Source of the DNA: Amphiscolops sp. MND2022
Lineage: Eukaryota
Direction of reading: 5' to 3'
Length of the DNA stretch: 64,000 nucleotides
NCBI GenBank assembly: GCA_964187785.1
Contig: OZ076409.1
Span: forward strand, 21,888,001 to 21,952,000
Part shown: positions 1-64,000 of the stretch, one piece after another
Layout of the letters: each line of letters opens with the position of its first letter
Numbering within the stretch: the stretch's first letter is position 1
Position numbers and translations under genes: made by a program
The notes under the pieces: generated by a model
The model's input: the letters and a program-made list of their open reading frames with translations, nothing else
What the model was told of the DNA's origin: nothing
Database searches by the model: none

Positions 1-908
1 CAAGTCGCATAGTTCACGCGTTCGTGGTCTAGTGGTAAGATGCTTGCTTTTCAACCCAGAGGTTTCGTGTTCGAACCGGTGCGTATGCACTAATTTTTTT
101 ACAAGCATTCCGAAGCAGAAGATTTCCAATTTTTTCGGCACTATGAGAACCCTTTTCGACTTTGTGACAATTTTTTTTGAAATTTTTTAAATGTCCTCAA
201 AAGGTTCCCCCTTCAGTTCTTTTTGATATTTTGGAACAGAGCGAATGTTAAAAAATCCCAAAGGGTCCCTTCTTTCAGATTTTTCGGCACTGTGAGACTG
301 TTCAAAGTTATCATTTTTGGTTTTTTTTCGAAAGCTTTAAAAGTTTCCGAAGGGTACCCCTTCAATTTTTTGATATTTTGCAACAGAATGGATGTTAAAA
401 AATCTCAAAGGGTTCCCCCATTCACAGTATTCGGCATTGTGAGATTTTGCAAAATGAATATTTTTCGTCGTAAAATAAGGTTTTCTCAGGACCAGCACGC
501 TATATCCGAACTTTTTTCAAGACCGGCGTTTTTTCTTTTGCGACTTCTTTTCTTATTTGTTTCCATCGAAGCCCCCAATCAATTTCTACTAGAAACGAAA
601 CATTTTGCGAGCATAAAGGACTCCTCAGGGTTTTCGGCACTATGCGACTTACCGGAGACCTTTTTTTGAGACTTACCGGAGACAATCAATTTTTTGTTTT
701 TTGAAAGTTTTTTTTATTGTGACAGATGGGTTTTTTGGTGTTTCTAGTTATGGAAAATGGTTTTCGAGTCTTAATCGTATGCTTTCGGATATTTTTTGGC
801 GCTGTAAAATTGATGAAATTTTAAAAATAATTGTTTATTTGGTTTTCTCTTCAAAAGTTCGCAACTGTCTTCGCAAGTGTTTGCGAAGCACGGCTTCGCC
901 TCTGTGTT
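1..908 (+). mobile_element. HINE-like family B copy with tRNA-like module (5' end outside the window)
   Basis: Ends TCGCAAGTGT + GCGAAGCACGGCTTCGC hairpin + CTCTGTGTT; tRNA-like segment at about 18-90. Confidence 0.75.
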
Positions 909-1101
909 CAATATGGAATGATAACTCAGTTGAGCTTTCGTGAGAGAAAATTCGGGAAGTTTTTTTCCACTTTGTGGGTTGTATTAGAGAAACTTTTGGA
1001 ACTTTCCAATTTGCATTTAAATTAAAATCGCTGAAGAATTCTGAGGCGACCACTGATTGGAGGTTTTAATACTCTGATTCCCGGTGCATTTATTAAGTTA
1101 C

Positions 1102-1329
1102 CTGGTAAGTGTTGTATTACTTCAATGCCCATATCTTTCAGATGAGACTGATCGCCGATGCCTGACAGCATGAGTATTTGAGGAGATCCAATGGAGCCAG
1201 CACTCAAAATCACTTCCTTGTGTGCCCGGATTTTGATGGGCTCGGAACCAACCGGCTGCTCAACCATCAAGCCAACCGCTTTATCACCCTCAAAAATGAC
1301 TTTGTTCACAGCTACTTTAGTCAATGTAC
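1102..1329 (-). CDS. CHDH: Choline dehydrogenase, exon 11 (gene continues beyond the window start)
   Basis: KEVILSAGSIGSPQILMLSGIGD...HLPG GMC signature 2; TTTCAG acceptor, G|GTAAC donor. Confidence 0.92.
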
Positions 1330-2699
1330 CTGAAACCCAGCAAGATGGAAAAAGCTTGGAACAGTAATAGCAAGTAAATTAAAATTTAGGCGGCGAACGT
1401 TGGAAAAGGGCGGTAATGCTAGGCGAGAAAAAATTTAGAACTTGAAAATTGAAAAGTGCTGGTTGCCCTGGTGATGGCTATTGCGTTCGATCATTTCTGG
1501 TTCTCGATGGAGGGTCCGCTGACACGTGAATAAGTCCACAAACGGCTACTGAGGAAAAAATTTTTTCGACAGACTTTTCAAAACTGCGGTTTTACAGCAG
1601 TTTTTTCACTGCGGTTCTGTCCAAGTATGAATTGAACAAAAAAATAATAGGTCCACGACACTTGACTGATCTTTTTCACAGTTTATCATCTATATAGCAA
1701 CGTACATGTGGAATTTTCGAACGAATCAGGTCATTCGTAAGTAGGTAAATGTACGTAATGTTTTTATTGTTTTTTATCCGTTGGGTTTTGTAGTTTTCTG
1801 ATAAGGAAAACCATGTTCCGAGTCTAAAGGTTGACCTCTTTGGCTATGTTTTGGTCCTGTGGAACTGATGAGAGTTTTCTCAATACCTGTGGAAAAGACC
1901 AATGGTTTTCGACACTGCGACTTTTTTCCGGAAAAATATTCGGTCAAAGAAAACTCCCTCCACTTTTTACGAAGTTTTTGGCTGGGAAAAAGCGTTTTCC
2001 GAACTTGAACATTTTTCGACACTATGAGACCTTTTACGGAAAAAAATTTGCATTTTTTGATGCTTCGAGTATTTTTTGGCACTGTGTCCCTACGCATATT
2101 CTAAACACTTTGCTCTATTTTAAACCATGAGCGGGGCGTTCCCAGCTTATTCAATTTTATCACAGAAATGAAAAAATATCGCTACGGCTGCTCGATACGA
2201 GTTTAGGTTTTTGAAAATCGAGTTTTTAGGTATTCAAAAATAGCTTAAAAAGCTCCCAGAAAAGATTTGATTGCATATTATAATGCGTGAATCACATGAC
2301 GAAAAGGATCAAAATCGATTTTTTGCAGTAAGCTTGCTTTATGCCCCACACTATAATAGCGGGTATTGGGTAGTTCCTAGCGTCTCACGTGTGGAGTGCA
2401 TTATTGCAGGGCAGATCAACGGCTGTCTAAGGGTACTTTTCAGGTTAAATTCGCCTTGAACTAGACACATGAGTGGGTGTGCGTTCATTTCACCCCACTT
2501 TCATTTCACACCATATTGTAATTATACAAAAGCATCTCACCTTAATTAATTAATTTACCACTAAATTTAGATGCTACTGGTTTTGAGTCAGCTTTGATTT
2601 GATTGTCAGGTTCTGGCCATACGTGACTAAAAAAAGGAAAAGGAAATTTTTTGCATCAGTCATTTCACCCCTTCACAGGAGAAATGATTACTGTCTTTT

Positions 2700-3121
2700 T
2701 TAGTCGGCGCTTCATGAAGTGAAACGCGACTACACTAGTGGCTTTTTAAATCACGACGAACTGACCAAAATAGTTCTCAAAAATTCTACGGTACTTTAAG
2801 GTGTCAAATTGGACCATTTGGGCCAAGGAACTTAACCCGAAGGACCCACTTTCAATTCTTTCGGCATTGTGAGACTTTTTCGAAATTTTTTAAATGTCTT
2901 CAAAGGGTCCCCTTCAACTTTTTGCGAAAGGAATGTTGAATAATCCGAAAGGGTCCTACCTTTTAACGCGCCAGGGGCCCGCGGTATCGGGGCCCGGCGC
3001 GCCAATTCGGTCCAACTTTTGGGTTTTTCGGGAACTGTAAAAGAATATTTGACACTTTGAAGTCCTTTTGCTATTTTTGAGCCTTGGATATGGCGCCGAC
3101 TTAAGCCGTTCCCGGCTGGTT
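2700..3121 (+). mobile_element. DINE-1/HINE-like family A copy
   Basis: TTTTAGTCGGCGC start with partial IR; GCGCCGACTT plus short stem-loop at the end. Confidence 0.75.
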
Positions 3122-3306
3122 AAATTTTAAGAGAGTTTCTTTCAGTCAATTGTTCGTGATTTTTCTAAGATGATGCAAGAACGATAGGCCTCAATAGTTG
3201 TTTTACAACAAGGAGTCTTTTACTGCTTAATGCGAAGCTAGAGATCAGTTGGTTCGCTTCGACTCTATTATGTTTACAAACATTGTGATCTATTCAAAGC
3301 TGCAAT

Positions 3307-4207
3307 ATGGCTAAATCTACAGATGAAATATCTCTTATGCTGAAAGAATCAGCAATTGATGAATCGATAAAAAGCATTCTTATTCCCATTATTGAAAACC
3401 TCAAAGTTAAAGATGCGGAGATTATCGAACTTAAAAATGAAGTTACCTATCTCACCAAAAAAGTAAAAGAGATGGAGCAGTACTCGAGCAAGGATTGTAT
3501 TATCTTTCGAAACTTACCATTATTGTCTGGACGGTCAATTACGGAGGAAGTGGTTACATTTATCAACAAGCAACTTGGAGTTCAGATGGGACCTAAACCT
3601 GGTAGCATGCCATGCGCTCTCTCCTGTGAGGAACCCAGCACAGCCACCTGCAATAATGGCTAAGTTCATTTACTTTAGTTTGAAAGATCGTGTATGGGGA
3701 CGAAAATCGTCTTTGCGGTTTTTTAAAAATCCCTTGAACGGTTACGCTGTTTATTTAACTGAGCGACTAACAAAAAGAGATCAAGAACTTGGTAATGAGG
3801 CAAACAACATGGGTATACATGTAACAACAAATAATTGCAAGCCTCAAGTTTGGAAAGATTGTGGTGATGGACAATTCATGAAACATACACTTGTTGACAG
3901 GGACGATCTATTGAAACTGGCTAGAACCCAGAAGCTGCGAAATTTTCGACAAAAAACAGTTGATGAAATAACTCCGCCAACGGAATATCAAACCAGCCGA
4001 GAACGGCCAAATGTGACACCAGCTAACCAAAGTGGAAAGAGACCATTCCAAGAAGATTCTCCAGTCATTGACACGTCTCTCTATGATAAATTGAAAGCTG
4101 TGCGCGGAGACGAAGGACGAATACTCGACTTAGTGGAGTCTCTCTTCAATCAAGAAAAAGAAAAAAAAAGAATCATTTCAAACGGCAGTTTTGAACAAAC
4201 TGATTAA
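3307..4207 (+). pseudogene. LINE ORF1 (frameshifted)
   Basis: Two overlapping ORFs; coiled coil plus EQYSSKDCIIFRNLP and YLTERLT motifs. Confidence 0.8.
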
Positions 4208-4236
4208 ATTGTACCTAATTAGTTTTCACGATTTGA

Positions 4237-7200
4237 GTGGAGCGATCTGTTTCATCTACTTTCGGTTTCATGCATAAAAATACCAGCCGAATTGAAAGTC
4301 AGTGGAATGAGGTGAATGTACTAGGATTAAACATTAGATCTTTAGGATTCCATCATGACCAATTGAAAATACTTTTCGAAACGTTCGAACGTAAACCTGA
4401 AAAACTGATCATCACAGAAACTTGGTTAACTGAAAACGATCCTATTGATAGATTCGAATTGGATGATTACCAGCCAGTTGAATCGAAACCTCGAGAGTGC
4501 TTCAAGCGGAGATCTGGAGGTGTGGCTTTTTATGTGAAAGAAGGTATTAGGTACAGAAGTATTGAATTACAAACACGAATAGAATGTTCAATTGTTCAAG
4601 TAATTTTTTCTGATAGTGATGTGAAAAACTTTTGCGCAGTCTATAGACCTGAAACTTTCCGTTTATCAAAATTTTTTCCAGCATTTGAAGTACTATTGCA
4701 TTTTCTAAAGACTCTGAAAGGTGATAAAATAATTTTGAAGATTTCAATACTGACACACTGAATGAACACAAAGATAAAACAGATTACACGAACTTACTGG
4801 CGGCCTATTTTTTTCAAGTACAAAATTTTTTACCAACCAGAGTTACACCGACATCGAAAACATGTCTTGATCACAGAAAGAACGGTAAATACGGAGACGA
4901 TACAAACTACGATTAGTGACCACTTCACGGTCACTGCAAAAGTGCCGGCGATTTGGAAAGAAAGCAAGAGTAGAAATATTCCGCTTGCTCGCAATTTGAA
5001 CAGGCTAAAAGGAGAGAGTGCATTGAATTTCGTGTTCCTACTAGATCAAAAGCTTTAAAAAATTGAATGAAACTTCGGACGTAAATGCACATGTTGGCGC
5101 CAGAGATCGAGAAACTAACTTAGATAAATTAGATAGTTGAAATCTTGAGTTCCAAAACTTTCCAAAACACTCGAAACTCAAAACCATAATTCACTAACCT
5201 GTGCTGTTGTGAATATTTGAAGTCAAATGATTAATTTGGTAATGGCGCTTAATGTTTGTACCGAAGTTCATTGTACTTTGACTCTATTCGAACGAGAGCG
5301 GTGGCGTGATTTGAGTCAAATGTTATCTGTCCAACCTATCGGTCAAATTGCCGTTCATATTGCCGTTTCATTGATAGATTTACCTCTTTATGGAAAATTT
5401 TGGAAGGAATTGCCAAATTGGAGGTGTGAGAAATCCGAAAACGTGATGGAAAAAGTGATCTCATGTAACTTTGTTATTTGAATATCCTGTGACTTTACAG
5501 GTTATCAACTGTACATCCGCTGAGTAGAGTATAAATTTGACCAATTTTGATACCATATTCAGAACGCTAATAAAAATATTCTTGAAACTTAAATGTCTTT
5601 GACAGCTGTTGAGTAGCTACCCCGGTTCCGGTTTAGACAGGTTGTGACTGGGAGGGTAGCATTGCACTGCTCAACGATCGAAAAAATAAACTATCAGCTG
5701 TTTTAGGAGTCCTAATCAATCAGAAAAGTTCTCTTGAAATAGCATTATTAGGCGTAGTAGGTCTAAGAACTAGGAAAGCGTTCTATAATCGCTCATCGTA
5801 GTAGCGAGATCAAAAGCTCATCGTAAGAGCTATAGACGTGAAACGACAACCCTCTTCGCAAGCTTTGGTGGAAACACTTTGTTGAGGACGGTCAGTTGCA
5901 GTGTTTGGGCGTACAACCTCCGGACAACGAAGAGGCGAGGCAGATTTCCAGTCAAAAGAGGGATTGGGATCGAGGTATTGCTCAGCCCAAAGAGTCTGAA
6001 GTTGAGAAGCACGAAGCCGCTAGCAGCTGAGAACTCATTGAAATACAGTCCTTTTGAAAGTTTGTTCCTGCTTTTGGCCGAAGAAGCGGGAAGGATCAGG
6101 GACCGGCAGAAAGCTCAATTCCGCTGTAAGATTTGAGCGGCCGTTACAGCACAAATGAAAGAAATATCGGAATTTATCATGGCATGTGTAGATCAATTCG
6201 CACCAGAGAAGCCGCGGACAGGTCGAAATAAATCTGATGATTGGATTAGAAACAAAATCAAAAACGCCATTAGAAAACGTGATGATTTATTTCAGCTATG
6301 GATAAGAAACCCTACTGAGTTGAACTGTCAAACTTACAGAAAATGTCGTAATAAAGTCACGGAAATGATTCGATCAGAGAAGAAAAACACAAATTTCACA
6401 AAACCCGGAACAAATCCGACTGCTAAAACAATCTAGAAAACATTGAAATCAATAAAAAAGCAACAAGATGGTACGAATTTACCGGACTTGAATGTTTTAA
6501 ACAACCATTTCATTTCTATTGGACCGAAAATGTCATCCAAATTCACAGAAATAACAGGTGAATGTAATTCACCCGAATTTGAAAAAACAATGTTTGTGCA
6601 TCCTACCAACGAAAAAGAAATTTATGAGAAACTTCACGGCATGAAAAACAAAAAAAGCAGTGGTCATGATGGAATAAGTAATGAAATTTTAAAATGTTGT
6701 TCTCCTATACTGGATACCTTCCTAGTTAGAATTTTCAATCAATGTATTACTAATTGCATTTTTCCCGAATGCTTCAAAACAGCTAAAGTTATATCCCTGT
6801 ATAAGAAAGGAGACAAAACTGATCCCCATAACTACAGACCAATTAGCCTGTTGAGTTCATTGAGCAAAATTTTCGAAAAAATTCTTCATAAAAGAATGAT
6901 GAAATTCTGTCAAACTAACAAACTACTGAACCCAGTGCAATATGGCTTTAGAAAAAAAATGTCTTGCACTGATGCAATCGATGCCATAACGGACTACATC
7001 AGAGATGTGATTGATAGAAAATTGACTGGACAGGCCTGCTTCATTGATCTTTAGAAAGCTTTCGATACCATAGATCACAAAAAACTGTTGAGAAAAATGG
7101 AAAAACTTGGGCTGCGAGGGAATATCAACAATCTGATTGGCAATTATTTAACTGATAGGTGGCAATACGTTAGTACTAACAGGGAAAACACAATGAAACA

Positions 7201-8156
7201 AAAAAATTCCACTGGAGTTCCACAAGGATCGGTTCTAGGTCCTTTTTTGTTCCTGCTTTATATTAATGATCTTCCAAGTGTCTGCGAATCAAGTCAGATG
7301 ATGATCTTTGCCGATGATACAAGCATTATAAATGCTGGAAAACGTACTGGTGCTGCCATCAAAAATGACATAGTAACTGTATCCAAGTGATTCGAATCTA
7401 ACAAGTTGACTATCAATACTGATAAGTGCGAGGCAATGTTTTTTGGATGCGGCAAACCTAATAACTTGAGAGTCTTGTCGAAAGAGCTTGAGTACAAAAA
7501 TTCTTGTAAGTATTTAGGTGTCCACATAGATAAAAACCTGAGATTCAGAGAACACATTGATCATGTGGTTAAAAAACTGAACAAATTTTGTGGTTTGATA
7601 TATAGGGTAGGACACTTGTACCGGAGAAAATCTCTTCTAATGTTCTACAATTCAATTGCAAAATCAATCATTACTTATGGATTACTGTTATACGGTACCG
7701 CATATAAAACAAATATGACTAAAATAGAAGCTGTGCAAGGGCGAATCCTTCGGGCATTTTTTTCCAAGAAAAAATTCGATTCCTTGGAAAGTGTGTTTGC
7801 TGATAACAAAGTTTTGACTGTTTTTGAACTTTTCCAGGTAGAAATACTTAAAGAATTATTTCGTCAACTGAAATGTAAATCACCTCGTACTCTCTTGCAA
7901 CCTAATGAAAACTCTAATCCCAATTATCAAACAAGATTGCGTAAAAACATGTTTACCTGTATATAGTAGAACGGTTACTAATAAAAAGTCCTTGACCAAT
8001 TGTCTTGGAAAAGCATACAATTGGTTATTAAATCTAGATCTCGTTCCTTATTCACTATGGGAAATGTCTCCCCGACAAATAAAACAACTTATAACAAAAA
8101 TCACATCACTCTACATTATTGAGAACAAACAACTTTTAGAACTGTTCTACAACTGA
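4237..8156 (+). pseudogene. LINE ORF2 (APE-RT), fragmented and interrupted by a solo LTR
   Basis: Collinear APE and RT fragments; removing 5092-6153 restores DVNAQMKEISEF. Confidence 0.9.
5092..6148. mobile_element. Solo LTR (1,057 bp) inside LINE ORF2
   Basis: TG...CA termini (TGTTGGCGCC...GGCCGTTACA) and perfect 5-bp TSD GCACA (5087-5091 and 6149-6153); no coding capacity. Confidence 0.85.
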
Positions 8157-8807
8157 TAGACATAAACCTTTGAGCATCATTTTCCTCATTTGAATCTAAC
8201 TCATTGACTTCAACTTGGTTTCAGAAGGCGTAAACTAGAATAGCATCTCTGCTCATTTTACGTCCTATTTGGGTGCTTTTAAATACATTTTGTATTTTTA
8301 AAGCTACTCAATGAAATTAAATCTTATTCAAGGAAGAGACAAGACTTGTCACACCGGGAAACAAACATTCGAGCTTCGTTGCTAAACTAAGATGAAAGAA
8401 ACGTTTTTGCAGTAATCAGTGGCAGCATCTCTGCTTTTTTATTTTCCGCCCACATATAATGGGGGAACAAAATCATAATCTGTGTTGCGTTTTTTTTTCA
8501 AAATCTGCCAAATCTCCACGATCTCCATCCAATTCACTTAGTAACTAATTTAGTTACTTGACTATTTTAGTTACTATGGCTCAGTTGGTTAAGGCGGAGA
8601 AGTATCCTGGTGCTTAGCGGGCGTCTTGTTCATCATTAAAAGCCAATTTGGAGCTTCAAAATTGAGGTCACAAACAATTGATAGGTTTCATAATTCATAA
8701 AATTGAGTCGATACAAGCGGAAAATTTGAATTTGAAGCTAGATTTAAAAGACAGCGGAAGTGTCAACATGCGCACTTTGTGCCCTTGGATGTCTAGTTTC
8801 TCACATA

Positions 8808-9260
8808 AACAAGCCGGGACCTATCAGAGGCTCAAAAATAGCAAACGGACTTCAAAGAAGCAAAGTATTGGTGAATTGGGGACAATTTAATGAAAAATTC
8901 TATTTTGAAAAAGTCTCACAATCAAAGGGGAAAAAGTTTTTTGAAAGAAAACTGAAAAGGGGAACCTTTTGGGATTTTCAACGTCCATGCTGTCGCAAAA
9001 CTCCGAAAAAAATGAAGGGGGCTCTTGGGGATAATTTTTTTTCGAAAAAATGTCCCACAATGCCGGAAAAAACGTGGGACCTTTTAGTCTCGCCCGGTAT
9101 TGTATGTTACGCGGAAAAAAGGAAAAACCTTTTTGGTTCAGTTCCCTGGGCCAACAGGTACATTTTGGCGACATTTTAAAATTTGTAGAACTTTTGGTAG
9201 AACTATTTTGATCACTTGAGAGGTATCGACAAAAAAACTAACGACTAAAGCGCCGACTAA
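8808..9260 (-). mobile_element. DINE-1/HINE-like family A copy
   Basis: AAACAAGCCGGGAC...AAAGCGCCGACTAAAA. Confidence 0.7.
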
Positions 9261-9620
9261 AAATTAACATCTATTTTGAGTGCTAACGATTCCGAACGCA
9301 AACAATGGCGCCCCGAAACGTTCGTAAAGCGTTTTTTCTGCCTTTTGGTATAAATAATTCAGCATTTTTCTCATGTTAAAACTTTCCACAAAAATGGCGA
9401 TTTCCACAAATCCTCGGCTGTCATCATCCTCTGATCTCTCAGCGTCAGTCAGACTGATTTCACGAAACGGATTCGAAAGTGTTCCAACAAAATCACCGTA
9501 TATGGTAGGTACACTTTCGGATTTTAAAATCGCGAAACTGAACGTATGTGAGCTTCTAGAAAAACTGGCGAATTTTGAAATCAATTTTTTTTTCGAATCA
9601 GACTTATGGGTTATACTAAC

Positions 9621-9771
9621 TGAGTTGGCTGCGCGACAACGCTGGTCTCAGATAGGCGTTGGCCGTGCTCCACCTAACTCCCTTCTTCACAGTCAGGTCC
9701 ATGTACCCCATACCTTCCTGCTGGAACCCATTTTGGTCATCAGTGAACGCGAATCCAGCTTCTTGACCGGC
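9621..9771 (-). CDS. CHDH: Choline dehydrogenase, exon 10 (absent from the ORF track)
   Basis: Translates [45 protein letters not shown]; donor A|GTTAGT. Confidence 0.92.
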
Positions 9772-10297
9772 CTTTGTCAATACATGTCCATCCGGTTAAT
9801 TTTAATCAATAATCTAAACTTGTAAGGATAGCATGCAAAAGGTAAATCATTTTCAAGCGCTGGTAAATTATATCAATTGCTAACTTAAATTCAAAAATGT
9901 GACATGACCAAAATTTTTTACTGCTATTTTGCGTTAATAATGTAATTGACTCCATCGTCAAAACTGAACAAAAAATTTAACTTCCAGAAACTTCCAATAT
10001 TGTTTCAAAACACACTTTGTTCGAAATTCTTTACCTTCTCGAATTGGTTATAATAAAAATTTGTTAAATCTTATTTAAATGGGAATCACTTCTTATTGGA
10101 CAATTCAGCATATCATTAGGAAAAGTTGAAAAAAAATGGAAGTGACATCCCCTCTTTTCATGAACGGCAAGTTTCGTTCACTCTTTTTATGCAAGAGTTG
10201 TATCGAATGAGTTCTTAAACTCCATTTTATTCTATCAAAACCATCTCTCATTGTCATTTGAGAGATGAATATTTAGAGGATGGATATGTATGAGTGC

Positions 10298-10536
10298 CTT
10301 TATCCACACGTCATGCAACTCGTTGCCCGAACTGCCCCTGGAAACAAAGAGGGGTCCATCTCCCCCTCTGTACTTGCTGGGTCCATGCTGGTGAGTCTGG
10401 GCGCGTTTGAAGTACGGCAGACAGTGGTGGTAGTCCCATTCGCTGCCTGCCCCCTCTGTATAAGCCCAGCGGTTGTAGTCTTCGGCGTGGCCCCGGACAT
10501 AAGCCATACCGTTTATAGAAGACGATCCACCCCATC
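10298..10536 (-). CDS. CHDH: Choline dehydrogenase, exon 9
   Basis: GWGGSSSINGMAYVRGHAEDYNRW...WDYHHCLPYFKRAQ GMC signature; 3' end needs a GC donor. Confidence 0.92.
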
Positions 10537-11323
10537 CTACAATATCGTAAACATCTCACTTAAAAACCGTAGAAAAACCATGTTGTCTGTAATAAACGAA
10601 TTGGACCTCTGATTGTGAAAAATGACCTGGACTTGATTAAAGGAGACCAAACTCTCCTGAACGAAGTACATGTGGTATTTTCGAAAACTGTAAAATTGAA
10701 AGTTTATTAACATTTCATGTCGATTACAATTTTTTTTCGTTTTTAATCGTTCTGATGCTTAAACAAAAGCGTCCACTGAGATTGCAAGATTTTGAACAGA
10801 AACCTTCTTGAACAGGACATTTCAGGGAAACAAATTCGCTCCAAATCATTTTTACAACCAGGTGTCCAAATCATTTATTATAGTACGTTAGGTTATTTCA
10901 CCTAACAACAGAATTCTGTATCTATGTTGCATTGTTAAAAGCATCAAAATTTCGATAAAAATGGAAGTTCAACGGAAACTCTCGAATCATCTCGTTGAAA
11001 TATGTATAACCTTTGAATGTACCCGATCGACGAAAACAAACTAGGGCAAAAATCTCAAACGTATTAAAATGGAAGGCGCTTCAACGCAACAGAAAAACTA
11101 TCAAAAAATTGACACTGTATGAAGAACTTTTTTGACTGTATGAAGAAAAAGTTTTGAATTACTTAGAGAAAAATTACTGAATGGCACCAAGTTGGTTTTC
11201 ATTATTCTTTCCTTCCGAGTCATTTAAAATAAATTGTTGCTCTAGAAACGGGCGTCCAATCGTTCATTCCTTAAGTTAACTTCAACTTCTGGCGGAAATG
11301 AGGCATGGAAATCGGGAAGCAAC

Positions 11324-11476
11324 CTTTGCCACGGGGGCAGTATATCTTTCTGTTATTCATTTCCTTCTGTGGAACTGAGTAGTAATTCCAGTTGAACTTG
11401 GTCGTTTTACTGCCCAGATTGTACATCAACGCAACTGGCATGTGCACAGTCCAAGAGTAGTCTCGAGGTCCCGCTT
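11324..11476 (-). CDS. CHDH: Choline dehydrogenase, exon 8
   Basis: (E)AGPRDYSWTVHMPVALMYNL...NWNYYSVPQKEMNNRKIYCPRGK; canonical splice sites. Confidence 0.92.
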
Positions 11477-12173
11477 CTAGAAAAACAAACCAATGAAAAA
11501 TCACCCGCCTCAATTTTGCACAGCCGCTGTTGATCAAACTTCTTAAGCACTGAACAATTCAAATTTAACAAAACCTAGTTCTATGGATATAAAACTTCAG
11601 ATAAAAACTTTTACAGGTTGAAGAACGTTTCTAAACCAAAATTACCGGAAGAGAAAAACAATGGAAACTAGAAAAGAAACTTTTACATTACCTCAATTCC
11701 AAAAAATCGGCTCAAATTTTGAACTATTGACGTTATTCACCAAAAAAGCAACATAACAATTATAACAAGTCTGTATTAAGTAAATGGAAGATAGTTATCT
11801 ATATAATCTTTCATCAACTCACATAGATGCCAAAAATCAAAGCAATGGGTCCTTGAAAAGATCACGAAAAATCGGAAATCGAAAAACTACTATGCTCACG
11901 CCACTTAAAACCATAGAAGGCTACTTGCTTTCTAAAGATTGACACGCAAAATTTTGAGCCGCAGAAATTATAGGGACAAAAAAAACATTTAGAAAGAACC
12001 AAAATAGTTGAATATGCATATCATTTCCCATTGTAGGCTTGTAGCAACTTGATTGTGTGGGAAAAATGTACCATTTTATATCGAATTCCATTTAATGGCC
12101 ATGAATTTTTAATCAACAAAAAGTCGCTTCGAAATCCTAACTTCAAGCCGACCATTGTTTGATCACATGGTAG

Positions 12174-12656
12174 AACAAGCCGAGAACGGCCAAAGTCGGC
12201 GCCATATCTAAGGCTCAAAATTGTAAAAGGGTGGGACCCCTTGACTTTAAAAAATTTCCCAAAAAATCTTTTTAAAATGTGATTTTTGAACAGTGTCACT
12301 GTGCCGAAAAATGTAAAAGGGGGACCCTTTGTAAAAAGACCCTTTGGGATTTTTTGACATCCATTTGTGTTGCAAAATATCGAAACAAATGAAGGGGGGA
12401 CCCTTTGGTGCAATCCAAAAAATTTCAAAAAAAGTCGCATAGTGCCGAAAAAAAGTGGGATCCTTAGTGTGTTTTCGAGGTTCTGGGCGTGTTTTGTTTT
12501 TTCTTTTCGTTTTGGACGCACTTCTGAGGTTCGAGTGTTTTGAACCTCCATAGTTCAAGTTGTTGAACAAATGAACAAAAAAAGTGGACCTTACGCGTCT
12601 TAAAAAACTACCCACTGTAAGAGTCGGGCACATTTTCTAATAAAATGCGCCGACTA
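12174..12656 (-). mobile_element. DINE-1/HINE-like family A copy
   Basis: AACAAGCCGAGAACGGCCAAAGTCGGCGC...AGTCGGGCAC..GCGCCGACTAAAAA. Confidence 0.8.
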
Positions 12657-13949
12657 AAAATGGTATCATAGCTTACTATGAAGAGTTAGTACCTTGAAGG
12701 GTGTCAACCTAAAAAGGCAGAACTGCTTTTCCGGCGTCAACGTTGCAGAATCAAGGAAATAAATTGTCTTCCCTTAATTTTAATCGCATACACGTCAGAA
12801 GCTCCTTGGTCAAAATCTACACGAAAATCTACCCGATTAAAATCACTTAATAACTATGAATTGAACATTGGCTGGATGACTCGGCCGTCCTACATCCGGA
12901 TAACTCCAGTTATCATACACATAAGTCCTGGAAAATCCTGATACCCATCCAAAGAAGGAAACAAAGAATTTAAAACACTAATCCTTTTAATTCAGACACG
13001 ACTTTCACTAATTTAAACACTTCAATCCATTGAAAATTGAAGCTGATCATTAACACAAAAAATGAGATCCAAAACTATCATTTGCATCGGCTGAAGCAAG
13101 TATTACAAATATGCTAAAAGGCCGTTTTTATGAAAATTCCCAAAAATCTTACATTGCCAAACAAAACATTGACAAATGGGGTGAAAAAGCTTTTCCTGAC
13201 TGGAAATAACAAAAAAAAACCCAAAGGGAAGAAAAATTTCAGATAAAGGGGCCCTTTGCACTTTTTCTTCGTAGGTGATGCAAAGATGAAAAAAGTGAAG
13301 GAGCCTTAAGCCTCTGTACACGCCTTAGGCGAGGAGGCTTCTATTCGGAAGCGGCATTTATAACCATTCACGCAAATTTCAGGTAAGGTTTTTGAATCAG
13401 ACAAATGCAAGTCGCAATAACAAAATGGAGGCTCAAAACATCATACAGCAGGTATAACATAAAATTTGGAAATTAAACTCACGTAACTACAGGGAGCTAT
13501 AACTGCAAAAGGTCATCTCATTGATTGGGCAATCAATTTTCGCGTATTATTATTATTATAGTTTCAAAACAGGAAAACATACAGTTGATACGTCGAATCA
13601 GTAGCAATCACATTTGAAGAGGGCCCGAACAGCATAACAATGTCAATCCAGTCGGACCGGACCGTGGCTCAATGAGAAAAAAATTTTTAAAATTCTTTCA
13701 GGTTTCTTCAGTGTAATTTAGGATCTGATTTGGTATTTTTCAATGAGAAAAAATTGTTTTCAGGTTCGAAATCGACGGCGATGTACCTCAATATCGGGAC
13801 CTGTGTCCAAGACCTTAACATTACGATACACATGCCGGTACGAACTAGCAGGATCCTGCTAGTTCGATTTTTGTCCAATCAGAGCGCGAATATTTTTTTG
13901 GAAGTTTTACAAAACCGCAGGCATGTATGGCAGTGATCATTGTGAAAAG

Positions 13950-14395
13950 AAAACAAGCCGGGATCGGCATGAGTGGGCGCCATATAAAGGCTCAAAAATA
14001 GAGAAAGTACGTCGAAGTGTCAAGTATTCTTTTGGGCCGAATTGGCACGCCGGAGACCCGCTAAAAGGGGACCCTTTCGGATTTTTTTAACAATCATTGT
14101 TGTCAAAAATCAAAAAAAAAATTGAAGGGGGACCCCTTGGGTTTTTTCCACATCGATGCTGTCGCAAAACATCGAAAAAATTGAAGGGGGCCCGGCGCGC
14201 TAAAAGGGGACCCTTTCGGATTTTTCCAACATCCATTGTCAAATATCAAAAAAATTGAAGGGGGACCCTTTGGGTTTTTCCAACATCTATGCTGTCGCGA
14301 AACATCAAAAAATTGAAGGCGGGACCCTTTGGGGAAAATTTAAACTTTTTTTCGAAAAAAGTCTCACAATGCCGAAAAAATTGAAAGGGGGAGGT
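13950..14395 (-). mobile_element. Family A copy, truncated, with tandem GAAGGGGGACCCTTT units
   Basis: Family terminus at the left; internal unit repeated several times. Confidence 0.7.
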
Positions 14396-14640
14396 TAACG
14401 CTAGGATGATAATTCGATCATTTTCACCAACAAAATCATGTTTCCCAATATGAGAAATCTGACAACTCATTTTTGGAAACTTTCTACGAGCGATGTTGAT
14501 CAATCATCAACCATACCGAGCGATGAAAGACGTGCACCAGAGACACTCGTTACTTCCATATCCTGGTAGTTGTGGGTTCCCGATGTGAAGGATCGGTGTT
14601 TCACCAAAGTTTCTAGTGGGGGTTTCCATATCTTAGCTTA

Positions 14641-15295
14641 TCACAAAATATCTTCAACAGCGTGATCGGGCAAGTTTTTGAGAAACTCTTTGAGGTTGTG
14701 AATTACAGCCTCGATCTGATAAGGAACTTTTTCTAACATGTCGGACGGGATTAATCGCATGTTTATCAGGAAATTTAGGACTTTCGATCCACTATATTTT
14801 AATGAAAACTTTTTCGAGTTGTTCTTCCTAAGCGATAGAACGAAATTACTATGTAGAGCGCATCTTGTGTTTCGCGTATGATCGTTTATTACGAACATAT
14901 TGTTAGTATCTTCAGTGGCTAGTTCTTTCCTTATACTTCTCAATGTCTCAATGCAAACTTGACGATCTCATAGAAATATAAGTGTTTCACTGTTGTTCAT
15001 ATATAACTCTGCATCGATATTATCGATATAACGTTTGAAAAACAGCAACCGGAAAAATTTCCGGTGCAGAATGGTCATTTTCTCAAGTTTACCAAAATAT
15101 TTTCCCCCATAAACGAGTATTCCGTATTGTATCACAGGTTTCAAATAAAATATGTAAAAGCTCAGCAAAATTTCTCGGGTAACAAAATGCCGCAATCTCG
15201 AAACAGTTGCAATGCTTCCCTAGCTTTCTCGATAGATCTTTGTATACATGCATCAAAATTAATAAATCTATGCTCGAATAATTGTTAGCGTGCAT
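14641..15295 (-). pseudogene. 5'-truncated CR1/L2-group LINE fragment (post-RT region)
   Basis: RHFVTREILLSFYIFYLKPVIQYGILVYG parallels the C-terminal part of the LINE ORF2 at 7406-8156. Confidence 0.75.
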
Positions 15296-16891
15296 CTTGA
15301 TTTCCGTAGACTTTCTCGTATAACTAGTAACTGAACACCGCTGTTCAGACTAAAAAAGCACTGGATCTTCAATAATCACACTTGTCTCATGGCCAGTATC
15401 GACTTTAAAACAGGCACATCTTTGTTATAATCAAGAAAGATTTTCCTTACTGTCAAAATTAAGAGGAAAGCACAAAAATCGGAGAAAAACAGGCGACATG
15501 TACTTCCTGCTTGCCTAAAAAATTCCTCTTTGCCTCAATACCGACGAAGTTAAATACTCTCTGAAGGAAAAATGAAAACTATGTCAGAAAAAAATACGGA
15601 CGCCCTCTATGTTCAAGGAAAGTTGGCGGCATGAGGTCATTTAGCAGTACCAAATTGTCCTTTTCTCCGTAAACCACTCTGATACATGTTTGGAGAAAAA
15701 AGTCATTTGAAAAAAATGCTTTTGACGAAAAAATTTTTCACGAAAAAAAGCATTCAGCATGCCTAGGTTTCTCTTTTTCCCTATACTAGCGTGGTCGTAT
15801 TTTGGCAAAAATCTGAAAATTTCGTTTCAATCAAGACAAATGCAAGGCGAAAAAAATTATATCGAAAAAATAAAACCTATTGAACCCGAATACTACATGG
15901 AAAAACTAAATTTATCAGAAGTCCTAAAAACCGGTCTATTCAAAACTGCCGTCGCATTGGAAACCCTGAACCAGAGTCAAAACTAACTTCAGCAAAACGG
16001 TCCATTTGTGAATTCAGCGAGTTTTACTAAAGGCAATTTTTAAACTATTGGCCTTTTACTAAGAAGAATTAGATTTCTTCACCCGAATGAAGGAAAACAC
16101 ACTAATGATGAAACATTTTGCAGTCACTCCTTCGAAGGTAGTACGAAAGCTCTCAGCGAAATGAAAGTTAGCCAGTAGTCAATAGTGTACTCGCCTTTTG
16201 TCAACAGTTTTTTGTCATTCCTCACTAGCTGTTGTTGGGTATGCTCAAGAAATGACGTGTTAATATCAGAAGTGGGCTTTCAGCGTCTTGATGACATCCA
16301 AGATTACGCAGAAATATTGAAAAAAATGAACAGCCGCTGCCGCGCTGAAAATTGTTTCAACATTTTCTTTTATAATTATAAACAATTAGGGAAGACTTTC
16401 ACATTAGAGGTGAGAACTAAAGCGCTTAGTTTGTTATTCTCGTTCTTTGTCGAGAAAACATTTGCACAAGAAATTGAATTTTGCTCGAACAAAGACATCG
16501 AAAGCTTCTGCGAGACATTGACAAATAGTAAATAGGGTTGGCGGGAAAGAACACCAGTAGAAATTTTCGGAGGCAATTTTTCAAAAGATTGCAATTAAAA
16601 AGTTGATATATATCAAGTTCTATATAGAATGGAAACTAACTTCATTTCAAGGACAATCGCTTGAAATAAAATATACAAATTGTAGAGCTATAAAACGAAC
16701 CGAAGGGCAAGATGATACAGGACGGCTGTTTTTTACAGAATATTTTCCATCCATCTATTCAAAATCATAGGAATTTTGACATCTAAAGCAAGTTATTCAT
16801 TTTTTGGTGATTTGAAAAAGTCGCACAGTGCCGAAAATCGAACAGGGAGTCCTTTTGTTTTGTATGCTTAAATATAATGTTCTCAAAAAGC

Positions 16892-17434
16892 AAACAAGAC
16901 GAAAACGTCAAGTCGGCGCCCCCTTAAGGCTCAAAAAGCGAAAAGCCTCAAATATGTTCAAACAAATTCCCAACTTTCATAAAAATCCAAAGGGGCACCT
17001 TATAGCCGAGAAAAACCGCCATTCTTTGACTGATATTATCGACAATTCTAATTTAGTGAAAATAATTCGAAAGTCAAAATACGGTGGTCTCTTTTCCCAA
17101 AAAGTCAAAAGAGGGAACCCTTTAGGCTCGTTAAACGACTTTTCTGAATTTAAAACAGTGTGAAAACTTGAATAACCCTTTGGTGAAATATTTCTTTCGA
17201 AAAAAGTAACATAGTGCGGAAAAACATCAATGAGGGACCGTTTGCTATTTTTGGCCTTGTTGATGCTTCTAGTTAGTGGTCTTAGCTATTAAATGTTCCT
17301 AGATACATTTTAGACTGACCAAATTAATGAACAAATTGAACAAAGTGGACCATTCAGTGACCACTGATAAAAGAGGAAAAAAACTTTTCTCTGTAAGAGT
17401 CGGGCACTTTTTGTATCTCAAGAAAGCGCCAACT
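16892..17434 (-). mobile_element. DINE-1/HINE-like family A copy (diverged)
   Basis: Both termini recognisable. Confidence 0.7.
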
Positions 17435-17664
17435 AAAAATCACAGAGGACAAGGTTGAATCTCAAGACCTCCTGCCCGGCAATGGATGTTCTCAACAAAA
17501 TGATGCGCCATCAAGAAGAAAGCTGAAGAAAACGCGGGACTGGATGAATAATTTGTTTGGAAAGTAGCTCAGACGAAGAAATTGATTCGGATCGAGCTTT
17601 GAACACCCAAGTGCAAAGAACTGAGCTCTCAATCGAAGAAAAGTTATACTAATCAAATATAGAT

Positions 17665-18167
17665 GATTACCAGAAAACTCAGCACAAGAAAACTCAACAC
17701 AGGAAACTCAACACAAGAAAACTCAACACACGAAAACTCAATACATTTTAAGCATTTAATAATCGTGATATATATTATACATCTATATTCCTTGTTCGTA
17801 CTGCTCATAATTTATGCATTTGACACAATTTTTCTGAAATATTTGTGTTTGCGTTTAATTTTTTCTATCGTTTGTTTCATGGTTTCGGTCAATGTAAACA
17901 ACGTTTCAACGTGTAAAACAGTTTAAAATAGGAAAAAGTCGCAATCATGACTAGGTGTAAAGGAAATTATACGTCTTTATATGTCTTTGAAATGAGTCGC
18001 AATTGTGACTACGTGTAAACGAAAATAGTAGGATTTAGTTTAGTTAGATTTCGGAAAATTTTGCGTTGAGTTTTCTGTGTTGAGTTTTCTGTTTTTTACT
18101 TTGTGTTGAGTTTTCTGTGTTGAGTTTTCTTGTGTTGAGTTTTCATGTGTTGAGTTTTCCGTACCCC
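17665..18167 (-). mobile_element. Mutator-like MITE with GAAAACTCAACAC subterminal repeats, copy 1
   Basis: 9-bp TSD AATATAG(A/G)T; G..C ends; inverted arrays of about 15-bp repeats; homologous to 42880-43316 in opposite orientation. Confidence 0.85.
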
Positions 18168-18639
18168 AATATAGGTAAACGAGCATTGAAGAACAGGGAA
18201 CTCACTGGATTTTCGAGAATAAAGTAATATGCAGCCATTTCGTTTCCGAATTTTCAATTTTCCAGTAGATTCTTGAAGTTATAACAGCTCAAATTCGTTT
18301 AAAAAATTTTTATCCATGAATAAATACTAGCGACTTTTCGATTCGAAAATCTTAACATTGAAAGAGCTACCTCAAAAACGTAAATTTGAGACACCAAAAC
18401 AAATTTTGTCTACTGTCATAAGACAAAATTTGGAACTAAAAGAGACAAAAAACTCAGAACTACATCGGACCGAACAAGTTATACCCGAGAAAGCGAGACC
18501 AAGCAACGGAAATTCAATTTCATTCCGATGTTTGAAAATTTGAAATTTCAGGAATACTGCCGAAGAGAAAAGTAGTCGCATTTAAACTATTTTAAACTTC
18601 AATTTTAGTCTTGAATGAAGCGTCCGAAAGGTGTTACAG

Positions 18640-18835
18640 TGATAGTCATCATCATCATTTCTGGTCGCATCAAAGAATGCGCTGTCATCTCTGGGCCAGT
18701 TGAATGCGTTGGGAGCAGGAGCAGCTTCCATCAGGTCAGCCTCGATACTCCGCTTTTTGACAAAATGGTCCAGAGTTCGATCTTCGCCACAACTACATTT
18801 GCCATCTTCTATGATCCACTTCTTGAGCGGTAGTG
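18640..18835 (-). pseudogene. 3' end fragment of a non-LTR retrotransposon (Ingi/Vingi- or I-group-like)
   Basis: CSCGEDRTLDHFV Zn-knuckle-like motif followed by a (GAT)n tail. Confidence 0.5.
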
Positions 18836-19213
18836 AATAGCGACAAAAATAACACCAGAAAGAATGTGTGTCTCTGCATCTCACGGAATAGCGAATTTTC
18901 AAACGATAGCGAAGCGTGAATTCGCGTGAGAATTTACTAAAAGTTGCGTGAAAATTTCAGGTAGAGATCTTTTCGTTGAAACCTTACTGTATTCTTTTCA
19001 ATTCTTTCATGATATTCTTCTGCCAGTATTCAGTTCTCATCAATCACATGTAGAAGCGTGATTGGAGTTTTTGTTTTTGTATTCAGGTCTAAGAAAAATT
19101 TGGGAGCCACCCTCAAGGCTCAAGAAGTCCTCCGGTGTTTCCTAAAACTCCAATTAGGATCACAATTCCATTTAAATTCTGAAGGACTTTTCGGCTTCAA
19201 TATACAGTAGATA

Positions 19214-19382
19214 CAGTAGGGGGTGTTTATAACGGAGTGCTTTATAACAACGAGCGTCTATAACGACCATTTTCCAAATTCCTGTCATATAACAAATGCT
19301 TATGACAATTTTTATAACGACGGTTTTTATTCCGACATTAAAATCAACTGCCAATCAGGGTCGTTATAAAAGCCCCCTACTG
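19214..19382. mobile_element. TA-flanked MITE (Tc1/pogo-type), about 170 bp
   Basis: TIR CAGTAGGGGG...TTTATAACG and its complement; TA on both sides. Confidence 0.8.
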
Positions 19383-20161
19383 TACTGAAGTTTTTAAAGG
19401 AAGAACACCTTTCAACAAAAAATCCCGAAAACCCAAAATAGGGGCCCTTTTGTATTGTCTAGTGTCCTAAGTAGCTTGACATACTAATTTATTCAATAGG
19501 GAACCTTTGGATGTTTTGCAAATGTGTCATGAAAATATTATCCACCCCAAGAAAAAGACTTTAACCGGAAGCTTTCAGTTGACTAAAGGCGCCAACTAAA
19601 AAGTGTCAAAGTCACACAGGCGATGCAGCGATTTAAAAATTTCAGTTTTTCATTTTCGTTCCCATAGCTCTTGAGGCTATCAGGTTCAGTCTTCAAAGTT
19701 CACCAAAAGTTCTCGCAGAAAAAAGAAATTTACTCTAATTTTAATTATTTCATTTTGGACATATAACAGCGTATTTTATAAATAGCAACATTTTATTTTA
19801 ATTGCATAATGTATTCACTCATTTTATCTAAAAACTATGGATGCAAAAAGCAGATAGCGAAAATTGTGGCTATAACTAATCATTTTCTCATCAGCTGCTC
19901 AAAAAACGCGGCAGGTCTGATTTATAATGATGTCGAAAACTGCACAATTTGTTAGAACTTGGGACCGATAGTTGTGTGTGTATCGTGTTTATCATTGATG
20001 TAATTTATCACTACAAACAGTATTTAGGCTTTTTGCAACTCTATGAAGCCATTTTGTTGAAAAACAATGCAGGTTAGTTATGTGCTTGGTTTGGAGTATC
20101 CATTCATCATGTGATGGTTGCTTTGTTTCGAAAAGGAGTCCATGGTAGTAAATATATTAAC

Positions 20162-20385
20162 CGAGCAACAACACCGAAGGAGTGTATCCCGATTCGTTGT
20201 TCTCTTCCGTCAGCCGATTGGCCAATGTGCACCCAGCTGAGCCAGCACCTACAATGACGTAATCAGCCTCGTACTTCCAGGATGTGTCAAACAGAAACGG
20301 GTTGCTGTTGACATTGGGAGAAGCAGTCTCCGATTTGGCAGTAGCCGCAGCAGAGTCTTTGCTTCCAGCAGTTGTTGATAATTCT
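20162..20385 (-). CDS. CHDH: Choline dehydrogenase (GMC oxidoreductase) domain, exon 7 with FAD-binding motif
   Basis: DYVIVGAGSAGCTLANRLTE Rossmann motif; TTTAG acceptor at 20386 (alternative ATG at 20393); donor G|GTTAAT. Confidence 0.9.
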
Positions 20386-20597
20386 CTAAACATCGAAACT
20401 CACTTCATTTTAGAGTCGACATATCACTCCAGCACGAACAAAGATGAAGAAATTACAGCGAACCCTCGCACATTATTTTTTAGTTCTGAACTTTTATGCA
20501 AAAGATGCAATTTTGTGGTTCATGTCTGAACTCCGCAATTTCTCTAAAGAGTCCAATTTGGAGCCTACAAAATTTAGTTTTCCCATCATGAATAGAG

Positions 20598-21156
20598 AAC
20601 AAGCCGGGAACGGCATAAGTCGGCGCCATATCTAAGGCTCAAAAATAGCAAAAGGACATGAAAGTGTCGAAAAACTCAAAGTATCAAGCTCACAAAAAGA
20701 GTATCAAACTCACGAAAAACCCAAACGACGGAACCGGCGCACTAAAAGTGGAATCCTTTCGCATTTTTAACATCCATTGTTGCAAAACATCAAAAAATTG
20801 AAGGGTGAAAAAAATCGGTGAAAAAAAATTTTCCGAAAAGTCTCACAATGCCGGAAAAATTGAAAGGGGGACCCTTTGGGATTTTTCAACATCCATTCTG
20901 TCGCAAAACATGAAAAAATTGAGGGGGACCCTTTGGGGAAAATTTTTTTTTCGAAAAATTTCGAAACCGCTTCTTCCGGTATTGTATGTTACGTGGAAAA
21001 TGAGGAAAAATCTTTTTGCTTCAGTTCGCTAGGCCAAATGATTCAATTTGTGACCATAAAATTTTGTAGAACTTTTAAGAACTATTTTGGTCAGTTCGTG
21101 TGGATTGAAAAAAAGTCACTATAATAATCGCGTTTCACTTCATGAAGCGCCGACTA
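20598..21156 (-). mobile_element. DINE-1/HINE-like family A copy
   Basis: Both termini present. Confidence 0.8.
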
Positions 21157-21434
21157 AAAAACAACTGAAACAAGGATGACACATTCTCGTCAAAAACCGC
21201 TGTATTCCAGTGTATAATACTTTACAAATAAGGGATCTGCAGCCGCGAAACTAGCGTGGCCTCGATTTGTTACAATCAACACAACTGTAGTATTTCAGGA
21301 GGGTTTTTAAATCTAATTACAGGAAACAAAGTGAGCAAAAAACCCGAAACATTTGAAAAGATCTACAAACACTCCTAAACTTGTCGTTTCAAACGAAGTT
21401 TTTCCCCATGATGTTGGAACGTACTCTCTCTATT

Positions 21435-21497
21435 CTGAGTTAGCCTTGGGACACCTGCATTATCATTTAGCAGATGTACCGCCCCAGTCAAACTCCC
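21435..21497 (-). pseudogene. Short 28S rRNA-derived fragment
   Basis: Minus strand reads GGGAGTTTGACTGGGGCGGTACATCTG...GCAGGTGTCCCAAGGCTAACTCAG, a conserved LSU rRNA segment; flanks are not clearly rDNA. Confidence 0.8.
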
Positions 21498-21598
21498 AAG
21501 CTGAGGTCGATAACTAGTTAATCTGTTTTCTTTTTACTACAAACTTTCGAAAGTCCGCCCTTTGCGTTTGAAAAATTCACTTTCAGAAAATTAGTAAC

Positions 21599-21781
21599 CT
21601 TTTAGTGGAATTTGGAAGACAACTTTTTAATGGATACGACGAATGCTTCAAGGCTTGAGAGGTGGAAGTATGGTAGAAACGGGTATCAGTATTGGTAATT
21701 GATTTGCCCAGAATTTTTCCAGCTTGGAGGAGTTCCTCGCGCAATGCAGCAAGAGAGCTACCGTGCCTGACTGCAGTATTT
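21599..21781 (-). CDS. Linker exon 6 between the HAD and GMC domains
   Basis: Strong TTTTGTTTCAG acceptor, AG|GTTACT donor; 183-bp phase 2-2 open exon (R)NTAVRHGSSLAALREELL...RFYHTSTSQ...NSTK. Confidence 0.65.
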
Positions 21782-22160
21782 CTGAAACAAAACAAATCTC
21801 TATGAGGGTGAAAGATTGGCATAACAGGAACAATGCATTCACAGTAATAATAATAATTGGAATTTATCTGTTATTCAATGAAAAGAAACGCAAGCAAATA
21901 CAAATCTTTTACAATCATCAAACAACAGAACAGACTTTCAAAGGCATATGCCCGCTTAACGGAAGCCTGATGGACAGTTGAGTGACCTGCATTCACAGTT
22001 GAGTGAACTGTAAGATCTCTGCAATCTGTTAGTTGTGCAAATGCAACAAAAATTGCAAATTAATTTCAAAAGGTTCATTTACCAGTTTCACGCAAAATTT
22101 CGGCATTAAATCATTTTATGGAAAACTCCATCAGTGAATCTTTTAATCCGGAACAGATTT

Positions 22161-22830
22161 TTCGAAAACACTTTCCAATTTTAGTCGGCGTATTTTCCGC
22201 AAGGGAAAAAACCCGACTATTACAGTGGCTAGTTTTTTTTCGTCAGACCACAGAGTTCACCCTATATATACCACTTTTTCGTACAGAGATTAATCGATTC
22301 AGCGGGAGCCCAGCGGTCGCGGGTTCGAGTCCCTGTTTCAGCAAACAAAAAGAGAATTTTTTGTGCATTTGCAAAACCGGACGAGACTAAATGGAAACTC
22401 CCCCGTTTCAAATTTTTCGGCACTGAGACTTTCTTTTTGAAAATTTTTAAATGTCTCCAATGGGTCCCCCTTCAATATTTGATATTTTGCAACAAACTGG
22501 AGTTTCAAAAAGCCCAAAGGTTCTACCCTTTTACATTTTTCGGCAATATGAGACTGTTGCAAAATTCTCATTTTTCGTCTGAAATTAGGTTTCCTCAATA
22601 TTTACCCTCAAATAATTTTTTCAATACTATCCGAAATGTTGACGTAATAAACGGAGTAAAGCGCTAATCCAAATTATATTGCGTTTTACTAAGGGAGCGT
22701 AGGATCGAAAAAAGTGCTCGCATTTGTCTCAGCACGCATTATCCGATCTTCTAAAGCGTTTTCCGAGCACGAAAAGCACCCTTTGGGCGTTTCGTAACTT
22801 TTTTCTGAGGTTTTCATGAAAATGTCCTGG
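22161..22830 (+). mobile_element. Family A copy, 3'-truncated
   Basis: TTAGTCGGCG start with IR CCCGACT; body similar to 53400-53800. Confidence 0.7.
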
Positions 22831-23324
22831 ACATATTTTGAGCCGCCGGTACACACAGTGAGTAAAAATAACTCCAAACGATGCTTCCATTCGTGTGTGA
22901 AATGGAAACCAGTCAAAGTACGTAATTGTAGAGAGTGTAAAGTAGTCATTTACTGTATTTTGATCACTACGCGTAACGCTAAATCACACAGTGTAACGAG
23001 CAAAACTCGTAACGCCGGAAATAAGAACGCCATTTTATTGACTGTTGTAAATCGGACTAGCAAGATCTTGCTAGTTCGTTGCGGTATAAGTATCGTAATG
23101 TGTAGCTATTGCGCCGAATTTAGACGTTGCCGTCTTGATGAACTGTGCGGAAGTGCAAACTTATTAATAATTGACTGAAAACATTCATATCTTGGACTAA
23201 TGTATCTTGGATACTTGGGTAGAAAGCGGTAATGATCTTTTGCACTTTTATTTGAACGCAGGCGAACGATTACTTAGTAAATACTCGTTTGCTTATTGCC
23301 AATAAATGCGCCCCCATTGCTTCT

Positions 23325-23781
23325 AAGGGGACCCTTTGGGCAAAAAATTCGAAAAAAGTCTCACAATGCCGAAAAACTGAAAGGGGGGACCCTTTGGGGT
23401 TTTTCAACCTCCATTCTGCCGCAAAACTTCAAACAAATTGAAGGGGGGACCCTTTGGGGGAAAAATTTTTCCGAAAAAAGTCTCGCAGTGCCGAAAAAAA
23501 TTGAAAGGGGGACCCTTTGAGGGAAAAATTTTTCCGAAAAAAAAGTCTCGCAGTGCCGAAAAAAATTGAAAGGGGGCACTTTGGTCTCGCCCGGTATGAT
23601 ATGTTACGCGGAAAAACAGGAAAAAACTTTTTGGTTCAGTTCGCTAGGCCAAATGGAGCAATTTGACACCATAGTATTTGGTAGAACATTTATGAACTAT
23701 TTTGGTTAGTTCGTGTGGATTGAAAAAAGAAAAAAAAGAGTCACTATAATAGTCGCGTTTCACTTCATGAAGCGCCGACTA
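23325..23781 (-). mobile_element. Family A copy, truncated, with an internal tandem duplication
   Basis: About 60-bp unit duplicated; ends AAGCGCCGACTAAAAA. Confidence 0.75.
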
Positions 23782-23934
23782 AAAATGATAATAGTAAAAG
23801 TTTCTGAAGTTTTCATCTTTAGTTTGAAAATATGTTTGTTTGAAAAACATGCGATGAAAATACATGTATTAGGCCCATGTATAATTAGATCCTACTTTCA
23901 AATCAAAAATTGGTTTTTCATTCAACGCTCGATT

Positions 23935-24844
23935 AACACAGAGGCGAAGCCGTGCTTCGCAAACACTTGCGAAGAAAGTTGCGAACTTTTGAAGAAACCC
24001 AAATAAGCAATATCATACGGAGAGCCAAGGGTAAAAGGACATTATTGTTAAAATTTCATCAAATTTACAGCGCCAAAAAATCCCGAGGGGATACCCATAA
24101 ATCTCGAAAACAATTCTTCTCCAACTGGAAACAACAGAAAACCCATCCTTCTCAATCGTAAACCTTTTTTTTTAAAAAAAAAACAGAAAATTGAGGAAAA
24201 AAATTTTTCGAAATTTTTCGAAAATTTTTTGAAGGTTTCCGGCAAATCGCATAGTGCCGAAAACCTTGAGCAGTGTTTTATGCTCGCAAAACGTTTCGTT
24301 TATAGTAAAAATTGATGGGGCTTCGATGAAAACAAATTAGAAAATGTCGCATAGAAAAAACAGCGGTCTTTAAAAAAACAAAAATCGGATATAGCGTGCT
24401 GGGCCTGAGAAAACCTAATTTTAAGACAAAAATTATTCGATTTGAAAAATATCACAATGCCGAAAACTGTAAAAAGGGGGCACTTTGAGATTTTTTAAAC
24501 ATCCATTCTGTTGCAAAATTTCAAAAAATTGAAGGGAGGAATCTTTGGTGACATGAAAAAAAAATTGCGAAAAAAAGTCACAAAGCCGAAATAACATGCA
24601 CAAAAAATTTTGGTCAAGGGCGAGACCCGAACCCACGTCCTTCTGCTTGGCAGACCTCAAATAATCCTAATTAACCTCTATGCCAAGTGCCAGAAGTTGC
24701 GACAAGTGCTGGAAGTTGGCCAACTGCCAGGAGTTGCCACGGCCACAAATTCAGACTATGCGACTTGCGGTCTGAAACGAGAGAGTTGTCGCGCGGAAAA
24801 AAAGCACCCGCAATTTCCCATAACACTTGCTTATCGCAAGTGTA
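23935..24844 (-). mobile_element. HINE-like family B copy
   Basis: subTIR ACACTTGCGA/TCGCAAGTGT with IR and terminal hairpin; tRNA-like segment at 24611-24691. Confidence 0.78.
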
Positions 24845-24994
24845 AAAAATGGTTTTATGTTTATTCAGAAGGAAACATGATTCTAAACTTCAGTTTTTAA
24901 ATCAATATGCTAAGTTATAGCTAACAAAATGTTCTCACGAGCTAAATGAGAATAAAAGTACGCCAATGACGGACAATTCCAGAAAAGGACAAAC

Positions 24995-25118
24995 CGTGAC
25001 ATCTCGTCAGTGTGCAATCTGCCTGGGAGAACAACGTCCAAGATATCGTGAATGTCTTCAACTACGTAATCACTGTCTTTCAGCAGCGTTTCTCTGTCAC
25101 ACACTCCGCTTTCAACGC
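24995..25118 (-). CDS. HAD domain C-terminus, exon 5
   Basis: TTTGCAG acceptor gives GTVIG-VESGVCDRETLLKDSDYVVEDIHDILDVV, a typical HAD C-terminus; proposed donor CG|GTTTGT at 24994 (the ORF would otherwise run to a stop at 24910). Confidence 0.8.
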
Positions 25119-25332
25119 CTGCAAACATATTCGGCAACTCAAAACTACTCCCAACAATTGCAACAGCTCACAAGAGCAACGCTTTTAATCTCGGAACAAG
25201 AGCAATGCTTTTAATATCGAAGTTAGAACGATGCTTTATAATTTGGACTACTACAAGAACCCAAATAATTACACGGAATAGAAACAACTAGACACCTTTG
25301 TATTGTGATACCGTCATAAAAATAATTCCTCA

Positions 25333-25546
25333 AGTAGTAGTGGAAATCCCGATACTGGCCAACAAAACGCCAAAAATTAAAAGTCCTCAAAACCATTGAT
25401 TTTGAGGACTTTTTAGAAGACAAATCATCAAAAATAGTGTTTTTATCATGAAGCAAAAATTCACTAACCTCTATGATGCAATGTGTAATAATAACACGTT
25501 GTTGTACAGCCAGCGTTGCTGTACAGCCAGCGTTAATGTACAACCA
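25333..25546 (+). repeat. Polinton left TIR (214 bp)
   Basis: Reverse complement of 39805-40018; contains a 14-bp-stem hairpin (25379-25413). Confidence 0.95.
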
Positions 25547-25626
25547 ACGTTGCTGTACAGCCAGCGTTAATGTACAACCAACGTTAATGTACAACCAACG
25601 TTGCTGTACAACCAGCGTTAATGTAC
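25497..25626 (+). repeat. 17-bp tandem repeat (CGTT(GC/AA)TGTACA(G/A)CCA(G/A)), about 7.6 units
   Basis: Direct inspection; only about 3 units at the right end. Confidence 0.95.
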
Positions 25627-25670
25627 CGGCGCATACGTTATTCTTATATAACTACAACTAACATTGATTC

Positions 25671-25925
25671 GTCTCCCATAGCTTAGTGGTTATAGCATTG
25701 ACTAAAGTTAAGGCTTCGGCCGGAGTGTTTGGGGTTCTTTTCTATTCAACGTCCCCCAGTCTTTGTTACAACTTACATGCTATGGGAGAATAATCACCAA
25801 TGGCACAGTTCTTAAAAAGGATAATCCCTGCTGTGGAAACTCTTAGTGGAACGGACTCCCGATGGGCTTTGAGTTTACCATAGGCATGTCAATACCAATG
25901 GCATGCCTATGGGTTTTGTATTTTT
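25671..25925 (+). ncRNA. Candidate structured Pol III-type non-coding RNA of the Polinton
   Basis: A-box TAGCTTAGTGG (25679-25689); 11-bp terminal stem 25672-25682/25779-25789; C(UUCG)G hairpin 25712-25721; second hairpin 25878-25912 followed by T-tracts. Confidence 0.45.
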
Positions 25926-25945
25926 CAACTTTTTCATTTTAATAA

Positions 25946-26758
25946 ATGTATGAAACTCCGTCTCTTCATAAGTTTGGTTATTCTAGTGAACAGCTAAAAC
26001 TGAGGGAATATCAGGAGCTAAAAGATATGATAAAAAGTCAAGAAAAATTAGCCCAAATAACACATTCCAAATTGAAAGAAGATTTGCAACGCGATTTTGA
26101 AAATGACATAGAAAATCAAGAGAAATTAATAGAAGAAAAAATACTGGACGTGAAAGGGCATCAAATACTAGACCCACAGGAAATTCAAGATGTTTTATTA
26201 AACACAAAGTTAATGAATGATATTTATTCCCAGTTTTCAGACCTTTCAAAAACCATAAATAAATTAGAACAAAATATGAAAAAATCTTTCGCCGAACAAA
26301 GAACTGCCTTAGTAAATGAGGTACTAAATTTAATACACAACAATAGTTTTGAAATGTTAACAGTCCGTAATTTAAAGTTTATGAGTCAGGTGGGTCAAGC
26401 TGGAATGATTTTAAATGAAGATGAAATAGATAATATTCTTAATAGCCTAGATCAAAATAAAATTACTATAACTAACAACATAATTCAACTGCTTTATGAC
26501 AAAGGTTTGTTCGATTCCTTTCCCAATAAAGATCAAGCTTTTGCAAATTATCTAACTTTCAGTGAAACATACCTCTTGGAAAAGTATGGAAAAACAATAC
26601 CTACTTCAGATGGTGAATATTATCTGTCTGATTTAGAATATTCTACCAGACAATCAATTCTGGAGTCATTGAAAAAAGACAATTTTAAAGACCTTGTTGA
26701 TATGAAACACAGAATGAAATTAACACCAACGGAAATAAATTTCATTTTATATGATTAA
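25946..26758 (+). CDS. Polinton hypothetical protein (helical, coiled-coil-like), 270 aa
   Basis: Intact ORF starting in TAATAAATG; no recognised motif. Confidence 0.7.
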   Translation: MYETPSLHKFGYSSEQLKLREYQELKDMIKSQEKLAQITHSKLKEDLQRDFENDIENQEKLIEEKILDVKGHQILDPQEIQDVLLNTKLMNDIYSQFSDLSKTINKLEQNMKKSFAEQRTALVNEVLNLIHNNSFEMLTVRNLKFMSQVGQAGMILNEDEIDNILNSLDQNKITITNNIIQLLYDKGLFDSFPNKDQAFANYLTFSETYLLEKYGKTIPTSDGEYYLSDLEYSTRQSILESLKKDNFKDLVDMKHRMKLTPTEINFILYD

Positions 26759-26761
26759 TAA

Positions 26762-27470
26762 ATGGAACAAAAACTATCCCTCCTTGACCCCAACGGCCTC
26801 TCCCCCCACACCATATGATGTAGAATCAATGATAAATAAGCGATTGCAAAGCGCGTTGCAAAACGAATTACAAAAAGTAAATAGCTTCAATAATTCTATT
26901 CAAAACATTAGTCTAATGATGAAATATTATGAAATGGAAGAAAAGAAATACAAACAGAAATACAACAAATACAAGATAATAAATAACCTAATTAACTCCC
27001 TTGGCATTATAGTGATTGGAACAACTTCAGCATCAATCTCACTAAGTATTACTGGTGTGGGTATTATAGTTGTTCCAATCGCTGCAGGAGTTGGTTGTAC
27101 AACTGGTATTCTTGTTAAGATTTGTTCCAGTTATTTGAAGAAAAAGGAGCAAAATTATAAACTTAAGTACACTATTATTCAGAAGACTCTTGACGACTTT
27201 AGACAACTTTATGTCACTAGCCTAAACGATAATCATATAGATGAAAATGAATATCACCGATTTGTGACTCAATTTGAAAATTATCGCGAAGCTTCGCAGG
27301 TAGCTTCACAGGAAATTCACACAAAATCACGCGCAGCTTCGCGCACAGCTTTGCATACAAAATCACAAGTAGCTTCACACGCGACAGCTAACGCGGCAGC
27401 TACCGCGACAGCTAACACAGCTTCACACACACAACCAACAATACCACTTAAACCACACAATTTTTTATAA
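26762..27470 (+). CDS. Polinton membrane protein (coiled coil plus hydrophobic hairpin); probable frameshift near the start
   Basis: Hydrophobic LGIIVIGTTSASISLSITGVGIIVVPIAAGVGCTTGILV; the motif-bearing ATG at 26762 (MEQKL) is out of frame with the main ORF (26751-27470). Confidence 0.7.
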
Positions 27471-27582
27471 TTAATTTATTCAATTTTAACATAAAAAATA
27501 AAATAAAAATTAACACTAATAATTGAAAAATATACTATTGAAAAATATGCTGCTATTAAATTCATAATTTTATTATAAATAA

Positions 27583-30500
27583 ATGGAGAACTGCAGTAGT
27601 TGTAATTCTGATTATAAAAAAGCTTACAAGTCCGATCATCTAAAATCAATAAAACATTTACAAAAATTAAATCAATATTATTGCAAAAAATGTAATACAT
27701 TTATGCCATTGTCTGACAAGTCTAATCATCTAAATTCAGATGAACATAAAAACAAAACCAAACAACAACGCGAAGCTACACAAATTTGGTGTGAAGATTG
27801 TGGCAAATATATAAGTAATTCAAGACATTTCCAAAGTGAAATTCACACGTTAAGAAGTCAAAACAACACTACAAAAAACACATTTGGTAATACACTACAT
27901 GATTCTGGAACTGGCGTAGAAATAATTGTGAATGAAAAAACATACATTAAACTGAGAGTAAATCCAACAAATCATCTTGAAGAACAGATTAATGATTTAC
28001 TAAATAAAAACTACTTTCCCCGATACAAGTTCCAATTGAGTTATTTAGCGAAGTTTTCAAAAATAGTTAATGGGCAGAGCTTCGCAGAAGAAATTGTATT
28101 TCACAAATGGGTTAAATCAGATTTTAATTACAATCACACGCAGATTGCCTTCGGCACAAACCCAAATATTCACAACATATTAATGCAGAAATTAGATGAT
28201 GAACAATTAGAAGGATCAGGTTTTGTGTTAAACGGTATTATCAATGTTATAATGGAGGTATATAAAGTCAATGATATTCAAGCTACTTCATGGGTTGAGT
28301 TGCCAGAAAAATATAAGAATAATAAATCAATTATAAATATAAAAAATGATGATCAATTTTGCTTTTTGTGGTGCATCCTAGCACACCTTTTTCCCGTTGA
28401 GGATCATAAAAATAGAACATCAAATTATTCAATGCACACGAACAAACTCATTTTAAATGGTTTAGAATTCCCCATGAAAATTAAAGATATTCCCAAGTTT
28501 GAAAACTTAAATAATTTAAACGTAAATGTATTTGAACTCACAAAAACAGTTTTAACACCAATTCATATTAACACAAACTATGATCAACCACAAATAGATT
28601 TATTATTATATCAAAATCACTATTGCTTAATAACAAAATTGCATTGTCTAATAAATAAGGATTCGCACATGAAATGGGTGTGTAGAAGATGCCTGACTGC
28701 ATTTAGTTCTGAGGATATTCTCAGTCAACACATTGATCGTTGTCAAAAACAACAACCAACTAATATCACATTCAGTTGGAAGGATCACTTAAAGTTCGAA
28801 GATTATAATATGAAAGTTCCCGTACCAATAAGAGTATATGCAGATTTTGAATGTATTAATCAACCCGCAAATGACCACGAAGCTGCGGTAGCTATCGCGC
28901 CCATAGACAAGTCCAAAGTATTATTTAAACAAATTCCAATTGCAGTAGGATTTTATATAATTTCACCATTTGGTAATAATTACAGCTCATACTTTGGTGA
29001 ATCGTGTGTAACATGGTTTGTAAATGAAATGTTGACTCTAGAAAACATTGCTAGTAACTATTTTGAAACAAATTTACCTCTTGAAATAACTCCTGAAGAA
29101 CACCAATCATTTCAACAATCCAAAGTGTGTTGGCTTTGCGAACGAAAGTTAGACGGTGAGGGCGAAGCTACGCATAGCGTTCGAGATCATGATCATCTTA
29201 CAGGCAAGTACCGAGGAGCAGCCCACAACAAATGTAATTTAAATTGTAAAAAAAAGTCAAGTTCGTTTGTTCCTATATTTTTCCATAATTTCAGTGGTTA
29301 TGATTGTCATTTAATTTTTGAAGAACTCTTAACATCAGCTTATAATCTAAAGTTACCAATAAATATTATACCAAAGTCAATGGAAAATTATGTAAGTGTG
29401 CAAGTAGGTTGTTTAAGGTTTTTAGATTCATACAGATTTTTGAGTAGTAGTCTACAAAAACTTATAACATCATTAAATGATTTTCCTTATATGCAAATTG
29501 AGGGCCTAACTGATGATTTATTTAAGAAAAAACTAGCTTATCCATACGAAAAATTCAATCTTAACAACCTGCATGAACCACTAAATCTAACAAAAGAGGA
29601 CTATTGGTCAACATTAACACAATCTCACCCATGTGAGGATGATATAAAAAGAACCCAACAATTGATTGACACTTACAACATTACAACAGCACAAGAACTA
29701 ACAGAATTGTACTGAAAAATGGATGTACTACAACTCACTGACGTGCTCGAAAACTTTGTTGAGAAGTCTACACTTGAATACGGCATCAATCCTTTGTACA
29801 GTTACTCTTTACCTGGTTATACATGGAAAGCTGGTTTAAAACTTACTAAAATTAAATTAGATTATATAAAATGTAAAGAATTATTATTACTTTTAGAAAA
29901 CAATATACGTGGAGGAATTTCAAGTGTTATGGGACCCAGATTCATTGAGTCAAATGAAAATACTAAATTACTGTACATTGATGCAAATAACTTGTATGGA
30001 TGGGCAATGAGTCAATACCTTCCTACTGGAGACTTTAAAAAGATGCGGAGCTGTCACGAAGCTATGCAATCTGATTCTGCACTGATGAATGAAATTGCAG
30101 AAGACATTTTGAATACACCAGATGACAATGAATTTGGATACTTTATAGAATGTGATTTAGAATATCCAGCAGAAATTAAAGAAAAAACCGAAAACTTTCC
30201 ACTTTGTCCTTATCAAACAAAAGCCGATCCAAATCTTTTCTCAGAATACATGAACAGTGTAAAACAATCCAACTACAAACCAACCGAGAAACTTATGTGT
30301 GACCTAACAAATAAATATAATTATATGATGCACTACAGGATGTTCAAGTTTTACACCCAGATCGGGATGAAAGTAACAAAGATTCACACAATCTACCGGT
30401 TCAAACAATCACTTTGGTTAGAAAAATACATTAATCATAACACACAAAAACGCACCAAAGCAAAAACAAACTTTGAGAAGGACCTCTACAAATTAATGAA

Positions 30501-31452
30501 CAACGCTTTCTTTGGTAAGACTATGGAAAATGTTAGAGACCGGACTAATTTAGAGTTTATCCCTCACACCAATATTGATCAAATAATAAAAAGACAATCG
30601 AAGTTAAGCTTTAAAGGAATTACTAATCATTACTCTGAATTCAGTGTTTACAAGTTTGATAAGGAAAAAGTAATTTTTGATAAACCAATATACTTGGGGT
30701 TTAGTGTTTTAGAACTGAGTAAATTGTTAATGTATGAGTTTTATCATCACAAATTACAACCATATTATAACACAGACGTCAATCTGCATTACATGGATAC
30801 AGACTCATTCATTCTAAGTATTAAAACTGGAGACCTTATAAATGATTTGGAATACTTCAAAGATGATTTTGATTTCAGCGAGCTCGACCCAAGTCATGAG
30901 TTGTACAACTCAATCAACAAGAAAGTTATAGGTAAAATGAAAATAGAAACATCACCAATTATTGAATTAGACAACTTCGTAGCTTTGAGATCTAAATCAT
31001 ATTCTTTTAGCTATGGCTCAGCACAAAAGCTAACACAAAAGTCAAAACAAAAAGGAATACAACATACACCGATTTATTCACAATTTATAAATTCATTATT
31101 TAACTCTGAAACAACAACTGCAACTAATTATTCTATTAGAAGTAATGCTCACAACTTAACTGTTCAGAAACAAGATAAGCTAGCTTTGAATCCTTTTGAT
31201 GACAAGCGTGTGTACTTGAATCCAATACAAAGTTTATCATGGGATAAACACACACAAAAAGGTGATTGTCCTTGTATACTTTGTATAAAATTAGTTGGTT
31301 TGTATTACACCGAACTGAGCACAAGGGATGGCAAGTCCGCGCAGCTTCGCCTTCGGGATGAAGAAATATACTATAACATTTGGACTCTGAAAGAAAAATT
31401 GAATCATCAACAGCTTTTAAATCTGATAAGTGATCGGGCCCATTTATTGTGA
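27583..31452 (+). CDS. pPolB: Protein-primed family B DNA polymerase with one in-frame TGA (29713-29715)
   Basis: N-terminal Zn fingers; Exo motifs YADFE and FHNFSGYD; EndoVII/HNH-like CWLC...RDHDHLTGKYRGAAHNKCN; Pol motifs YIDANNLYG, KLMNNAFFGK, YMDTDS; the two track ORFs are in the same frame. Confidence 0.95.
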
Positions 31453-31605
31453 TAACTATCGTGATAACTGGCGTGACGCACAGTTTCGCGATAGCTTTCA
31501 CACACATCTTTTATAATTAGAAATATCATTTATTATCATCATTTATTATCATTTATCATCATTTATAATTATTAATCTATGATTCATCATTCCTCTCATA
31601 TCAAA

Positions 31606-32853
31606 TCAAATGAGGTCAAAATGCCTTTGCCCATCACTACTAATACTTATTAGTTTTGGGGTTAATACAAGTGCATAAGCTATATAATCTGCTACATCAA
31701 TGGCAGCATTAAATTTAAATTCTAAACGGATTGGTTGACTCGCAATGATATCCTTTTGTTTGCTGAGGTCAAATACATAAAAATTATAATTTGTTCTGAA
31801 TTTGTTCAAATCAATGAAGGGATTGAGTAAGTTAGTTTCACTATTCAAGTGATAAAAGTTTTCAATTTCACTGTATGCTTGATCATATTTGTCGCGGTCG
31901 TAATCACATTCTATCCCATCATCGGGATATTTTTCTGATCCTATTTTACAAACAGCATTACTAATTGGCAACCGGTCAAACACTGCATTATCATGAACCT
32001 GAGAATCAATTTTATTTCTAGCTTGAAATCCAACAACCACAAAAGTTGGAGTCGATGTTCCCGAAGATCCGCCTGCGTTGCCTAATTCAAATGTCCAATT
32101 CGAATTCGTGTTAACATCTTTTCTAAAAATAATTCGTTCCGTGTAACTCAATTCGGTTGGATCTTTATTTAGAATTTGGTCCATGACAAGTTGTTGGTTT
32201 TCGATACTAGGAACATAGTGTGGAATATACCAACCAATGTCTTTAATAACCACTTTTGCAGCATCCACTCCAACACTTCTTAAAATGGCGTCATTGTTAG
32301 TGTTCCGTTTGAGAGTTAATGTGTAGCCCAACCCATAAGTTATTTTTTCTTGATCAGCAAATCCAAACAAGTCTTTTAGTTCTATTCTCACAAAAAAGGT
32401 TCCTTTCTCATTTTTGTTGTTTGTTAGTTCTTGTCTTCTGATAGTAGTATCTTCTTCAAACCCATACATTAATTGACTTGTGGATTTAGTGCTTGTCAAA
32501 CACTTGTACATTAAAGAAATCAAGTGCAAATTGTCAACTTTTTCTAGGTGTTTCCCACTAGAAGTTGTTAATTTGGCTTCACTAAATAGAGAGATTGGCC
32601 CAAAGTTAACCAATCCAATTTCATCACCATCAGCAAATCTTGTATTATTGTTTTTAAGTACTTCAAATTCTAGACTTATGAAACTATTTTGTAAACATAT
32701 GTATGCATCTTCTCTTGGGAAACTAATTGTAGTATTCGAGTTTGTATTGTTAATTGTTGCCAAACTACTTGGACTATACTTTATGAAATCAATTTTATGA
32801 ATAGGTTTTTCGAGCGTGTATTTATTTTTTAAAGAAAACATATCTGTGTTCAT
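31606..32853 (-). CDS. Polinton major capsid protein (double jelly-roll), 415 aa, intact
   Basis: Size, beta-rich pattern and Polinton MCP-like segments (TPTFVVVGFQ, KYPDD, FYVFDLSKQ) in viral context. Confidence 0.8.
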   Translation of the reverse strand: MNTDMFSLKNKYTLEKPIHKIDFIKYSPSSLATINNTNSNTTISFPREDAYICLQNSFISLEFEVLKNNNTRFADGDEIGLVNFGPISLFSEAKLTTSSGKHLEKVDNLHLISLMYKCLTSTKSTSQLMYGFEEDTTIRRQELTNNKNEKGTFFVRIELKDLFGFADQEKITYGLGYTLTLKRNTNNDAILRSVGVDAAKVVIKDIGWYIPHYVPSIENQQLVMDQILNKDPTELSYTERIIFRKDVNTNSNWTFELGNAGGSSGTSTPTFVVVGFQARNKIDSQVHDNAVFDRLPISNAVCKIGSEKYPDDGIECDYDRDKYDQAYSEIENFYHLNSETNLLNPFIDLNKFRTNYNFYVFDLSKQKDIIASQPIRLEFKFNAAIDVADYIAYALVLTPKLISISSDGQRHFDLI

Positions 32854-32890
32854 TTATAATAAAAAAAATTATTGCGAAAGCTCCACGAAA

Positions 32891-33780
32891 CTACGTGGAA
32901 CACTGCTCAAATTTGTGGAAAATATTCATACTTTCTAACGTTTTGTTGTTAGAGTCAAAGTCGAATATGCTACTTAAAAGTTCTTGTTCATAGTATTTTC
33001 CTTGAATAATTCCTCCGTTTTCATCATTTAGAGTGTATGTTACTGGGTTTGTTTTGTTGATGTTGTGTATTTTAAAAAGTTCTCTATTCCAATTTGTTGT
33101 ATAACCTTTTGAATAAATGTTCCTTTTGTCAGGAACTCTTACAAAATCCCCCACTTGGAATTTGGCGAAGCGGCGCGGTTGTTTCGGTTTATTAACAAAG
33201 GTAGGTGGATCGATTGGTTTTTTATTCGCTTCAAAAGGTGTCATTTTTGTTGTGGTATGGACACGATTATTATACTTTTGTAAAGCAGCATCAAGGCGAT
33301 TCAACCAGCTACCTTTACCCTCAATATACATTGGTTCCTTAATTAAGTCCAGAAGTGTTCTATTGAAGCGTTCAACAGAAACAGCTTTCAAATCTGAATT
33401 AGTTGAATAAATTTGAATGTTTTGCTCTTTTAAATAGTGTAAAAATGTTGTGTTGTAAAACTTTTACCTCTATCACTCCAAATTTTGTGTGGTTTTCTCT
33501 TCTCTTTTTCAATGAGACCTTTTAATGCAGTAGTTGTACTTTTTCCTGATTTATCTTTGAGGGGAATCGCCCATGCATATTTAGTATGGTTGTCAATTAT
33601 TGTGAAAATAAACTTGTAGTTTTTGTTGTATTTGCTTAAGTTTGAGCGATCAATTAAATCGATACTCCAACATTCATCTTTATAGTGAGTTTGTATTTGA
33701 ATTCTTTGAAACTTCTTGATTACAGGAGAGAATATTTCTTTAACAATTTCTTTCTTGCGAAGCCCTGCATTTTGATTCAT
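32891..33780 (-). CDS. Retroviral-like (rve) integrase, 1-nt frameshift near 33462
   Basis: WSIDLID, TIIDNHTKYAW, WSDRGK(E)F, VERFNRTL DDE core; C-terminal FQVGDFVRV; no chromodomain visible. Confidence 0.93.
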
Positions 33781-33814
33781 TTATTATAGTTTTATAACAA
33801 TTTTTTATAAATAA

Positions 33815-35016
33815 ATGAATAATGATTATTGCTTGCAGAGCTATAGAAATAATTATCAAGGTGAAGGAGACGGCGCGAAAGCTGGCGCGGGAGCCGATGT
33901 GGCCAACAAACTGTATTGGTATCAGAAAACACAAATTTATAAAGTAATCACAAATCCTATGTTTTTTGTATGTTTAATTATATTTATAGGTATTATTGTT
34001 GTAATATATTGGAATTATATTCGCCCTAGACAGTTTAAAACAATTTATAAAAAACTACTACAATTTGCAGGGTTCAAATACTCTCATCTGACAAACCAGG
34101 AACGCGAAGCCCCCCAGGATACACGCGAAGCTACGCGTGAAGCTGAAGTTCATGGCAATTCCCACTTCATAATTTATGGTAGTAGTGGCTCTGGGAAGAC
34201 AAGTTTTTTAAAGCATTATTTGGCACAAGTTGCAACACAACGCCAAAGAAATTACGTAGTTTTCGGGAGAGATGAACGTGAGTTTCCCACTCAAAATTTT
34301 GTACCACTACTGCAGTTGGAGAAAGTTAGTATTGAATCACTTACTAATAAAATTGTTGTACTGGATGATGCAGGTGCATACGAAAGTCTTAAAACAAAAG
34401 TAGAAGACTTATTTAGATACGGTAGACACATGAATATAGTAGTAATTTATCTCGCTCACTATGCAAAGGATGTTCTTCCAATCGTGAGGGAAAATTGCTT
34501 CAAAATATACTTAACAATTAATAACCCAGATAACTTCTTCGAGTCGATTGTACAAACTTATGCGTTAGCTTCCGCGATCAAAGACGGGTTTAATTGGAAA
34601 TACTACCGCGATCATTTGGAGTTTGGTATAATTGAATTTGACACAAGGAGTCAGAAATACAAGATTCTAAACGATAAATACAACTTAATTTATGATTCGA
34701 GCAAACGAAGTAAATGGGGCCCCCAGAACAACTTGTTGCTTATGAAAGTTACTTTTTCACTGGTGATGAATACAACAGACTCAAAATTTTCTTAGAGGAA
34801 ATGTCCGACCAGACAATCGAAATAACACCAATCAACATAGCTTATTATTATGTGTTTTATTGCAAACAAAATAATATTAAAGTAAATGAATCCAAAATAG
34901 ACAACTACGTTGAGCGTATGCAAAAACCACTAATTAGTGATTCAGTTAAAGAGGACTTTAAAAATTTAATTTATGATCAGGCAAAAAGTTTTACTAAAAA
35001 TAAACTGAGTAATTAA
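33815..35016 (+). CDS. A32/FtsK-like ATPase 1 with N-terminal transmembrane helix; frameshift near 34720
   Basis: TM segment MFFVCLIIFIGIIVVIYW; Walker A GSSGSGKT; Walker B VVLDD; RYGRH; VREN; ORF 34714-35016 continues it after a C-run. Confidence 0.85.
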
Positions 35017-35029
35017 CGAGAAATTAACA

Positions 35030-35300
35030 AAAAAATATAGTGATTCTTAGAGAAGTTTAGAGAAATTTAGTGATTCTTAGAGGCATTTAGTGATCTCTAA
35101 GAATCTCTAAATTTCTCACTAAATCACTAAGGTTTCACTAAGAGCATTTATTTTCACTAAATTTCACTATAATCTCTAATCTTAGAGAAATGAATACTCT
35201 TAGAGGAATTTAGTGAAACCTTAGAGGGATTTAGTGATTTTGCTTAGTGATTACATAGTGATTACATAATGATTATTAGAGGAATTTAGTGATTTTTTAC
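35030..35300. repeat. Intergenic array of TTAGTGA/TTAGAG motifs in both orientations
   Basis: Many TTAGTGA, TCACTAA, TTAGAG and CTCTAA copies in about 270 bp. Confidence 0.85.
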
Positions 35301-35307
35301 TAAATAA

Positions 35308-36378
35308 ATGAATTGCTTAATTTGTAATAAAAGTAGTGAAAAAAGTTTGTGTGATGATTGTAGTAATAAAAAAAGATGTAAAGATTGTAATACATCAAAA
35401 TCCAATACAAATTTCTACATCTACAAAAATGGTAAAATGTATAGTACATGCATTCAATGTTTTAATAAAAAAGTGAGGTGTGAATTTTGTAATAAGGAAA
35501 TAAATAAGAGTTATTTAAGGTCACACGTCAAGAAGCAACACTATAATCAACACTATAATTATAATCAGCACTATAATCAGCATACTGGGGGTGATTTGCT
35601 TCCACGACAGCTATCGCGACAGCTATCACGAGAGCTACAGCGAGAGTTGCCACGAGGCGTGTCTTCACACAATAAAAATAATAATAACGCGGAAGCTAAC
35701 GCGAAAGCTATCGCGAAAGCTATCGCTAATGATGATAATGCGGGAGCTAACGCGGGAGCTAATGCTAATAGTGGTGTGAACGAAACTAATAGAACATTAA
35801 TAGTTGGGCCATCATTTTGTGGTAAGACTCATTTGTTGTTGAATAAATTACGATTGATTCGTTTGGAAGATCCAGAGAAACAAATTCGTATCATTACAAG
35901 GAGTCCGGAACAATATGAGGATGTGGAGCTTTATATTCAAGGAATAGAAGTGGAAGAAAATGTGGGGGATTTGGAAGAGTATAGGGGGTGTTGTGTAGTA
36001 TTTGATGATATGTTAGACTCCAACCAGAAATTGATTGATCCATTTTTTACTAGGGGAAGACACAAATCTTGTGATGTTTATTATTTATGTCAGAGTTATT
36101 TTGATGCACCAAAAAAGACAGTTAGAAACAATTCGAATATAATAATTTTATTTCAACAAACACTGAAAGATGTAGAACATATTCATAGGGACATATCAGG
36201 TTTTGATATGTCTTATGAGGAATTCAAAAGTTTGTGCAGAGAAGCATGGAACGAAAAATTCAACTACCTTTTAATAAACAGATTGGAAGATAAAAATGGG
36301 AGTAGGTACAGGATTTGTAATGAATCTAATCCAAATTACAAGATCTTTAATCCACAAACTGATCCTTTAAGTAATTAG
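35308..36378 (+). CDS. A32/FtsK-like ATPase 2 with N-terminal Cys-rich/C2H2 Zn-finger region, 356 aa
   Basis: Several CxxC pairs and CEFC...HVKKQH; Walker A GPSFCGKT; Walker B VVFDD; TRGRH; QSYF; VRNN. Confidence 0.9.
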   Translation: MNCLICNKSSEKSLCDDCSNKKRCKDCNTSKSNTNFYIYKNGKMYSTCIQCFNKKVRCEFCNKEINKSYLRSHVKKQHYNQHYNYNQHYNQHTGGDLLPRQLSRQLSRELQRELPRGVSSHNKNNNNAEANAKAIAKAIANDDNAGANAGANANSGVNETNRTLIVGPSFCGKTHLLLNKLRLIRLEDPEKQIRIITRSPEQYEDVELYIQGIEVEENVGDLEEYRGCCVVFDDMLDSNQKLIDPFFTRGRHKSCDVYYLCQSYFDAPKKTVRNNSNIIILFQQTLKDVEHIHRDISGFDMSYEEFKSLCREAWNEKFNYLLINRLEDKNGSRYRICNESNPNYKIFNPQTDPLSN

Positions 36379-36394
36379 GGACTTCGTGAGGAGA

Positions 36395-37477
36395 TTAGGA
36401 GATCAAGTTGCTTCGTGCGTAGCTCTGCATATTTTGGTGTTGAGAAGGTGATATGCATTCATACTCCAATAACTTGTCTATAATTGCAATAATTTGTTCA
36501 TTAATCAGAAAACTATCATTTCCTCCAACTTTTTCAAAATAAAGTAGTTTCAATTGATCCACTAATTCGTCTGGGTCAGATGGGAGGAAAATGTACTGTT
36601 GTGTGGAGCTTCGTGTGGAACTTCGCGAAGTTTCGCCATTTGCGTAGCTTCGCAATCCACTTCCTGTGAAGCCCTGTGTATAGCTCTGTGATTGGCCTTG
36701 TGTGAAGCCTTGTAATTGATAGCGAGAGTATAATTCTTTAATAAATTGATATCTGATCGATTTTTTATCTCCATAATTTAGATCATATTTCATATCATTT
36801 AGGAAGTTATAAATTGGGCCCCAGTTATTTATTGGTTTGTCAAATTGTGTATTAGTTATAAAATATTGAAGATCTGGGTTACTAAGATCATATGAATTTC
36901 CATTCTCGAAAGTCATTGTTGAACCTTTAATTAGTACTTGTTGTGGGTTATGGGGATTAATTATGAATAAATTAGGATTGTCTTGTGCGAAGCTCTGCGT
37001 AATTGGTTCTAAACTAAATTGACTTTTGTTTTTCTCATTAGGTAAATTAGAAACTGTTTTTACAATATTAGAATCAACCTGGTTGGAAGTAACAAGACTC
37101 GTAAGAAGCTGATTATTACGATTCGTAATTTCATCATATTCTTGTATTCCTTCTTTAATTGATTTCTGTAAATTTTTATTCAAAGCGTTACTCGATTCTC
37201 GAATAGCCTGTGTTTGATTTTTTATTGCTTGTACTGTTGTTTGTGAAGCTGCGCGGGTAGAATCATGTAGTGCTTGTATTTGTTTTTCAGATAATTGTTT
37301 CTGGTTTTCAGTAGCTTCCACCTGCTTTGTAGTAACAGGTTCAAAAACTTCTTCAAGGTCATAATGAAAGTCTTGCTTCCCTAGTTTCTCTTTTAACCTT
37401 TCTTTGCGTACTGAAGATTTTGTTTCTTGTAATTTTTTCAATTTTTCCAAGTCATCTCGGGTGTGAATTGAATACAT
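36395..37477 (-). CDS. Conserved Polinton hypothetical protein (coiled coil; C-terminal DPDELVDQLKLL...GND motif), 360 aa
   Basis: Intact ORF; C-terminal motif resembles one recurring in animal Polintons; GSG putative protease site. Confidence 0.7.
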   Translation of the reverse strand: MYSIHTRDDLEKLKKLQETKSSVRKERLKEKLGKQDFHYDLEEVFEPVTTKQVEATENQKQLSEKQIQALHDSTRAASQTTVQAIKNQTQAIRESSNALNKNLQKSIKEGIQEYDEITNRNNQLLTSLVTSNQVDSNIVKTVSNLPNEKNKSQFSLEPITQSFAQDNPNLFIINPHNPQQVLIKGSTMTFENGNSYDLSNPDLQYFITNTQFDKPINNWGPIYNFLNDMKYDLNYGDKKSIRYQFIKELYSRYQLQGFTQGQSQSYTQGFTGSGLRSYANGETSRSSTRSSTQQYIFLPSDPDELVDQLKLLYFEKVGGNDSFLINEQIIAIIDKLLEYECISPSQHQNMQSYARSNLIS

Positions 37478-37490
37478 TTATTAAGTATAA

Positions 37491-37985
37491 TTAGTGGATT
37501 TTCCCCAGATACAGGCCTTTACCATTAGTTCTTGCTTTTCTGTTTGTGTTGCTTGTGTTAGCTGCTTTGCTGCCTTTACTCGACAATGCTTCAGCTTTGT
37601 ATAACCCCTTCCCTTGATGAACAAATTTAATAACGTCAGGGGCAGTTGCGGCAATTAATCGTGGATTTTTACTTGCTGCTGCAGTTCCAATATTTGCTGC
37701 TATTTCTAGTGCGCGGCCTGGATTATTGAGTATTTTCTTTCCAACATTTTTGGCTGCAGAACCTAAATGTTTGAAAAAGTCCCCCAATCCTTCCCCATCT
37801 ATTGTTCGTTCAGATACAATTAGACTCTTATTTCTGTTACATATCATGCAGTTGCCACGTAATGTGTGTACGGGCCTGCCCATCTGTATCCCAGTGTTTG
37901 TAATTTCTCCATGAATATTTGTGGTGGGAGAATAATGTTTTCCACCAACACAATATGAATTATTTATAAATTTATTATAACTCAT
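37491..37985 (-). CDS. Putative virion core/membrane-lytic protein, 164 aa
   Basis: N-terminal Cys motif, then GEG followed by amphipathic LGDFFKHLGSAAKNVGKKIL; GKGLY occurs twice. Confidence 0.65.
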   Translation of the reverse strand: MSYNKFINNSYCVGGKHYSPTTNIHGEITNTGIQMGRPVHTLRGNCMICNRNKSLIVSERTIDGEGLGDFFKHLGSAAKNVGKKILNNPGRALEIAANIGTAAASKNPRLIAATAPDVIKFVHQGKGLYKAEALSSKGSKAANTSNTNRKARTNGKGLYLGKIH

Positions 37986-38064
37986 TTATTAGAAAAAAAT
38001 TATCATTTTTGTGGAGCTTCGTGAAAGCTATCGCGAAAGCTATCGCGAACGCTATCGCCCAACA

Positions 38065-39125
38065 TCATATTTTAATAATTTGAATTGTGAAGGTGAGTGT
38101 CTCCCCGTTGAAATCAACTGAATCATGATTAGAGTCCTCAAGGAAAAATTGAATGGTGTCCAGTCGTGTTTTGTTAATTGATTTGTACAAAACAGTTGTG
38201 GGTTCTTTTATAAGTTTATATCCGGGAGGTGCGCTTAAATTGAAAGAAAATAAAATTTGTTCTCGTATACCATTAACAATTGAACCATCTACACAGTCGC
38301 ACTTCAGATGAACTTTATCGGTGGTTGTTATCATGACTGGTTTTTCTGAAGTGTGAGTTCCGGATGGGTAATCACGTTGTGTAAAACCCAGGACTTTGTT
38401 AAGTTTGGAGTTAAAATGAATAGGGTTTGAGGTTGTTAAAACTGATTTCATCGATATTGTGTCGGGTATTATGTTGAATTCAATACTAAAAACTGTAAGA
38501 TCTTTTTTGAATTTTGACTTATCATCTAATTCATAACCTGAATCAGTAATTATTTGTTTTATGGTATTATTTATTTCAATCAGTTCGTATACACCTGGAA
38601 CTAAATTTATATCAATAAACTCATTCTCAATTTCAAAGTTTGGAATAGTTATAGGAATGTTGCTCTTCATTTGCTTTAAATAGTCAAAATCTTTTTTCGG
38701 AAGTTTCTTCTTTTTTTATAACTAGTAAGAAAATATATATTAGCTTTTTCTATAAATTCATAGTAAAGTTTATTATTTTCTAAATCATAAGTTTCAAATA
38801 GTTTTTTTATATTTGGCACCACTCCTGTGTCAAACTCAAGTGCATCGAGTTGTCGATCATTTAGAATAATCTGTAGTTTGTTATTGCTGTTAGTGATATT
38901 ATAAACTGTATTGTACACTTCTAAACTTGTTACTCCCATCATCCATTTTTCATTTAAAATGAGAGGAACATCAAATGAGAAAGATTCTTTTTGTTTATTC
39001 ATTTTAAATTCTAGAGTTTCTTGTGGTTTAGAATGAGTATTTTCAACTATTTCTTGATTAGATTTTGCAATACTTAAAAGAAGAGATTCTTTTTTATCAT
39101 AAGTTATGAAGGTGGATAGATCCAT
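38065..39125 (-). CDS. Minor capsid (penton-like) protein, frameshift near 38700
   Basis: KWMMGVTSLEVYNTVYNITNSNNK, INLVPGVYEL, VHLKCDCVDGSIVNG, VDFNGETLTF; split over ORFs 38676-39125 and 38065-38670. Confidence 0.78.
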
Positions 39126-39128
39126 TTA

Positions 39129-39359
39129 TTATAGATTAAATTGTTTGAATCCACTAGCGGAAATGTTATTTATAAATTCTTGCCTATCTTTTGATAATGT
39201 TTTCTTATGCGATAGCTTCCGCAAATTTGTTGTATTTTTTCCATGATTTTGATTGTGAAGCTGTTCTGTGGAGCTGTGCGTGAAATTATGCGCGTTAGCT
39301 GTCGCGAAGCTGTGCGAGATAATTTTACATTGAGTTGAATAATTATTAATTTTCTTCAT
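39129..39359 (-). CDS. Small basic Polinton protein, 76 aa
   Basis: Starts in TAATAAATG; start overlaps the protease stop and stop abuts the penton start motif. Confidence 0.6.
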   Translation of the reverse strand: MKKINNYSTQCKIISHSFATANAHNFTHSSTEQLHNQNHGKNTTNLRKLSHKKTLSKDRQEFINNISASGFKQFNL

Positions 39360-39780
39360 TTATTAAGTTTGAAAGTTTGGTAGTATAAATTTAGTACTGC
39401 ATTTTTGAACCCAATTTTATTTGTGAGATACAGTGTGTATAAACAATACGCCGCGCAATAACTGTCGTTGGTCTGAATTTGATATTCTGAATAAATACCA
39501 TTTTTAATATGATTAAGTATATTAGTTGGGGGTGGGCATCCATATGAATCAAATAATTTTGATTTGTAAACATAACCCAATGTGTTCCCACTGAGGGATG
39601 TAAGTTAACTATACCACTGGTAGTGTTAAACTTATCATCTCTCATGTATATTCCACACACTGTATTTATTTCGCCGGAGGCACCAAGCCTATCAAGTATT
39701 TCTTTTATTTTTACATTGGAAGTTGCTTCGTTTTTTAGTCCGTATTTTTCAACAAATTCTTTGAATGATAAAGAGTTCAT
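39356..39780 (-). CDS. Adenain/Ulp1-like cysteine protease, 1-nt frameshift near 39552
   Basis: GTHWV (His), FDSYG (Asp), QIQ...YCAAYC (Gln/Cys) split over two overlapping frames. Confidence 0.9.
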
Positions 39781-39804
39781 TTATTAGTTATTTTTCATTG
39801 TTGC

Positions 39805-40018
39805 TGGTTGTACATTAACGCTGGCTGTACAGCAACGCTGGCTGTACAACAACGTGTTATTATTACACATTGCATCATAGAGGTTAGTGAATTTTTGCTT
39901 CATGATAAAAACACTATTTTTGATGATTTGTCTTCTAAAAAGTCCTCAAAATCAATGGTTTTGAGGACTTTTAATTTTTGGCGTTTTGTTGGCCAGTATC
40001 GGGATTTCCACTACTACT
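39805..40018 (-). repeat. Polinton right TIR (214 bp)
   Basis: Reverse complement of 25333-25546; no mismatch seen by eye. Confidence 0.95.
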
Positions 40019-40095
40019 TCCTCAGAGTAGAGCATCTACCATCAATCACAATTTTCTTGATAGATTTCGTGCATGACGTAACAAAATAAACTAAC

Positions 40096-40339
40096 CAATA
40101 ACAGTACCAAGTCCGGCCGATTTGCCCATACCCGTGTCTGAAGGAGTGTCCCCGACCACAGCCATCTTCTCAGGTGGACAGTTGAACAAGTTGGAAAGGT
40201 ACAGGGCATTATCAGGAGCGGGTTTGGCTTTTGAGAATGGGTCGTCACCACACACCAGAGCCTCGATGTCCGGCAAAAGACCCATGTCCTGAAGAGCTTG
40301 TGTGGAAGCCAGGCGGTTGTCGGATGTACATACAGCTAT
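40096..40339 (-). CDS. HAD domain, exon 4 (motifs II-IV)
   Basis: IAVCTSD (motif II), KAKPAP (motif III), VVGDTPSD (motif IV); canonical AG/GT sites. Confidence 0.9.
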
Positions 40340-41058
40340 CTGGCAAAACATGAAATCATTTCAAATGGAGAGTCTATGGAATAGGTCTTTGGAGTCACTA
40401 ATATTCCAATATTTAGTGAAACTTCCAACTTGATGTTAGATGCCCGAGGTCGGGTTATTCCGAAGAACTTGTTCGCTAAAAATGCAACGATGCTGTTGAC
40501 TCTGAATAAGTACTAGATAATAAATAGGCATTAGAGTGATAAGCATAAGATTTGCAATGAAAAGGTAATTTAATTGTTTTATGAGAAACAGGTTATGCAA
40601 GAAGTTACTTCTGGAAAGACGTCGATTTTTGAAAAAAAAACTGAATCACTGAGACACATTGAAACAGACAGCAACTCAAAAGAAAATAACTTACAAAGAC
40701 AAACAATAATTGGTGCTGTATCATTGGGGCTACAACAATCAATTTGTAAGATTCACACAACAAAAAAATTCGAGGAAGGACAACATTCCCACATGATAAT
40801 ACTTACATGTTGCTCATTATTTCCATTAACTTCAAAATCCAACGATATAGCTTTTATCAAATACTCTACTGGATAAATGTAACATTCTAGTGTTCCGTTT
40901 TTGCTTTAATTGAAACACGTTTTTCAAATTATGAAGAATAGAACACTTAGCAAAAAACGGCCTCTGGAGTTGAGTTTCCCGCAAACCCATATATAAATAA
41001 CGAATTTACACAAATTGGGTCCATTTGGGATTAACAATGTTCAGAGCTATTTGAACTA

Positions 41059-41232
41059 CAGTTAAATCCACCTAATTCGTATCGCTAGGGACCGAATAAA
41101 GTAGTACGAATAGTGAAAAATACGAATCAACCGGATGATATTTCTTCGGTCACCGCTAAATGGGGGTCTCAGATGCGTACGAATTAAACGAAGATCCGAA
41201 TTATCAGGATACGATTTAACCGGAGTTGACTG
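41059..41232. mobile_element. pogo/Tigger-like MITE, copy 1
   Basis: TA-CAGTTAAATCC...GGAGTTGACTG-TA; homologous to 60554-60712. Confidence 0.75.
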
Positions 41233-41479
41233 TATTACCACAACCTCCCGGTTAACACGGGAATATTTGCAACCTTAAACAAGACGGGAATGTCTAAAGT
41301 CGGCGCTATATCTAAGGCTCAAAAAGCGCAAAGTTTTTAAAACTGTAAAAGGGGGACCATTTGGGCTTCTTGAAAATCCAGTTTGTTGCAAAATATCGAA
41401 AAAAAGTGAAGGGGGACCCTTTAGAAACATTTTCGAAAAAGACTTACAGTGCCGAAAAAATTCAAAGGGGGGGCATATA

Positions 41480-42770
41480 CAGTGCTGTGATAAAAGAATG
41501 GAACCACTGTTTAGGAAAAAATATTGGAACGACAGATTTATTTCGAAATTAATAGTCAACAATCAACAAAAACCAAAACATATTATGAATATAACATCAA
41601 GAAGTCTTCAATATTTAGTGTTTTTACCATTTCTGCGTAATACTTCATTCAGTCTTCTGGGAATAGACTCATAAAGAGTTTCTATGAAATCTTGCGGAAT
41701 TTTTCGAAATTCTTCTTCGCAAGTGTGCCAAAGTTCGTCTACAGTTTTCGGGTTCATTTTGGAGACCTTTTTCTTCAGAAAACTCCATACATGCTCGATA
41801 ATATTGAGGTCTGGAGACTGAGCCGGCCAATTTTCAAGACTTTCTACAGCATTTTCCAACATCCAAGTTTTTGTTAAGGTAGCTGTATGAACCGGAGCAT
41901 TGTCTTGTTGAAAAATTTCGCCCAGGTACATGTTCGGAAGGAGATTTTCTTGCAAAATTTGGACGTAAGAGACGGCATTCATGTTTCCAGACACTTTTGC
42001 CAGTCCTTTTCTGCCATCCGATGAGATGAATCCCCATAACATCAGTTTTTTTCCACCGAATTTTTTTGTTTTGCAGAGATATTTTTCTTCTATGCCACTT
42101 TTGAGAGGTCGTCTGACTAGTATTCTGCGATTTGGCGACAGTTCGATTATTGTCTCATCGGAAAAAATAACGTTTTTCCAAAAAGTTGTCGTTTTCAGTA
42201 CGAATTCCGATGCGAACTTTTTTCGAAAATGTCTATGACTTTGGGTCAATAACGGTTTCCGAAAGGCTACTCTTGCATGAAGTCCATAATTGAGAAGTGT
42301 TTTTCGCACAAGACTAGTTGAACAAGTGTTTTCGGGCTTCAGATGTTGTAAAAGTTCCGTTGAAGACTTTTTTGGATGGTTAATGGACAAAGTAATAAGT
42401 TTTTTTTCTTCCTTTTCTGTCAATTTTCTTGGTCGGCCGGGGCTTTTTTCATTTGCAAGATGGCCTCTGGACTTGAAATTCTGAATGACATTGAAACAAG
42501 ATGTTTTCGGAATGTTTAAAGTAGCTGAAATTTCAAATAAACTTTTGTTTTCGTTGTGCAGACTAATAATTTGTTGTTTGACTTCTATGTCATATCGAGG
42601 CATCTTTCATCAATGATTGACAAACCTAAACTGGCGTAGATTCAGCCTTTGTTTACCTAGATGCAATTTTCTCAGACACCCAGGCGTTTTAATAGAAAAT
42701 TATTTGCTAATATTTCACTGTTCCAATATTTTGTAACAATCAGAGGTTCCATTCTTTTATCACAGCACTG
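41480..42770 (-). mobile_element. Intact Tc1-like DNA transposon (1,291 bp)
   Basis: TA TSDs; 26-bp perfect TIR CAGTGCTGTGATAAAAGAATGGAACC, imperfect to about 51 bp; intact transposase. Confidence 0.97.
41608..42603 (-). CDS. Tc1-family transposase, 331 aa, DD35E
   Basis: HTH with GRPRK; FSDET, QQDNAPVH, SPDLNIIE. Confidence 0.97.
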   Translation of the reverse strand: MPRYDIEVKQQIISLHNENKSLFEISATLNIPKTSCFNVIQNFKSRGHLANEKSPGRPRKLTEKEEKKLITLSINHPKKSSTELLQHLKPENTCSTSLVRKTLLNYGLHARVAFRKPLLTQSHRHFRKKFASEFVLKTTTFWKNVIFSDETIIELSPNRRILVRRPLKSGIEEKYLCKTKKFGGKKLMLWGFISSDGRKGLAKVSGNMNAVSYVQILQENLLPNMYLGEIFQQDNAPVHTATLTKTWMLENAVESLENWPAQSPDLNIIEHVWSFLKKKVSKMNPKTVDELWHTCEEEFRKIPQDFIETLYESIPRRLNEVLRRNGKNTKY

Positions 42771-42879
42771 TAGTCCCGTCAGGTTTTGTATCTTACGTTA
42801 AAAATTGAGTACATGAAAGGGGGATCCTTTGCACTAACTTAGATGCGTTTCCGCTTGCCGGTCAAGTAGTCACTACTTG

Positions 42880-43316
42880 GGGGTACGGAAAACTCAACAC
42901 AAGAAAACTCAACACATAGTAGGAAACAGGAAACTCAACATACGAAAACTCAACACAACTCAACAAATTTCAACACATTTAATTAATTTTAGTTAACACC
43001 TCAATTGAGTTTAATTTCCGGATTAAATAATTCCTAACTAATTGAAACCATGAAATAAAACGATAGAAAAAGTTTAAACGCAAACACAAATTATTTTAGA
43101 CAAATTGTCCCAAATGCATAAATTATGAGCAGTACGGACAAGGAATATACATGTATAACATATATCACGATTATTATGTTTTACATCTATTCAGTAGCCT
43201 AAAATGTGTTGAGTTTTCGTGTGTTGAGTTTTCGTGTGTTGAGTTTTATTGTGTTGAGTTTTCGTGTGTTGAGTTTTCGTGTGTTGAGTTTTCTTCTGTT
43301 GAGTTTTCTGGTAACC
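42880..43316 (+). mobile_element. Mutator-like MITE, copy 2
   Basis: Perfect 9-bp TSD CACTACTTG; ends GGGGTACGGAAAAC...GTTTTCTGGTAACC. Confidence 0.9.
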
Positions 43317-43612
43317 CACTACTTGACCGGCAAGCGGAAACGCATCTAAGTTTTTCTACAGAACTACTAAATGGTTTAGTAGTTCTGTAGAAAAAGTGTC
43401 ATTTCGAAATTCGCAAAACTAGCGGTGTCAAAACTAGTGTAAACAGTTGCAAATTGTACTAAAATACATCTAGCAACAGAAAACCTCGAAGATGAAAGTT
43501 CTCAACTCCCACCAGTGGACTACTTTTTCGGTGGACTATTTCTTGTATTCAACAGGAAGGCATGATGAAAACGCCATCACAAAAAGAAGTCGGACTTGAA
43601 AGCACTACTGAC

Positions 43613-43824
43613 CCTGATATTGAACTTCCTGAGCACCTTGAAAAGTAGTAGCACATCTCCGATGGGGAACACCTTCTCCGTCTTTTCGCTTCCCCCGCCT
43701 TTCACACTCATGCCTCCGATCCAGTTCTCCTGCACTGCCGCATGGGCATCGGCCTCGGTGTAGTCGAACTGCGTCACCAACATATTCTCCAGAGCCCTTT
43801 TGCACATCGTCATAGTGTCTTCAG
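43613..43824 (-). CDS. HAD domain, exon 3
   Basis: TTTGCAG acceptor; (A)EDTMTMCKRALE...PIGDVLLLFKVLRKFNIR; donor AGG|GTCAGT; frame consistent with both neighbours. Confidence 0.85.
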
Positions 43825-46149
43825 CTGCAAATTCAAACCTTTTCTTGAGAAACAAGTACATAACTATGTTGACATGCTTAGAACGTTCCAAAACTGCTGG
43901 CAAAGAAAGGGTGCAAAGGGCTTAGAGGAAACGCAGTTTCAGCAGAATTAGATTTCAGCATTTTTACTTCCTATCTAACATTTACAGGCTAGTTTCATTT
44001 ATACGGACTGCAATTTATAATTCTAATTGCCCATTTTCATTCACGTCAAGGAAAAATACCTCTCAACGTTTTTAAAAATATATTTAGTATAAGCAGGTTA
44101 TTTCGGAACTGTTCAAAATTATTATTAAGCACTGTTAATTTAGAAGAAACAACAACCAGTGATCAAAATATGGATCAGTGTTTTTAATTTTCTGTAAGCT
44201 TTCTGTGCGTCAATTTCGGTTATGACACGTCGATCGAGTTATGACAACGCTAATTAGCTGAAGAGCGAAGCAGCAAAAACTTATCGGCGAATTAAATTAG
44301 CAAGTTTCATATTCATTAGAGTCCATACGTGGTCTCACTGCAATACTTTCGATGAACGGGTATGGGCATTCTTCAGTGAGTAGAGTACAACTATTTATGC
44401 AACGAAGCATTTTCCCGAGGATTAGTGATTTTTTTCTTCTTCAAAAAAGTGACCATCTTACCATTAAGTTAGAGATCGTATGGTATCTTATTACTGTGTA
44501 TTTACCAAACAGACATGTTGTCTATCCGGTGGTTAGGATCACGTTTTTTTTGAAGAAACATGTGGACAATTAGTCACATGAGCTTAGCAAAAGCTAGTAG
44601 AAAAGTAGCGGAATAAGTCAGAAATTGTTAAGTGGTTCTTACCAGAAACTACTCAGAAGTATTCCAAGTTCATTAAATCCAAGGTCATTTCAGTCAAGGT
44701 CTGAACCTCATTGAAAACAGAGTTTTCGAACAGTAGTTGAAACTACGCAGCTTGCGAAAAAAATGGTGAAAAAATGTTAGCCAAATTAAATCAGTGATGA
44801 TTGTGTTGCAAACTCTCTTGCAAAGATGTGGACTCCGGTGGCAGTTATTGCAGACAACATATTAGATGAAATTACACCGAGTTTACAGTCGGAGAATTCT
44901 GAAAATAGTTTGGGCGGAAAACTTGTTCAACAAGTGGACAAGTTTGCAGCAAGGAAAAACACCGGATTTTTTTCATGCGACTTTACTTTGAAGCATTTTA
45001 GACCTGTGATAAACAACTACTTGCTTCGGTTTTCGAGTGAAGTTACCAAAAAAGATAGAACAGTGTATCCCCCGCGTATACTGCTGGTTATTTTCCAAAC
45101 AATTTAAATGCTGGTCAATGTATTGAACCTTAGTAAGACTTCCGAACGACATAGAATCGAAAGATCAAGAAAGTATCTTAGACACAATGAAGAGACCTAA
45201 AAACAAACTGAAATAGTAACTGACAAAGCGGAGATGGAATTGTTGCAAAAAGAATCCGAGTAACTCAGAACAGATTTGAAGTATGGTTCCGAGTCTCAAA
45301 TTCAAATTGTTGAAGGTCAGGCTGGAAAAACTGTACAACGTCAGCAAAATAATTGATGGTGGAATCAATCACGCCAAGTATTCTACAAAAAGTTGAGATG
45401 CGTCGACCTGGAGCTGAGCATTTCCCGGCTTCGATTATCAAACTTTATGTGTCCCGTTGATCCAAGGATAACGGCTTTTTCTTGTAAGCCCTTGAAGAAC
45501 AAAAGCAATGGTGAATGGTTCTCAACAGCCCGTGGGAAAGAATATAATTTGCGGGTTTATGGAAGAACTTGCTGTTCTGACAGAACGCGACGACAAAACT
45601 ATGGACTGGCCAATTTCTAGCAGCAGATTCAACCTCGATGGAGAAAATGTCATGATACCCTTCATGAACATTATTGAATATCATGAAAAATTCTATGAAG
45701 AACCTGCAGGTACAGATGTGGACAAGTCACAGTCTTCGACCAATGAGATAGCAGGACGATGCTAAACAAACACTGGAAATGCGGGTCCCTGAGATGACAA
45801 CTTAAGAGAGACAACAACGACCAGATACAGACTAAGTACTCAACCTTTCGACATTTTCGTTTTTTTTTTGCGGGCAATTTTGAGCCATTTTCCAACAGAA
45901 GTCTGCAAATATTCCTTTAAAAGCCTACTGGATTATTAGGCCAGTCTTTGTTGAACGTTTGCTAACATTCTGACTCTAATACGATTGGAAAAGTTCACAA
46001 GTTGCACAAAAAAGTTCAAATTTTTCGACTCCTTTGGAGTCATTCTGAAGTGTTTTTGAAGCAAAAACGACAAAAACTTCAAATTTTTTGACAGTTCAGG
46101 GTCAATGAGGCATTGTTCTTTTCCAAATCGAACTCATCTCGTGACAAAA

Positions 46150-46975
46150 GCTCACCGAAAAACCAAGTTTGCCCATGTTCTAGGCGTTTTAACACTCTAG
46201 TCCACGAAGTCTATCGATATTTTGACAAAAATTGAACAAAAATAGTGAAAATCGGTATATTTTCGAAATTTTGTCTTTTCGATGTCAATTCCGGAGTTTT
46301 CGGTTGAAAAAATGCATTTATCTCTTTTCTAAGCATACTGGACAACACATTCTTTCCTTGTTCACCCTTTTCAAACGTTCCAGTTTACGAAGACTGTCGA
46401 AAATTTGGAAAAAAAGCATAAAATTTTTGAAAATTGGAAAATTTTAGGTCTTTTGTCATTTTCGGTGTTAATTTGAGACATTTTCACTTTAAAAACTGCA
46501 ATATTCTCTTCGGAAAAGCCTACTGGACAACAGATTCTTTTCTTGTTGACCCTTTTCAACGTTCCAATTCACAAAGTCCGTCGAAAATTTGGAAAAAAAA
46601 ACAAAATCTTTGAAAATTGTAAAACTTTGGGATTTTTCGTCATTTTCGGTGTCCATTGGAGATTTTTTCATATAGAAAACAGCAATTATCTCTCCGGAGA
46701 AGCCTACTGCTCAAAGAATTTGTGCCATGTTGAGCACTTTCAACATTCTAATCCACGAAGTCTATCGAAAATTTGACAAAAAATGCAAAAGAACGGTAAA
46801 AATCGGAAAATTTTTGGTTTTTGTAATTTTTGGGTTTCTTTCCAGAAAAACTGCATTTATCTCTTCATAAACGACTACTGGACAATGAATTCTTGCCTTG
46901 TTGAAACTTTTCAACATTCTAATCCACGACATTTATCGGAAAATTGACAAAAATGGCATTAAAACGTAAAAAAAT
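46150..46975. repeat. Degenerate tandem repeat, about 170-190-bp unit, 4-5 copies
   Basis: Recurring AAGCCTACTGGACAAC...TTTTCAAC.TTC..ATCCACGAAGTCTATCGAAAATTTG near 46330, 46517, 46700 and 46871. Confidence 0.75.
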
Positions 46976-49164
46976 TGGAAAGAGTTGAATACTAAAAAAA
47001 AATTGAGTTGAATTCTATGGGTAACACACTTAAAGTTGAATATAAATTTGGTGCTTGGCAAATTTTGTAAAAAAAACCGTTTGATTTAAATACTTTCCTT
47101 TCTGATATGAAATATGGGCGGGAAATAAAGTGTCACAACGCCGAAAAATCAGTGAAATCTTCTGAGTTATCTTTCTAGTAACAACAAAAGCTTTAAAAAC
47201 TATGGTAACCAAGGGCAATACCCTTGCTAGTAAGGTAGGAAGGCCTAGAGAAATTCAGTAAAAAGTGAACCTCTCAGTGTGGAGAAGAAAATCTAGTCAC
47301 TGTAAGAGTCGGGCATTTTCTGTTCCAAAAAAAAGCGCTGACTAATAAAAACGCTCCATGCAGCCGAAAATATAGAGAATTGTTCGAATTGTCCATTCAT
47401 TCCGCTAAAAAACCAACTTAATGTTTGTGGGGGTTTTTACTGCCAAGATCTTACTAATAAGATCCTGTGCTTCTATATTTTTTGACTGATTTGGATGTAA
47501 TGGTCAAAAATTCGGGTTGTTTGCTAGAAAAAAGGCTAATAATGAAACCTTTCACGAGCTCGAGCACTAGGCGCAAGTGCGCTCTAAGCGGACTCTTACT
47601 ACCTAGGACATTTTACTGTCATTCTGTCACCAATACATGTCTTTTGAAGAGTGCACAGATTGTTTGCACTAGATTGATTCCTTTGACAAAATTTAGTATA
47701 AATATGTGAAATTCACCAACACAATTTCCGTGAATGTCGGTGTCAATTCTCCGAAGCTTTTGAACCATCTCAATATGGGTTATATTCATACCCACAGAAA
47801 AAAGTGGGAAAAACGGGAATGATTTTTGGGCAGCCAACCTTGTTTGCACCAAAACAAAGACTTCCCTATTCGAAAAAAATGGTAGAAAACGAACCGAACT
47901 TTCAGAAATCATTGCCTCATTGTTAGGTTTTAAAAATTAGAAATCTCAAAATCCTGAGCTACATACATGTAATTTAATAAAATACCGTTAGTTTAGTTAG
48001 TTCTGCATTTTACAGTGCGTTAAAATTGGGCGAATATGTGGAAAGTTTCAAGCACAGGCCATACCATCTAAAAAGTCTGATGGCATCAAAAAATAGAGCT
48101 TAAAGGAAATAAACATCTCTATTGAGGAGTGAATGCTGATACAACGACAAACTCGACAGTGACTACGGAAAAAATTGTACTTTCTTCGACAGCTGAAACT
48201 TTCATTTCTAATGCAATTTTGTTTAGCCATGAAATTTTCACAGGGAGTTGCGTAAATTTTTTCATAACCAGCTAAAAAAGCTATGCACTAACTGAAAAAT
48301 TAAACCTTAACGAACGTACAATCCCTACAAATTGCAAGAAACGCTCAGTTTTCTCTTGGTAACCTCCAAGAAAACTGCAGGCAAACTAATCCAACCAAAG
48401 TTTACAGAAATCTGGATCAGAAATTTCACAATATCAATTAACTTTCCTAGTGTGTATAAACTGTAATATTCTCTGAAAGACGTGCCAAATATATTAGCTA
48501 AAGCAAAAAAGGTTGAGAAAATAGAAGAATCAAGATTAGAGACATTCTTCGATCATAGAATAGAACAGAGTATCAAAAATCATTGGCCGCAGTAAAAATT
48601 GAGCCTGTGCAAAAAAAATTAAGATCGCCATCATAATTTTTAGTTGCCGGGCTTGGACTCTTACTTCGGTCCTCCAGATCGACTAAAATACCACAAAACA
48701 AACAATCAGCAAAATTGAACGATATATACCTGGCAGTTATAAATGACTCTTGATAAAGTTATTTCCACACAATCCAACTAGAATTTATCTACAAATATAT
48801 ACATTATAAGCCAGGAACTATATAGGTCGGTGCCCGCTCAGTATTTCTAATTGAGCTTTCTAATTCGAAGTTTTGTTAAGCAAGCACTTTAGGGAAAAAC
48901 TAACCATCTGAAAAATGACAAACATCCTGTTCTAATTTGATCAAAAATTAGACGCCATGGCTTACAAACGCAAGCAACTGGGAAGCGTCGTCGTAATTTA
49001 GCTCTCGGGACGTGAGGCTTCGAATGCAACTTACAGATCGCAGTAGCTGCAGTTTTATCCCATCTCACCCGGTTCCAATTTAGCCGCATCTAGTGAGCTC
49101 AACTTTTGGATAAAAGCCGTTTTCATTGAGTCCAACTTTTGATAAATAACAATGTTTATTCTTT

Positions 49165-50204
49165 TTAGTCGGCGCTTTATCCTTTCAAGGAAAAATGCTC
49201 GACTATAGCAGTGACTGTTTTTAGTCGGCGCCTTTTCCCTTAAGGAAAAAAGCCCGACTCTTACAGTGAGTAGTTTTTTTTGTTTTTTTCAGTTGACAAT
49301 CTCACTCTGAGTGGTCCACTTTTCTTACAATTTGTTCATCTTTCATATTTGTTCATCTTCCATCTTCGACCCAGCCGGAGTGCGTGGGTTCGATTCTCGC
49401 ACTAAACCATAAATTTTTTAATGCTTCCAAAAGTACAGGTGAGACCAAAGGGCCCCCCCTTTGGGTTTTTTTCGGCACTATGCGACTTTTTTCGAAAATT
49501 TTTGAAATTTATCAAAGGGTACCCCCTTGCATTTTTTTTTGAAATTTTCGGTTTGTAGAAAACGTTGAATGAGCCTGAATGGCCTTTTTTGAGTTTTTCG
49601 GCATTTTGCGACTTGAAAAATACTTTTTTTTCGAAAAAAAAATTCAAAAATAATTTTTTTGAAAAATTTTTTTTTCCAAATTTTTACAATAGTTGTTCCT
49701 TGAATATTTTTGAGCCTAAGATATGGCGCCGACTTGGGACGTTCCCGTCTTGTTTTTCTTCAGACTACAATCCTCACACTGATCGGTCCACTTTTTAGAA
49801 ACAATCCTGAAACCACCTAAGGCCAAGTCCCGCCAAGGCAATTTTAGTCCAAAGGGTCCCCCCTTTCATTTTTTACTTTTTCAAGGAAAACTACAAAACC
49901 GGACGTGCCTAAAGGGTCCCCCTTCGAATTTTTTGATATTTTGCAACGGAATGTATGTTTCATTTTTTACTTTTTCAAGGAAACCTACAAAACCGGACGT
50001 GCCTAAAGGGTCCCCCTTCGAATATTTTGATATTTTGCAACGGAATGTATGTTAATAAGTCCAGAAGGGTCCCCCTTTTACATTTTTCGTCACTATGCAA
50101 CTTTTTTTGAATTTTTTTTTAAAATTTCAAGTTTTTTTCCAAAAAAACGTTTTGCGCTTTTTGAGCCTTAGATATGGCGCCGACTTTAGACGTTCTCGTC
50201 TTGT
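49165..50204 (+). mobile_element. Tandem family A copies
   Basis: Duplicated 5' terminus (49165, 49222); two 3' termini (about 49754 and 50204); internal duplication. Confidence 0.78.
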
Positions 50205-50984
50205 TCCTATAATATAAAGGGAAGGCGCCTAACGAAACTTCAAGGTAGAATGATAGAAGCAAATTTTGCATGTGCTGAATTATGTTGAAGGGCGCGTCAT
50301 TAAAGTTTCAGGTGTCAATACACTAAAAGCAGGCGGTTCGTTCTACATCCCCTTAAACAGAACGGTGCTACGAAGAAGAGGAAGGCTTGTATGGGTTCTC
50401 AAAAAGCTGATTGCATCGGAGTAACTTTCAAAAACTTTTTCACTGCTAAAAATCCTTTTCGGAGAGATCAGAGTCTGTGAAATTCATTAATGAGAACATC
50501 TAGAGAAACGCACGATAGGTGTGAACCAAAATAAGCGGACCAGCCAAAAAGCAATTTTCGTGTAATTTGGCAGGGACCGGATTTTAGGTGCTAATTAAGT
50601 GGGAAAATTTTTTAAAGTTGAATTCAATAAGTAGATTTTTAATTGGTTGACAGGTCGCCATATCAGTTGAGATTCCAATTGTGAACGGTTTGATGTCAAA
50701 ATTTTTTGGACAAAGTTGATGGCTGTGCGTGAACTCAGATGGCAAATCTAGCAGCCACCTCCATGTGCTGCATATAGTAACTTGCAACTAATTTAGAATA
50801 TTCAAGTTTAAAAAAAATATTAAGGTAATTTTCAAAATGGGCAAAAAACCAGAAGTGTTTTCACCATCTTTTGACAAAGATATCACGATGATACTTTGAG
50901 AGAACATTACATTAAGCGTGGAAGGTATGAAATTGAAAGTGTTGATAAAGAAAAGACGAGGGAAAAGGTCATTGGGAGCCCTAC

Positions 50985-51147
50985 CTAGCATAGACCCGGG
51001 GACAAACTGCTTCTTCTCTTGGTCGTACCCCATCAGATCGTGAATGGCATCTCCCAACACTTGTCTACCCGAAGATTTTTCGAAGTTTCTCACCAGTTGA
51101 AGGAGCCAAGGTGACCACATGGAATGGAAATCCACAAGTGTGCCATC
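50985..51147 (-). CDS. HAD domain, exon 2
   Basis: TTTGAAG acceptor; DGTLVDFHSMWSPW completes the HAD motif I DKDGT; donor CTAG|GTAG. Confidence 0.85.
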
Positions 51148-51658
51148 CTTCAAAAAAATCATCCATTGTTTATTTAGAGTGAGGCAATGCGAATAAACAA
51201 CGTGCACAATTAGGTTATGAAAAACCATAATTAGACATGACCAAAATCATTGCGCTATTAACAAGTATGTGTGATTATGCCTCCGATGACGGAAGATTTC
51301 ACACAATTAGTGTCAGGAAAAAAAACGAAAACTACTTTTTAATCACTTCGCGCGAAAATTGAAAAACTTTTGATTGATTCAACCCTTCTAAACTTTTCAG
51401 TTGGAAGTCATTGCAAGTCTGATAGCATTTCAAGTCTCACGGAATTTCATCAAAAAACTTTTGATCGACTGGCTTAAACGTTGTTGATCGATACTTCTTG
51501 AAATCAATTTGATGCGTCAAACTTTCTCTGATGTTTTTCGATACAGATTTCTGCAAACCCTCAGCTTTTGTGATGCTTCAATTTTGAAAATCAAAATTTT
51601 CGAAACCAACTTGCAATTTAAAATGTTCCAAGAATCTTGGACACGAACTCAAACTGAC

Positions 51659-51856
51659 CTTGTCAAAAACTACAAGCTCGGGAGGGTTATTCAATCTGTA
51701 AACATGTCGGTCAACTGTTAGAAGCTTCCCTGCCAACACTTTGTTCAGAGCCGCCGTGGTTCTGAAGTTGCGAAGTTGAAGCGACGAAGACAACGCTCCT
51801 GCTCGTCCAGCCAATCCAAAACAAGCCGAACGGCGACACACACTTCGGAGCAACAT
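51659..51856 (-). CDS. HAD phosphatase-choline dehydrogenase gene, exon 1 (mitochondrial-presequence-like N-terminus and start of HAD motif I)
   Basis: ATG at 51856; Arg/Ser/Leu-rich, acid-free MLLRSVCRRSACFGLAGRAGALSSSLQLRNFRTT; ends ELVVFDK at donor AAG|GTCAGT (phase 0). Confidence 0.85.
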
Positions 51857-53049
51857 AATCGACGGTGCCTCGTTTGAGTTAAAATGCTAAGCAAAGATAT
51901 TTAACTTTGATCATCGAATTTGGCACTTCTCAGCACTGCAATCTACCAGAGGTTAGTTTTTGGTAAGTTACTTTGTACACATGGAGAATCTGGAAACAGT
52001 GAGAATTCGAGTGGATTATTGCGGAGCGAGAAATTTCGATATCGACGTTAAATGAGCAAGGTCAAAAAGGCAAAGTAAAGCAACTGTGAATCAAAAGAAT
52101 CAGGGCTGTCAAGTACTGAAGTTAACAACAGCACAGGTCATAGATGATAATTCCAAAACTCGTCCAGTGTCGGGGCATCCAATGAGAAAAACTGGAACTC
52201 AGTTGTTGAACCACTTCTGGGCAATATACTGCTGTTCAGCATTCAAAAAACTTTGAAGGGAATCAAAGAGCAAAATTCAGATCAATGAGAAGCTCTAAAT
52301 TAATCGTTCGATAATGACGTAAATTTTAGTGTAGTAAAAGTTCTAACATATAGTGCTCGAGAACTACTAACATTTTAAATTTTGGTTACGTAATGCTCAA
52401 TAAAAAGTTCCAGCACTTAACTTGAAAAAAACTCAACATACCTTTAACAAACTGCATTCACATGTGCTTTAAAATCACTGCAATTTTAGAATATTCACAA
52501 TCTGGCCACGAAAATGTTTACTGTATACTATATCTGATAAAATGAGTTTTCTACTATTCTTGCAAGGTGCCCAGTTGTCAACAAATTGTACCTGAAAATC
52601 GGAGTTTTGTAATTAATTTTTTAGGCTAATCGCTAATTTGGTGGATAGTAAGTCTTCGAACTATAGAATATTTAACTAATGGAATTACAGCTTTATTTAG
52701 TGAAAATTCAGCTCAATTTAACAAGTTTAAAAATCGGGAAGTTATCCCATGTTGTTATTTGTAAGAGCTGGCCATTTGGCCGTTGGCCAAGGGAACCGTT
52801 TTCTTGGAAAGGAATTTACAGCTAAAAATAATTGCCTAAAAAGATTTCCTAAAATAATTTTTTGAAAAACAGCTCCACGGAATTTCAAGAAATAACCTTG
52901 AAATTAGCCAGAAATGCGAAAATTAGTTCACTTGACTGAATCTACGCATCACCAGAGTTTTAATTAGGCTCAATTCGAGAGGAATTATTTAGAGCATTTT
53001 CAGGAAAAATTAATCGTTGAAGTCATTCGGAAGTTACATTTATCACAAA

Positions 53050-53955
53050 CAGGGTTGGAGTGTTATTAACACCAATGTTATTTACACTGTTATTTACGTA
53101 TGTTATTAACGTTATTTACAAAGCCGTGTCATTAAGTGTAATTTATTTCAGGTAGAAATTTCTGTATCGAACAATGGGGGAACGCACATGGACCCAATTT
53201 GGGAACATTTTGAACTTTTTTGTTCATTTGTTCAACTTGACCAAGACATACCGCAAACCACAGAACCTCATCCAAAAGTATAAAACCAATGTCCAGAACC
53301 TCTAAAACAACTAAGGATCCCACTTTGGCTATCTGGGTGTTTTTAACTTGGATTTTTTCGGCACTATGAGACTTTTTTCGAAAAGTTTTTGATTGTACCA
53401 AAGGGTCCCCCCTTCAATTTTTTTTGATATTTATTAGAACATAATAGATGTTTGAAAATCCCAAAGGGTCCCCCTTTCAGATTTTTCAGCATAATGAGAC
53501 TGTTCAAAGTTGTCATTTTTCATCGAACATTAGGTTTTCTCAATACATATCCACCAATATTTTTAAAAATACTATCCGAAATTTGAACGTAATATCCGGA
53601 GTAAAGCGCTATATCCGAATTTTTTACGTTATTCCCGAAGTATATTCCGTTTCACTGAGGAGGAGGCGGAGATTCGAAAACAAGTGCTAGTATTTGTCCC
53701 AGCCGCTATATCCGAACTTCTGAAGCGTTTTCCCAGCACGGAAGGCTTCCTCTGGGTGAAACTTTTTTGTGAGTTTTTCATAAAAAACGTCATTAGCATA
53801 TTTTGAAAATTTTGCACTTTTTGAGCCTTAGATATAGCGCCGACTTTGGCCGTTCTCGGCTTGTTTTTAATAAATTACAGTTAATAACAGTTTATAACGT
53901 TAATAATGTAAATAACGTTAGAAACTCGGTAGAGGGTGTAATAAACCCAACCCTG
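53050..53955. mobile_element. hAT-type MITE with a nested HINE-like repeat
   Basis: TIR CAGGGTTGG...CCAACCCTG; 8-bp TSD ATCACAAA. Confidence 0.88.
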
Positions 53956-54683
53956 ATCACAAATTAAAAAACGTCACATTGTAGTTCCAACTACGTCAAT
54001 CTAAAGTTCGACAACTTTTTGGTGAGACCAATACGGAAGAATTTAAGATGAAAGTTACAAAGACAAACGATTATCTGAAAGATTGTCACGAACAATTTCT
54101 GGAGTTCCCACCAAGATAATAAAACTAACAATAAAAAACTGCCTATTGGAAAAATTCTACATATCAGCTTTTGATACAGCTTCACTCAAAAGGAATTGGA
54201 TGAAAAAAACAGTGAGAAAACAATCTTCAGATTTGTCAAAGAGGAACTGACACCTTGCTACTTTCCAACTTCCAACAAGTAATTTGATGCTGATGAAAAG
54301 AGAAAAACTGCATTATCCAATACTCCTTCGGAAAGCTTTTTGGCTTTTTTGCAGCTCGGTTGCAAAACGCATGAGCTTCTGAAACTCCGAGGATACTCTC
54401 CAAGTTTCGAAGTTTTGGAGCATTTTACTAGTTGATGCTAATCAAATGTTTGAAAATTCCGGAGATGTTGCAAATGTGCTGATTGGAACAGCCAAACAGT
54501 ACTTTTGACTTTTGAACCCTCAAACATCAAATGTCCGCTTCTGTCGCCAAAAAGTCAACGTGTAAAACACTGTTTTTACAAATCTTTCACAATCAGCAAG
54601 TTTGTTTGGAAGTGAAAACAAAGTTAATCTCCACATTGCGGAGTGGACGCCGAATAAACAGTTCTGCTTTTCTAAGTCGTTGC

Positions 54684-55131
54684 CAGAGATGACCTTAGAA
54701 TCATTGATTATAGAATTTATTATAGCTTTCGCTATTAATTAAAAATAAATAGAATTCTATTATAGATCCAATTTTTGTCAATAATATGATTATAGCTTCA
54801 ATCCTTGCGCCCATCTAAGGTAGTCAGCTTAAGGAGAAAACAGTTGAATTTTTTTTTAAAATATAACGAAACATTGAAGACCATGAACCAATTATTATAA
54901 CATTCAACGATGAGTCTAGTTTTCAAATTTCGAGGCAAAATTCTCATTCCTGTATTCATCGAGAGGTATGATTGGTCAATGATAGCGGCAATTATAGAAT
55001 TCTATTATAGAAATTCCATATATGTTCATATTATAGCCCCTATAATAGTTGCTGCCGTTTTAATAATATATCGTTTAATATGGGATTGCTATAATAGACT
55101 ATAATAGAATTTCGAGCTATGGTCATCTCTG
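54684..55131. mobile_element. hAT-type MITE (448 bp)
   Basis: TIR CAGAGATGACC...GGTCATCTCTG; 8-bp TSD GTCGTTGC; internal TTATAG repeats. Confidence 0.9.
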
Positions 55132-55474
55132 GTCGTTGCTATGGTACCATATTTTATTTGCAGCCAAATGGTCAAGCAATGTTCGACTTGAAACTGTGGT
55201 TTCAAAGTGACTTGCTGTGGTTATTTTTTGTCATTACCATACCACTAAAACCTAGGGACGAAGGACTTGTTTAAGGAACAGCTATAGTGAGTTCAGAGAG
55301 ATTCTAGCCTGATACCGCCCCAAAGCAGACCAATGCTCTAACAACGACTCCACGATCCCCCAGAACTGACCTGAAAACGAACGAAAATGCAAGACGAAGT
55401 TGGTACTCCTAAGTGTGGTCCCAAGCGATTTCTCCTTACTAAGTGTGGTCCCTGAATATTTTGTCGGAATAATT

Positions 55475-56305
55475 ACACAGAGGCGAAGCCGAGCTTCGCA
55501 AACACTTGCGAACTTTTGAAGAAAACCAAATAAGCAATATCATACGGAAAACCAAGGGTAAAAGGAGATTAAAATTTCATCAATTTTACAGCGCCAAAAA
55601 ATACCCGAAGGGATACGCGTAAGCCTCGAAAACCATTCTTACCCAACTGAAAACAGCAAAAAACCCATTCTTTCTCAACGGAAAACCTTAAACAGAAAAT
55701 AGAAGAAAAAAATTTCGAAAACATTTTTGATGGTCTCCGGTAAGTCGCAAAGCCTTGAGGAGTCCTCTCGCAAAACGTTTCGTTTCTTGTAAAAATTGAT
55801 CAGGGGCTTCGGTGAAAACAAATTTTAAAAAAGTCGCATAGAAAAAAGATCGGTCTTTAAAAAAACGGTCTTTTAAAACTAAAAATTGAAAAAAAATTCC
55901 GAATTTTTTTGAAGTTTCCGCTAAGTCGCATAGTGCCGAAAAATGTGAAAAAGGGACCCTTTAGGATTTTATAACATTCGTTCTGTTGCAAGATATCAAA
56001 AAATTGAAAGGAGGACTCTTTGGGGACATTTAAAAGATTTCGAAAAAAAGTCTCAAAGCCGAAAAAAAGTCTCACAAAGCCGAAAAGTCTCGAAATAAGT
56101 CAGAACCTTCTGCTTCGGAATACTTGTAAAAAAATTAGCGCATACTCACGGGTTCGAACACGAAACCTCTGGGTTGAAAAGCAAGCATCTTACCACTAGA
56201 CCACGAACGCGTGAAACGTGCGAGTTGTCGCGTGAAATCAGAGAGTTGTCGCGCGGAAAAAAAAGCACCCGCACTTTCCCATAACACTTGCTTATCGCAA
56301 GTGTA
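55475..56305 (-). mobile_element. HINE-like family B copy
   Basis: Same termini as 23935-24844; tRNA-like segment at about 56139-56210. Confidence 0.78.
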
Positions 56306-56764
56306 ATTATCCATGCCTCAATGTTGCTACTTGGCGAAGGGAGCGAAGCGACCGATCCATACAACAAATATGCTAACTTCTTCAAATCAAGTTCCATACA
56401 TATTGGCTGTAACAGCACTAAAAGCTAGTAAATTGAATTCTGCTGTTTTGAATTCTGCATGTAATGTTTGCTTTACGTTGGCTATTCTAAATTTGCTGGG
56501 GACCACACTTACGAGTTTTCAGGCCGGCTGCATAAATTTTGTAGGGGGCACACTTAGTCAGGAGTACCACCAAGTTTTTCAAACGTTTTGTATTCCACAA
56601 ATTCGAGCCATTTGACAAGATGCACCTAGAAATTTCATCGACATTAAGAGATAATGAAGCTACCCAGTTGTTTAAATTTTCTAACAGTTTAAACTTTCTG
56701 AAAGTCATTTCAGCATGACTCAATTACTGTTTAGCTGTCAAGACTTACACTGGTAAAAAATATA

Positions 56765-57444
56765 CAGTCCTGTGATAAAAGCATCGAACACCTACTAATT
56801 GATAATGTTTGGAACACCTAATTCCTCTGCCCATATCTCGGAAACTATTGATATCCAAAAGAAATGCCTTTGATAAAAGTTTCTCGGAATTTAATCTAGT
56901 TTACATTCGTGTTTGTTTGAAACTTCTATGACAAATATTGGGGAATTTAGTTTTCAATGCTTCTCTGTAATATTTGGTTTGCAAACAGGTTTAAATTTTT
57001 ATCAAAATTACAAACAATTTTGATTAGTCTTTACTAGTCCAAAGAAAATCGATTAATCTCCACTGAATTAACTCTGGGACATGTATTAGGATTGGTATAG
57101 ATTCAAGACATAGATTTGTGATTTTCTTTTTACATGTACACTCTAGGGTACTGAAAATTTTCGAGTGTAATTAGTGAATGAGCGAATGGGCACTTTGAAC
57201 GATATGAAAAAGTAAATAATGACCAGCTTCCGTTCTCAATTTAGACTCTGCAACTAAACTTTCAAAGTTCTTGTCTCATTAGTTTTAAGGCTTCCAAAAT
57301 TAAAGGAATGTAAACTAGACAAAAATCCAAGAAAATTCCAAAATCATATTTTGGAAAAGGTGACCGTTTTTGAGAAATTTGCAATCTCAATAGGCGTTCA
57401 AACTTATTACCAAACAGGGGTTCCATTCTTTTATCACAGGACTG
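56765..57444. mobile_element. Non-autonomous Tc1-like element/MITE (680 bp)
   Basis: TA TSDs; TIR CAGTCCTGTGATAAAAG(A/C)AT(G/C)GAAC nearly identical to the TIR of 41480-42770; no ORF. Confidence 0.9.
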
Positions 57445-57869
57445 TATGGTTCTTCAATAGAGCATTCAAGCTCATTGAGAGAATCAAGATTGTAATCTGC
57501 CATTGTTAAAAAAAGCAATGTATTGTGGTATTGTGAATTATCTTCTATTATAGACTAATTTAACGTTCAGCAATAGATATATTCAAGAAATAACAGACAT
57601 AGAAAATCGAAAAAGACAAAACCGCAATCATGAGACGCTAACAGACAATTATATTGATAAATGCATTATTAAAATAAATGAGAGCGGAAATAGAACACAT
57701 TAAAAACATCGAAAAAGGTAGTTCTCGGCGTAAAACGTCACAAAAAGTGTACATTTTATCAAACTGGGACAGGAAAAAAAAAACATTCGAGAAATCAGCA
57801 GACGATTTTATATATTTCCATAACAGAGTGGATAAAATTACTGCAACTGAATCAGTCTGAGTCATTTGT

Positions 57870-58494
57870 CTACGAGACATTTTCATAGTGTCCATCCATA
57901 TTGCTGTGTGCCTGATTCGGAGCTATTTGCTCATTAGAACCTTCGGGAATATTCATATTTGGAGCAGTACTCACTGCGACTTGGGTGTTAGGCATTCCTT
58001 GCGGATAACTTGCAGCGTTTCCTGCAGCACGAGGTCCACCAAAGGACGTTTGTTGCTGAGAGATATTGTAAGCTTCCGACTGGGTGTAAGAAATAGGTGC
58101 CACGCTGAATGTAGTTGACGGTGTTTGTTGCGGTGGAAGGTATGAAGAATGCTGTGGGTGAGAGTAATGGGGGGCAACCGTCCCAGCAACCCCAACTTGA
58201 GACTGCGGGGGTGGTTGGGGCGCCCCAGGTAATAAATTAGAGGGGTTGGGCATAGAAGCCTGACTAACCGCCGCCACAGGATTAGCAGCTGGGTTCGCAT
58301 TGGGGTGTTGATGAAACAACTTCATCTGTTGCTGCTGCGATTGCATATGATGCGGTGGAGTGTATTGCGAGGGCGGGTATTGACTGGGAGGGTACTGGTG
58401 GTTCGATGAGTAATGCCCCGCTGATGCATAATGAGCAGGTGGGTATGAATGCGGAGGGCTCGCATACACAGCTGGGTAAGGTTGCGAAGGATAC
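57870..58494 (-). CDS. SS18: SS18-family gene, last coding exon (Q/P/S/Y-rich tail)
   Basis: TTTCAG acceptor; YPSQPYP...QYPPSQYPPSQY...GHYENVS then TAG. Confidence 0.8.
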
Positions 58495-58706
58495 CTGAAA
58501 ATTTCAAAAAATATGTATATATTTACGCTATATCTATATCATCGTGTCCCAGAGATTTTGCCGTTGCAACATATCTGCGTATCTACCTGAGTCATGACAC
58601 TATTGATAACAAACAGTAGTGCGATAGTATAAGCTGTCCTGCATATCAGAAGAACGATAATAAAAAAGCGTAGGATACTATAAAGTTTTGAAAAGAAAGT
58701 TGTTAC

Positions 58707-59121
58707 CTGGAATATTGTTGCACATATGGATTGGCGCGTTGAGCAGCCATGGACACTCCGTATTGCTGCGGGTTCTGTGACATTGGGTGCGCATAACCAG
58801 CCTGGTAGCCACCTACTGCACCGGCGGCAGAAGCGGGAGATCCCATAGACGAGTAGTAAGCGTTTGCACTCCCATTGGTGGGTGCGAGGTACTTCGAAGC
58901 AGAAGAGTAGGGTGCTCTAACTGGGTACTGAGAGGGTACTGGAGAAGGCTGCATCCCGGCTGATGACGGCGTTAGTTTCACATGAGACGCCTCTCTCTTG
59001 ATGTTCTCAGCAGAAGAAACAAGCCCAACATTAGCACTAGAAGTCACAGTGTCCGAAGTCGCTGCACTTTGGGCTTCACTTGCATTTGCAGAAGCAGACG
59101 AAGATGGGCCTTCATTTGTGT
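58707..59121 (-). CDS. SS18: SS18-family gene exon
   Basis: TTTAG acceptor; DTNEGP...ANPYVQQYS; AG|GTAAC donor. Confidence 0.78.
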
Positions 59122-59421
59122 CTAAACACAGAAAAAAAACAACTTCACAACCATAAACTTTTTGAAACAATTCTAACAAGTAAAAGATATTAGAAATAAG
59201 TGGAGTCATCATTAACAGCTTTGGGGAACAGTAGGGATGTAAACTTTAAAAACAGCACTGAGATTTTGTTTTCATTTTCTTCTGTGAGAACATCACACAA
59301 CGGCAAAAAAGGAAGGCTGAGTGATGCATCTGACGGAAGATCATGCACTATTTCGGTAAGTGTTGGTTGTCAAATTTGTGCTTTTGGATGGAGCTACAAC
59401 TTCCAAAAACGATACAATAAG

Positions 59422-59837
59422 AAACAAGACGGGAACGTCTCAAGTCGGCGCTATATCTAAGGCTCAAAAAAGTGCAGAGTTTCTAAAACGGTAAAAGGGG
59501 AACCATTTGGGCTTCTTGAAAATCCAGTTTGTTGCAAAATATTTTAAAAAATTGAAAAGGGAACCCTTTGGACACAATAAAAATTTCAAAAAAGTCACAC
59601 AGTGCCGAAAAAAAATTCAAAACCTACAGTCTCGTCCGGTTTGGTATGTTACGTTAAAAATGTAGTAAATGAAAGGGGGACCTTTTGGACTAACTTAGAT
59701 GCGGTTCCGGTTGCCGGTCTAGTAGTTTAGTAGTTCTGTAAAAAGTGTCCACTACGCATACATTCGGTTGTCTGACGAAGAAAAACAAGTCACCGCAATA
59801 GTCGGGCTTTTTTCCTTTAAAGGAAAAGGCGCCGACT
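59422..59837 (-). mobile_element. DINE-1/HINE-like family A copy (SS18 intron)
   Basis: Both termini present. Confidence 0.8.
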
Positions 59838-59911
59838 TTTTAGAATTACATTAATTCCATTTTGAATTTTTGGCGGTTTCAATGATTATCGACTAAAAGA
59901 TCGCAACATAC

Positions 59912-60126
59912 CAGAAGATGTTGAAGGAGCAGCAACTACTGATTTGGTGGCTGTCGACACAGTGGAGAGAACAGATTGCGTATGGGCACTCAATGGCTGA
60001 TAGGGGTCCACATGGGCGGGTGCCGTGAACTTTGTAACAGCTGGAGACACTGGGGCCGTGTTGGCATTGGGCGAATAACTGCTTACGTCACTGCCTCCCG
60101 CACGAGGAGATATTGCACTGTCGGGT
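59912..60126 (-). CDS. SS18: SS18-family gene, Ser/Thr-rich exon
   Basis: TGCAG acceptor; PDSAISPRAGG...STSS; GTATGT donor. Confidence 0.75.
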
Positions 60127-60553
60127 CTGCAGCAAATATAAACAACATGGTCTTTAATCGAGGCGCTATTTGAAATTTTTTTTTGAAACTTGCAGACAAA
60201 AGTTTGTATCCGAAATAACGAGAGGTCGCTATAGGAGGGAATGGAGAATTGCCTGAATAATAACACGAAAAATGAAATAGTAAACTTTGGTATGTCTGAT
60301 ATTCGTTCATCAATATTTGACCTGAAGCTTTATTTCAAGAGGAAACATTATAATTCGGCCAATTCAGAGTTCTCAACTTTTCCACAGAATTATTCAGTTC
60401 TTAGCGCCATAGAGATATAGCGGATATAGTCAGATTTCAGTGCACCAATGTGTTGTGTGCGCGAACGCTAATATTTATGACGTAAGTGAAATCATACTTT
60501 CATAGACTACCAACAGAACTGAGCCTTTTTCATAATTAAACCTCCACTTAATA

Positions 60554-60712
60554 TAGTTGAGTCCACCTAATTAGTATCACTACGAACCGAATAAAACAGA
60601 ACGAATATTGAGAAATACCAGTTAACCAGGATATTTCACATTCGTCGTCGCGAAATGGGGGCCTCGGGTAAATACGAATTAACCAAAGATCCGAATTAAC
60701 CGGAGGTGATTG
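60554..60712. mobile_element. pogo/Tigger-like MITE, copy 2 (SS18 intron)
   Basis: Shares TCCACCTAATT.GTATC.CTA..ACCGAATAAA and AAGATCCGAATTA with 41059-41232. Confidence 0.7.
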
Positions 60713-60737
60713 TAGTTTGATTTTGAGGAATAAGCAC

Positions 60738-60951
60738 CTGTTCTGAGGAGCACTTGGAGTCGCAGCGGATGATGCAGTTTCAGCAGGAGCGGGACTCTTT
60801 TCTGCGGTTGGTGCAGCAGAGATTGGTCCTGCTGCTGCTGTGGTCTGAATTTGCACGGGGGCTTCCGGTCTCATCTGTTGCACGTCAGTGGGCACAACCA
60901 CGCTGAATGCTTGCACTGGTTTTGGCACTGGGATAGCCACTGCATGTTGCA
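60738..60951 (-). CDS. SS18: SS18-family gene, Pro/Ala-rich exon
   Basis: TTTTTGCAG acceptor; QHAVAIPVPKPVQ...APQN; phase-compatible. Confidence 0.75.
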
Positions 60952-61182
60952 CTGCAAAAAAGTTGTAATTGTAGAATTGAGTCTACTATTTGCAGCAAAA
61001 ACAATTTGTTTGAATTTGACAGCCTAGAGTTTTAAAATTCCCTTCAAATTAAACTGATACCACTGCTTCGTGGCTCGATCGACCCAGATTACAATGTATG
61101 AAATTCGGATGTTGATTTCTCGGAAGGAAATGATTCAAAGTCCTACTACTTTCAAGCAGCAATGACTTAACAAGACACTTAC

Positions 61183-61513
61183 GCGGTTCACTGGAAGTTC
61201 CAGCAGCTGCGGCGGCCGCAGCATTTTTCTCACTTTTTGAGCTACCTTTTTTGGACTTGGGTGGGGTTGGATTAGGAACTGGTTGTGAGGATTCGTCTTG
61301 TTGCCCGGGAACTACCAGAGGATTCGACTCCACCTTTTGATGCTCTGGTCGCCGGTGTTGATAGGGAGACACCATATTAGAGGGTTTCCCACGATAAAGA
61401 GGCACTCCACCTCCTGGAACAACAGACGCATTCGGTGGCGACAGCTGATTGGCTACGAGCGACGATGCCGATGGAGGTTTAGGAGTGGCGGAGAACACAT
61501 TGATATCTGGAGG
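61183..61513 (-). CDS. SS18: SS18-family gene, low-complexity exon
   Basis: TTTTAG acceptor; PPDINVFSATPKPP...TSSEP; GTAAGT donor; frame consistent. Confidence 0.8.
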
Positions 61514-61596
61514 CTAAAAGCAACAACTTCCTAAGTAAGGGTAAGCAGAAATGTCCCATGGAAAACATCTCGATAGAGAGGTTATTTTCATTTAAA

Positions 61597-62046
61597 ACCA
61601 GCCGGGACCGGCCCAAGTCGGCGCCATATCCAAGGCTCAAAAATAGCAAAAGGACATCAACGTTTCAAAGTATTCTCTTCTACAGCACTAGAATTTTTTG
61701 AAAAAAGTCTCACAACGCCGAAAAAATTGGAAGGACCCTTTGGGATTTTTCTATACCCAGTCTGTCGCAAAACCCAAAAAAATTGAAGGGGGACCCTTTG
61801 GGTAATTTTTTTCAGGAAAAAATTCTCGCAATGCCGAAAAAAACAAAGGGAGGACCCTTTGGTCTCGTCCGGCATTGTATGTTATGCGGGAAACTTTTTG
61901 GTTCTGTTCCCAGGGCCAACAGGTGAAATTTGAAATTTTGTAGAACTTCTGGTAGAACTAATTTGGTCAGTTCAGGTGGTCTTAAAAAAACACTGACGAA
62001 AAGCCATGACTATAGTCGACTCTTTTCTCCAGAAAAGCGCCGACTA
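61597..62046 (-). mobile_element. DINE-1/HINE-like family A copy (SS18 intron)
   Basis: Both termini present. Confidence 0.8.
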
Positions 62047-62198
62047 AAAAAAAACAAACTTTGAATCTTTACTTCAAAAACGCTTTCACTGACCACTCAC
62101 ACACATTTTCCAAATTAAGTTCATAGTTTCGAATTCTCGGAATTTACGTGGTGAAAAAAATTGCGTTCAACCGGAGGAGAAATGTGTATTCAACTCAC

Positions 62199-62283
62199 AG
62201 GTAAGAGATGAGGGATCTCGGTATTGGTTGGTTCCGTCAACTGCGCCAGTCGGTACAAGTTGCGATGCAGTGCTTGGTATAGA
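62199..62283 (-). CDS. SS18: SS18-family gene, second SNH exon (absent from the ORF track)
   Basis: 85-bp exon LYQALHRNLYRLAQLTEPTNTEIPHLLP (SNH motif LHRNLxxLA); GTGAGT donor. Confidence 0.85.
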
Positions 62284-63544
62284 CTAAAGCAGCAAATATT
62301 CAATCATTTAATTAAATTGTATCAAAAACAAAGAAATTGAAGACATTTCCAACACATTCTTCTGGTAGCTCTCTCCTGTTACTCTACGTTTTCCATCAGA
62401 AGTTAAGAAAATATCTCTGCAAGTATCTTCTCTACCATTTGCCGTAAACTTCAAACTTCAACGCCACACCTTATTGTTTAGCTACGTTCTTCAAACCTCA
62501 TTCTGAAGTAGTGATATTTCTAAAAGCAACAAAAGGCAAATCTCAAAATGGAATATCTCTAAAACAGCAGCGATTTTTGAAAAATGATAAAAGTGAAAGT
62601 TTCTTAGATTTTTATCTAGTTTACAAATAGGTTTATTTGAAGGTTATGCGATGAAAATTGTAAAAGTTAGGATATGCCATTTTTAACCAAATTTAGGTCA
62701 AAATTGAGGTTTTTCTCACTTTTAGTCAACTTTTGCTTGAAATTTTAGAGAAATTTTATGTGCAATCGACCCCCCTGATTTAACTGAAACCCTTGATATG
62801 TTTTGATTCAGAAATCATCTTAAAATGGTAGAAAAAATACGCTGTAAAATTAGACTTTTTCAAAAATACATGTATTAAGATATGATTTTGAACTTTATCA
62901 ACTTACAACTAGCTCATACTAATACAATTCAGAATATTTTCGAGAAAAAATTATATTGTCAGATTCGAAATGTTTGGGAGAATTTTTCTATCTAAATTAT
63001 TTTGAAATAAAAAATTGTAAGTGGGTCGAAAATTCAAAAAAATTTCCACACTTTTGAAATAATTATGCAAAGACTAATACATAAAGACTTCGAATGATTG
63101 CTGAATAAAAATTATAACTTTGATGATAATTTCGAATCCGAAATTTCTAAATACAAATAAATGTATATCATTAGTCACTGTCAAATTTCAGTTTTGCGTT
63201 CTCAGTGAGATTCTCCTTAGTAACGGAAAGCGAGACACCACAGATCCATGTACTTTTAGCCACCTTATGCCATTTACCACTATAATTTCAATCACTTGAA
63301 AGTTGGAATATCGGACAATTTTCATCATTGGATAAACATTCTAACCAAAACCGTTAAAACACTGTAAAGAAGCTCTGCAGTTTGCGTCATATTGGCACCA
63401 TGCCAAAAGTATTTAAAGACGAGTCACTCCTTCAACTCAGGCAATTTTCGCTTATTAAAAAACACGTGGTTTGAACGCACACTGTCCCTTTTTAAATAGA
63501 GGAAAATGAAGAAACGATTTCACAAAGGACCTTAGAAAACTCAC

Positions 63545-63621
63545 TGAAAACTGTCGATGCCTTTTCCACATTGTTGGTTTTCGGTTATTGTTTTGATCAA
63601 TTCGCAGTTCTCGTCTAGAAG
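63545..63621 (-). CDS. SS18: SS18/SYT-family gene, SNH-domain exon (absent from the ORF track)
   Basis: 77-bp exon with TTTCAG acceptor and GTGAGT donor, encoding LLDENCELIKTITENQQCGKGIDSF, which matches the SSXT/SNH pattern. Confidence 0.85.
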
Positions 63622-64000
63622 CTGAAACAAATGAAAAAATTGATCATTATGATAACAAAACTTTTACTTTTTACTGTAAAGAGTTTTTACAAAAGAGTTT
63701 TTACTTTTTAATGTTAAATTTTGGGGAAAATAGCTGTATAAAACTGTTTACAGAAAATGGTAACAAATTCTGTCAAATAGTAGAGACTGGTTCTAGCTGA
63801 TATCACCAATGACAATGCTATGATGTCATCAAATGATGGGAAACTGAGCTGAGGACCACGTGACTTCAAAATGTTTTTCCAATGACATCAACTTGCCAGT
63901 ATTTTTAAACCAAGTTCTGTTAGCCATCAAACAGTTTGCAAGTTGGTGCAACTAAAACTATATTCTACAGTACAATTTAAATTCTATGCATTATGGAATA

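Follow-up and report, generated by a model that had tools for sequence, protein, structure and literature searches.

Motifs of a HAD phosphatase and of a choline dehydrogenase (CHDH) lie on the minus strand of a 64,000-nucleotide stretch of DNA from the acoel Amphiscolops sp. MND2022 (contig OZ076409.1, positions 21,888,001 to 21,952,000; hereafter the window), which raises the question of whether they belong to one gene and, if so, whether that gene delivers one bifunctional enzyme or two separate proteins. On splicing the window sequence, 11 minus-strand exons with compatible phases (Table 1) gave 706 codons without a stop (2119 nt); acceptors are AG throughout and donors GT, save for the GC donor of exon 9. 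The exon lengths, phases and reading frame given by the first-pass annotation were reproduced in this way, together with the CG/GTTTGT donor, the phase 2-2 exon of 183 bp and the TTTAG acceptor on which its proposed join depends. A tblastn search with the Symsagittifera roscoffensis protein found all 11 exons in order, with per-exon identities of 46-84%, and placed about 290 C-terminal CHDH residues below window position 1. Pfam scanning of 10 of the 11 exons assigned exon 4 to HAD (PF00702, E 3.5e-11) and both exon 9 and exon 11 to GMC_oxred_N.

Table 1. Exons of the HAD–CHDH gene in the window, with the features that they encode
Feature	Position (strand)	Length	Content	Basis
Exon 1	51659..51856 (-)	198 bp	start ATG, presequence-like N-terminus, HAD motif I begins (D65-K66)	
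Exon 2	50985..51147 (-)	163 bp	completion of motif I (D67-G-T); first helix of the cap, with a conserved Trp; 78-80% identity to acoel orthologs	
Exon 3	43613..43824 (-)	212 bp	helical cap	ORF and ortholog alignment
Exon 4	40096..40339 (-)	244 bp	HAD motifs II (T196), III (K230) and IV (D255, D259); PF00702, PF13419	
Exon 5	24995..25118 (-)	124 bp	end of HAD core	
Exon 6 (linker)	21599..21781 (-)	183 bp	helix kept in three acoels, then candidate site 1, R348-F-Y-H-T	
Exon 7	20162..20385 (-)	224 bp	candidate site 2, R375-E-L-S-T; remainder of linker; FAD-binding GAGSAG (421-426)	
Exon 8	11324..11476 (-)	153 bp	CHDH; 76-84% identity to acoel orthologs	
Exon 9	10298..10536 (-)	239 bp	CHDH (GMC_oxred_N); GC donor	
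Exon 10	9621..9771 (-)	151 bp	CHDH	ORF and ortholog alignment
Exon 11	1102..1329 (-)	228 bp	CHDH (GMC_oxred_N); gene extends past the window	

RefSeq models from two other acoels match the gene exon by exon, including the linker exon (46% and 52% identity), and these proteins, XP_063724733.1 (S. roscoffensis) and XP_075262799.1 (Convolutriloba macropyga), are direct orthologs of identical architecture. Both entries were automatically named 'choline dehydrogenase, mitochondrial-like', a name from which HAD is absent. All eight acoel RefSeq isoforms listed are fused and keep the linker exon, which speaks against its being optional. HAD–CHDH proteins were found in 15 named species from six phyla, with a GMC domain in 19 of the 20 long matches; in Logan, three contigs of 2.9-4.7 kb each encode one HAD-GMC protein of 812-1202 aa, and the HAD, the linker and the GMC start share one frame in 46 short fragments. 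With the reading frame, the acoel orthologs and the database proteins in agreement, the sequence evidence indicates that the fusion is real and that one gene encodes presequence, HAD, linker and CHDH, as first proposed. The acoel models and the 15 species also bear out the expectation that similar fusions already exist in invertebrate databases. No description of a HAD–CHDH fusion was found in the literature search, whose coverage stopped short of subscription papers and supplements. The fusion itself is therefore known in databases, and the additions to the earlier reading are the linker motif, which resembles sites of the mitochondrial processing peptidase (MPP), and the bacterial choline-gene neighbourhood.

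The number of HAD domains varies amongst the fusions, acoels, copepods and Gordionus carrying one at the N-terminus of CHDH and molluscs, Owenia and nemerteans two, the second HAD of molluscs being without the DxD acid. To our knowledge, vertebrate CHDH has no N-terminal HAD. Stand-alone orthologs of the HAD occur in nematodes, lampreys, tunicates, a hemichordate and oomycetes. In a HAD tree of 96 rows built by a quick method, the three acoel domains group at 100 and the backbone is weakly resolved; since fused and stand-alone animal HADs interleave, the tree fits one origin or several.

The four HAD motifs are intact in the window translation (D65-K66-D67, T196, K230 and D255/D259 as GDxxxD), and DKD is retained in 249 of 264 motif-I matches. 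The predicted model of a homolog (P0192, pLDDT 95.8) combines a Rossmannoid core with a helical cap that follows motif I, and the HAD of the acoel ortholog was modelled with a pLDDT of about 90. In sequence and fold searches the closest PDB structures were C1 HADs of 15-27% identity, distant relatives that give no clue to the substrate, and the matching clusters of the ESM Atlas were generic HADs. None of the characterised HAD families reached its cut-off in a profile search. The PHOSPHO1/PECP1 family was rejected, PF06888, which we take to be the family of PHOSPHO1, having no match at E<=0.001 in any of the five proteins scanned. Phosphonoacetaldehyde hydrolase (PhnX), whose motif I is DxA, was likewise set aside, as TIGR01422 scored 38 bits against a cut-off of 220 and the motif here is DxD; so was bacterial phosphoglycolate phosphatase (NF009695, 52 against 225 bits; TIGR01449, 32 against 180 bits). 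The Pseudomonas PchP family was excluded by motif I, which reads DKDGT in the acoel HAD and DMDNT in PchP according to the accessible part of PMC3170909. We infer that the HAD half is a Mg-dependent C1-cap HAD phosphatase, its activity being predicted.

The other half scores as a choline dehydrogenase. The S. roscoffensis ortholog (P0001) exceeds the cut-off of NF002550 (745 against 605), falls below that of the bacterial equivalog TIGR01810 (661 against 732) and shares 42% identity with a BetA from bacteria. Exons 8-11 of the window are 79-84% identical to this ortholog, the N-terminal GxGxxG FAD-binding motif is present, and PF05199 (GMC_oxred_C), the domain of the catalytic His/Asn, is found in both acoel orthologs, the corresponding part of the gene lying beyond the window. 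CHDH converts choline to betaine aldehyde, toward glycine betaine.

The first 45 residues include eight R/K and no D/E, a composition, considered by itself, that fits a mitochondrial presequence. The linker carries a recurrent motif, found in its strict form (R-x-[FY]-S-T) in 28 of the 41 fusions left after dereplication, where 0.1 would be expected, in the literature form (R-x-aromatic) in 34 of 41 against 9.0, and in a relaxed form in 35 of 37 linkers against 1.25 and in none of 106 GMC windows, whereas a Lys control motif occurs in 2 of 41 against 1.1; the motif was defined after the linkers had been inspected, and many of the rows are copepod-like and related to one another. It is also present in three of four fusions fetched later. 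Amongst 94 N-terminal leaders from this family only eight carry the relaxed motif, a scarcity not expected of a generic MPP site. The window sites RFYHT and RELST fall outside the strict motif, acoel sites being less canonical than those of other groups; R348-F-Y is nevertheless an R-2/aromatic site at the domain junction, and the R375 codon is split across the junction of exons 6 and 7. In the ortholog model the linker has a pLDDT below 50, as does much of the GMC domain because the alignment is shallow. The accessible text of PMC8734313 gives an R-2/aromatic consensus for MPP and reports that Arg5,6 is cut at RSY, and that of PMC11342911 reports that ACAD10 is cut at internal MPP consensus sites. 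As the linker motif resembles these sites, a tandem precursor split in the matrix into two proteins is the likely form of the product and is favoured over a stable bifunctional enzyme, so that the description of the mature form as bifunctional in the first-pass annotation is probably wrong. The linker site or sites are probably a relic of the presequence that CHDH once had of its own.

Known systems offer partial parallels. Yeast Arg5,6 and Atp25 and S. pombe Rsm22-Cox11 are MPP-split and share with the acoel product its probable presequence at the N-terminus, the pairing of two enzymes that probably serve one pathway, and conservation of an R-x-aromatic site where the two meet; however, as far as the accessible part of PMC8734313 goes, they are fungal and involve other enzymes, whereas the acoel gene is animal and its cleavage is suggested by motif conservation. 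Human ACAD10 (HAD-kinase-ACAD), itself cut at MPP consensus sites, resembles the predicted acoel product in being an animal protein of mitochondria that begins with a HAD and ends with a flavin dehydrogenase, but its HAD is described in the available portion of PMC11342911 as regulatory and without the second Asp, while the acoel protein has an intact DxD, no kinase domain and a GMC dehydrogenase. PchP and PHOSPHO1/PECP1 belong to the HAD superfamily too, and their reaction is the one proposed for the acoel HAD; in the accessible sections of PMC3170909 PchP is induced by choline and betaine and is periplasmic with DMDNT, unlike the acoel HAD with its presequence-like leader, its DKDGT and no PF06888 match.

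Bacterial homologs bear on the substrate. A choline/betaine gene lies within 5 kb of the HAD homolog in 35 of 80 bacterial loci, a raw count, uncorrected for the background frequency of OpuAC or GcvT-type genes, and the remaining 45 loci have no such neighbour; about half of the 80 form one syntenic Chloroflexota group, and many are close relatives. A 2-aminoethylphosphonate-like ABC binding protein is encoded at 42 of the 80. Of 12 genomes that encode a GbsB-type choline dehydrogenase, four have its gene no more than about 11 kb from the HAD and eight have it elsewhere, and 24 of 28 betA matches are away from the HAD. The betA once placed beside one locus (L005) proved to be on a separate contig (L083, 12,041 bp against 32,601). 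In two fetched regions the upstream genes comprise betA, ETF, one resembling dimethylglycine dehydrogenase, and transporter genes of the ChoXWV type. Two choline dehydrogenases that are not homologous to each other, the GMC enzyme of animals and the Fe-ADH GbsB of Chloroflexota, are thereby tied to the HAD family, as are betaine demethylation genes. These neighbourhoods lend independent support to a phosphocholine-type substrate, which we regard as slightly favoured; the earlier guess of phosphocholine gains from them, though the HAD itself lies outside the known phosphocholine phosphatase families.

Other explanations were weighed against this evidence. That two neighbouring genes were joined by a prediction artefact might be argued from exon 5, which can end at a stop codon (read-through of its donor adds 29 codons up to a stop at 24910, with AATAAA at 24865); however, the linker exon and junction residues are conserved in three acoels and intron-free fused ORFs occur on short contigs, and this explanation was rejected as scarcely credible. 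The linker could instead serve chiefly as presequence to an isoform of CHDH alone, transcribed from an internal promoter, a HAD-only isoform arising by polyadenylation in intron 5 and the fused mRNA being one of several products. The same in-frame stop with AATAAA 45 nt on, in-frame ATGs at 21822, 20393 and M312, and HAD-only copepod-like proteins that share the C-terminal motif agree with such isoforms, but AATAAA has a background of about once per kb in the window, the listed acoel isoforms are all fused and many linkers have no Met ahead of the motif, so that we consider this improbable. It could operate as a minor route alongside the best explanation.

More weight is due to a stable uncleaved enzyme, in which the HAD is tethered to CHDH for direct hand-over of choline and the linker motif either is a relic or undergoes phosphorylation. 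The single ORF across six phyla, the less canonical acoel sites, the precedent of tethered HAD-dehydrogenases (MtlD) and the fact that the motif may also be read as an R-x-x-S/T kinase site all suit it; yet the motif persists in otherwise unalignable linkers of 38-119 residues, is found in none of 13 acidic HAD-HAD linkers and fits the R-2/aromatic consensus in the accessible text of PMC8734313, which leaves this reading rather unlikely. A tandem precursor whose HAD serves another role, be it metabolite repair, a sugar or glycerol phosphate, a phosphonate-derived compound or regulatory sensing like that of the ACAD10 HAD, is a minority possibility that deserves slightly more attention, given the missing family assignment, the stand-alone orthologs, the loss of the DxD acid in the second mollusc HAD, and the unrelated neighbours and 2-aminoethylphosphonate-like ABC system at many bacterial loci. 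It is at odds with the ties to two choline dehydrogenases and betaine demethylation genes, with the retention of DKD and with the low score of the phosphonatase model.

The best overall explanation, to which we give close to an even chance, is a tandem mitochondrial precursor that is split by MPP and whose HAD acts on a phosphocholine-type substrate alongside CHDH. One nuclear gene with one ORF, as the sequence and its orthologs show, encodes a putative presequence, a C1-cap HAD phosphatase, a basic Ser/Thr-rich linker and a choline dehydrogenase, and the presequence would bring the precursor into mitochondria. There MPP would likely cut again at the R-x-aromatic site or sites of the linker, freeing two proteins; by hydrolysing phosphocholine, or an N-methylated phosphoethanolamine close to it, the HAD may, on balance, yield choline, which CHDH, going by its family, would then oxidise to betaine aldehyde, toward glycine betaine. 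Such a fusion would ensure that the enzymes of two consecutive steps are expressed and imported together, instead of forming a covalently linked enzyme, its purpose probably being to free choline from phosphocholine at the site of its oxidation.

Betaine serves marine invertebrates as a main osmolyte, and oyster CDH is a key betaine enzyme in the accessible part of PMC11849188; the HAD domain goes unmentioned in that part's treatment of oyster CDH. More tentatively, the gene may represent an ancient animal polyprotein that has gone undescribed, one that the bilaterian ancestor perhaps already had and that nematodes and deuterostomes later split, and that delivers, through cleavage by MPP, a mitochondrial phosphocholine phosphatase of a new family together with choline dehydrogenase. 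In marine invertebrates it would be the committed route from phosphocholine into betaine synthesis, and its bacterial counterpart would import phosphocholine through a PhnS-like ABC transporter. If the best explanation holds, it would provide a substrate for a widespread uncharacterised HAD subfamily currently mislabelled 'phosphoglycolate phosphatase-like', and a candidate for the Pho-independent bacterial use of intact phosphocholine, which the available text of PMC10132767 calls unresolved. It would also extend the few known MPP-split tandem precursors by one found in animals of several phyla, and locate the step from phosphocholine to choline in mitochondria.

All 11 minus-strand exons of the first-pass annotation were reproduced in length and phase, and they join with compatible phases and AG acceptors throughout into a single reading frame of 706 codons without a stop; ten donors are GT and one is GC. 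In a domain search, exon 4 proved to encode part of a HAD, and GMC_oxred_N was matched by both exon 9 and exon 11. The HAD keeps all four of its motifs (D65-K-D67, T196, K230 and D255/D259), the FAD motif GAGSAG begins at residue 421, and the C-terminal third of CHDH lies outside the window. Three introns harbour mobile elements. The Polinton/adintovirus-like element lies ~210 bp from exon 5, and its long ORF, which we take to be polymerase-like, is broken near 29713 by a stop and gave only an endonuclease VII domain in Pfam.

Features in and around the fusion gene, with genes neighbouring bacterial HAD loci (raw counts)
Feature	Location	Remarks
GC donor of exon 9	10297-10298	GC-AG intron
LINE-type element	3289-7963 (+)	intron 10; reverse-transcriptase pieces interrupted by stops
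Polinton/adintovirus-like element	25332-40019	intron 4; 14.7 kb, low GC, 215-nt perfect terminal inverted repeats
Double-jelly-roll capsid ORF	31609-32853	Polinton/adintovirus-like element
rve integrase piece	33433-33780	Polinton/adintovirus-like element
A32-like ATPase	33815-34792	Polinton/adintovirus-like element
Tc1/mariner transposase ORF	41611-42606 (-)	intron 3; 332 codons, open
Pieces of another, upstream gene	57873-60329 (-)	one repetitive exon rich in Pro/Gln/Tyr; no Pfam match
Candidate site 1	R348-F-Y-H-T	aligned with RLFHT, RLMHT of other acoels
Candidate site 2	R375-E-L-S-T	aligned with RSLSS, RRYST of other acoels
OpuAC-type binding protein	<=5 kb of HAD	11 of best 80 loci
Dimethylglycine-dehydrogenase-like/GcvT	<=5 kb of HAD	17 of best 80 loci; GcvT-type not specific to betaine
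Corrinoid protein	<=5 kb of HAD	7 of best 80 loci; not specific to betaine
MttB	<=5 kb of HAD	4 of best 80 loci
Methyl-THF methyltransferase	<=5 kb of HAD	3 of best 80 loci
GbsB-type choline dehydrogenase	<=5 kb of HAD	3 of best 80 loci
Betaine-homocysteine methyltransferase	<=5 kb of HAD	2 of best 80 loci
Metallophosphoesterase	L047:625-1800	type recurs beside HAD in 6 of best 80 loci
Unannotated 250-aa family	L065:4168-4917	recurs beside HAD in 9 of best 80 loci

Comparison with related proteins makes it almost certain that HAD and CHDH constitute one gene. Exon 4 searched against longer proteins gave seven matches, the best four being HAD-GMC RefSeq models (1005-1124 aa) of the acoels Symsagittifera roscoffensis and Convolutriloba macropyga. 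Identity to these relatives is 78-83%, from which the window most probably belongs to a third acoel. All 11 exons align in the same order, the linker-exon helix is common to all three species, and every one of the eight isoforms listed for the two relatives is fused, bearing out the fusion first proposed from the window. Four C. macropyga isoforms (P0004, P0012-P0014) are each ~107 residues longer, with two CHDH exons duplicated in tandem in P0004, perhaps an assembly or annotation artefact.

The fusion is real and widespread, and the suspicion that similar ones exist in invertebrate databases proved right. Among proteins of 552-1759 aa the HAD region matched 20, and all but one of these carry a GMC domain as well. 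The 15 named species represented, which span six phyla, are acoels, Owenia, two nemerteans, bivalves, gastropods, two copepods and Gordionus. Three Logan contigs (4682, 4619 and 2923 nt, encoding 1202, 1181 and 812 aa) all encode fusions and are presumably spliced transcripts. A further 46 short fragments span HAD, linker and GMC start, ending 19-33 residues after the FAD-motif start in 35 and exactly 58 after in 10; they are read as genomic frames stopping at introns, in which the junction is crossed without splicing. Stand-alone HAD orthologs occur in nematodes, lampreys, tunicates, Saccoglossus, a copepod and Phytophthora, and the HAD tree gave no date for the fusion. The architecture is already present without remark in RefSeq and UniRef; no description was found in the literature searched, which covered few of the subscription journals.

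Molluscs, Owenia and nemerteans carry two HADs. In molluscs (P0021-P0033) DLH, DLN or DFH replaces DKD in the second, which by its sequence is probably non-catalytic; in Owenia the altered copy is the first (DKN), and nemerteans retain DKD in both. The same subfamily is also joined to an MFS transporter, SPX domains or RNase H (P0187, P0212, P0216, P0256, P0281), the SPX fusions hinting at control by phosphate status.

The HAD passed none of the cut-offs for characterised families, and did not match PF06888. Its motif I is not that of PchP, and the structural relatives it has are all distant, so membership in the PHOSPHO1, PchP, PhnX and PGPase families was rejected. Because these tests gave no assignment, the substrate was approached through bacterial gene neighbourhoods. 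A profile scan matched at least 601 stretches, of which 551 were confirmed; among the best 80, mostly Chloroflexota, 35 have a choline/betaine gene within 5 kb and 45 have none, in raw counts where about half of the loci form one syntenic group. At 42 of these 80 loci there is an ABC binding protein of 2-aminoethylphosphonate-like type. GbsB was matched in 12 of the 80 genomes, ~11 kb or less from HAD in four and on other contigs in eight; at one locus (L060) it is the next gene after HAD, in the same orientation, and scores above its own cut-off. Of 50 genomes picked from the 80, mostly for long contigs, 28 gave BetA-type matches, four of which lie 13-21 kb from HAD by coordinates. Two of those four regions were retrieved, and in both betA and ETF are accompanied by a dimethylglycine-dehydrogenase-like gene, by ChoXWV-type genes and by a PhnS-like system; one of the two also has an aldehyde dehydrogenase, whose best match is betaine-aldehyde dehydrogenase. 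As HAD is linked to the GMC type in the animal fusion and to the GbsB type in bacteria, the family is therefore tied to two unrelated choline dehydrogenases. Gene neighbourhood thus tips slightly towards a phosphocholine-type substrate. The neighbouring metallophosphoesterase and 250-aa family possibly provide an upstream phosphodiesterase step.

The HAD-to-GMC linker is 38-119 residues long and does not align between phyla. Nevertheless R-x-[FYLM]-[SA]-[TS] occurs in 35 of the 37 linkers that remained after dereplicating 68 fusions (out of 157 proteins), versus 1.25 expected from shuffles, and in none of 106 GMC windows. Because this relaxed pattern was framed post hoc, on linkers already inspected, 41 dereplicated linkers were retested: the strict form R-x-[FY]-S-T is present in 28 against 0.1 expected, R-x-aromatic as published in 34 against 9.0, and a Lys control motif in two against 1.1. 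The motif is found in none of 13 HAD-HAD linkers and in three of four fusions retrieved afterwards. The MPP consensus has R at -2 and an aromatic residue at +1, and Arg5,6 is cleaved at RSY, according to PMC8734313; PMC11342911 describes internal cleavage of human ACAD10 at sites of MPP-consensus type. The motif makes linker cleavage of the precursor reasonably probable, although the acoel candidate sites are less canonical, the counts include many related copepod-like rows, and the relaxed motif occurs in only 8 of 94 N-terminal leaders. Low linker confidence in the ortholog AlphaFold model is weak evidence, since much of the GMC domain is low as well. Of the bifunctional enzyme originally envisaged, the single ORF stands, whereas for the mature form the linker motif favours free HAD and CHDH over a tethered protein. 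The fusion would then work like Arg5,6 and ACAD10, with the difference that cleavage is here predicted from motif conservation.

Most likely, the presequence would import the precursor, a second cut in the linker would release HAD and a CHDH of normal size, and the two would act in turn, HAD freeing choline from phosphocholine and CHDH oxidising it. Phosphoethanolamine methylation operates in plants and nematodes, and by analogy could be an upstream source of the HAD substrate. This reading of HAD-CHDH yields two directly testable predictions.

Follow-up and report, generated by a model that had tools for sequence, protein, structure and literature searches.

The RNAs described so far that come closest to the locus presented here are small structured transcripts of DNA viruses. 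Adenovirus VA RNAs are transcribed from type 2 boxes, with box A located in the terminal stem, box B in the apical stem and a central junction, and a tRNA origin has been proposed for them (PMC7589676, in the sections available). In MHV68, the TMERs begin with a tRNA-like head transcribed by Pol III, after which come hairpins and a poly-U end (PMC4378190, in the part available). EBER1 and EBER2 of EBV, also structured Pol III RNAs, pair their 5' and 3' ends and are helped by an upstream TATA-like element. Cellular vault RNAs share the layout of a structured Pol III RNA with paired 5' and 3' ends.

Polintons, or Mavericks, are relatives of adenoviruses that have been described almost solely by their proteins, and their terminal repeats are taken as replication and integration signals. 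The words "noncoding", "tRNA" and "hairpin" are absent from the available text of two Polinton surveys (PMC8097293, PMC10748475). Likewise, no Polinton Pol III RNA was found in searches of the accessible full-text literature, which covers few subscription papers or Repbase reports.

In the window (the whole 64-kb stretch of DNA that was analysed), one Polinton carries near its left end a 280-base cassette with sharp edges, from a TATA box at 25645 to a T-run at 25925. There is slightly better than an even chance that this cassette is a Pol III gene for a folded non-coding RNA of ~250 nt that would serve the element as a protein-binding decoy. If true, this would be the first Polinton non-coding RNA, as far as the accessible literature shows, and a living parallel to the proposed tRNA origin of adenovirus VA RNA. 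The RNA (a 250-nt U-ended form and longer array forms) would then report when integrated Polintons are active and on their coexistence with host silencing. The features of the element and of the cassette are the following:

25333-40018, + strand: Polinton/Maverick element with AGTAGT ends; 6-bp target-site duplication at 25327-25332 and 40019-40024
25333-25546, no strand assigned: left terminal inverted repeat (TIR) stretch, a perfect inverted repeat of ~215 bp with its mirror at 39805-40018 at the right end
25496-25631, + strand: 17-bp tandem repeats 5' of the module, absent from other subfamilies
25645-25651, + strand: TATA-like box (TATATA at 25645-25650), at a fixed position of about -26 relative to the predicted start; the conserved block begins here
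25671-25789, + strand: conserved core, the predicted 5' RNA domain, with terminal stem, inner helices, UUCG hairpin and apical hairpin
25679-25689, + strand: box A, exact TRGYnnARBGG, at +9 from G25671, running into a tRNA D-arm-like stretch
25733-25743, + strand: box B-like element, 54 nt past box A, with 9 of 11 positions in the window copy
25790-25877, + strand: type I middle domain with two predicted hairpins, replaced in type II by an array of GNRA hairpins
25878-25912, + strand: last hairpin, with a 12-14-bp stem in most copies and a loop of variable length
25914-25925, + strand: T4 and T5 runs, predicted to terminate Pol III; 3' limit shared by the conserved block and the long TIR
25946-26758, + strand: first ORF (270 aa, no Pfam family), which starts in a AATAAATG context of its own and does not always accompany the module

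The likeness to VA RNA I and II lies in the predicted fold, in which box A falls in the terminal stem, box B in the apical stem and a central junction is present. Membership of the VA RNA family, which the original prediction had evoked, was not borne out. No VA match was found by Rfam (E up to 10) in the window or in a second type I copy (L002), and over the island the same search gave nothing, save two chance-level matches in L002. The module lacks a conserved GGGU-ACCC stem in its central domain, ACCC being unconserved by eye in the alignment of cores described below. Whereas VA RNA is ~160 nt long and has U4 right after its terminal stem, the first T4 of this family lies ~125 nt beyond that stem, and the transcript is predicted to extend 130 nt or more past it. 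Unlike VA RNA genes, the module resides in a TIR, often twice per genome, and its 3' part is exchangeable.

The module resembles the TMERs as a tRNA-like head followed by hairpins and a T-run. It differs from them in that its head is no cloverleaf and in its array stems of ~14 bp with GNRA loops, which reach at least 61 near-identical copies. Typical pre-miRNAs are longer than such stems. A cloverleaf head, of tRNA or TMER kind, is argued against by ARAGORN, which under default settings detected 0 tRNA genes in the window and at a relaxed score gave sub-threshold "???" calls only. EBERs and vault RNAs are set apart by the lack of an Rfam match and by termination that does not directly follow the closing stem. 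With respect to tRNA-derived SINEs, the box A/box B head is akin to host tRNA-derived repeats, but the module is fixed in a subterminal position in Polintons, and neither a tail nor a target duplication was seen.

The Polinton of the window and its terminal module

The element is 14.7 kb long and gives Pfam matches to an rve integrase, a DJR-like (double-jelly-roll) capsid and a Pox_A32 packaging ATPase; these, with its TIRs, 6-bp target-site duplication and AGTAGT ends, are shared with Polintons/Mavericks (PMC8097293 and PMC10748475, available text). The ORF at the polymerase position (29719-31452), a candidate for the protein-primed family B polymerase of Polintons, has no Pfam match, and was named from motifs judged by eye and from 34-37% matches in two viral contigs. 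In this copy the polymerase-position gene is split by a stop (27583-31452), the integrase is present as two ORFs (32891-33780) and the last gene is shortened (39129-39780). The upstream polymerase ORF contains an endonuclease VII domain match. P-loop motifs occur in the ORFs at 33815-34795 and 35308-36378, the Pox_A32 Pfam match being in the first only.

A TAAATG start context is found in 11 of the 15 ORFs of the element (25946-39780), ten of them with AATAAATG. These contexts overlap a possible poly(A) signal, and they may resemble the poxvirus late promoter motif.

All the motifs of the original prediction are present in the island. The 11-bp terminal stem is formed by 25672-25682 and 25779-25789, the inner arm by 25689-25697 and 25764-25772 with one A-C mismatch, and a GGC-TTCG-GCC tetraloop hairpin lies at 25712-25721. 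The last hairpin pairs 25878-25888 with 25902-25912 and is followed by T-runs that start at 25914, 25921 and 25930. The core has 43% G+C, against 30-35% within the element. The duplicated ACCAATGGCA does occur, at 25796 and 25894, but its second copy is found in a loop that ranges from 6 to ~45 nt and without conservation.

Distribution of the module among Polintons

The exact terminal-stem pattern has 251 sites in the genome and 0 in the control. The island accounts for 49 of the 50 sites listed, and 24 of the 49 make up 12 inward-facing pairs 10-15 kb apart, as counted by hand in those 50 of the 251. In a DNA search, 40 of 768 candidates scored at 95-100% identity, and all the 30 regions fetched (30/30) correspond to Polinton left ends. 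The cassette points inward from one or both Polinton ends.

Seven whole regions were fetched. The five chosen for their inward pairs carry an inverted repeat that extends to ~25925, 587-754 bp long in four of them and reduced to a 276-bp remnant in the fifth; one of the other two consists of two separate elements, and the last one, like the window, has a short TIR without the island. The island had been described as adjoining the left TIR. This is so in the window, whose Polinton has lost the right-end copy, but in many relatives the island is the inner part of the TIR itself, at both ends.

Distant homologs were collected with box A-based patterns and extended by DNA searches, and 100 cores were kept after dropping 5 array-only false matches. 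Polinton DNA or protein flanks 96 of the 100, in a sampling that favoured the best matches, and three of the remaining four (not L181) show Polinton-like subterminal text by eye. A tandemly amplified mini-element was observed at ~2.675-2.681 Mb of G000:C7 (L097, L099, L100), where head-to-tail units of 1.5 kb each comprise the TIR, the entire module and the start of the end gene.

Fourteen type I loci from other subfamilies were compared with the window in 10-nt bins. Identity is 79-99% over most of 25641-25920 (68-84% over 25621-25660 and mostly 90-99% for 25661-25920), with a minimum inside the block of 75-81% at box B and the last loop. It falls to 41-55% upstream of 25620 and to 50-71% downstream of the block. 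The middle domain (25790-25877) shows 94-100% identity in most type I members of other subfamilies. This conserved block is common to subfamilies with unrelated flanking DNA. Judging from these sequences, its identity across subfamilies could reflect constraint or recent recombination and exchange; under either account, what is exchanged amounts to an entire predicted transcription unit. The island is conserved and shows compensatory changes; it is no insertion confined to this copy, as the host SINE considered originally would have been.

The module is absent from all ten elements (10/10) of a sister family with a 409-aa capsid and genes ~74% identical, and is therefore dispensable. This sister family (L046-L065) has TIRs of 150-285 bp and a subterminal patchwork: two short shared anchors with unrelated repeats in between. 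In viral contigs neither a capsid relative nor a match to the core or array patterns was found, and their two distant polymerase relatives gave no covariance-model match. The sole metagenome pattern match sits inside a prokaryote-like coding region and was rejected as chance. Hence no module homolog outside this genome was found in the viral contigs and metagenomes.

Predicted fold, promoter boxes and exchangeable 3' halves

The region 25665-25800 folds with z=-4.57 (1/200 shuffles as good) and 25665-25940 with z=-4.52 (0/200). The minus strand of the core is nearly as foldable (z=-4.33), and the core is foldable as DNA too (z=-2.78, 3/200 shuffles); the + strand is the stabler RNA in 52 of 54 cores. 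These 54 cores form alignment A1, obtained from 66 non-redundant rows by removing 12, namely five false matches, six truncated or deleted rows (L104, L153, L176, L180, L184 and L187) and one with an insertion (L024). RNAalifold predicts 7 pairs only on this alignment by default and 41 pairs with altered (RIBOSUM) settings. The 41-pair model contains the terminal stem, the inner helices, the UUCG hairpin and the apical hairpin with box B, and 92% of its cells are paired over the 54 cores; a structure drawn by hand gives similar pairing figures.

Covariation across copies, proposed originally as a check, was detected against shuffles: both-side changes occupy 44 cells, compared with 21.9 in shuffles (0/500), mostly at four pairs. 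The number of pairs with such a change (eight) is not above that of shuffles (169/500). Counted on a tree of 128 nt, which is poorly resolved, same-branch double changes that keep the pair number five versus 2.5 expected, which is not significant (p=0.11). Pairing is kept in 28 of 52 inherited changes versus 55 of 168 private ones (p=0.009), and the excess of G-U over A-C among inherited changes is not significant (p=0.24). The structural support is moderate, and the core is predicted by this modelling to be a rod-like fold of ~120 nt with four compensated pairs.

The Pol III consensus is TRGYnnARBGG for box A and GGTTCRAnYCY for box B, and a TATA-like box near -31/-24 is helpful (PMC7279448, in the text available). 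Of 81 distinct cores, 67 have an exact box A. For box B, 65 of the 81 match at 10 of 11 positions, the mismatch being at the conserved A, and two match at all 11. Boxes A and B combined (at most two mismatches, 40-64 nt apart) occur at three places in the 64-kb window. The two other pairs, at 25 (+) and 56203 (-), belong to dispersed host repeats. In a type 2 gene, box A is expected near +10 to +22 and box B ~40-60 nt behind it, and the spacing of 54 nt in the module agrees with this. In the window copy, box B carries two mismatches at its distance of 54 nt from box A. The weak box B with a T4 run noticed originally is real in this copy but private to it, since the run is absent from 29/29 others compared; four positions set the window copy apart from all of these and put the T4 run into its box B. 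The window copy may be a weakened one.

Two forms of the 3' half exist. In type I, all 59 units (59/59) have a T4 no more than 14 nt behind their last hairpin; internal T4 is absent from 52 of them and present in seven, and it also occurs in the window copy. Since neither copies nor tandem units are independent, these T-run counts, like the GNRA counts below, overstate the support.

In type II (37 loci), 1-9 hairpins in tandem stand behind the core in place of the type I 3' half, each with 14 pairs, three of them fixed G-U pairs, and with A-rich linkers between hairpins. One further locus, excluded from the type II counts, presents at least 61 hairpins over 3961 nt without T4, and then T6. A GNRA loop is found in 110 of 129 distinct type II hairpins, most of the loop variation being a single A/T dimorphism together with A-to-G transitions. 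The mean fold of these hairpins is -8.5 kcal/mol as + strand RNA, compared with -1.7 as - strand RNA and -1.3/-1.0 as DNA. T4 runs within the units number 22 versus 84 in shuffles, while A4 runs number 114 versus 108; the units were selected for their resemblance to a single natural unit and share a history of duplication, which makes the counts non-independent. T4 lies within 20 nt behind the last hairpin in 20 of the 37 loci, and 17 have no T4 close behind the last hairpin detected. Array 14-mers have no match within the window, and therefore no local antisense target.

The two unrelated 3' halves follow one logic, hairpins and then a T-run, on the strand that bears the boxes. The original prediction offered one or two small Pol III RNAs. 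Conserved boxes, sharp boundaries, compensated pairs and T-run placement favour a structured Pol III unit, and the layout of the family predicts one RNA of ~250 nt instead of two separate ones.

Origin and possible function of the module

Similarity of the head to host tRNA-like sequences covers box A and the D arm; for instance, a host tRNA-Thr gene is matched via these two only. Beyond box A, the head resembles two of six old tRNA-derived repeat loci (L070, 0/300 shuffles; L196, 4/300), and 55 nt inside a host SINE-like family match it as well (0/200 shuffles in most pairings). This family (L067, L069, L074, L092) is ~370 bp long, with a tRNA head, an internal second box A and a CT-rich tail. 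A covariance model of the core scores none of 14 host tRNA-like or SINE-like loci tried, and the fold was therefore probably gained after capture. The head was likely captured from a host tRNA-derived repeat and then refolded. The type I 3' half was also compared with the body of the SINE-like family; the likeness is weak and is not relied on (0-11/200 shuffles against three SINE copies for L002 and L101, none against L092, and none for L113).

It is probable that the cassette is a transcribed Pol III RNA under selection. Host TFIIIC and TFIIIB would start transcription near G25671, the start that we infer. The first 120 nt would fold into the rod, whose terminal stem holds box A and whose apical hairpin holds box B, with a central junction. 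Pol III would then read on through the 3' module, which is exchangeable between three hairpins (type I) and 1-9 or more with GNRA loops (type II), and halt at the T-run. Transcription inward from each end would thus yield one RNA of ~250 nt or its array form.

A decoy role against host defences, which is suggested by analogy, is about half as probable as a selected transcript. VA RNAs bind PKR, Dicer or Exportin-5. By analogy with VA RNA as a decoy of RNA-binding defence proteins (PMC7589676, PMC4378190), the abundant RNA would titrate host double-stranded-RNA or RNAi proteins, and an array would offer many binding sites. More tentatively, Polintons might have made a VA-like RNA plus a GNRA sponge from a host tRNA-derived repeat, independently of their adenovirus relatives; we regard this as possible but rather unlikely. 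Were it so, a multivalent RNA encoded in both terminal repeats would disarm RNA-based defence of the host, its valency rising from one to dozens via repeat expansion.

Among other explanations, the module could be a neutral hitchhiker, a dead host SINE or tRNA fragment captured once, with the array as a minisatellite and recombination spreading the block. The likeness of the head to host tRNA-derived repeats beyond box A and to the SINE-like internal segment agrees with such a relic, as do the patchwork in the sister family and the event-level covariation (p=0.11). We nonetheless consider it improbable: the edges of the block match the TATA box and the terminator, not a tail or a target duplication; a clean free-standing copy was not seen among the 100 cores, nor the dispersed free copies, tail and target-site duplication expected of a SINE, and 96 of these cores are in Polinton context; the fold appears to postdate capture; and both unrelated 3' halves finish in a hairpin and a T-run.

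Slightly less probable is that the boxes act on DNA, TFIIIC bound at the ends insulating the element from heterochromatin or opening its ends, and that the RNA is a by-product. tRNA-type promoters can act as barriers, the module is present at both ends, and promoter elements are the part common to both types. This would leave unexplained the conserved pairing, the G-U-rich GNRA arrays and the T4 avoidance, and box B, the anchor of TFIIIC, is precisely the imperfect part.

The chances are lower again for a Pol II reading, in which the TATA box would serve Pol II and the folded region would be an IRES-like or regulatory 5' leader of the first gene at each end. The TATA box ~26 nt upstream of the predicted start would suit it, and so would the left-end ORF of type I, which begins 21 nt past the T-run, and the protease-position ORF at right ends. 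Against it, there are eight ATGs within 25671-25945, the identity and distance of the downstream gene vary widely, 11 of the 15 ORFs have a TAAATG start context of their own, and the exact box A and terminal T-run would be unexplained. Finally, it is very improbable that the hairpins act in single-stranded DNA, in protein-primed replication or packaging, as their TIR location and the folding of the core as DNA (z=-2.78) would allow, given that the array hairpins, with three fixed G-U pairs, scarcely fold as DNA on either strand, that T4 avoidance is strand-specific and that the + strand is the stabler RNA in 52/54 cores.

Other observations concern the element and its surroundings. An ORF for a Tc1/mariner-type transposase is located at 41608-42603 of the window, and the segment 40091-40351, adjoining the right end of the Polinton, resembles by eye an exon of a HAD-family hydrolase. 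Short palindromes of GCGAAGC type are recurrent insertions in genes and in the module (25333-40018 in the window; L024, L039, L066 and L101). GCGAAGC forms an unusually stable DNA mini-hairpin. The sequence CGCGAAGCT occurs five times in the window Polinton and 0 times elsewhere in the window.

Follow-up and report, generated by a model that had tools for sequence, protein, structure and literature searches.

Sharing of promoters with a helper virus is already known for the virophages of protists. Mavirus and the EMALEs, and also Gezel-14T, are small and encode a capsid, as does the element described here, and their genes carry the promoter motif of the helper giant virus; mavirus, like our element, also integrates (PMC8547959; 10.1101/2022.07.28.501842). 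Unlike the present element, they have protist hosts and known helpers of the Mimiviridae type, and their motifs are TCTA or AAAATTGA. In animals, Polinton-like viruses have been found in entomopoxvirus occlusion bodies and proposed to be poxvirus hyperparasites (Barth et al. 2024, PMC11296320), a reading similar to the one that we favor here. That link is physical, through the occlusion bodies, unlike the promoter-based link described below, and the words 'promoter' and 'motif' are absent from the text of that paper. Animal Maverick/Polinton elements (Adintoviridae) have terminal inverted repeats (TIRs), a 6-bp duplication, pPolB, an rve integrase, a double jelly-roll capsid and an ATPase, as ours does (PMC11131425). 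Our literature search, which covered main texts, found no report of promoter sharing with helpers or of a TAAATG motif in animal Polintons; the supplementary motif figures for EMALEs could bear on this novelty.

Poxvirus promoters offer the closest match to the gene starts of the element, the vaccinia consensus being taken second-hand from PMC11980589, PMC11423596, and PMC5294985. As in the element, TAAAT in late promoters of vaccinia and mpox is usually followed by a G and overlaps the start codon, with a T at the tenth base upstream (the conserved T at -13; PMC11980589, PMC11423596). Intermediate promoters have an A/T-rich part about 15-19 nt upstream, near the distance of a core seen in a second family of the host, B, and some TAAA(T/A) starts are separate from the ATG, as are some in the related families. 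The vaccinia/mpox core is TAAAAA, that of family B TTSAAATAA. Unlike those of vaccinia and mpox, the promoters described here lie within a 15-kb integrated element without a recognized RNA polymerase and are known from sequence. The motif is not limited to poxviruses, since ranavirus DNA polymerase promoters also use TAAAT. In the yeast cytoplasmic elements pGKL1/2, which are linear DNA, slippage at a TAAAN initiator gives rise to 5' poly(A) leaders; unlike our element, they encode a pox-like RNA polymerase themselves and do not integrate (PMC6211774).

The element and its genes

The window is the whole stretch of DNA that we analyzed, 64,000 nt from Amphiscolops sp. MND2022 (GCA_964187785.1, OZ076409.1, positions 21,888,001 to 21,952,000, forward strand). 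It contains a Polinton of 14.7 kb, which is integrated in many copies within this animal genome. Its ends are those of a Maverick/Polinton (Polintoviricetes): a perfect TIR of 214 nt that starts with AGTAGT (25333..25546, plus strand) and its counterpart ending in ACTACT (39805..40018, minus strand), flanked by the 6-bp target-site duplication TCCTCA (25327..25332 and, identical, 40019..40024). At the inner end of the left TIR are 17-nt tandem repeats that continue to about 25630.

On the plus strand, a 270-aa ORF (25946..26758; its T-run and TAAATG start signal at 25932..25948) had no Pfam match and a predicted fold with a pLDDT of only 46. It is followed by a putative membrane protein gene with a hydrophobic stretch (26762..27470), interrupted near its 5' end so that the motif ATG opens 18 codons and the remainder lies in ORF 26751-27470, and by the gene for a protein-primed DNA polymerase B with N-terminal zinc fingers and an EndoVII domain (27583..31452; two ORFs, 27583-29715 and 29719-31452). 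A family-B homologue of this PolB, 52% identical, matches PF03175 (E 1.3e-13). The double jelly-roll major capsid protein (31606..32853, minus strand; PF21738, E 7.5e-22) has an intact frame. The rve integrase (32891..33780, minus; PF00665, E 2.1e-9) consists of two ORFs, 33780-33430 and 33331-32891, and faces an A32-like packaging ATPase with an N-terminal hydrophobic stretch (33815..35016, plus; PF04665, E 9.4e-9), which is interrupted near its 3' end (ORFs 33815-34795 and 34714-35016). The 34-nt head-to-head spacer between them (33781..33814) holds one TAAATG per strand, neither strand having an upstream gene.

A zinc-finger and second ATPase-like protein with a P-loop (35308..36378, plus) was recognized by BLAST to ATPase-like ORFs of relatives. 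The remaining genes are all on the minus strand. They are a conserved Polinton ORF of 360 aa with homologues in distant Polinton-like loci (36395..37477), a 164-aa ORF with an amphipathic glycine/lysine stretch (37491..37985), which we take to be a PX-like virion protein, a putative minor capsid gene in two ORFs (38065..39125), labeled from its position and homologues, a 76-aa ORF (39129..39359), and a gene with a broken frame that adjoins the right TIR and has no upstream gene (39363..39780), the GTHWV motif of its product presumably marking a cysteine protease. Pfam and PDB searches gave no match for the putative adenain-like protease or the putative minor capsid protein. The ORF starts at 29719, 33331, 34714, and 38670 were rejected as further genes, being internal pieces of broken ones. 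No RNA polymerase was recognized among the ORFs of the window element.

Gene starts of the window element

TAAAT is present at all gene starts, in most cases overlapping the ATG. A preliminary description of the locus had noted that the twelve listed ATGs are all preceded by ATAA, and this was borne out (12/12 in ATAAATG): eleven starts read AATAAATG, and the capsid start at 32853 reads TTATAAATG. ATAA precedes 21 of the 500 ATGs of the element, only 9/488 (1.8%) of its non-start ATGs, and 17/1530 ATGs in the host flanks. ATAA was found at 10 of 396 positions in the AT-rich 36 nt upstream of the same starts, against 11/11 at the starts (p about 3e-18). The start at 26762, originally picked partly for its motif, is supported independently by its homologues, 4/4 of those viewed beginning with MEQK. 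The host start at 51856 (minus strand) indeed lacks the motif, reading GATT-ATG, and TAAATG was present at none of the four host gene starts examined.

Conservation in other copies and families

In 10 other copies, TAAATG was retained at 100/110 readable starts (counted by eye; 4 further starts were unreadable). At the starts at 39125, 37985, and 33780, the upstream bases vary between copies and TAAATG is constant. TAAATG is thus retained where copies 80-95% alike differ in the bases before it, and it is retained across subfamilies too, which suggests that selection has acted on it recently.

The same host contains a second family, B, with a different gene order and proteins 41-43% (capsid) and 52% (PolB) identical to those of the window's family A. 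In five copies of family B, 64 of 100 first ATGs (ORFs of at least 60 aa) lie within TAAATG and a further 16 have TAAA[TA] shortly upstream. A mosaic third family, D, whose sequence was retrieved only after the motif rule had been fixed, has TAAATG at 10/12 starts and TAAATA just upstream at the other two. TAAAT(G) is also used by an unrelated metagenomic element, L128; TAAATG is present at 1/11 starts in L192, the closest ATPase relative of L128, and the motif at only 3/5 starts in the sister element L033. Unlike this clade and L128, 100 other PolB-bearing Polinton-like loci lack the motif as a general start signal (TAAATG at 23/532 starts, and at 16/169 in the AT-rich subset with at most 34% GC). 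Overall, enrichment was seen in 2/102 distant loci, and giant-virus VLTF3 loci had TAAATG at 20/178 starts. When the capsid or the ATPase was searched against viral contigs, no close relatives were found. The PolB tree was a quick version of 47 rows, covering matches of at least 330 aa and, among metagenome and viral loci, those with 5 or more ORFs.

The preliminary description had proposed a word, ATAAATG, that is true of the window family, the fixed word across families being TAAAT(G). This shorter word is retained in diverged families, and neither base composition nor Kozak bias, both raised earlier as possible sources of the motif, accounts for the TAAAT(G) starts.

A second part of the start signal

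The start signal is bipartite, TAAAT being accompanied by an element at a set distance upstream. At many starts this is a T-run, which precedes TAAAT by about 10 nt, the position published for vaccinia late promoters. TTT occupied -14..-12 at 21/47 starts compared with 7/76 non-start TAAATG, which lie mostly in coding DNA (p 8e-6; here as elsewhere, start counts and p values ignore the kinship of copies and homologous genes, which are not independent), and T was present at -13 at 31/47 starts compared with 27/76 of the same, mostly coding, controls. In the window, 9/12 starts have the conserved T at the tenth base upstream of TAAAT, and the 270-aa ORF and the capsid, second ATPase-like (35308), and 164-aa genes have a T-run. 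A rotation test showed one TTT register common to 13/27 starts (p 2e-4). The T-run class consists mostly of virion genes.

In sister family B, an A-rich core, TTSAAATAA, stands 11 nt before TAAAT, mostly at replication and accessory genes. It was found at -24 in 6/15 B1 starts (p 2e-4 by rotation test, for a pattern chosen by eye on family B), and in 7/16 of the family-B starts in which TAAAT is offset from the ATG, the core is in register with TAAAT rather than with the ATG. This arrangement resembles poxvirus intermediate promoters in its approximate spacing, the sequence of the core being different. In the window family the core was present at 1/12 starts, that of the putative minor capsid gene (TTCAAACAA, register -25).

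Other poxvirus-like signals were less clear. The early-type word WAWWTGAAA was unpersuasive, occurring upstream of 1/12 window starts (that of PolB, with AATTGAAA 63 nt upstream of 27583) and of 3/15 B1 starts. The early terminator TTTTTNT was found 5 times in coding and 53 times in non-coding strands, a difference confounded by the A-richness of the coding strands, and had no consistent 3' placement.

Search for a helper

The host assembly gave no match to PF04947, PF04451, PF03288, PF04441, or PF03003, and its only Rpb2 matches were three genes, all split by introns. These are weak negatives, since a positive control accompanied just one of the five family searches. When 73 viral loci, of 80 with flanks, were scored for the same bipartite promoter, none had more than 4 such starts. 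The best for the core-plus-initiator pattern had 3/10 and 4/14, and no helper candidate emerged.

Which machinery reads the element?

We consider TAAAT(G) to be a post-replicative initiator of poxvirus type, and the element to be a helper-dependent, virophage-like Polinton transcribed by the machinery of a poxvirus-like helper, with a probability of about 0.55. The preliminary description had reached a similar view, of which the likeness to late promoters is well supported; that the element depends on the RNA polymerase of a co-infecting pox-like virus is what we infer. A large DNA virus, pox-like or related, would provide the RNA polymerase and the late and intermediate factors that read the genes, starting within the AAA of TAAAT, and slippage would add a 5' poly(A) leader. 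This leader would supply the 5' UTR for which TAAATG leaves no room and would replace the unfavorable T at -3. Integrated copies would be activated by helper infection, after which the element would be copied, packaged, and re-inserted by the polymerase, capsid, ATPase, and integrase that it encodes. Because integrated copies are nuclear and poxvirus late transcription is cytoplasmic, the activation step has no explanation in this model. Also counting against it, coral polintoviruses are expressed in heat-stressed and control samples alike (PMC11131425).

The word could instead be a signal for the host's machinery in a compact genome, i.e. an AATAAA poly(A) signal, an in-frame TAA coupling stop to start, or an A-rich translation context. 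AATAAA is contained in 11/12 window starts, base -4 is A in 35/47 starts, and elsewhere TAAA often lies no more than 10 nt from the start codon (73/169 starts in AT-rich Polinton-like loci). However, AATAAA is present at only 7/16 B1, 4/12 B2, and 1/7 L128 starts, it was not found within 120 nt past the ends of four genes (PolB, the two ATPases, and the 360-aa ORF), and, as had been argued earlier, it also stands at head-to-head and TIR-adjacent starts without an upstream gene. Stop-start coupling is contradicted by the absence of TAG or TGA before all 100 family-B first ATGs, though 54 of their stops are TAG or TGA, and by the TAA being out of frame in starts where TAAAT and ATG are separate. 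As to translation context, the T at -3 is not what the four host starts show (GAG/AAG in three, ATT in the other), and other Polintons most often have A there (266/532). A host signal thus appears unlikely. More unlikely still, the promoters are relics inherited from a helper-dependent ancestor, the present families spreading without using them: the weaker motif of L033, the decay of many copies, and the lack of a helper in the host assembly agree with this, but TAAATG is kept across subfamilies with altered gene order.

The main rival, though also doubtful, is a helper-free scheme in which host Pol II reads promoters of large-DNA-virus type within the nucleus, guided by a late-factor homologue that the element encodes. 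The candidate factor is a zinc-ribbon/helical protein encoded in families B and D, which would act in trans on family A. The two best Foldseek matches of its predicted fold (pLDDT 83) among viral structures were poxvirus VLTF3, with five more VLTF3-labeled rows among the best 31 matches. Seven of 30 members matched the A2L zinc ribbon weakly (best E 0.022), and the protein aligned collinearly with 75 VLTF3 sequences over 126 columns, including KYYE-like residues. Mriyaviruses, moreover, retain VLTF2/VLTF3 without an RNA polymerase (PMC11253617), and the failure to find a helper in the host assembly also favors this scheme. Yet the likeness to VLTF3 is below significance (Foldseek E 0.017-0.022, TM 0.22-0.24; HHalign probability 30-35%, falling to 0.9% once the zinc ribbon was removed), and nothing in the protein corresponds to the final third of VLTF3. 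A PDB-wide fold search gave no Z of 5 or more, a PDB sequence search gave nothing significant, and the ESM Atlas offered nothing usable for this protein or for the 270-aa ORF. No zinc-ribbon gene was seen in family A. Furthermore, Pol II initiation 1-2 nt before the AUG would yield an mRNA that is hard to translate unless slippage occurs.

Extending the helper-dependent reading, it is possible, and we propose it tentatively, that this clade of animal Polintons consists of integrated virophages whose helper, a poxvirus-like virus, is yet to be discovered, and that they copy its intermediate and late promoter classes to time their replication and virion genes. In some of them, a truncated VLTF3-like factor would tune or jam late transcription of the helper, and the many integrated copies would form an inducible antiviral reserve.

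These findings bear on the nature of animal Polintons, which may be autonomous viruses, transposons, or satellites that depend on large DNA viruses. In protist virophages, promoter sharing is the molecular mark by which helper dependence is recognized, and what is probably the same mark appears here in an animal, where it takes a poxvirus form and comprises two promoter classes. This form predicts which kind of helper to seek. The motif, being enriched in 2/102 distant loci, provides a simple sequence test for sorting Polintons by lifestyle and makes the question of helper dependence testable.

The element and its copies

The Polinton at positions 25333-40018 (14,686 bp) has 214-nt terminal inverted repeats (TIRs) that start with AGTAGT and is flanked by a target duplication of 6 bp. 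It carries genes for a double jelly-roll capsid protein, an rve integrase, an A32-like ATPase and a protein-primed polymerase (labelled as such through its family-B homologue), together with eight others; six of its genes are disrupted in the present copy. The TIRs, duplication, polymerase, integrase, capsid and ATPase identify it as a Polinton. Its family (A) is abundant in the host: a capsid DNA query returned 1471 first-look candidates, of which the 40 scored had an identity of 94-100%. Wnt genes mark the host as an animal. Short GC-rich repeats resembling GCGAAAGCTATC occur within genes and spacers (27295-27430, 35603-35790 and 38008-38069) and vary in length between copies, resulting in Ala/Thr/Ser-rich inserts. 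The window also contains a Tc1/mariner transposon (41478-42772), whose 331-aa transposase frame is intact and whose inverted repeats measure 53 nt. Histone arrays of G000 (C67, C33 and others) consist of 3.6-kb tandem repeats, found at at least 150 scored places.

A conserved word at gene starts

The preliminary description had placed all 12 gene starts of the element in ATAAATG. Indeed, ATAA preceded 12/12 of them, 11 reading AATAAATG, as compared with 9/488 other ATGs of the element and 17/1530 in the flanks. Even with the ATAA rate of AT-rich DNA directly 5' of starts, the probability of 11/11 is about 3e-18. The start at 26762, chosen partly for its motif, was confirmed by homologues beginning MEQK. 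TAAATG was kept at 100 of the 110 readable starts in 10 other copies (counted by eye; four more were unreadable). At three starts, copies differed in the bases upstream but not in TAAATG. On the minus strand, ATAAATG is repeated four times in tandem after the capsid stop (31529-31562), facing the polymerase gene's 3' end; these repeats may serve as poly(A) signals or as antisense start sites.

Family B, another Polinton family of the same host, shares 41-43% capsid and 52% polymerase identity with family A and has a different gene order. In five copies, 64/100 first ATGs lay in TAAATG, 16 had TAAA[TA] a few bases upstream and 20 had neither, most of the latter appearing to be start sites inside disrupted genes. 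A subfamily with 80% capsid identity and rearranged genes obeyed the TAAATG rule. Mosaic family D, fetched after the rule was set, had TAAATG at 10/12 starts and TAAATA just upstream at the other two, though its A-like and B-like modules make it not fully independent of A and B. Some starts, at L149:2166, L152:1683 and L155:1417 and in family D, read TAA-ATA-(GAA/AGA)-ATG, with an in-frame ATA where ATG usually stands. In the mosaic family, four G000 loci (L199-L210) combine a structural module of the A type, whose capsid has 80% identity to the window's, with a B2-like polymerase module (95%), an arrangement showing that modules are exchanged between promoter-sharing families. At L154:1-3602, a decayed family-A segment adjoins a family-B element.

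Among 102 distant polymerase-bearing loci, TAAATG was present at 33/544 starts. It was found at 7/7 starts of the metagenomic element L128 (GC 38%, p 5e-11), 3/5 of the sister element L033 and 23/532 of the remaining 100 loci (16/169 in the AT-rich ones alone); giant-virus loci with VLTF3, a poxvirus late transcription factor, had 20/178. A quick tree joined A, B and L033 in one clade (support 99) and left L128 separate, its placement unsettled in that tree. The constant word across families is TAAAT(G), a trait of the clade. L128 (IMGVR_UViG_3300020002_000020, 1-9034), an unrelated Polinton-like contig, has a protease-like domain fused to its integrase and, 5-30 nt upstream of several starts, (A/T)TAAG, which resembles the baculovirus late motif. 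Many other Polinton-like loci (L116, L117, L121, L086 and L034 among them) have a T-run followed by TAAA(A)n 0-6 nt before ATG, possibly a looser version of the same promoter type.

Ordinary explanations

The preliminary description had named base composition and Kozak bias as possible sources of the motif; neither accounts for it. Composition was ruled out by the upstream ATAA rate and the AT-rich control loci, against which the enrichment held. As to Kozak bias, the word has T at -3, where A is the commonest base in other Polintons. Host H3, H4 and Tc1 starts have GAG or AAG before ATG, and the host start at 51856, described as lacking the motif, has ATT (four starts only; our patterns for histone starts in fetched loci caught just H3 and H4). 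Stop-start coupling was rejected because TAG or TGA preceded 0/100 family-B first ATGs, yet 54 of their stops are TAG/TGA; furthermore, in TAAAT-ATG starts the TAA is out of frame. The earlier argument against a poly(A) signal also stood: AATAAA is found at starts lying head-to-head or beside an element end, it is absent after several stops, and its frequency falls from 11/12 window starts to 7/16 in B1, 4/12 in B2 and 1/7 in L128. The strict AATAAA of the window family might mean that these bases serve a second function as well.

Upstream elements

The start signal proved bipartite. TTT at -14 to -12 was present at 21/47 starts versus 7/76 non-start TAAATG sites, and T at -13 at 31/47 versus 27/76. 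Because these control sites are mostly coding DNA, we added a test in which every upstream stretch was rotated: one TTT register was common to 13/27 non-duplicate A and B1 starts (p 2e-4), and family A alone had 6/12 at -15 (p 0.013). The T at -13 is the 10th base 5' of TAAAT, the same position as the conserved T of vaccinia late promoters (PMC11980589, PMC11423596).

A second, A-rich element, TT(C/G/A)AA(A/G)WAA, ended 11 nt 5' of TAAAT in 6/15 B1 starts (p 2e-4, for a pattern picked by eye on family B, whose copies are mutually non-independent), and was present at just 1/12 window starts. This core was found at polymerase, zinc-finger and U-box genes and the T-run at capsid, minor capsid, ATPase and membrane genes, the two coinciding at 5/80 starts. 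Where ATG follows TAAAT by 2-3 nt, the core stayed registered with TAAAT in 7/16 offset starts, as expected of a promoter and not of a translation signal. In vaccinia intermediate promoters, an A/T-rich stretch is described 15-19 nt before TAAA (PMC11980589, PMC11423596 and PMC5294985); the core lies at a similar distance, but its letters differ. A near-identical 20-nt promoter with a AATTTAATCTATA-type spacer precedes different genes of families A and B (window 39125, L159:2621, L161:1683), suggesting promoter reuse.

Source of the transcription machinery

Of the proposal of a poxvirus-type promoter served by a pox-like polymerase, the first part is backed by strong sequence evidence, with a pox-type architecture at every gene. 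The second part we hold at a probability of about 0.55: polymerase and factors would come from a large DNA virus of a pox-like or related kind. No RNA polymerase was recognised among the element's ORFs. Transcription would begin in the AAA of TAAAT, where slippage would produce a poly(A) leader of the kind known from vaccinia and from virus-like elements of yeast (PMC6211774), and helper infection would switch on integrated copies, by analogy with endogenous mavirus, which CroV activates (PMC8547959). 'Pox-like' denotes the promoter type and not the helper's family, since TAAAT-like initiators exist outside poxviruses too. Searches of the host assembly turned up no helper gene (four of them ran without a positive control), and a promoter scan of contigs returned no helper-like contig. 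A further point against a helper is that this reading does not explain how integrated copies in the nucleus could be activated by a virus of the cytoplasm.

The main alternative, which we consider unlikely, is that a zinc-ribbon/helical protein carried by families B and D (171-205 aa; L162:1667-2182, L159:2902-3432 and homologues) steers host Pol II to these promoters, with no helper needed. The two best viral structure matches of its model (pLDDT 83) were poxvirus VLTF3, with more VLTF3 below, but all were non-significant (E 0.017-0.022, TM 0.22-0.24); its alignment with 75 VLTF3 sequences was collinear but weak (probability 30%), falling to 0.9% once the ribbon was removed. Mriyaviruses, which keep VLTF3 and have no RNA polymerase, may offer a parallel, and the same source reports no VLTF2/VLTF3 homologues outside Nucleocytoviricota (PMC11253617). 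If a real VLTF3 homologue, the protein could equally act on a helper's machinery. In more distant relatives it is joined to the upstream small ORF (P0466). Family B also has several zinc-finger genes (L161:2806-3369 and related ORFs, with one weak HNH match), which shift position between copies like homing endonucleases.

Promoter sharing with a helper is described for mavirus (PMC8547959) and Gezel-14T (10.1101/2022.07.28.501842). Entomopoxvirus occlusion bodies are known to harbour Polinton-like viruses; the text of that study (PMC11296320) does not contain the word 'promoter'. Searches of the literature outside subscription journals and supplements turned up no earlier description of Polintons with poxvirus-type promoters. 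Promoter sharing in protist virophages is already known, and poxvirus-type promoters in a Polinton are apparently new. By its promoter type, which is indirect evidence, the element would function like a virophage, as a putative satellite.
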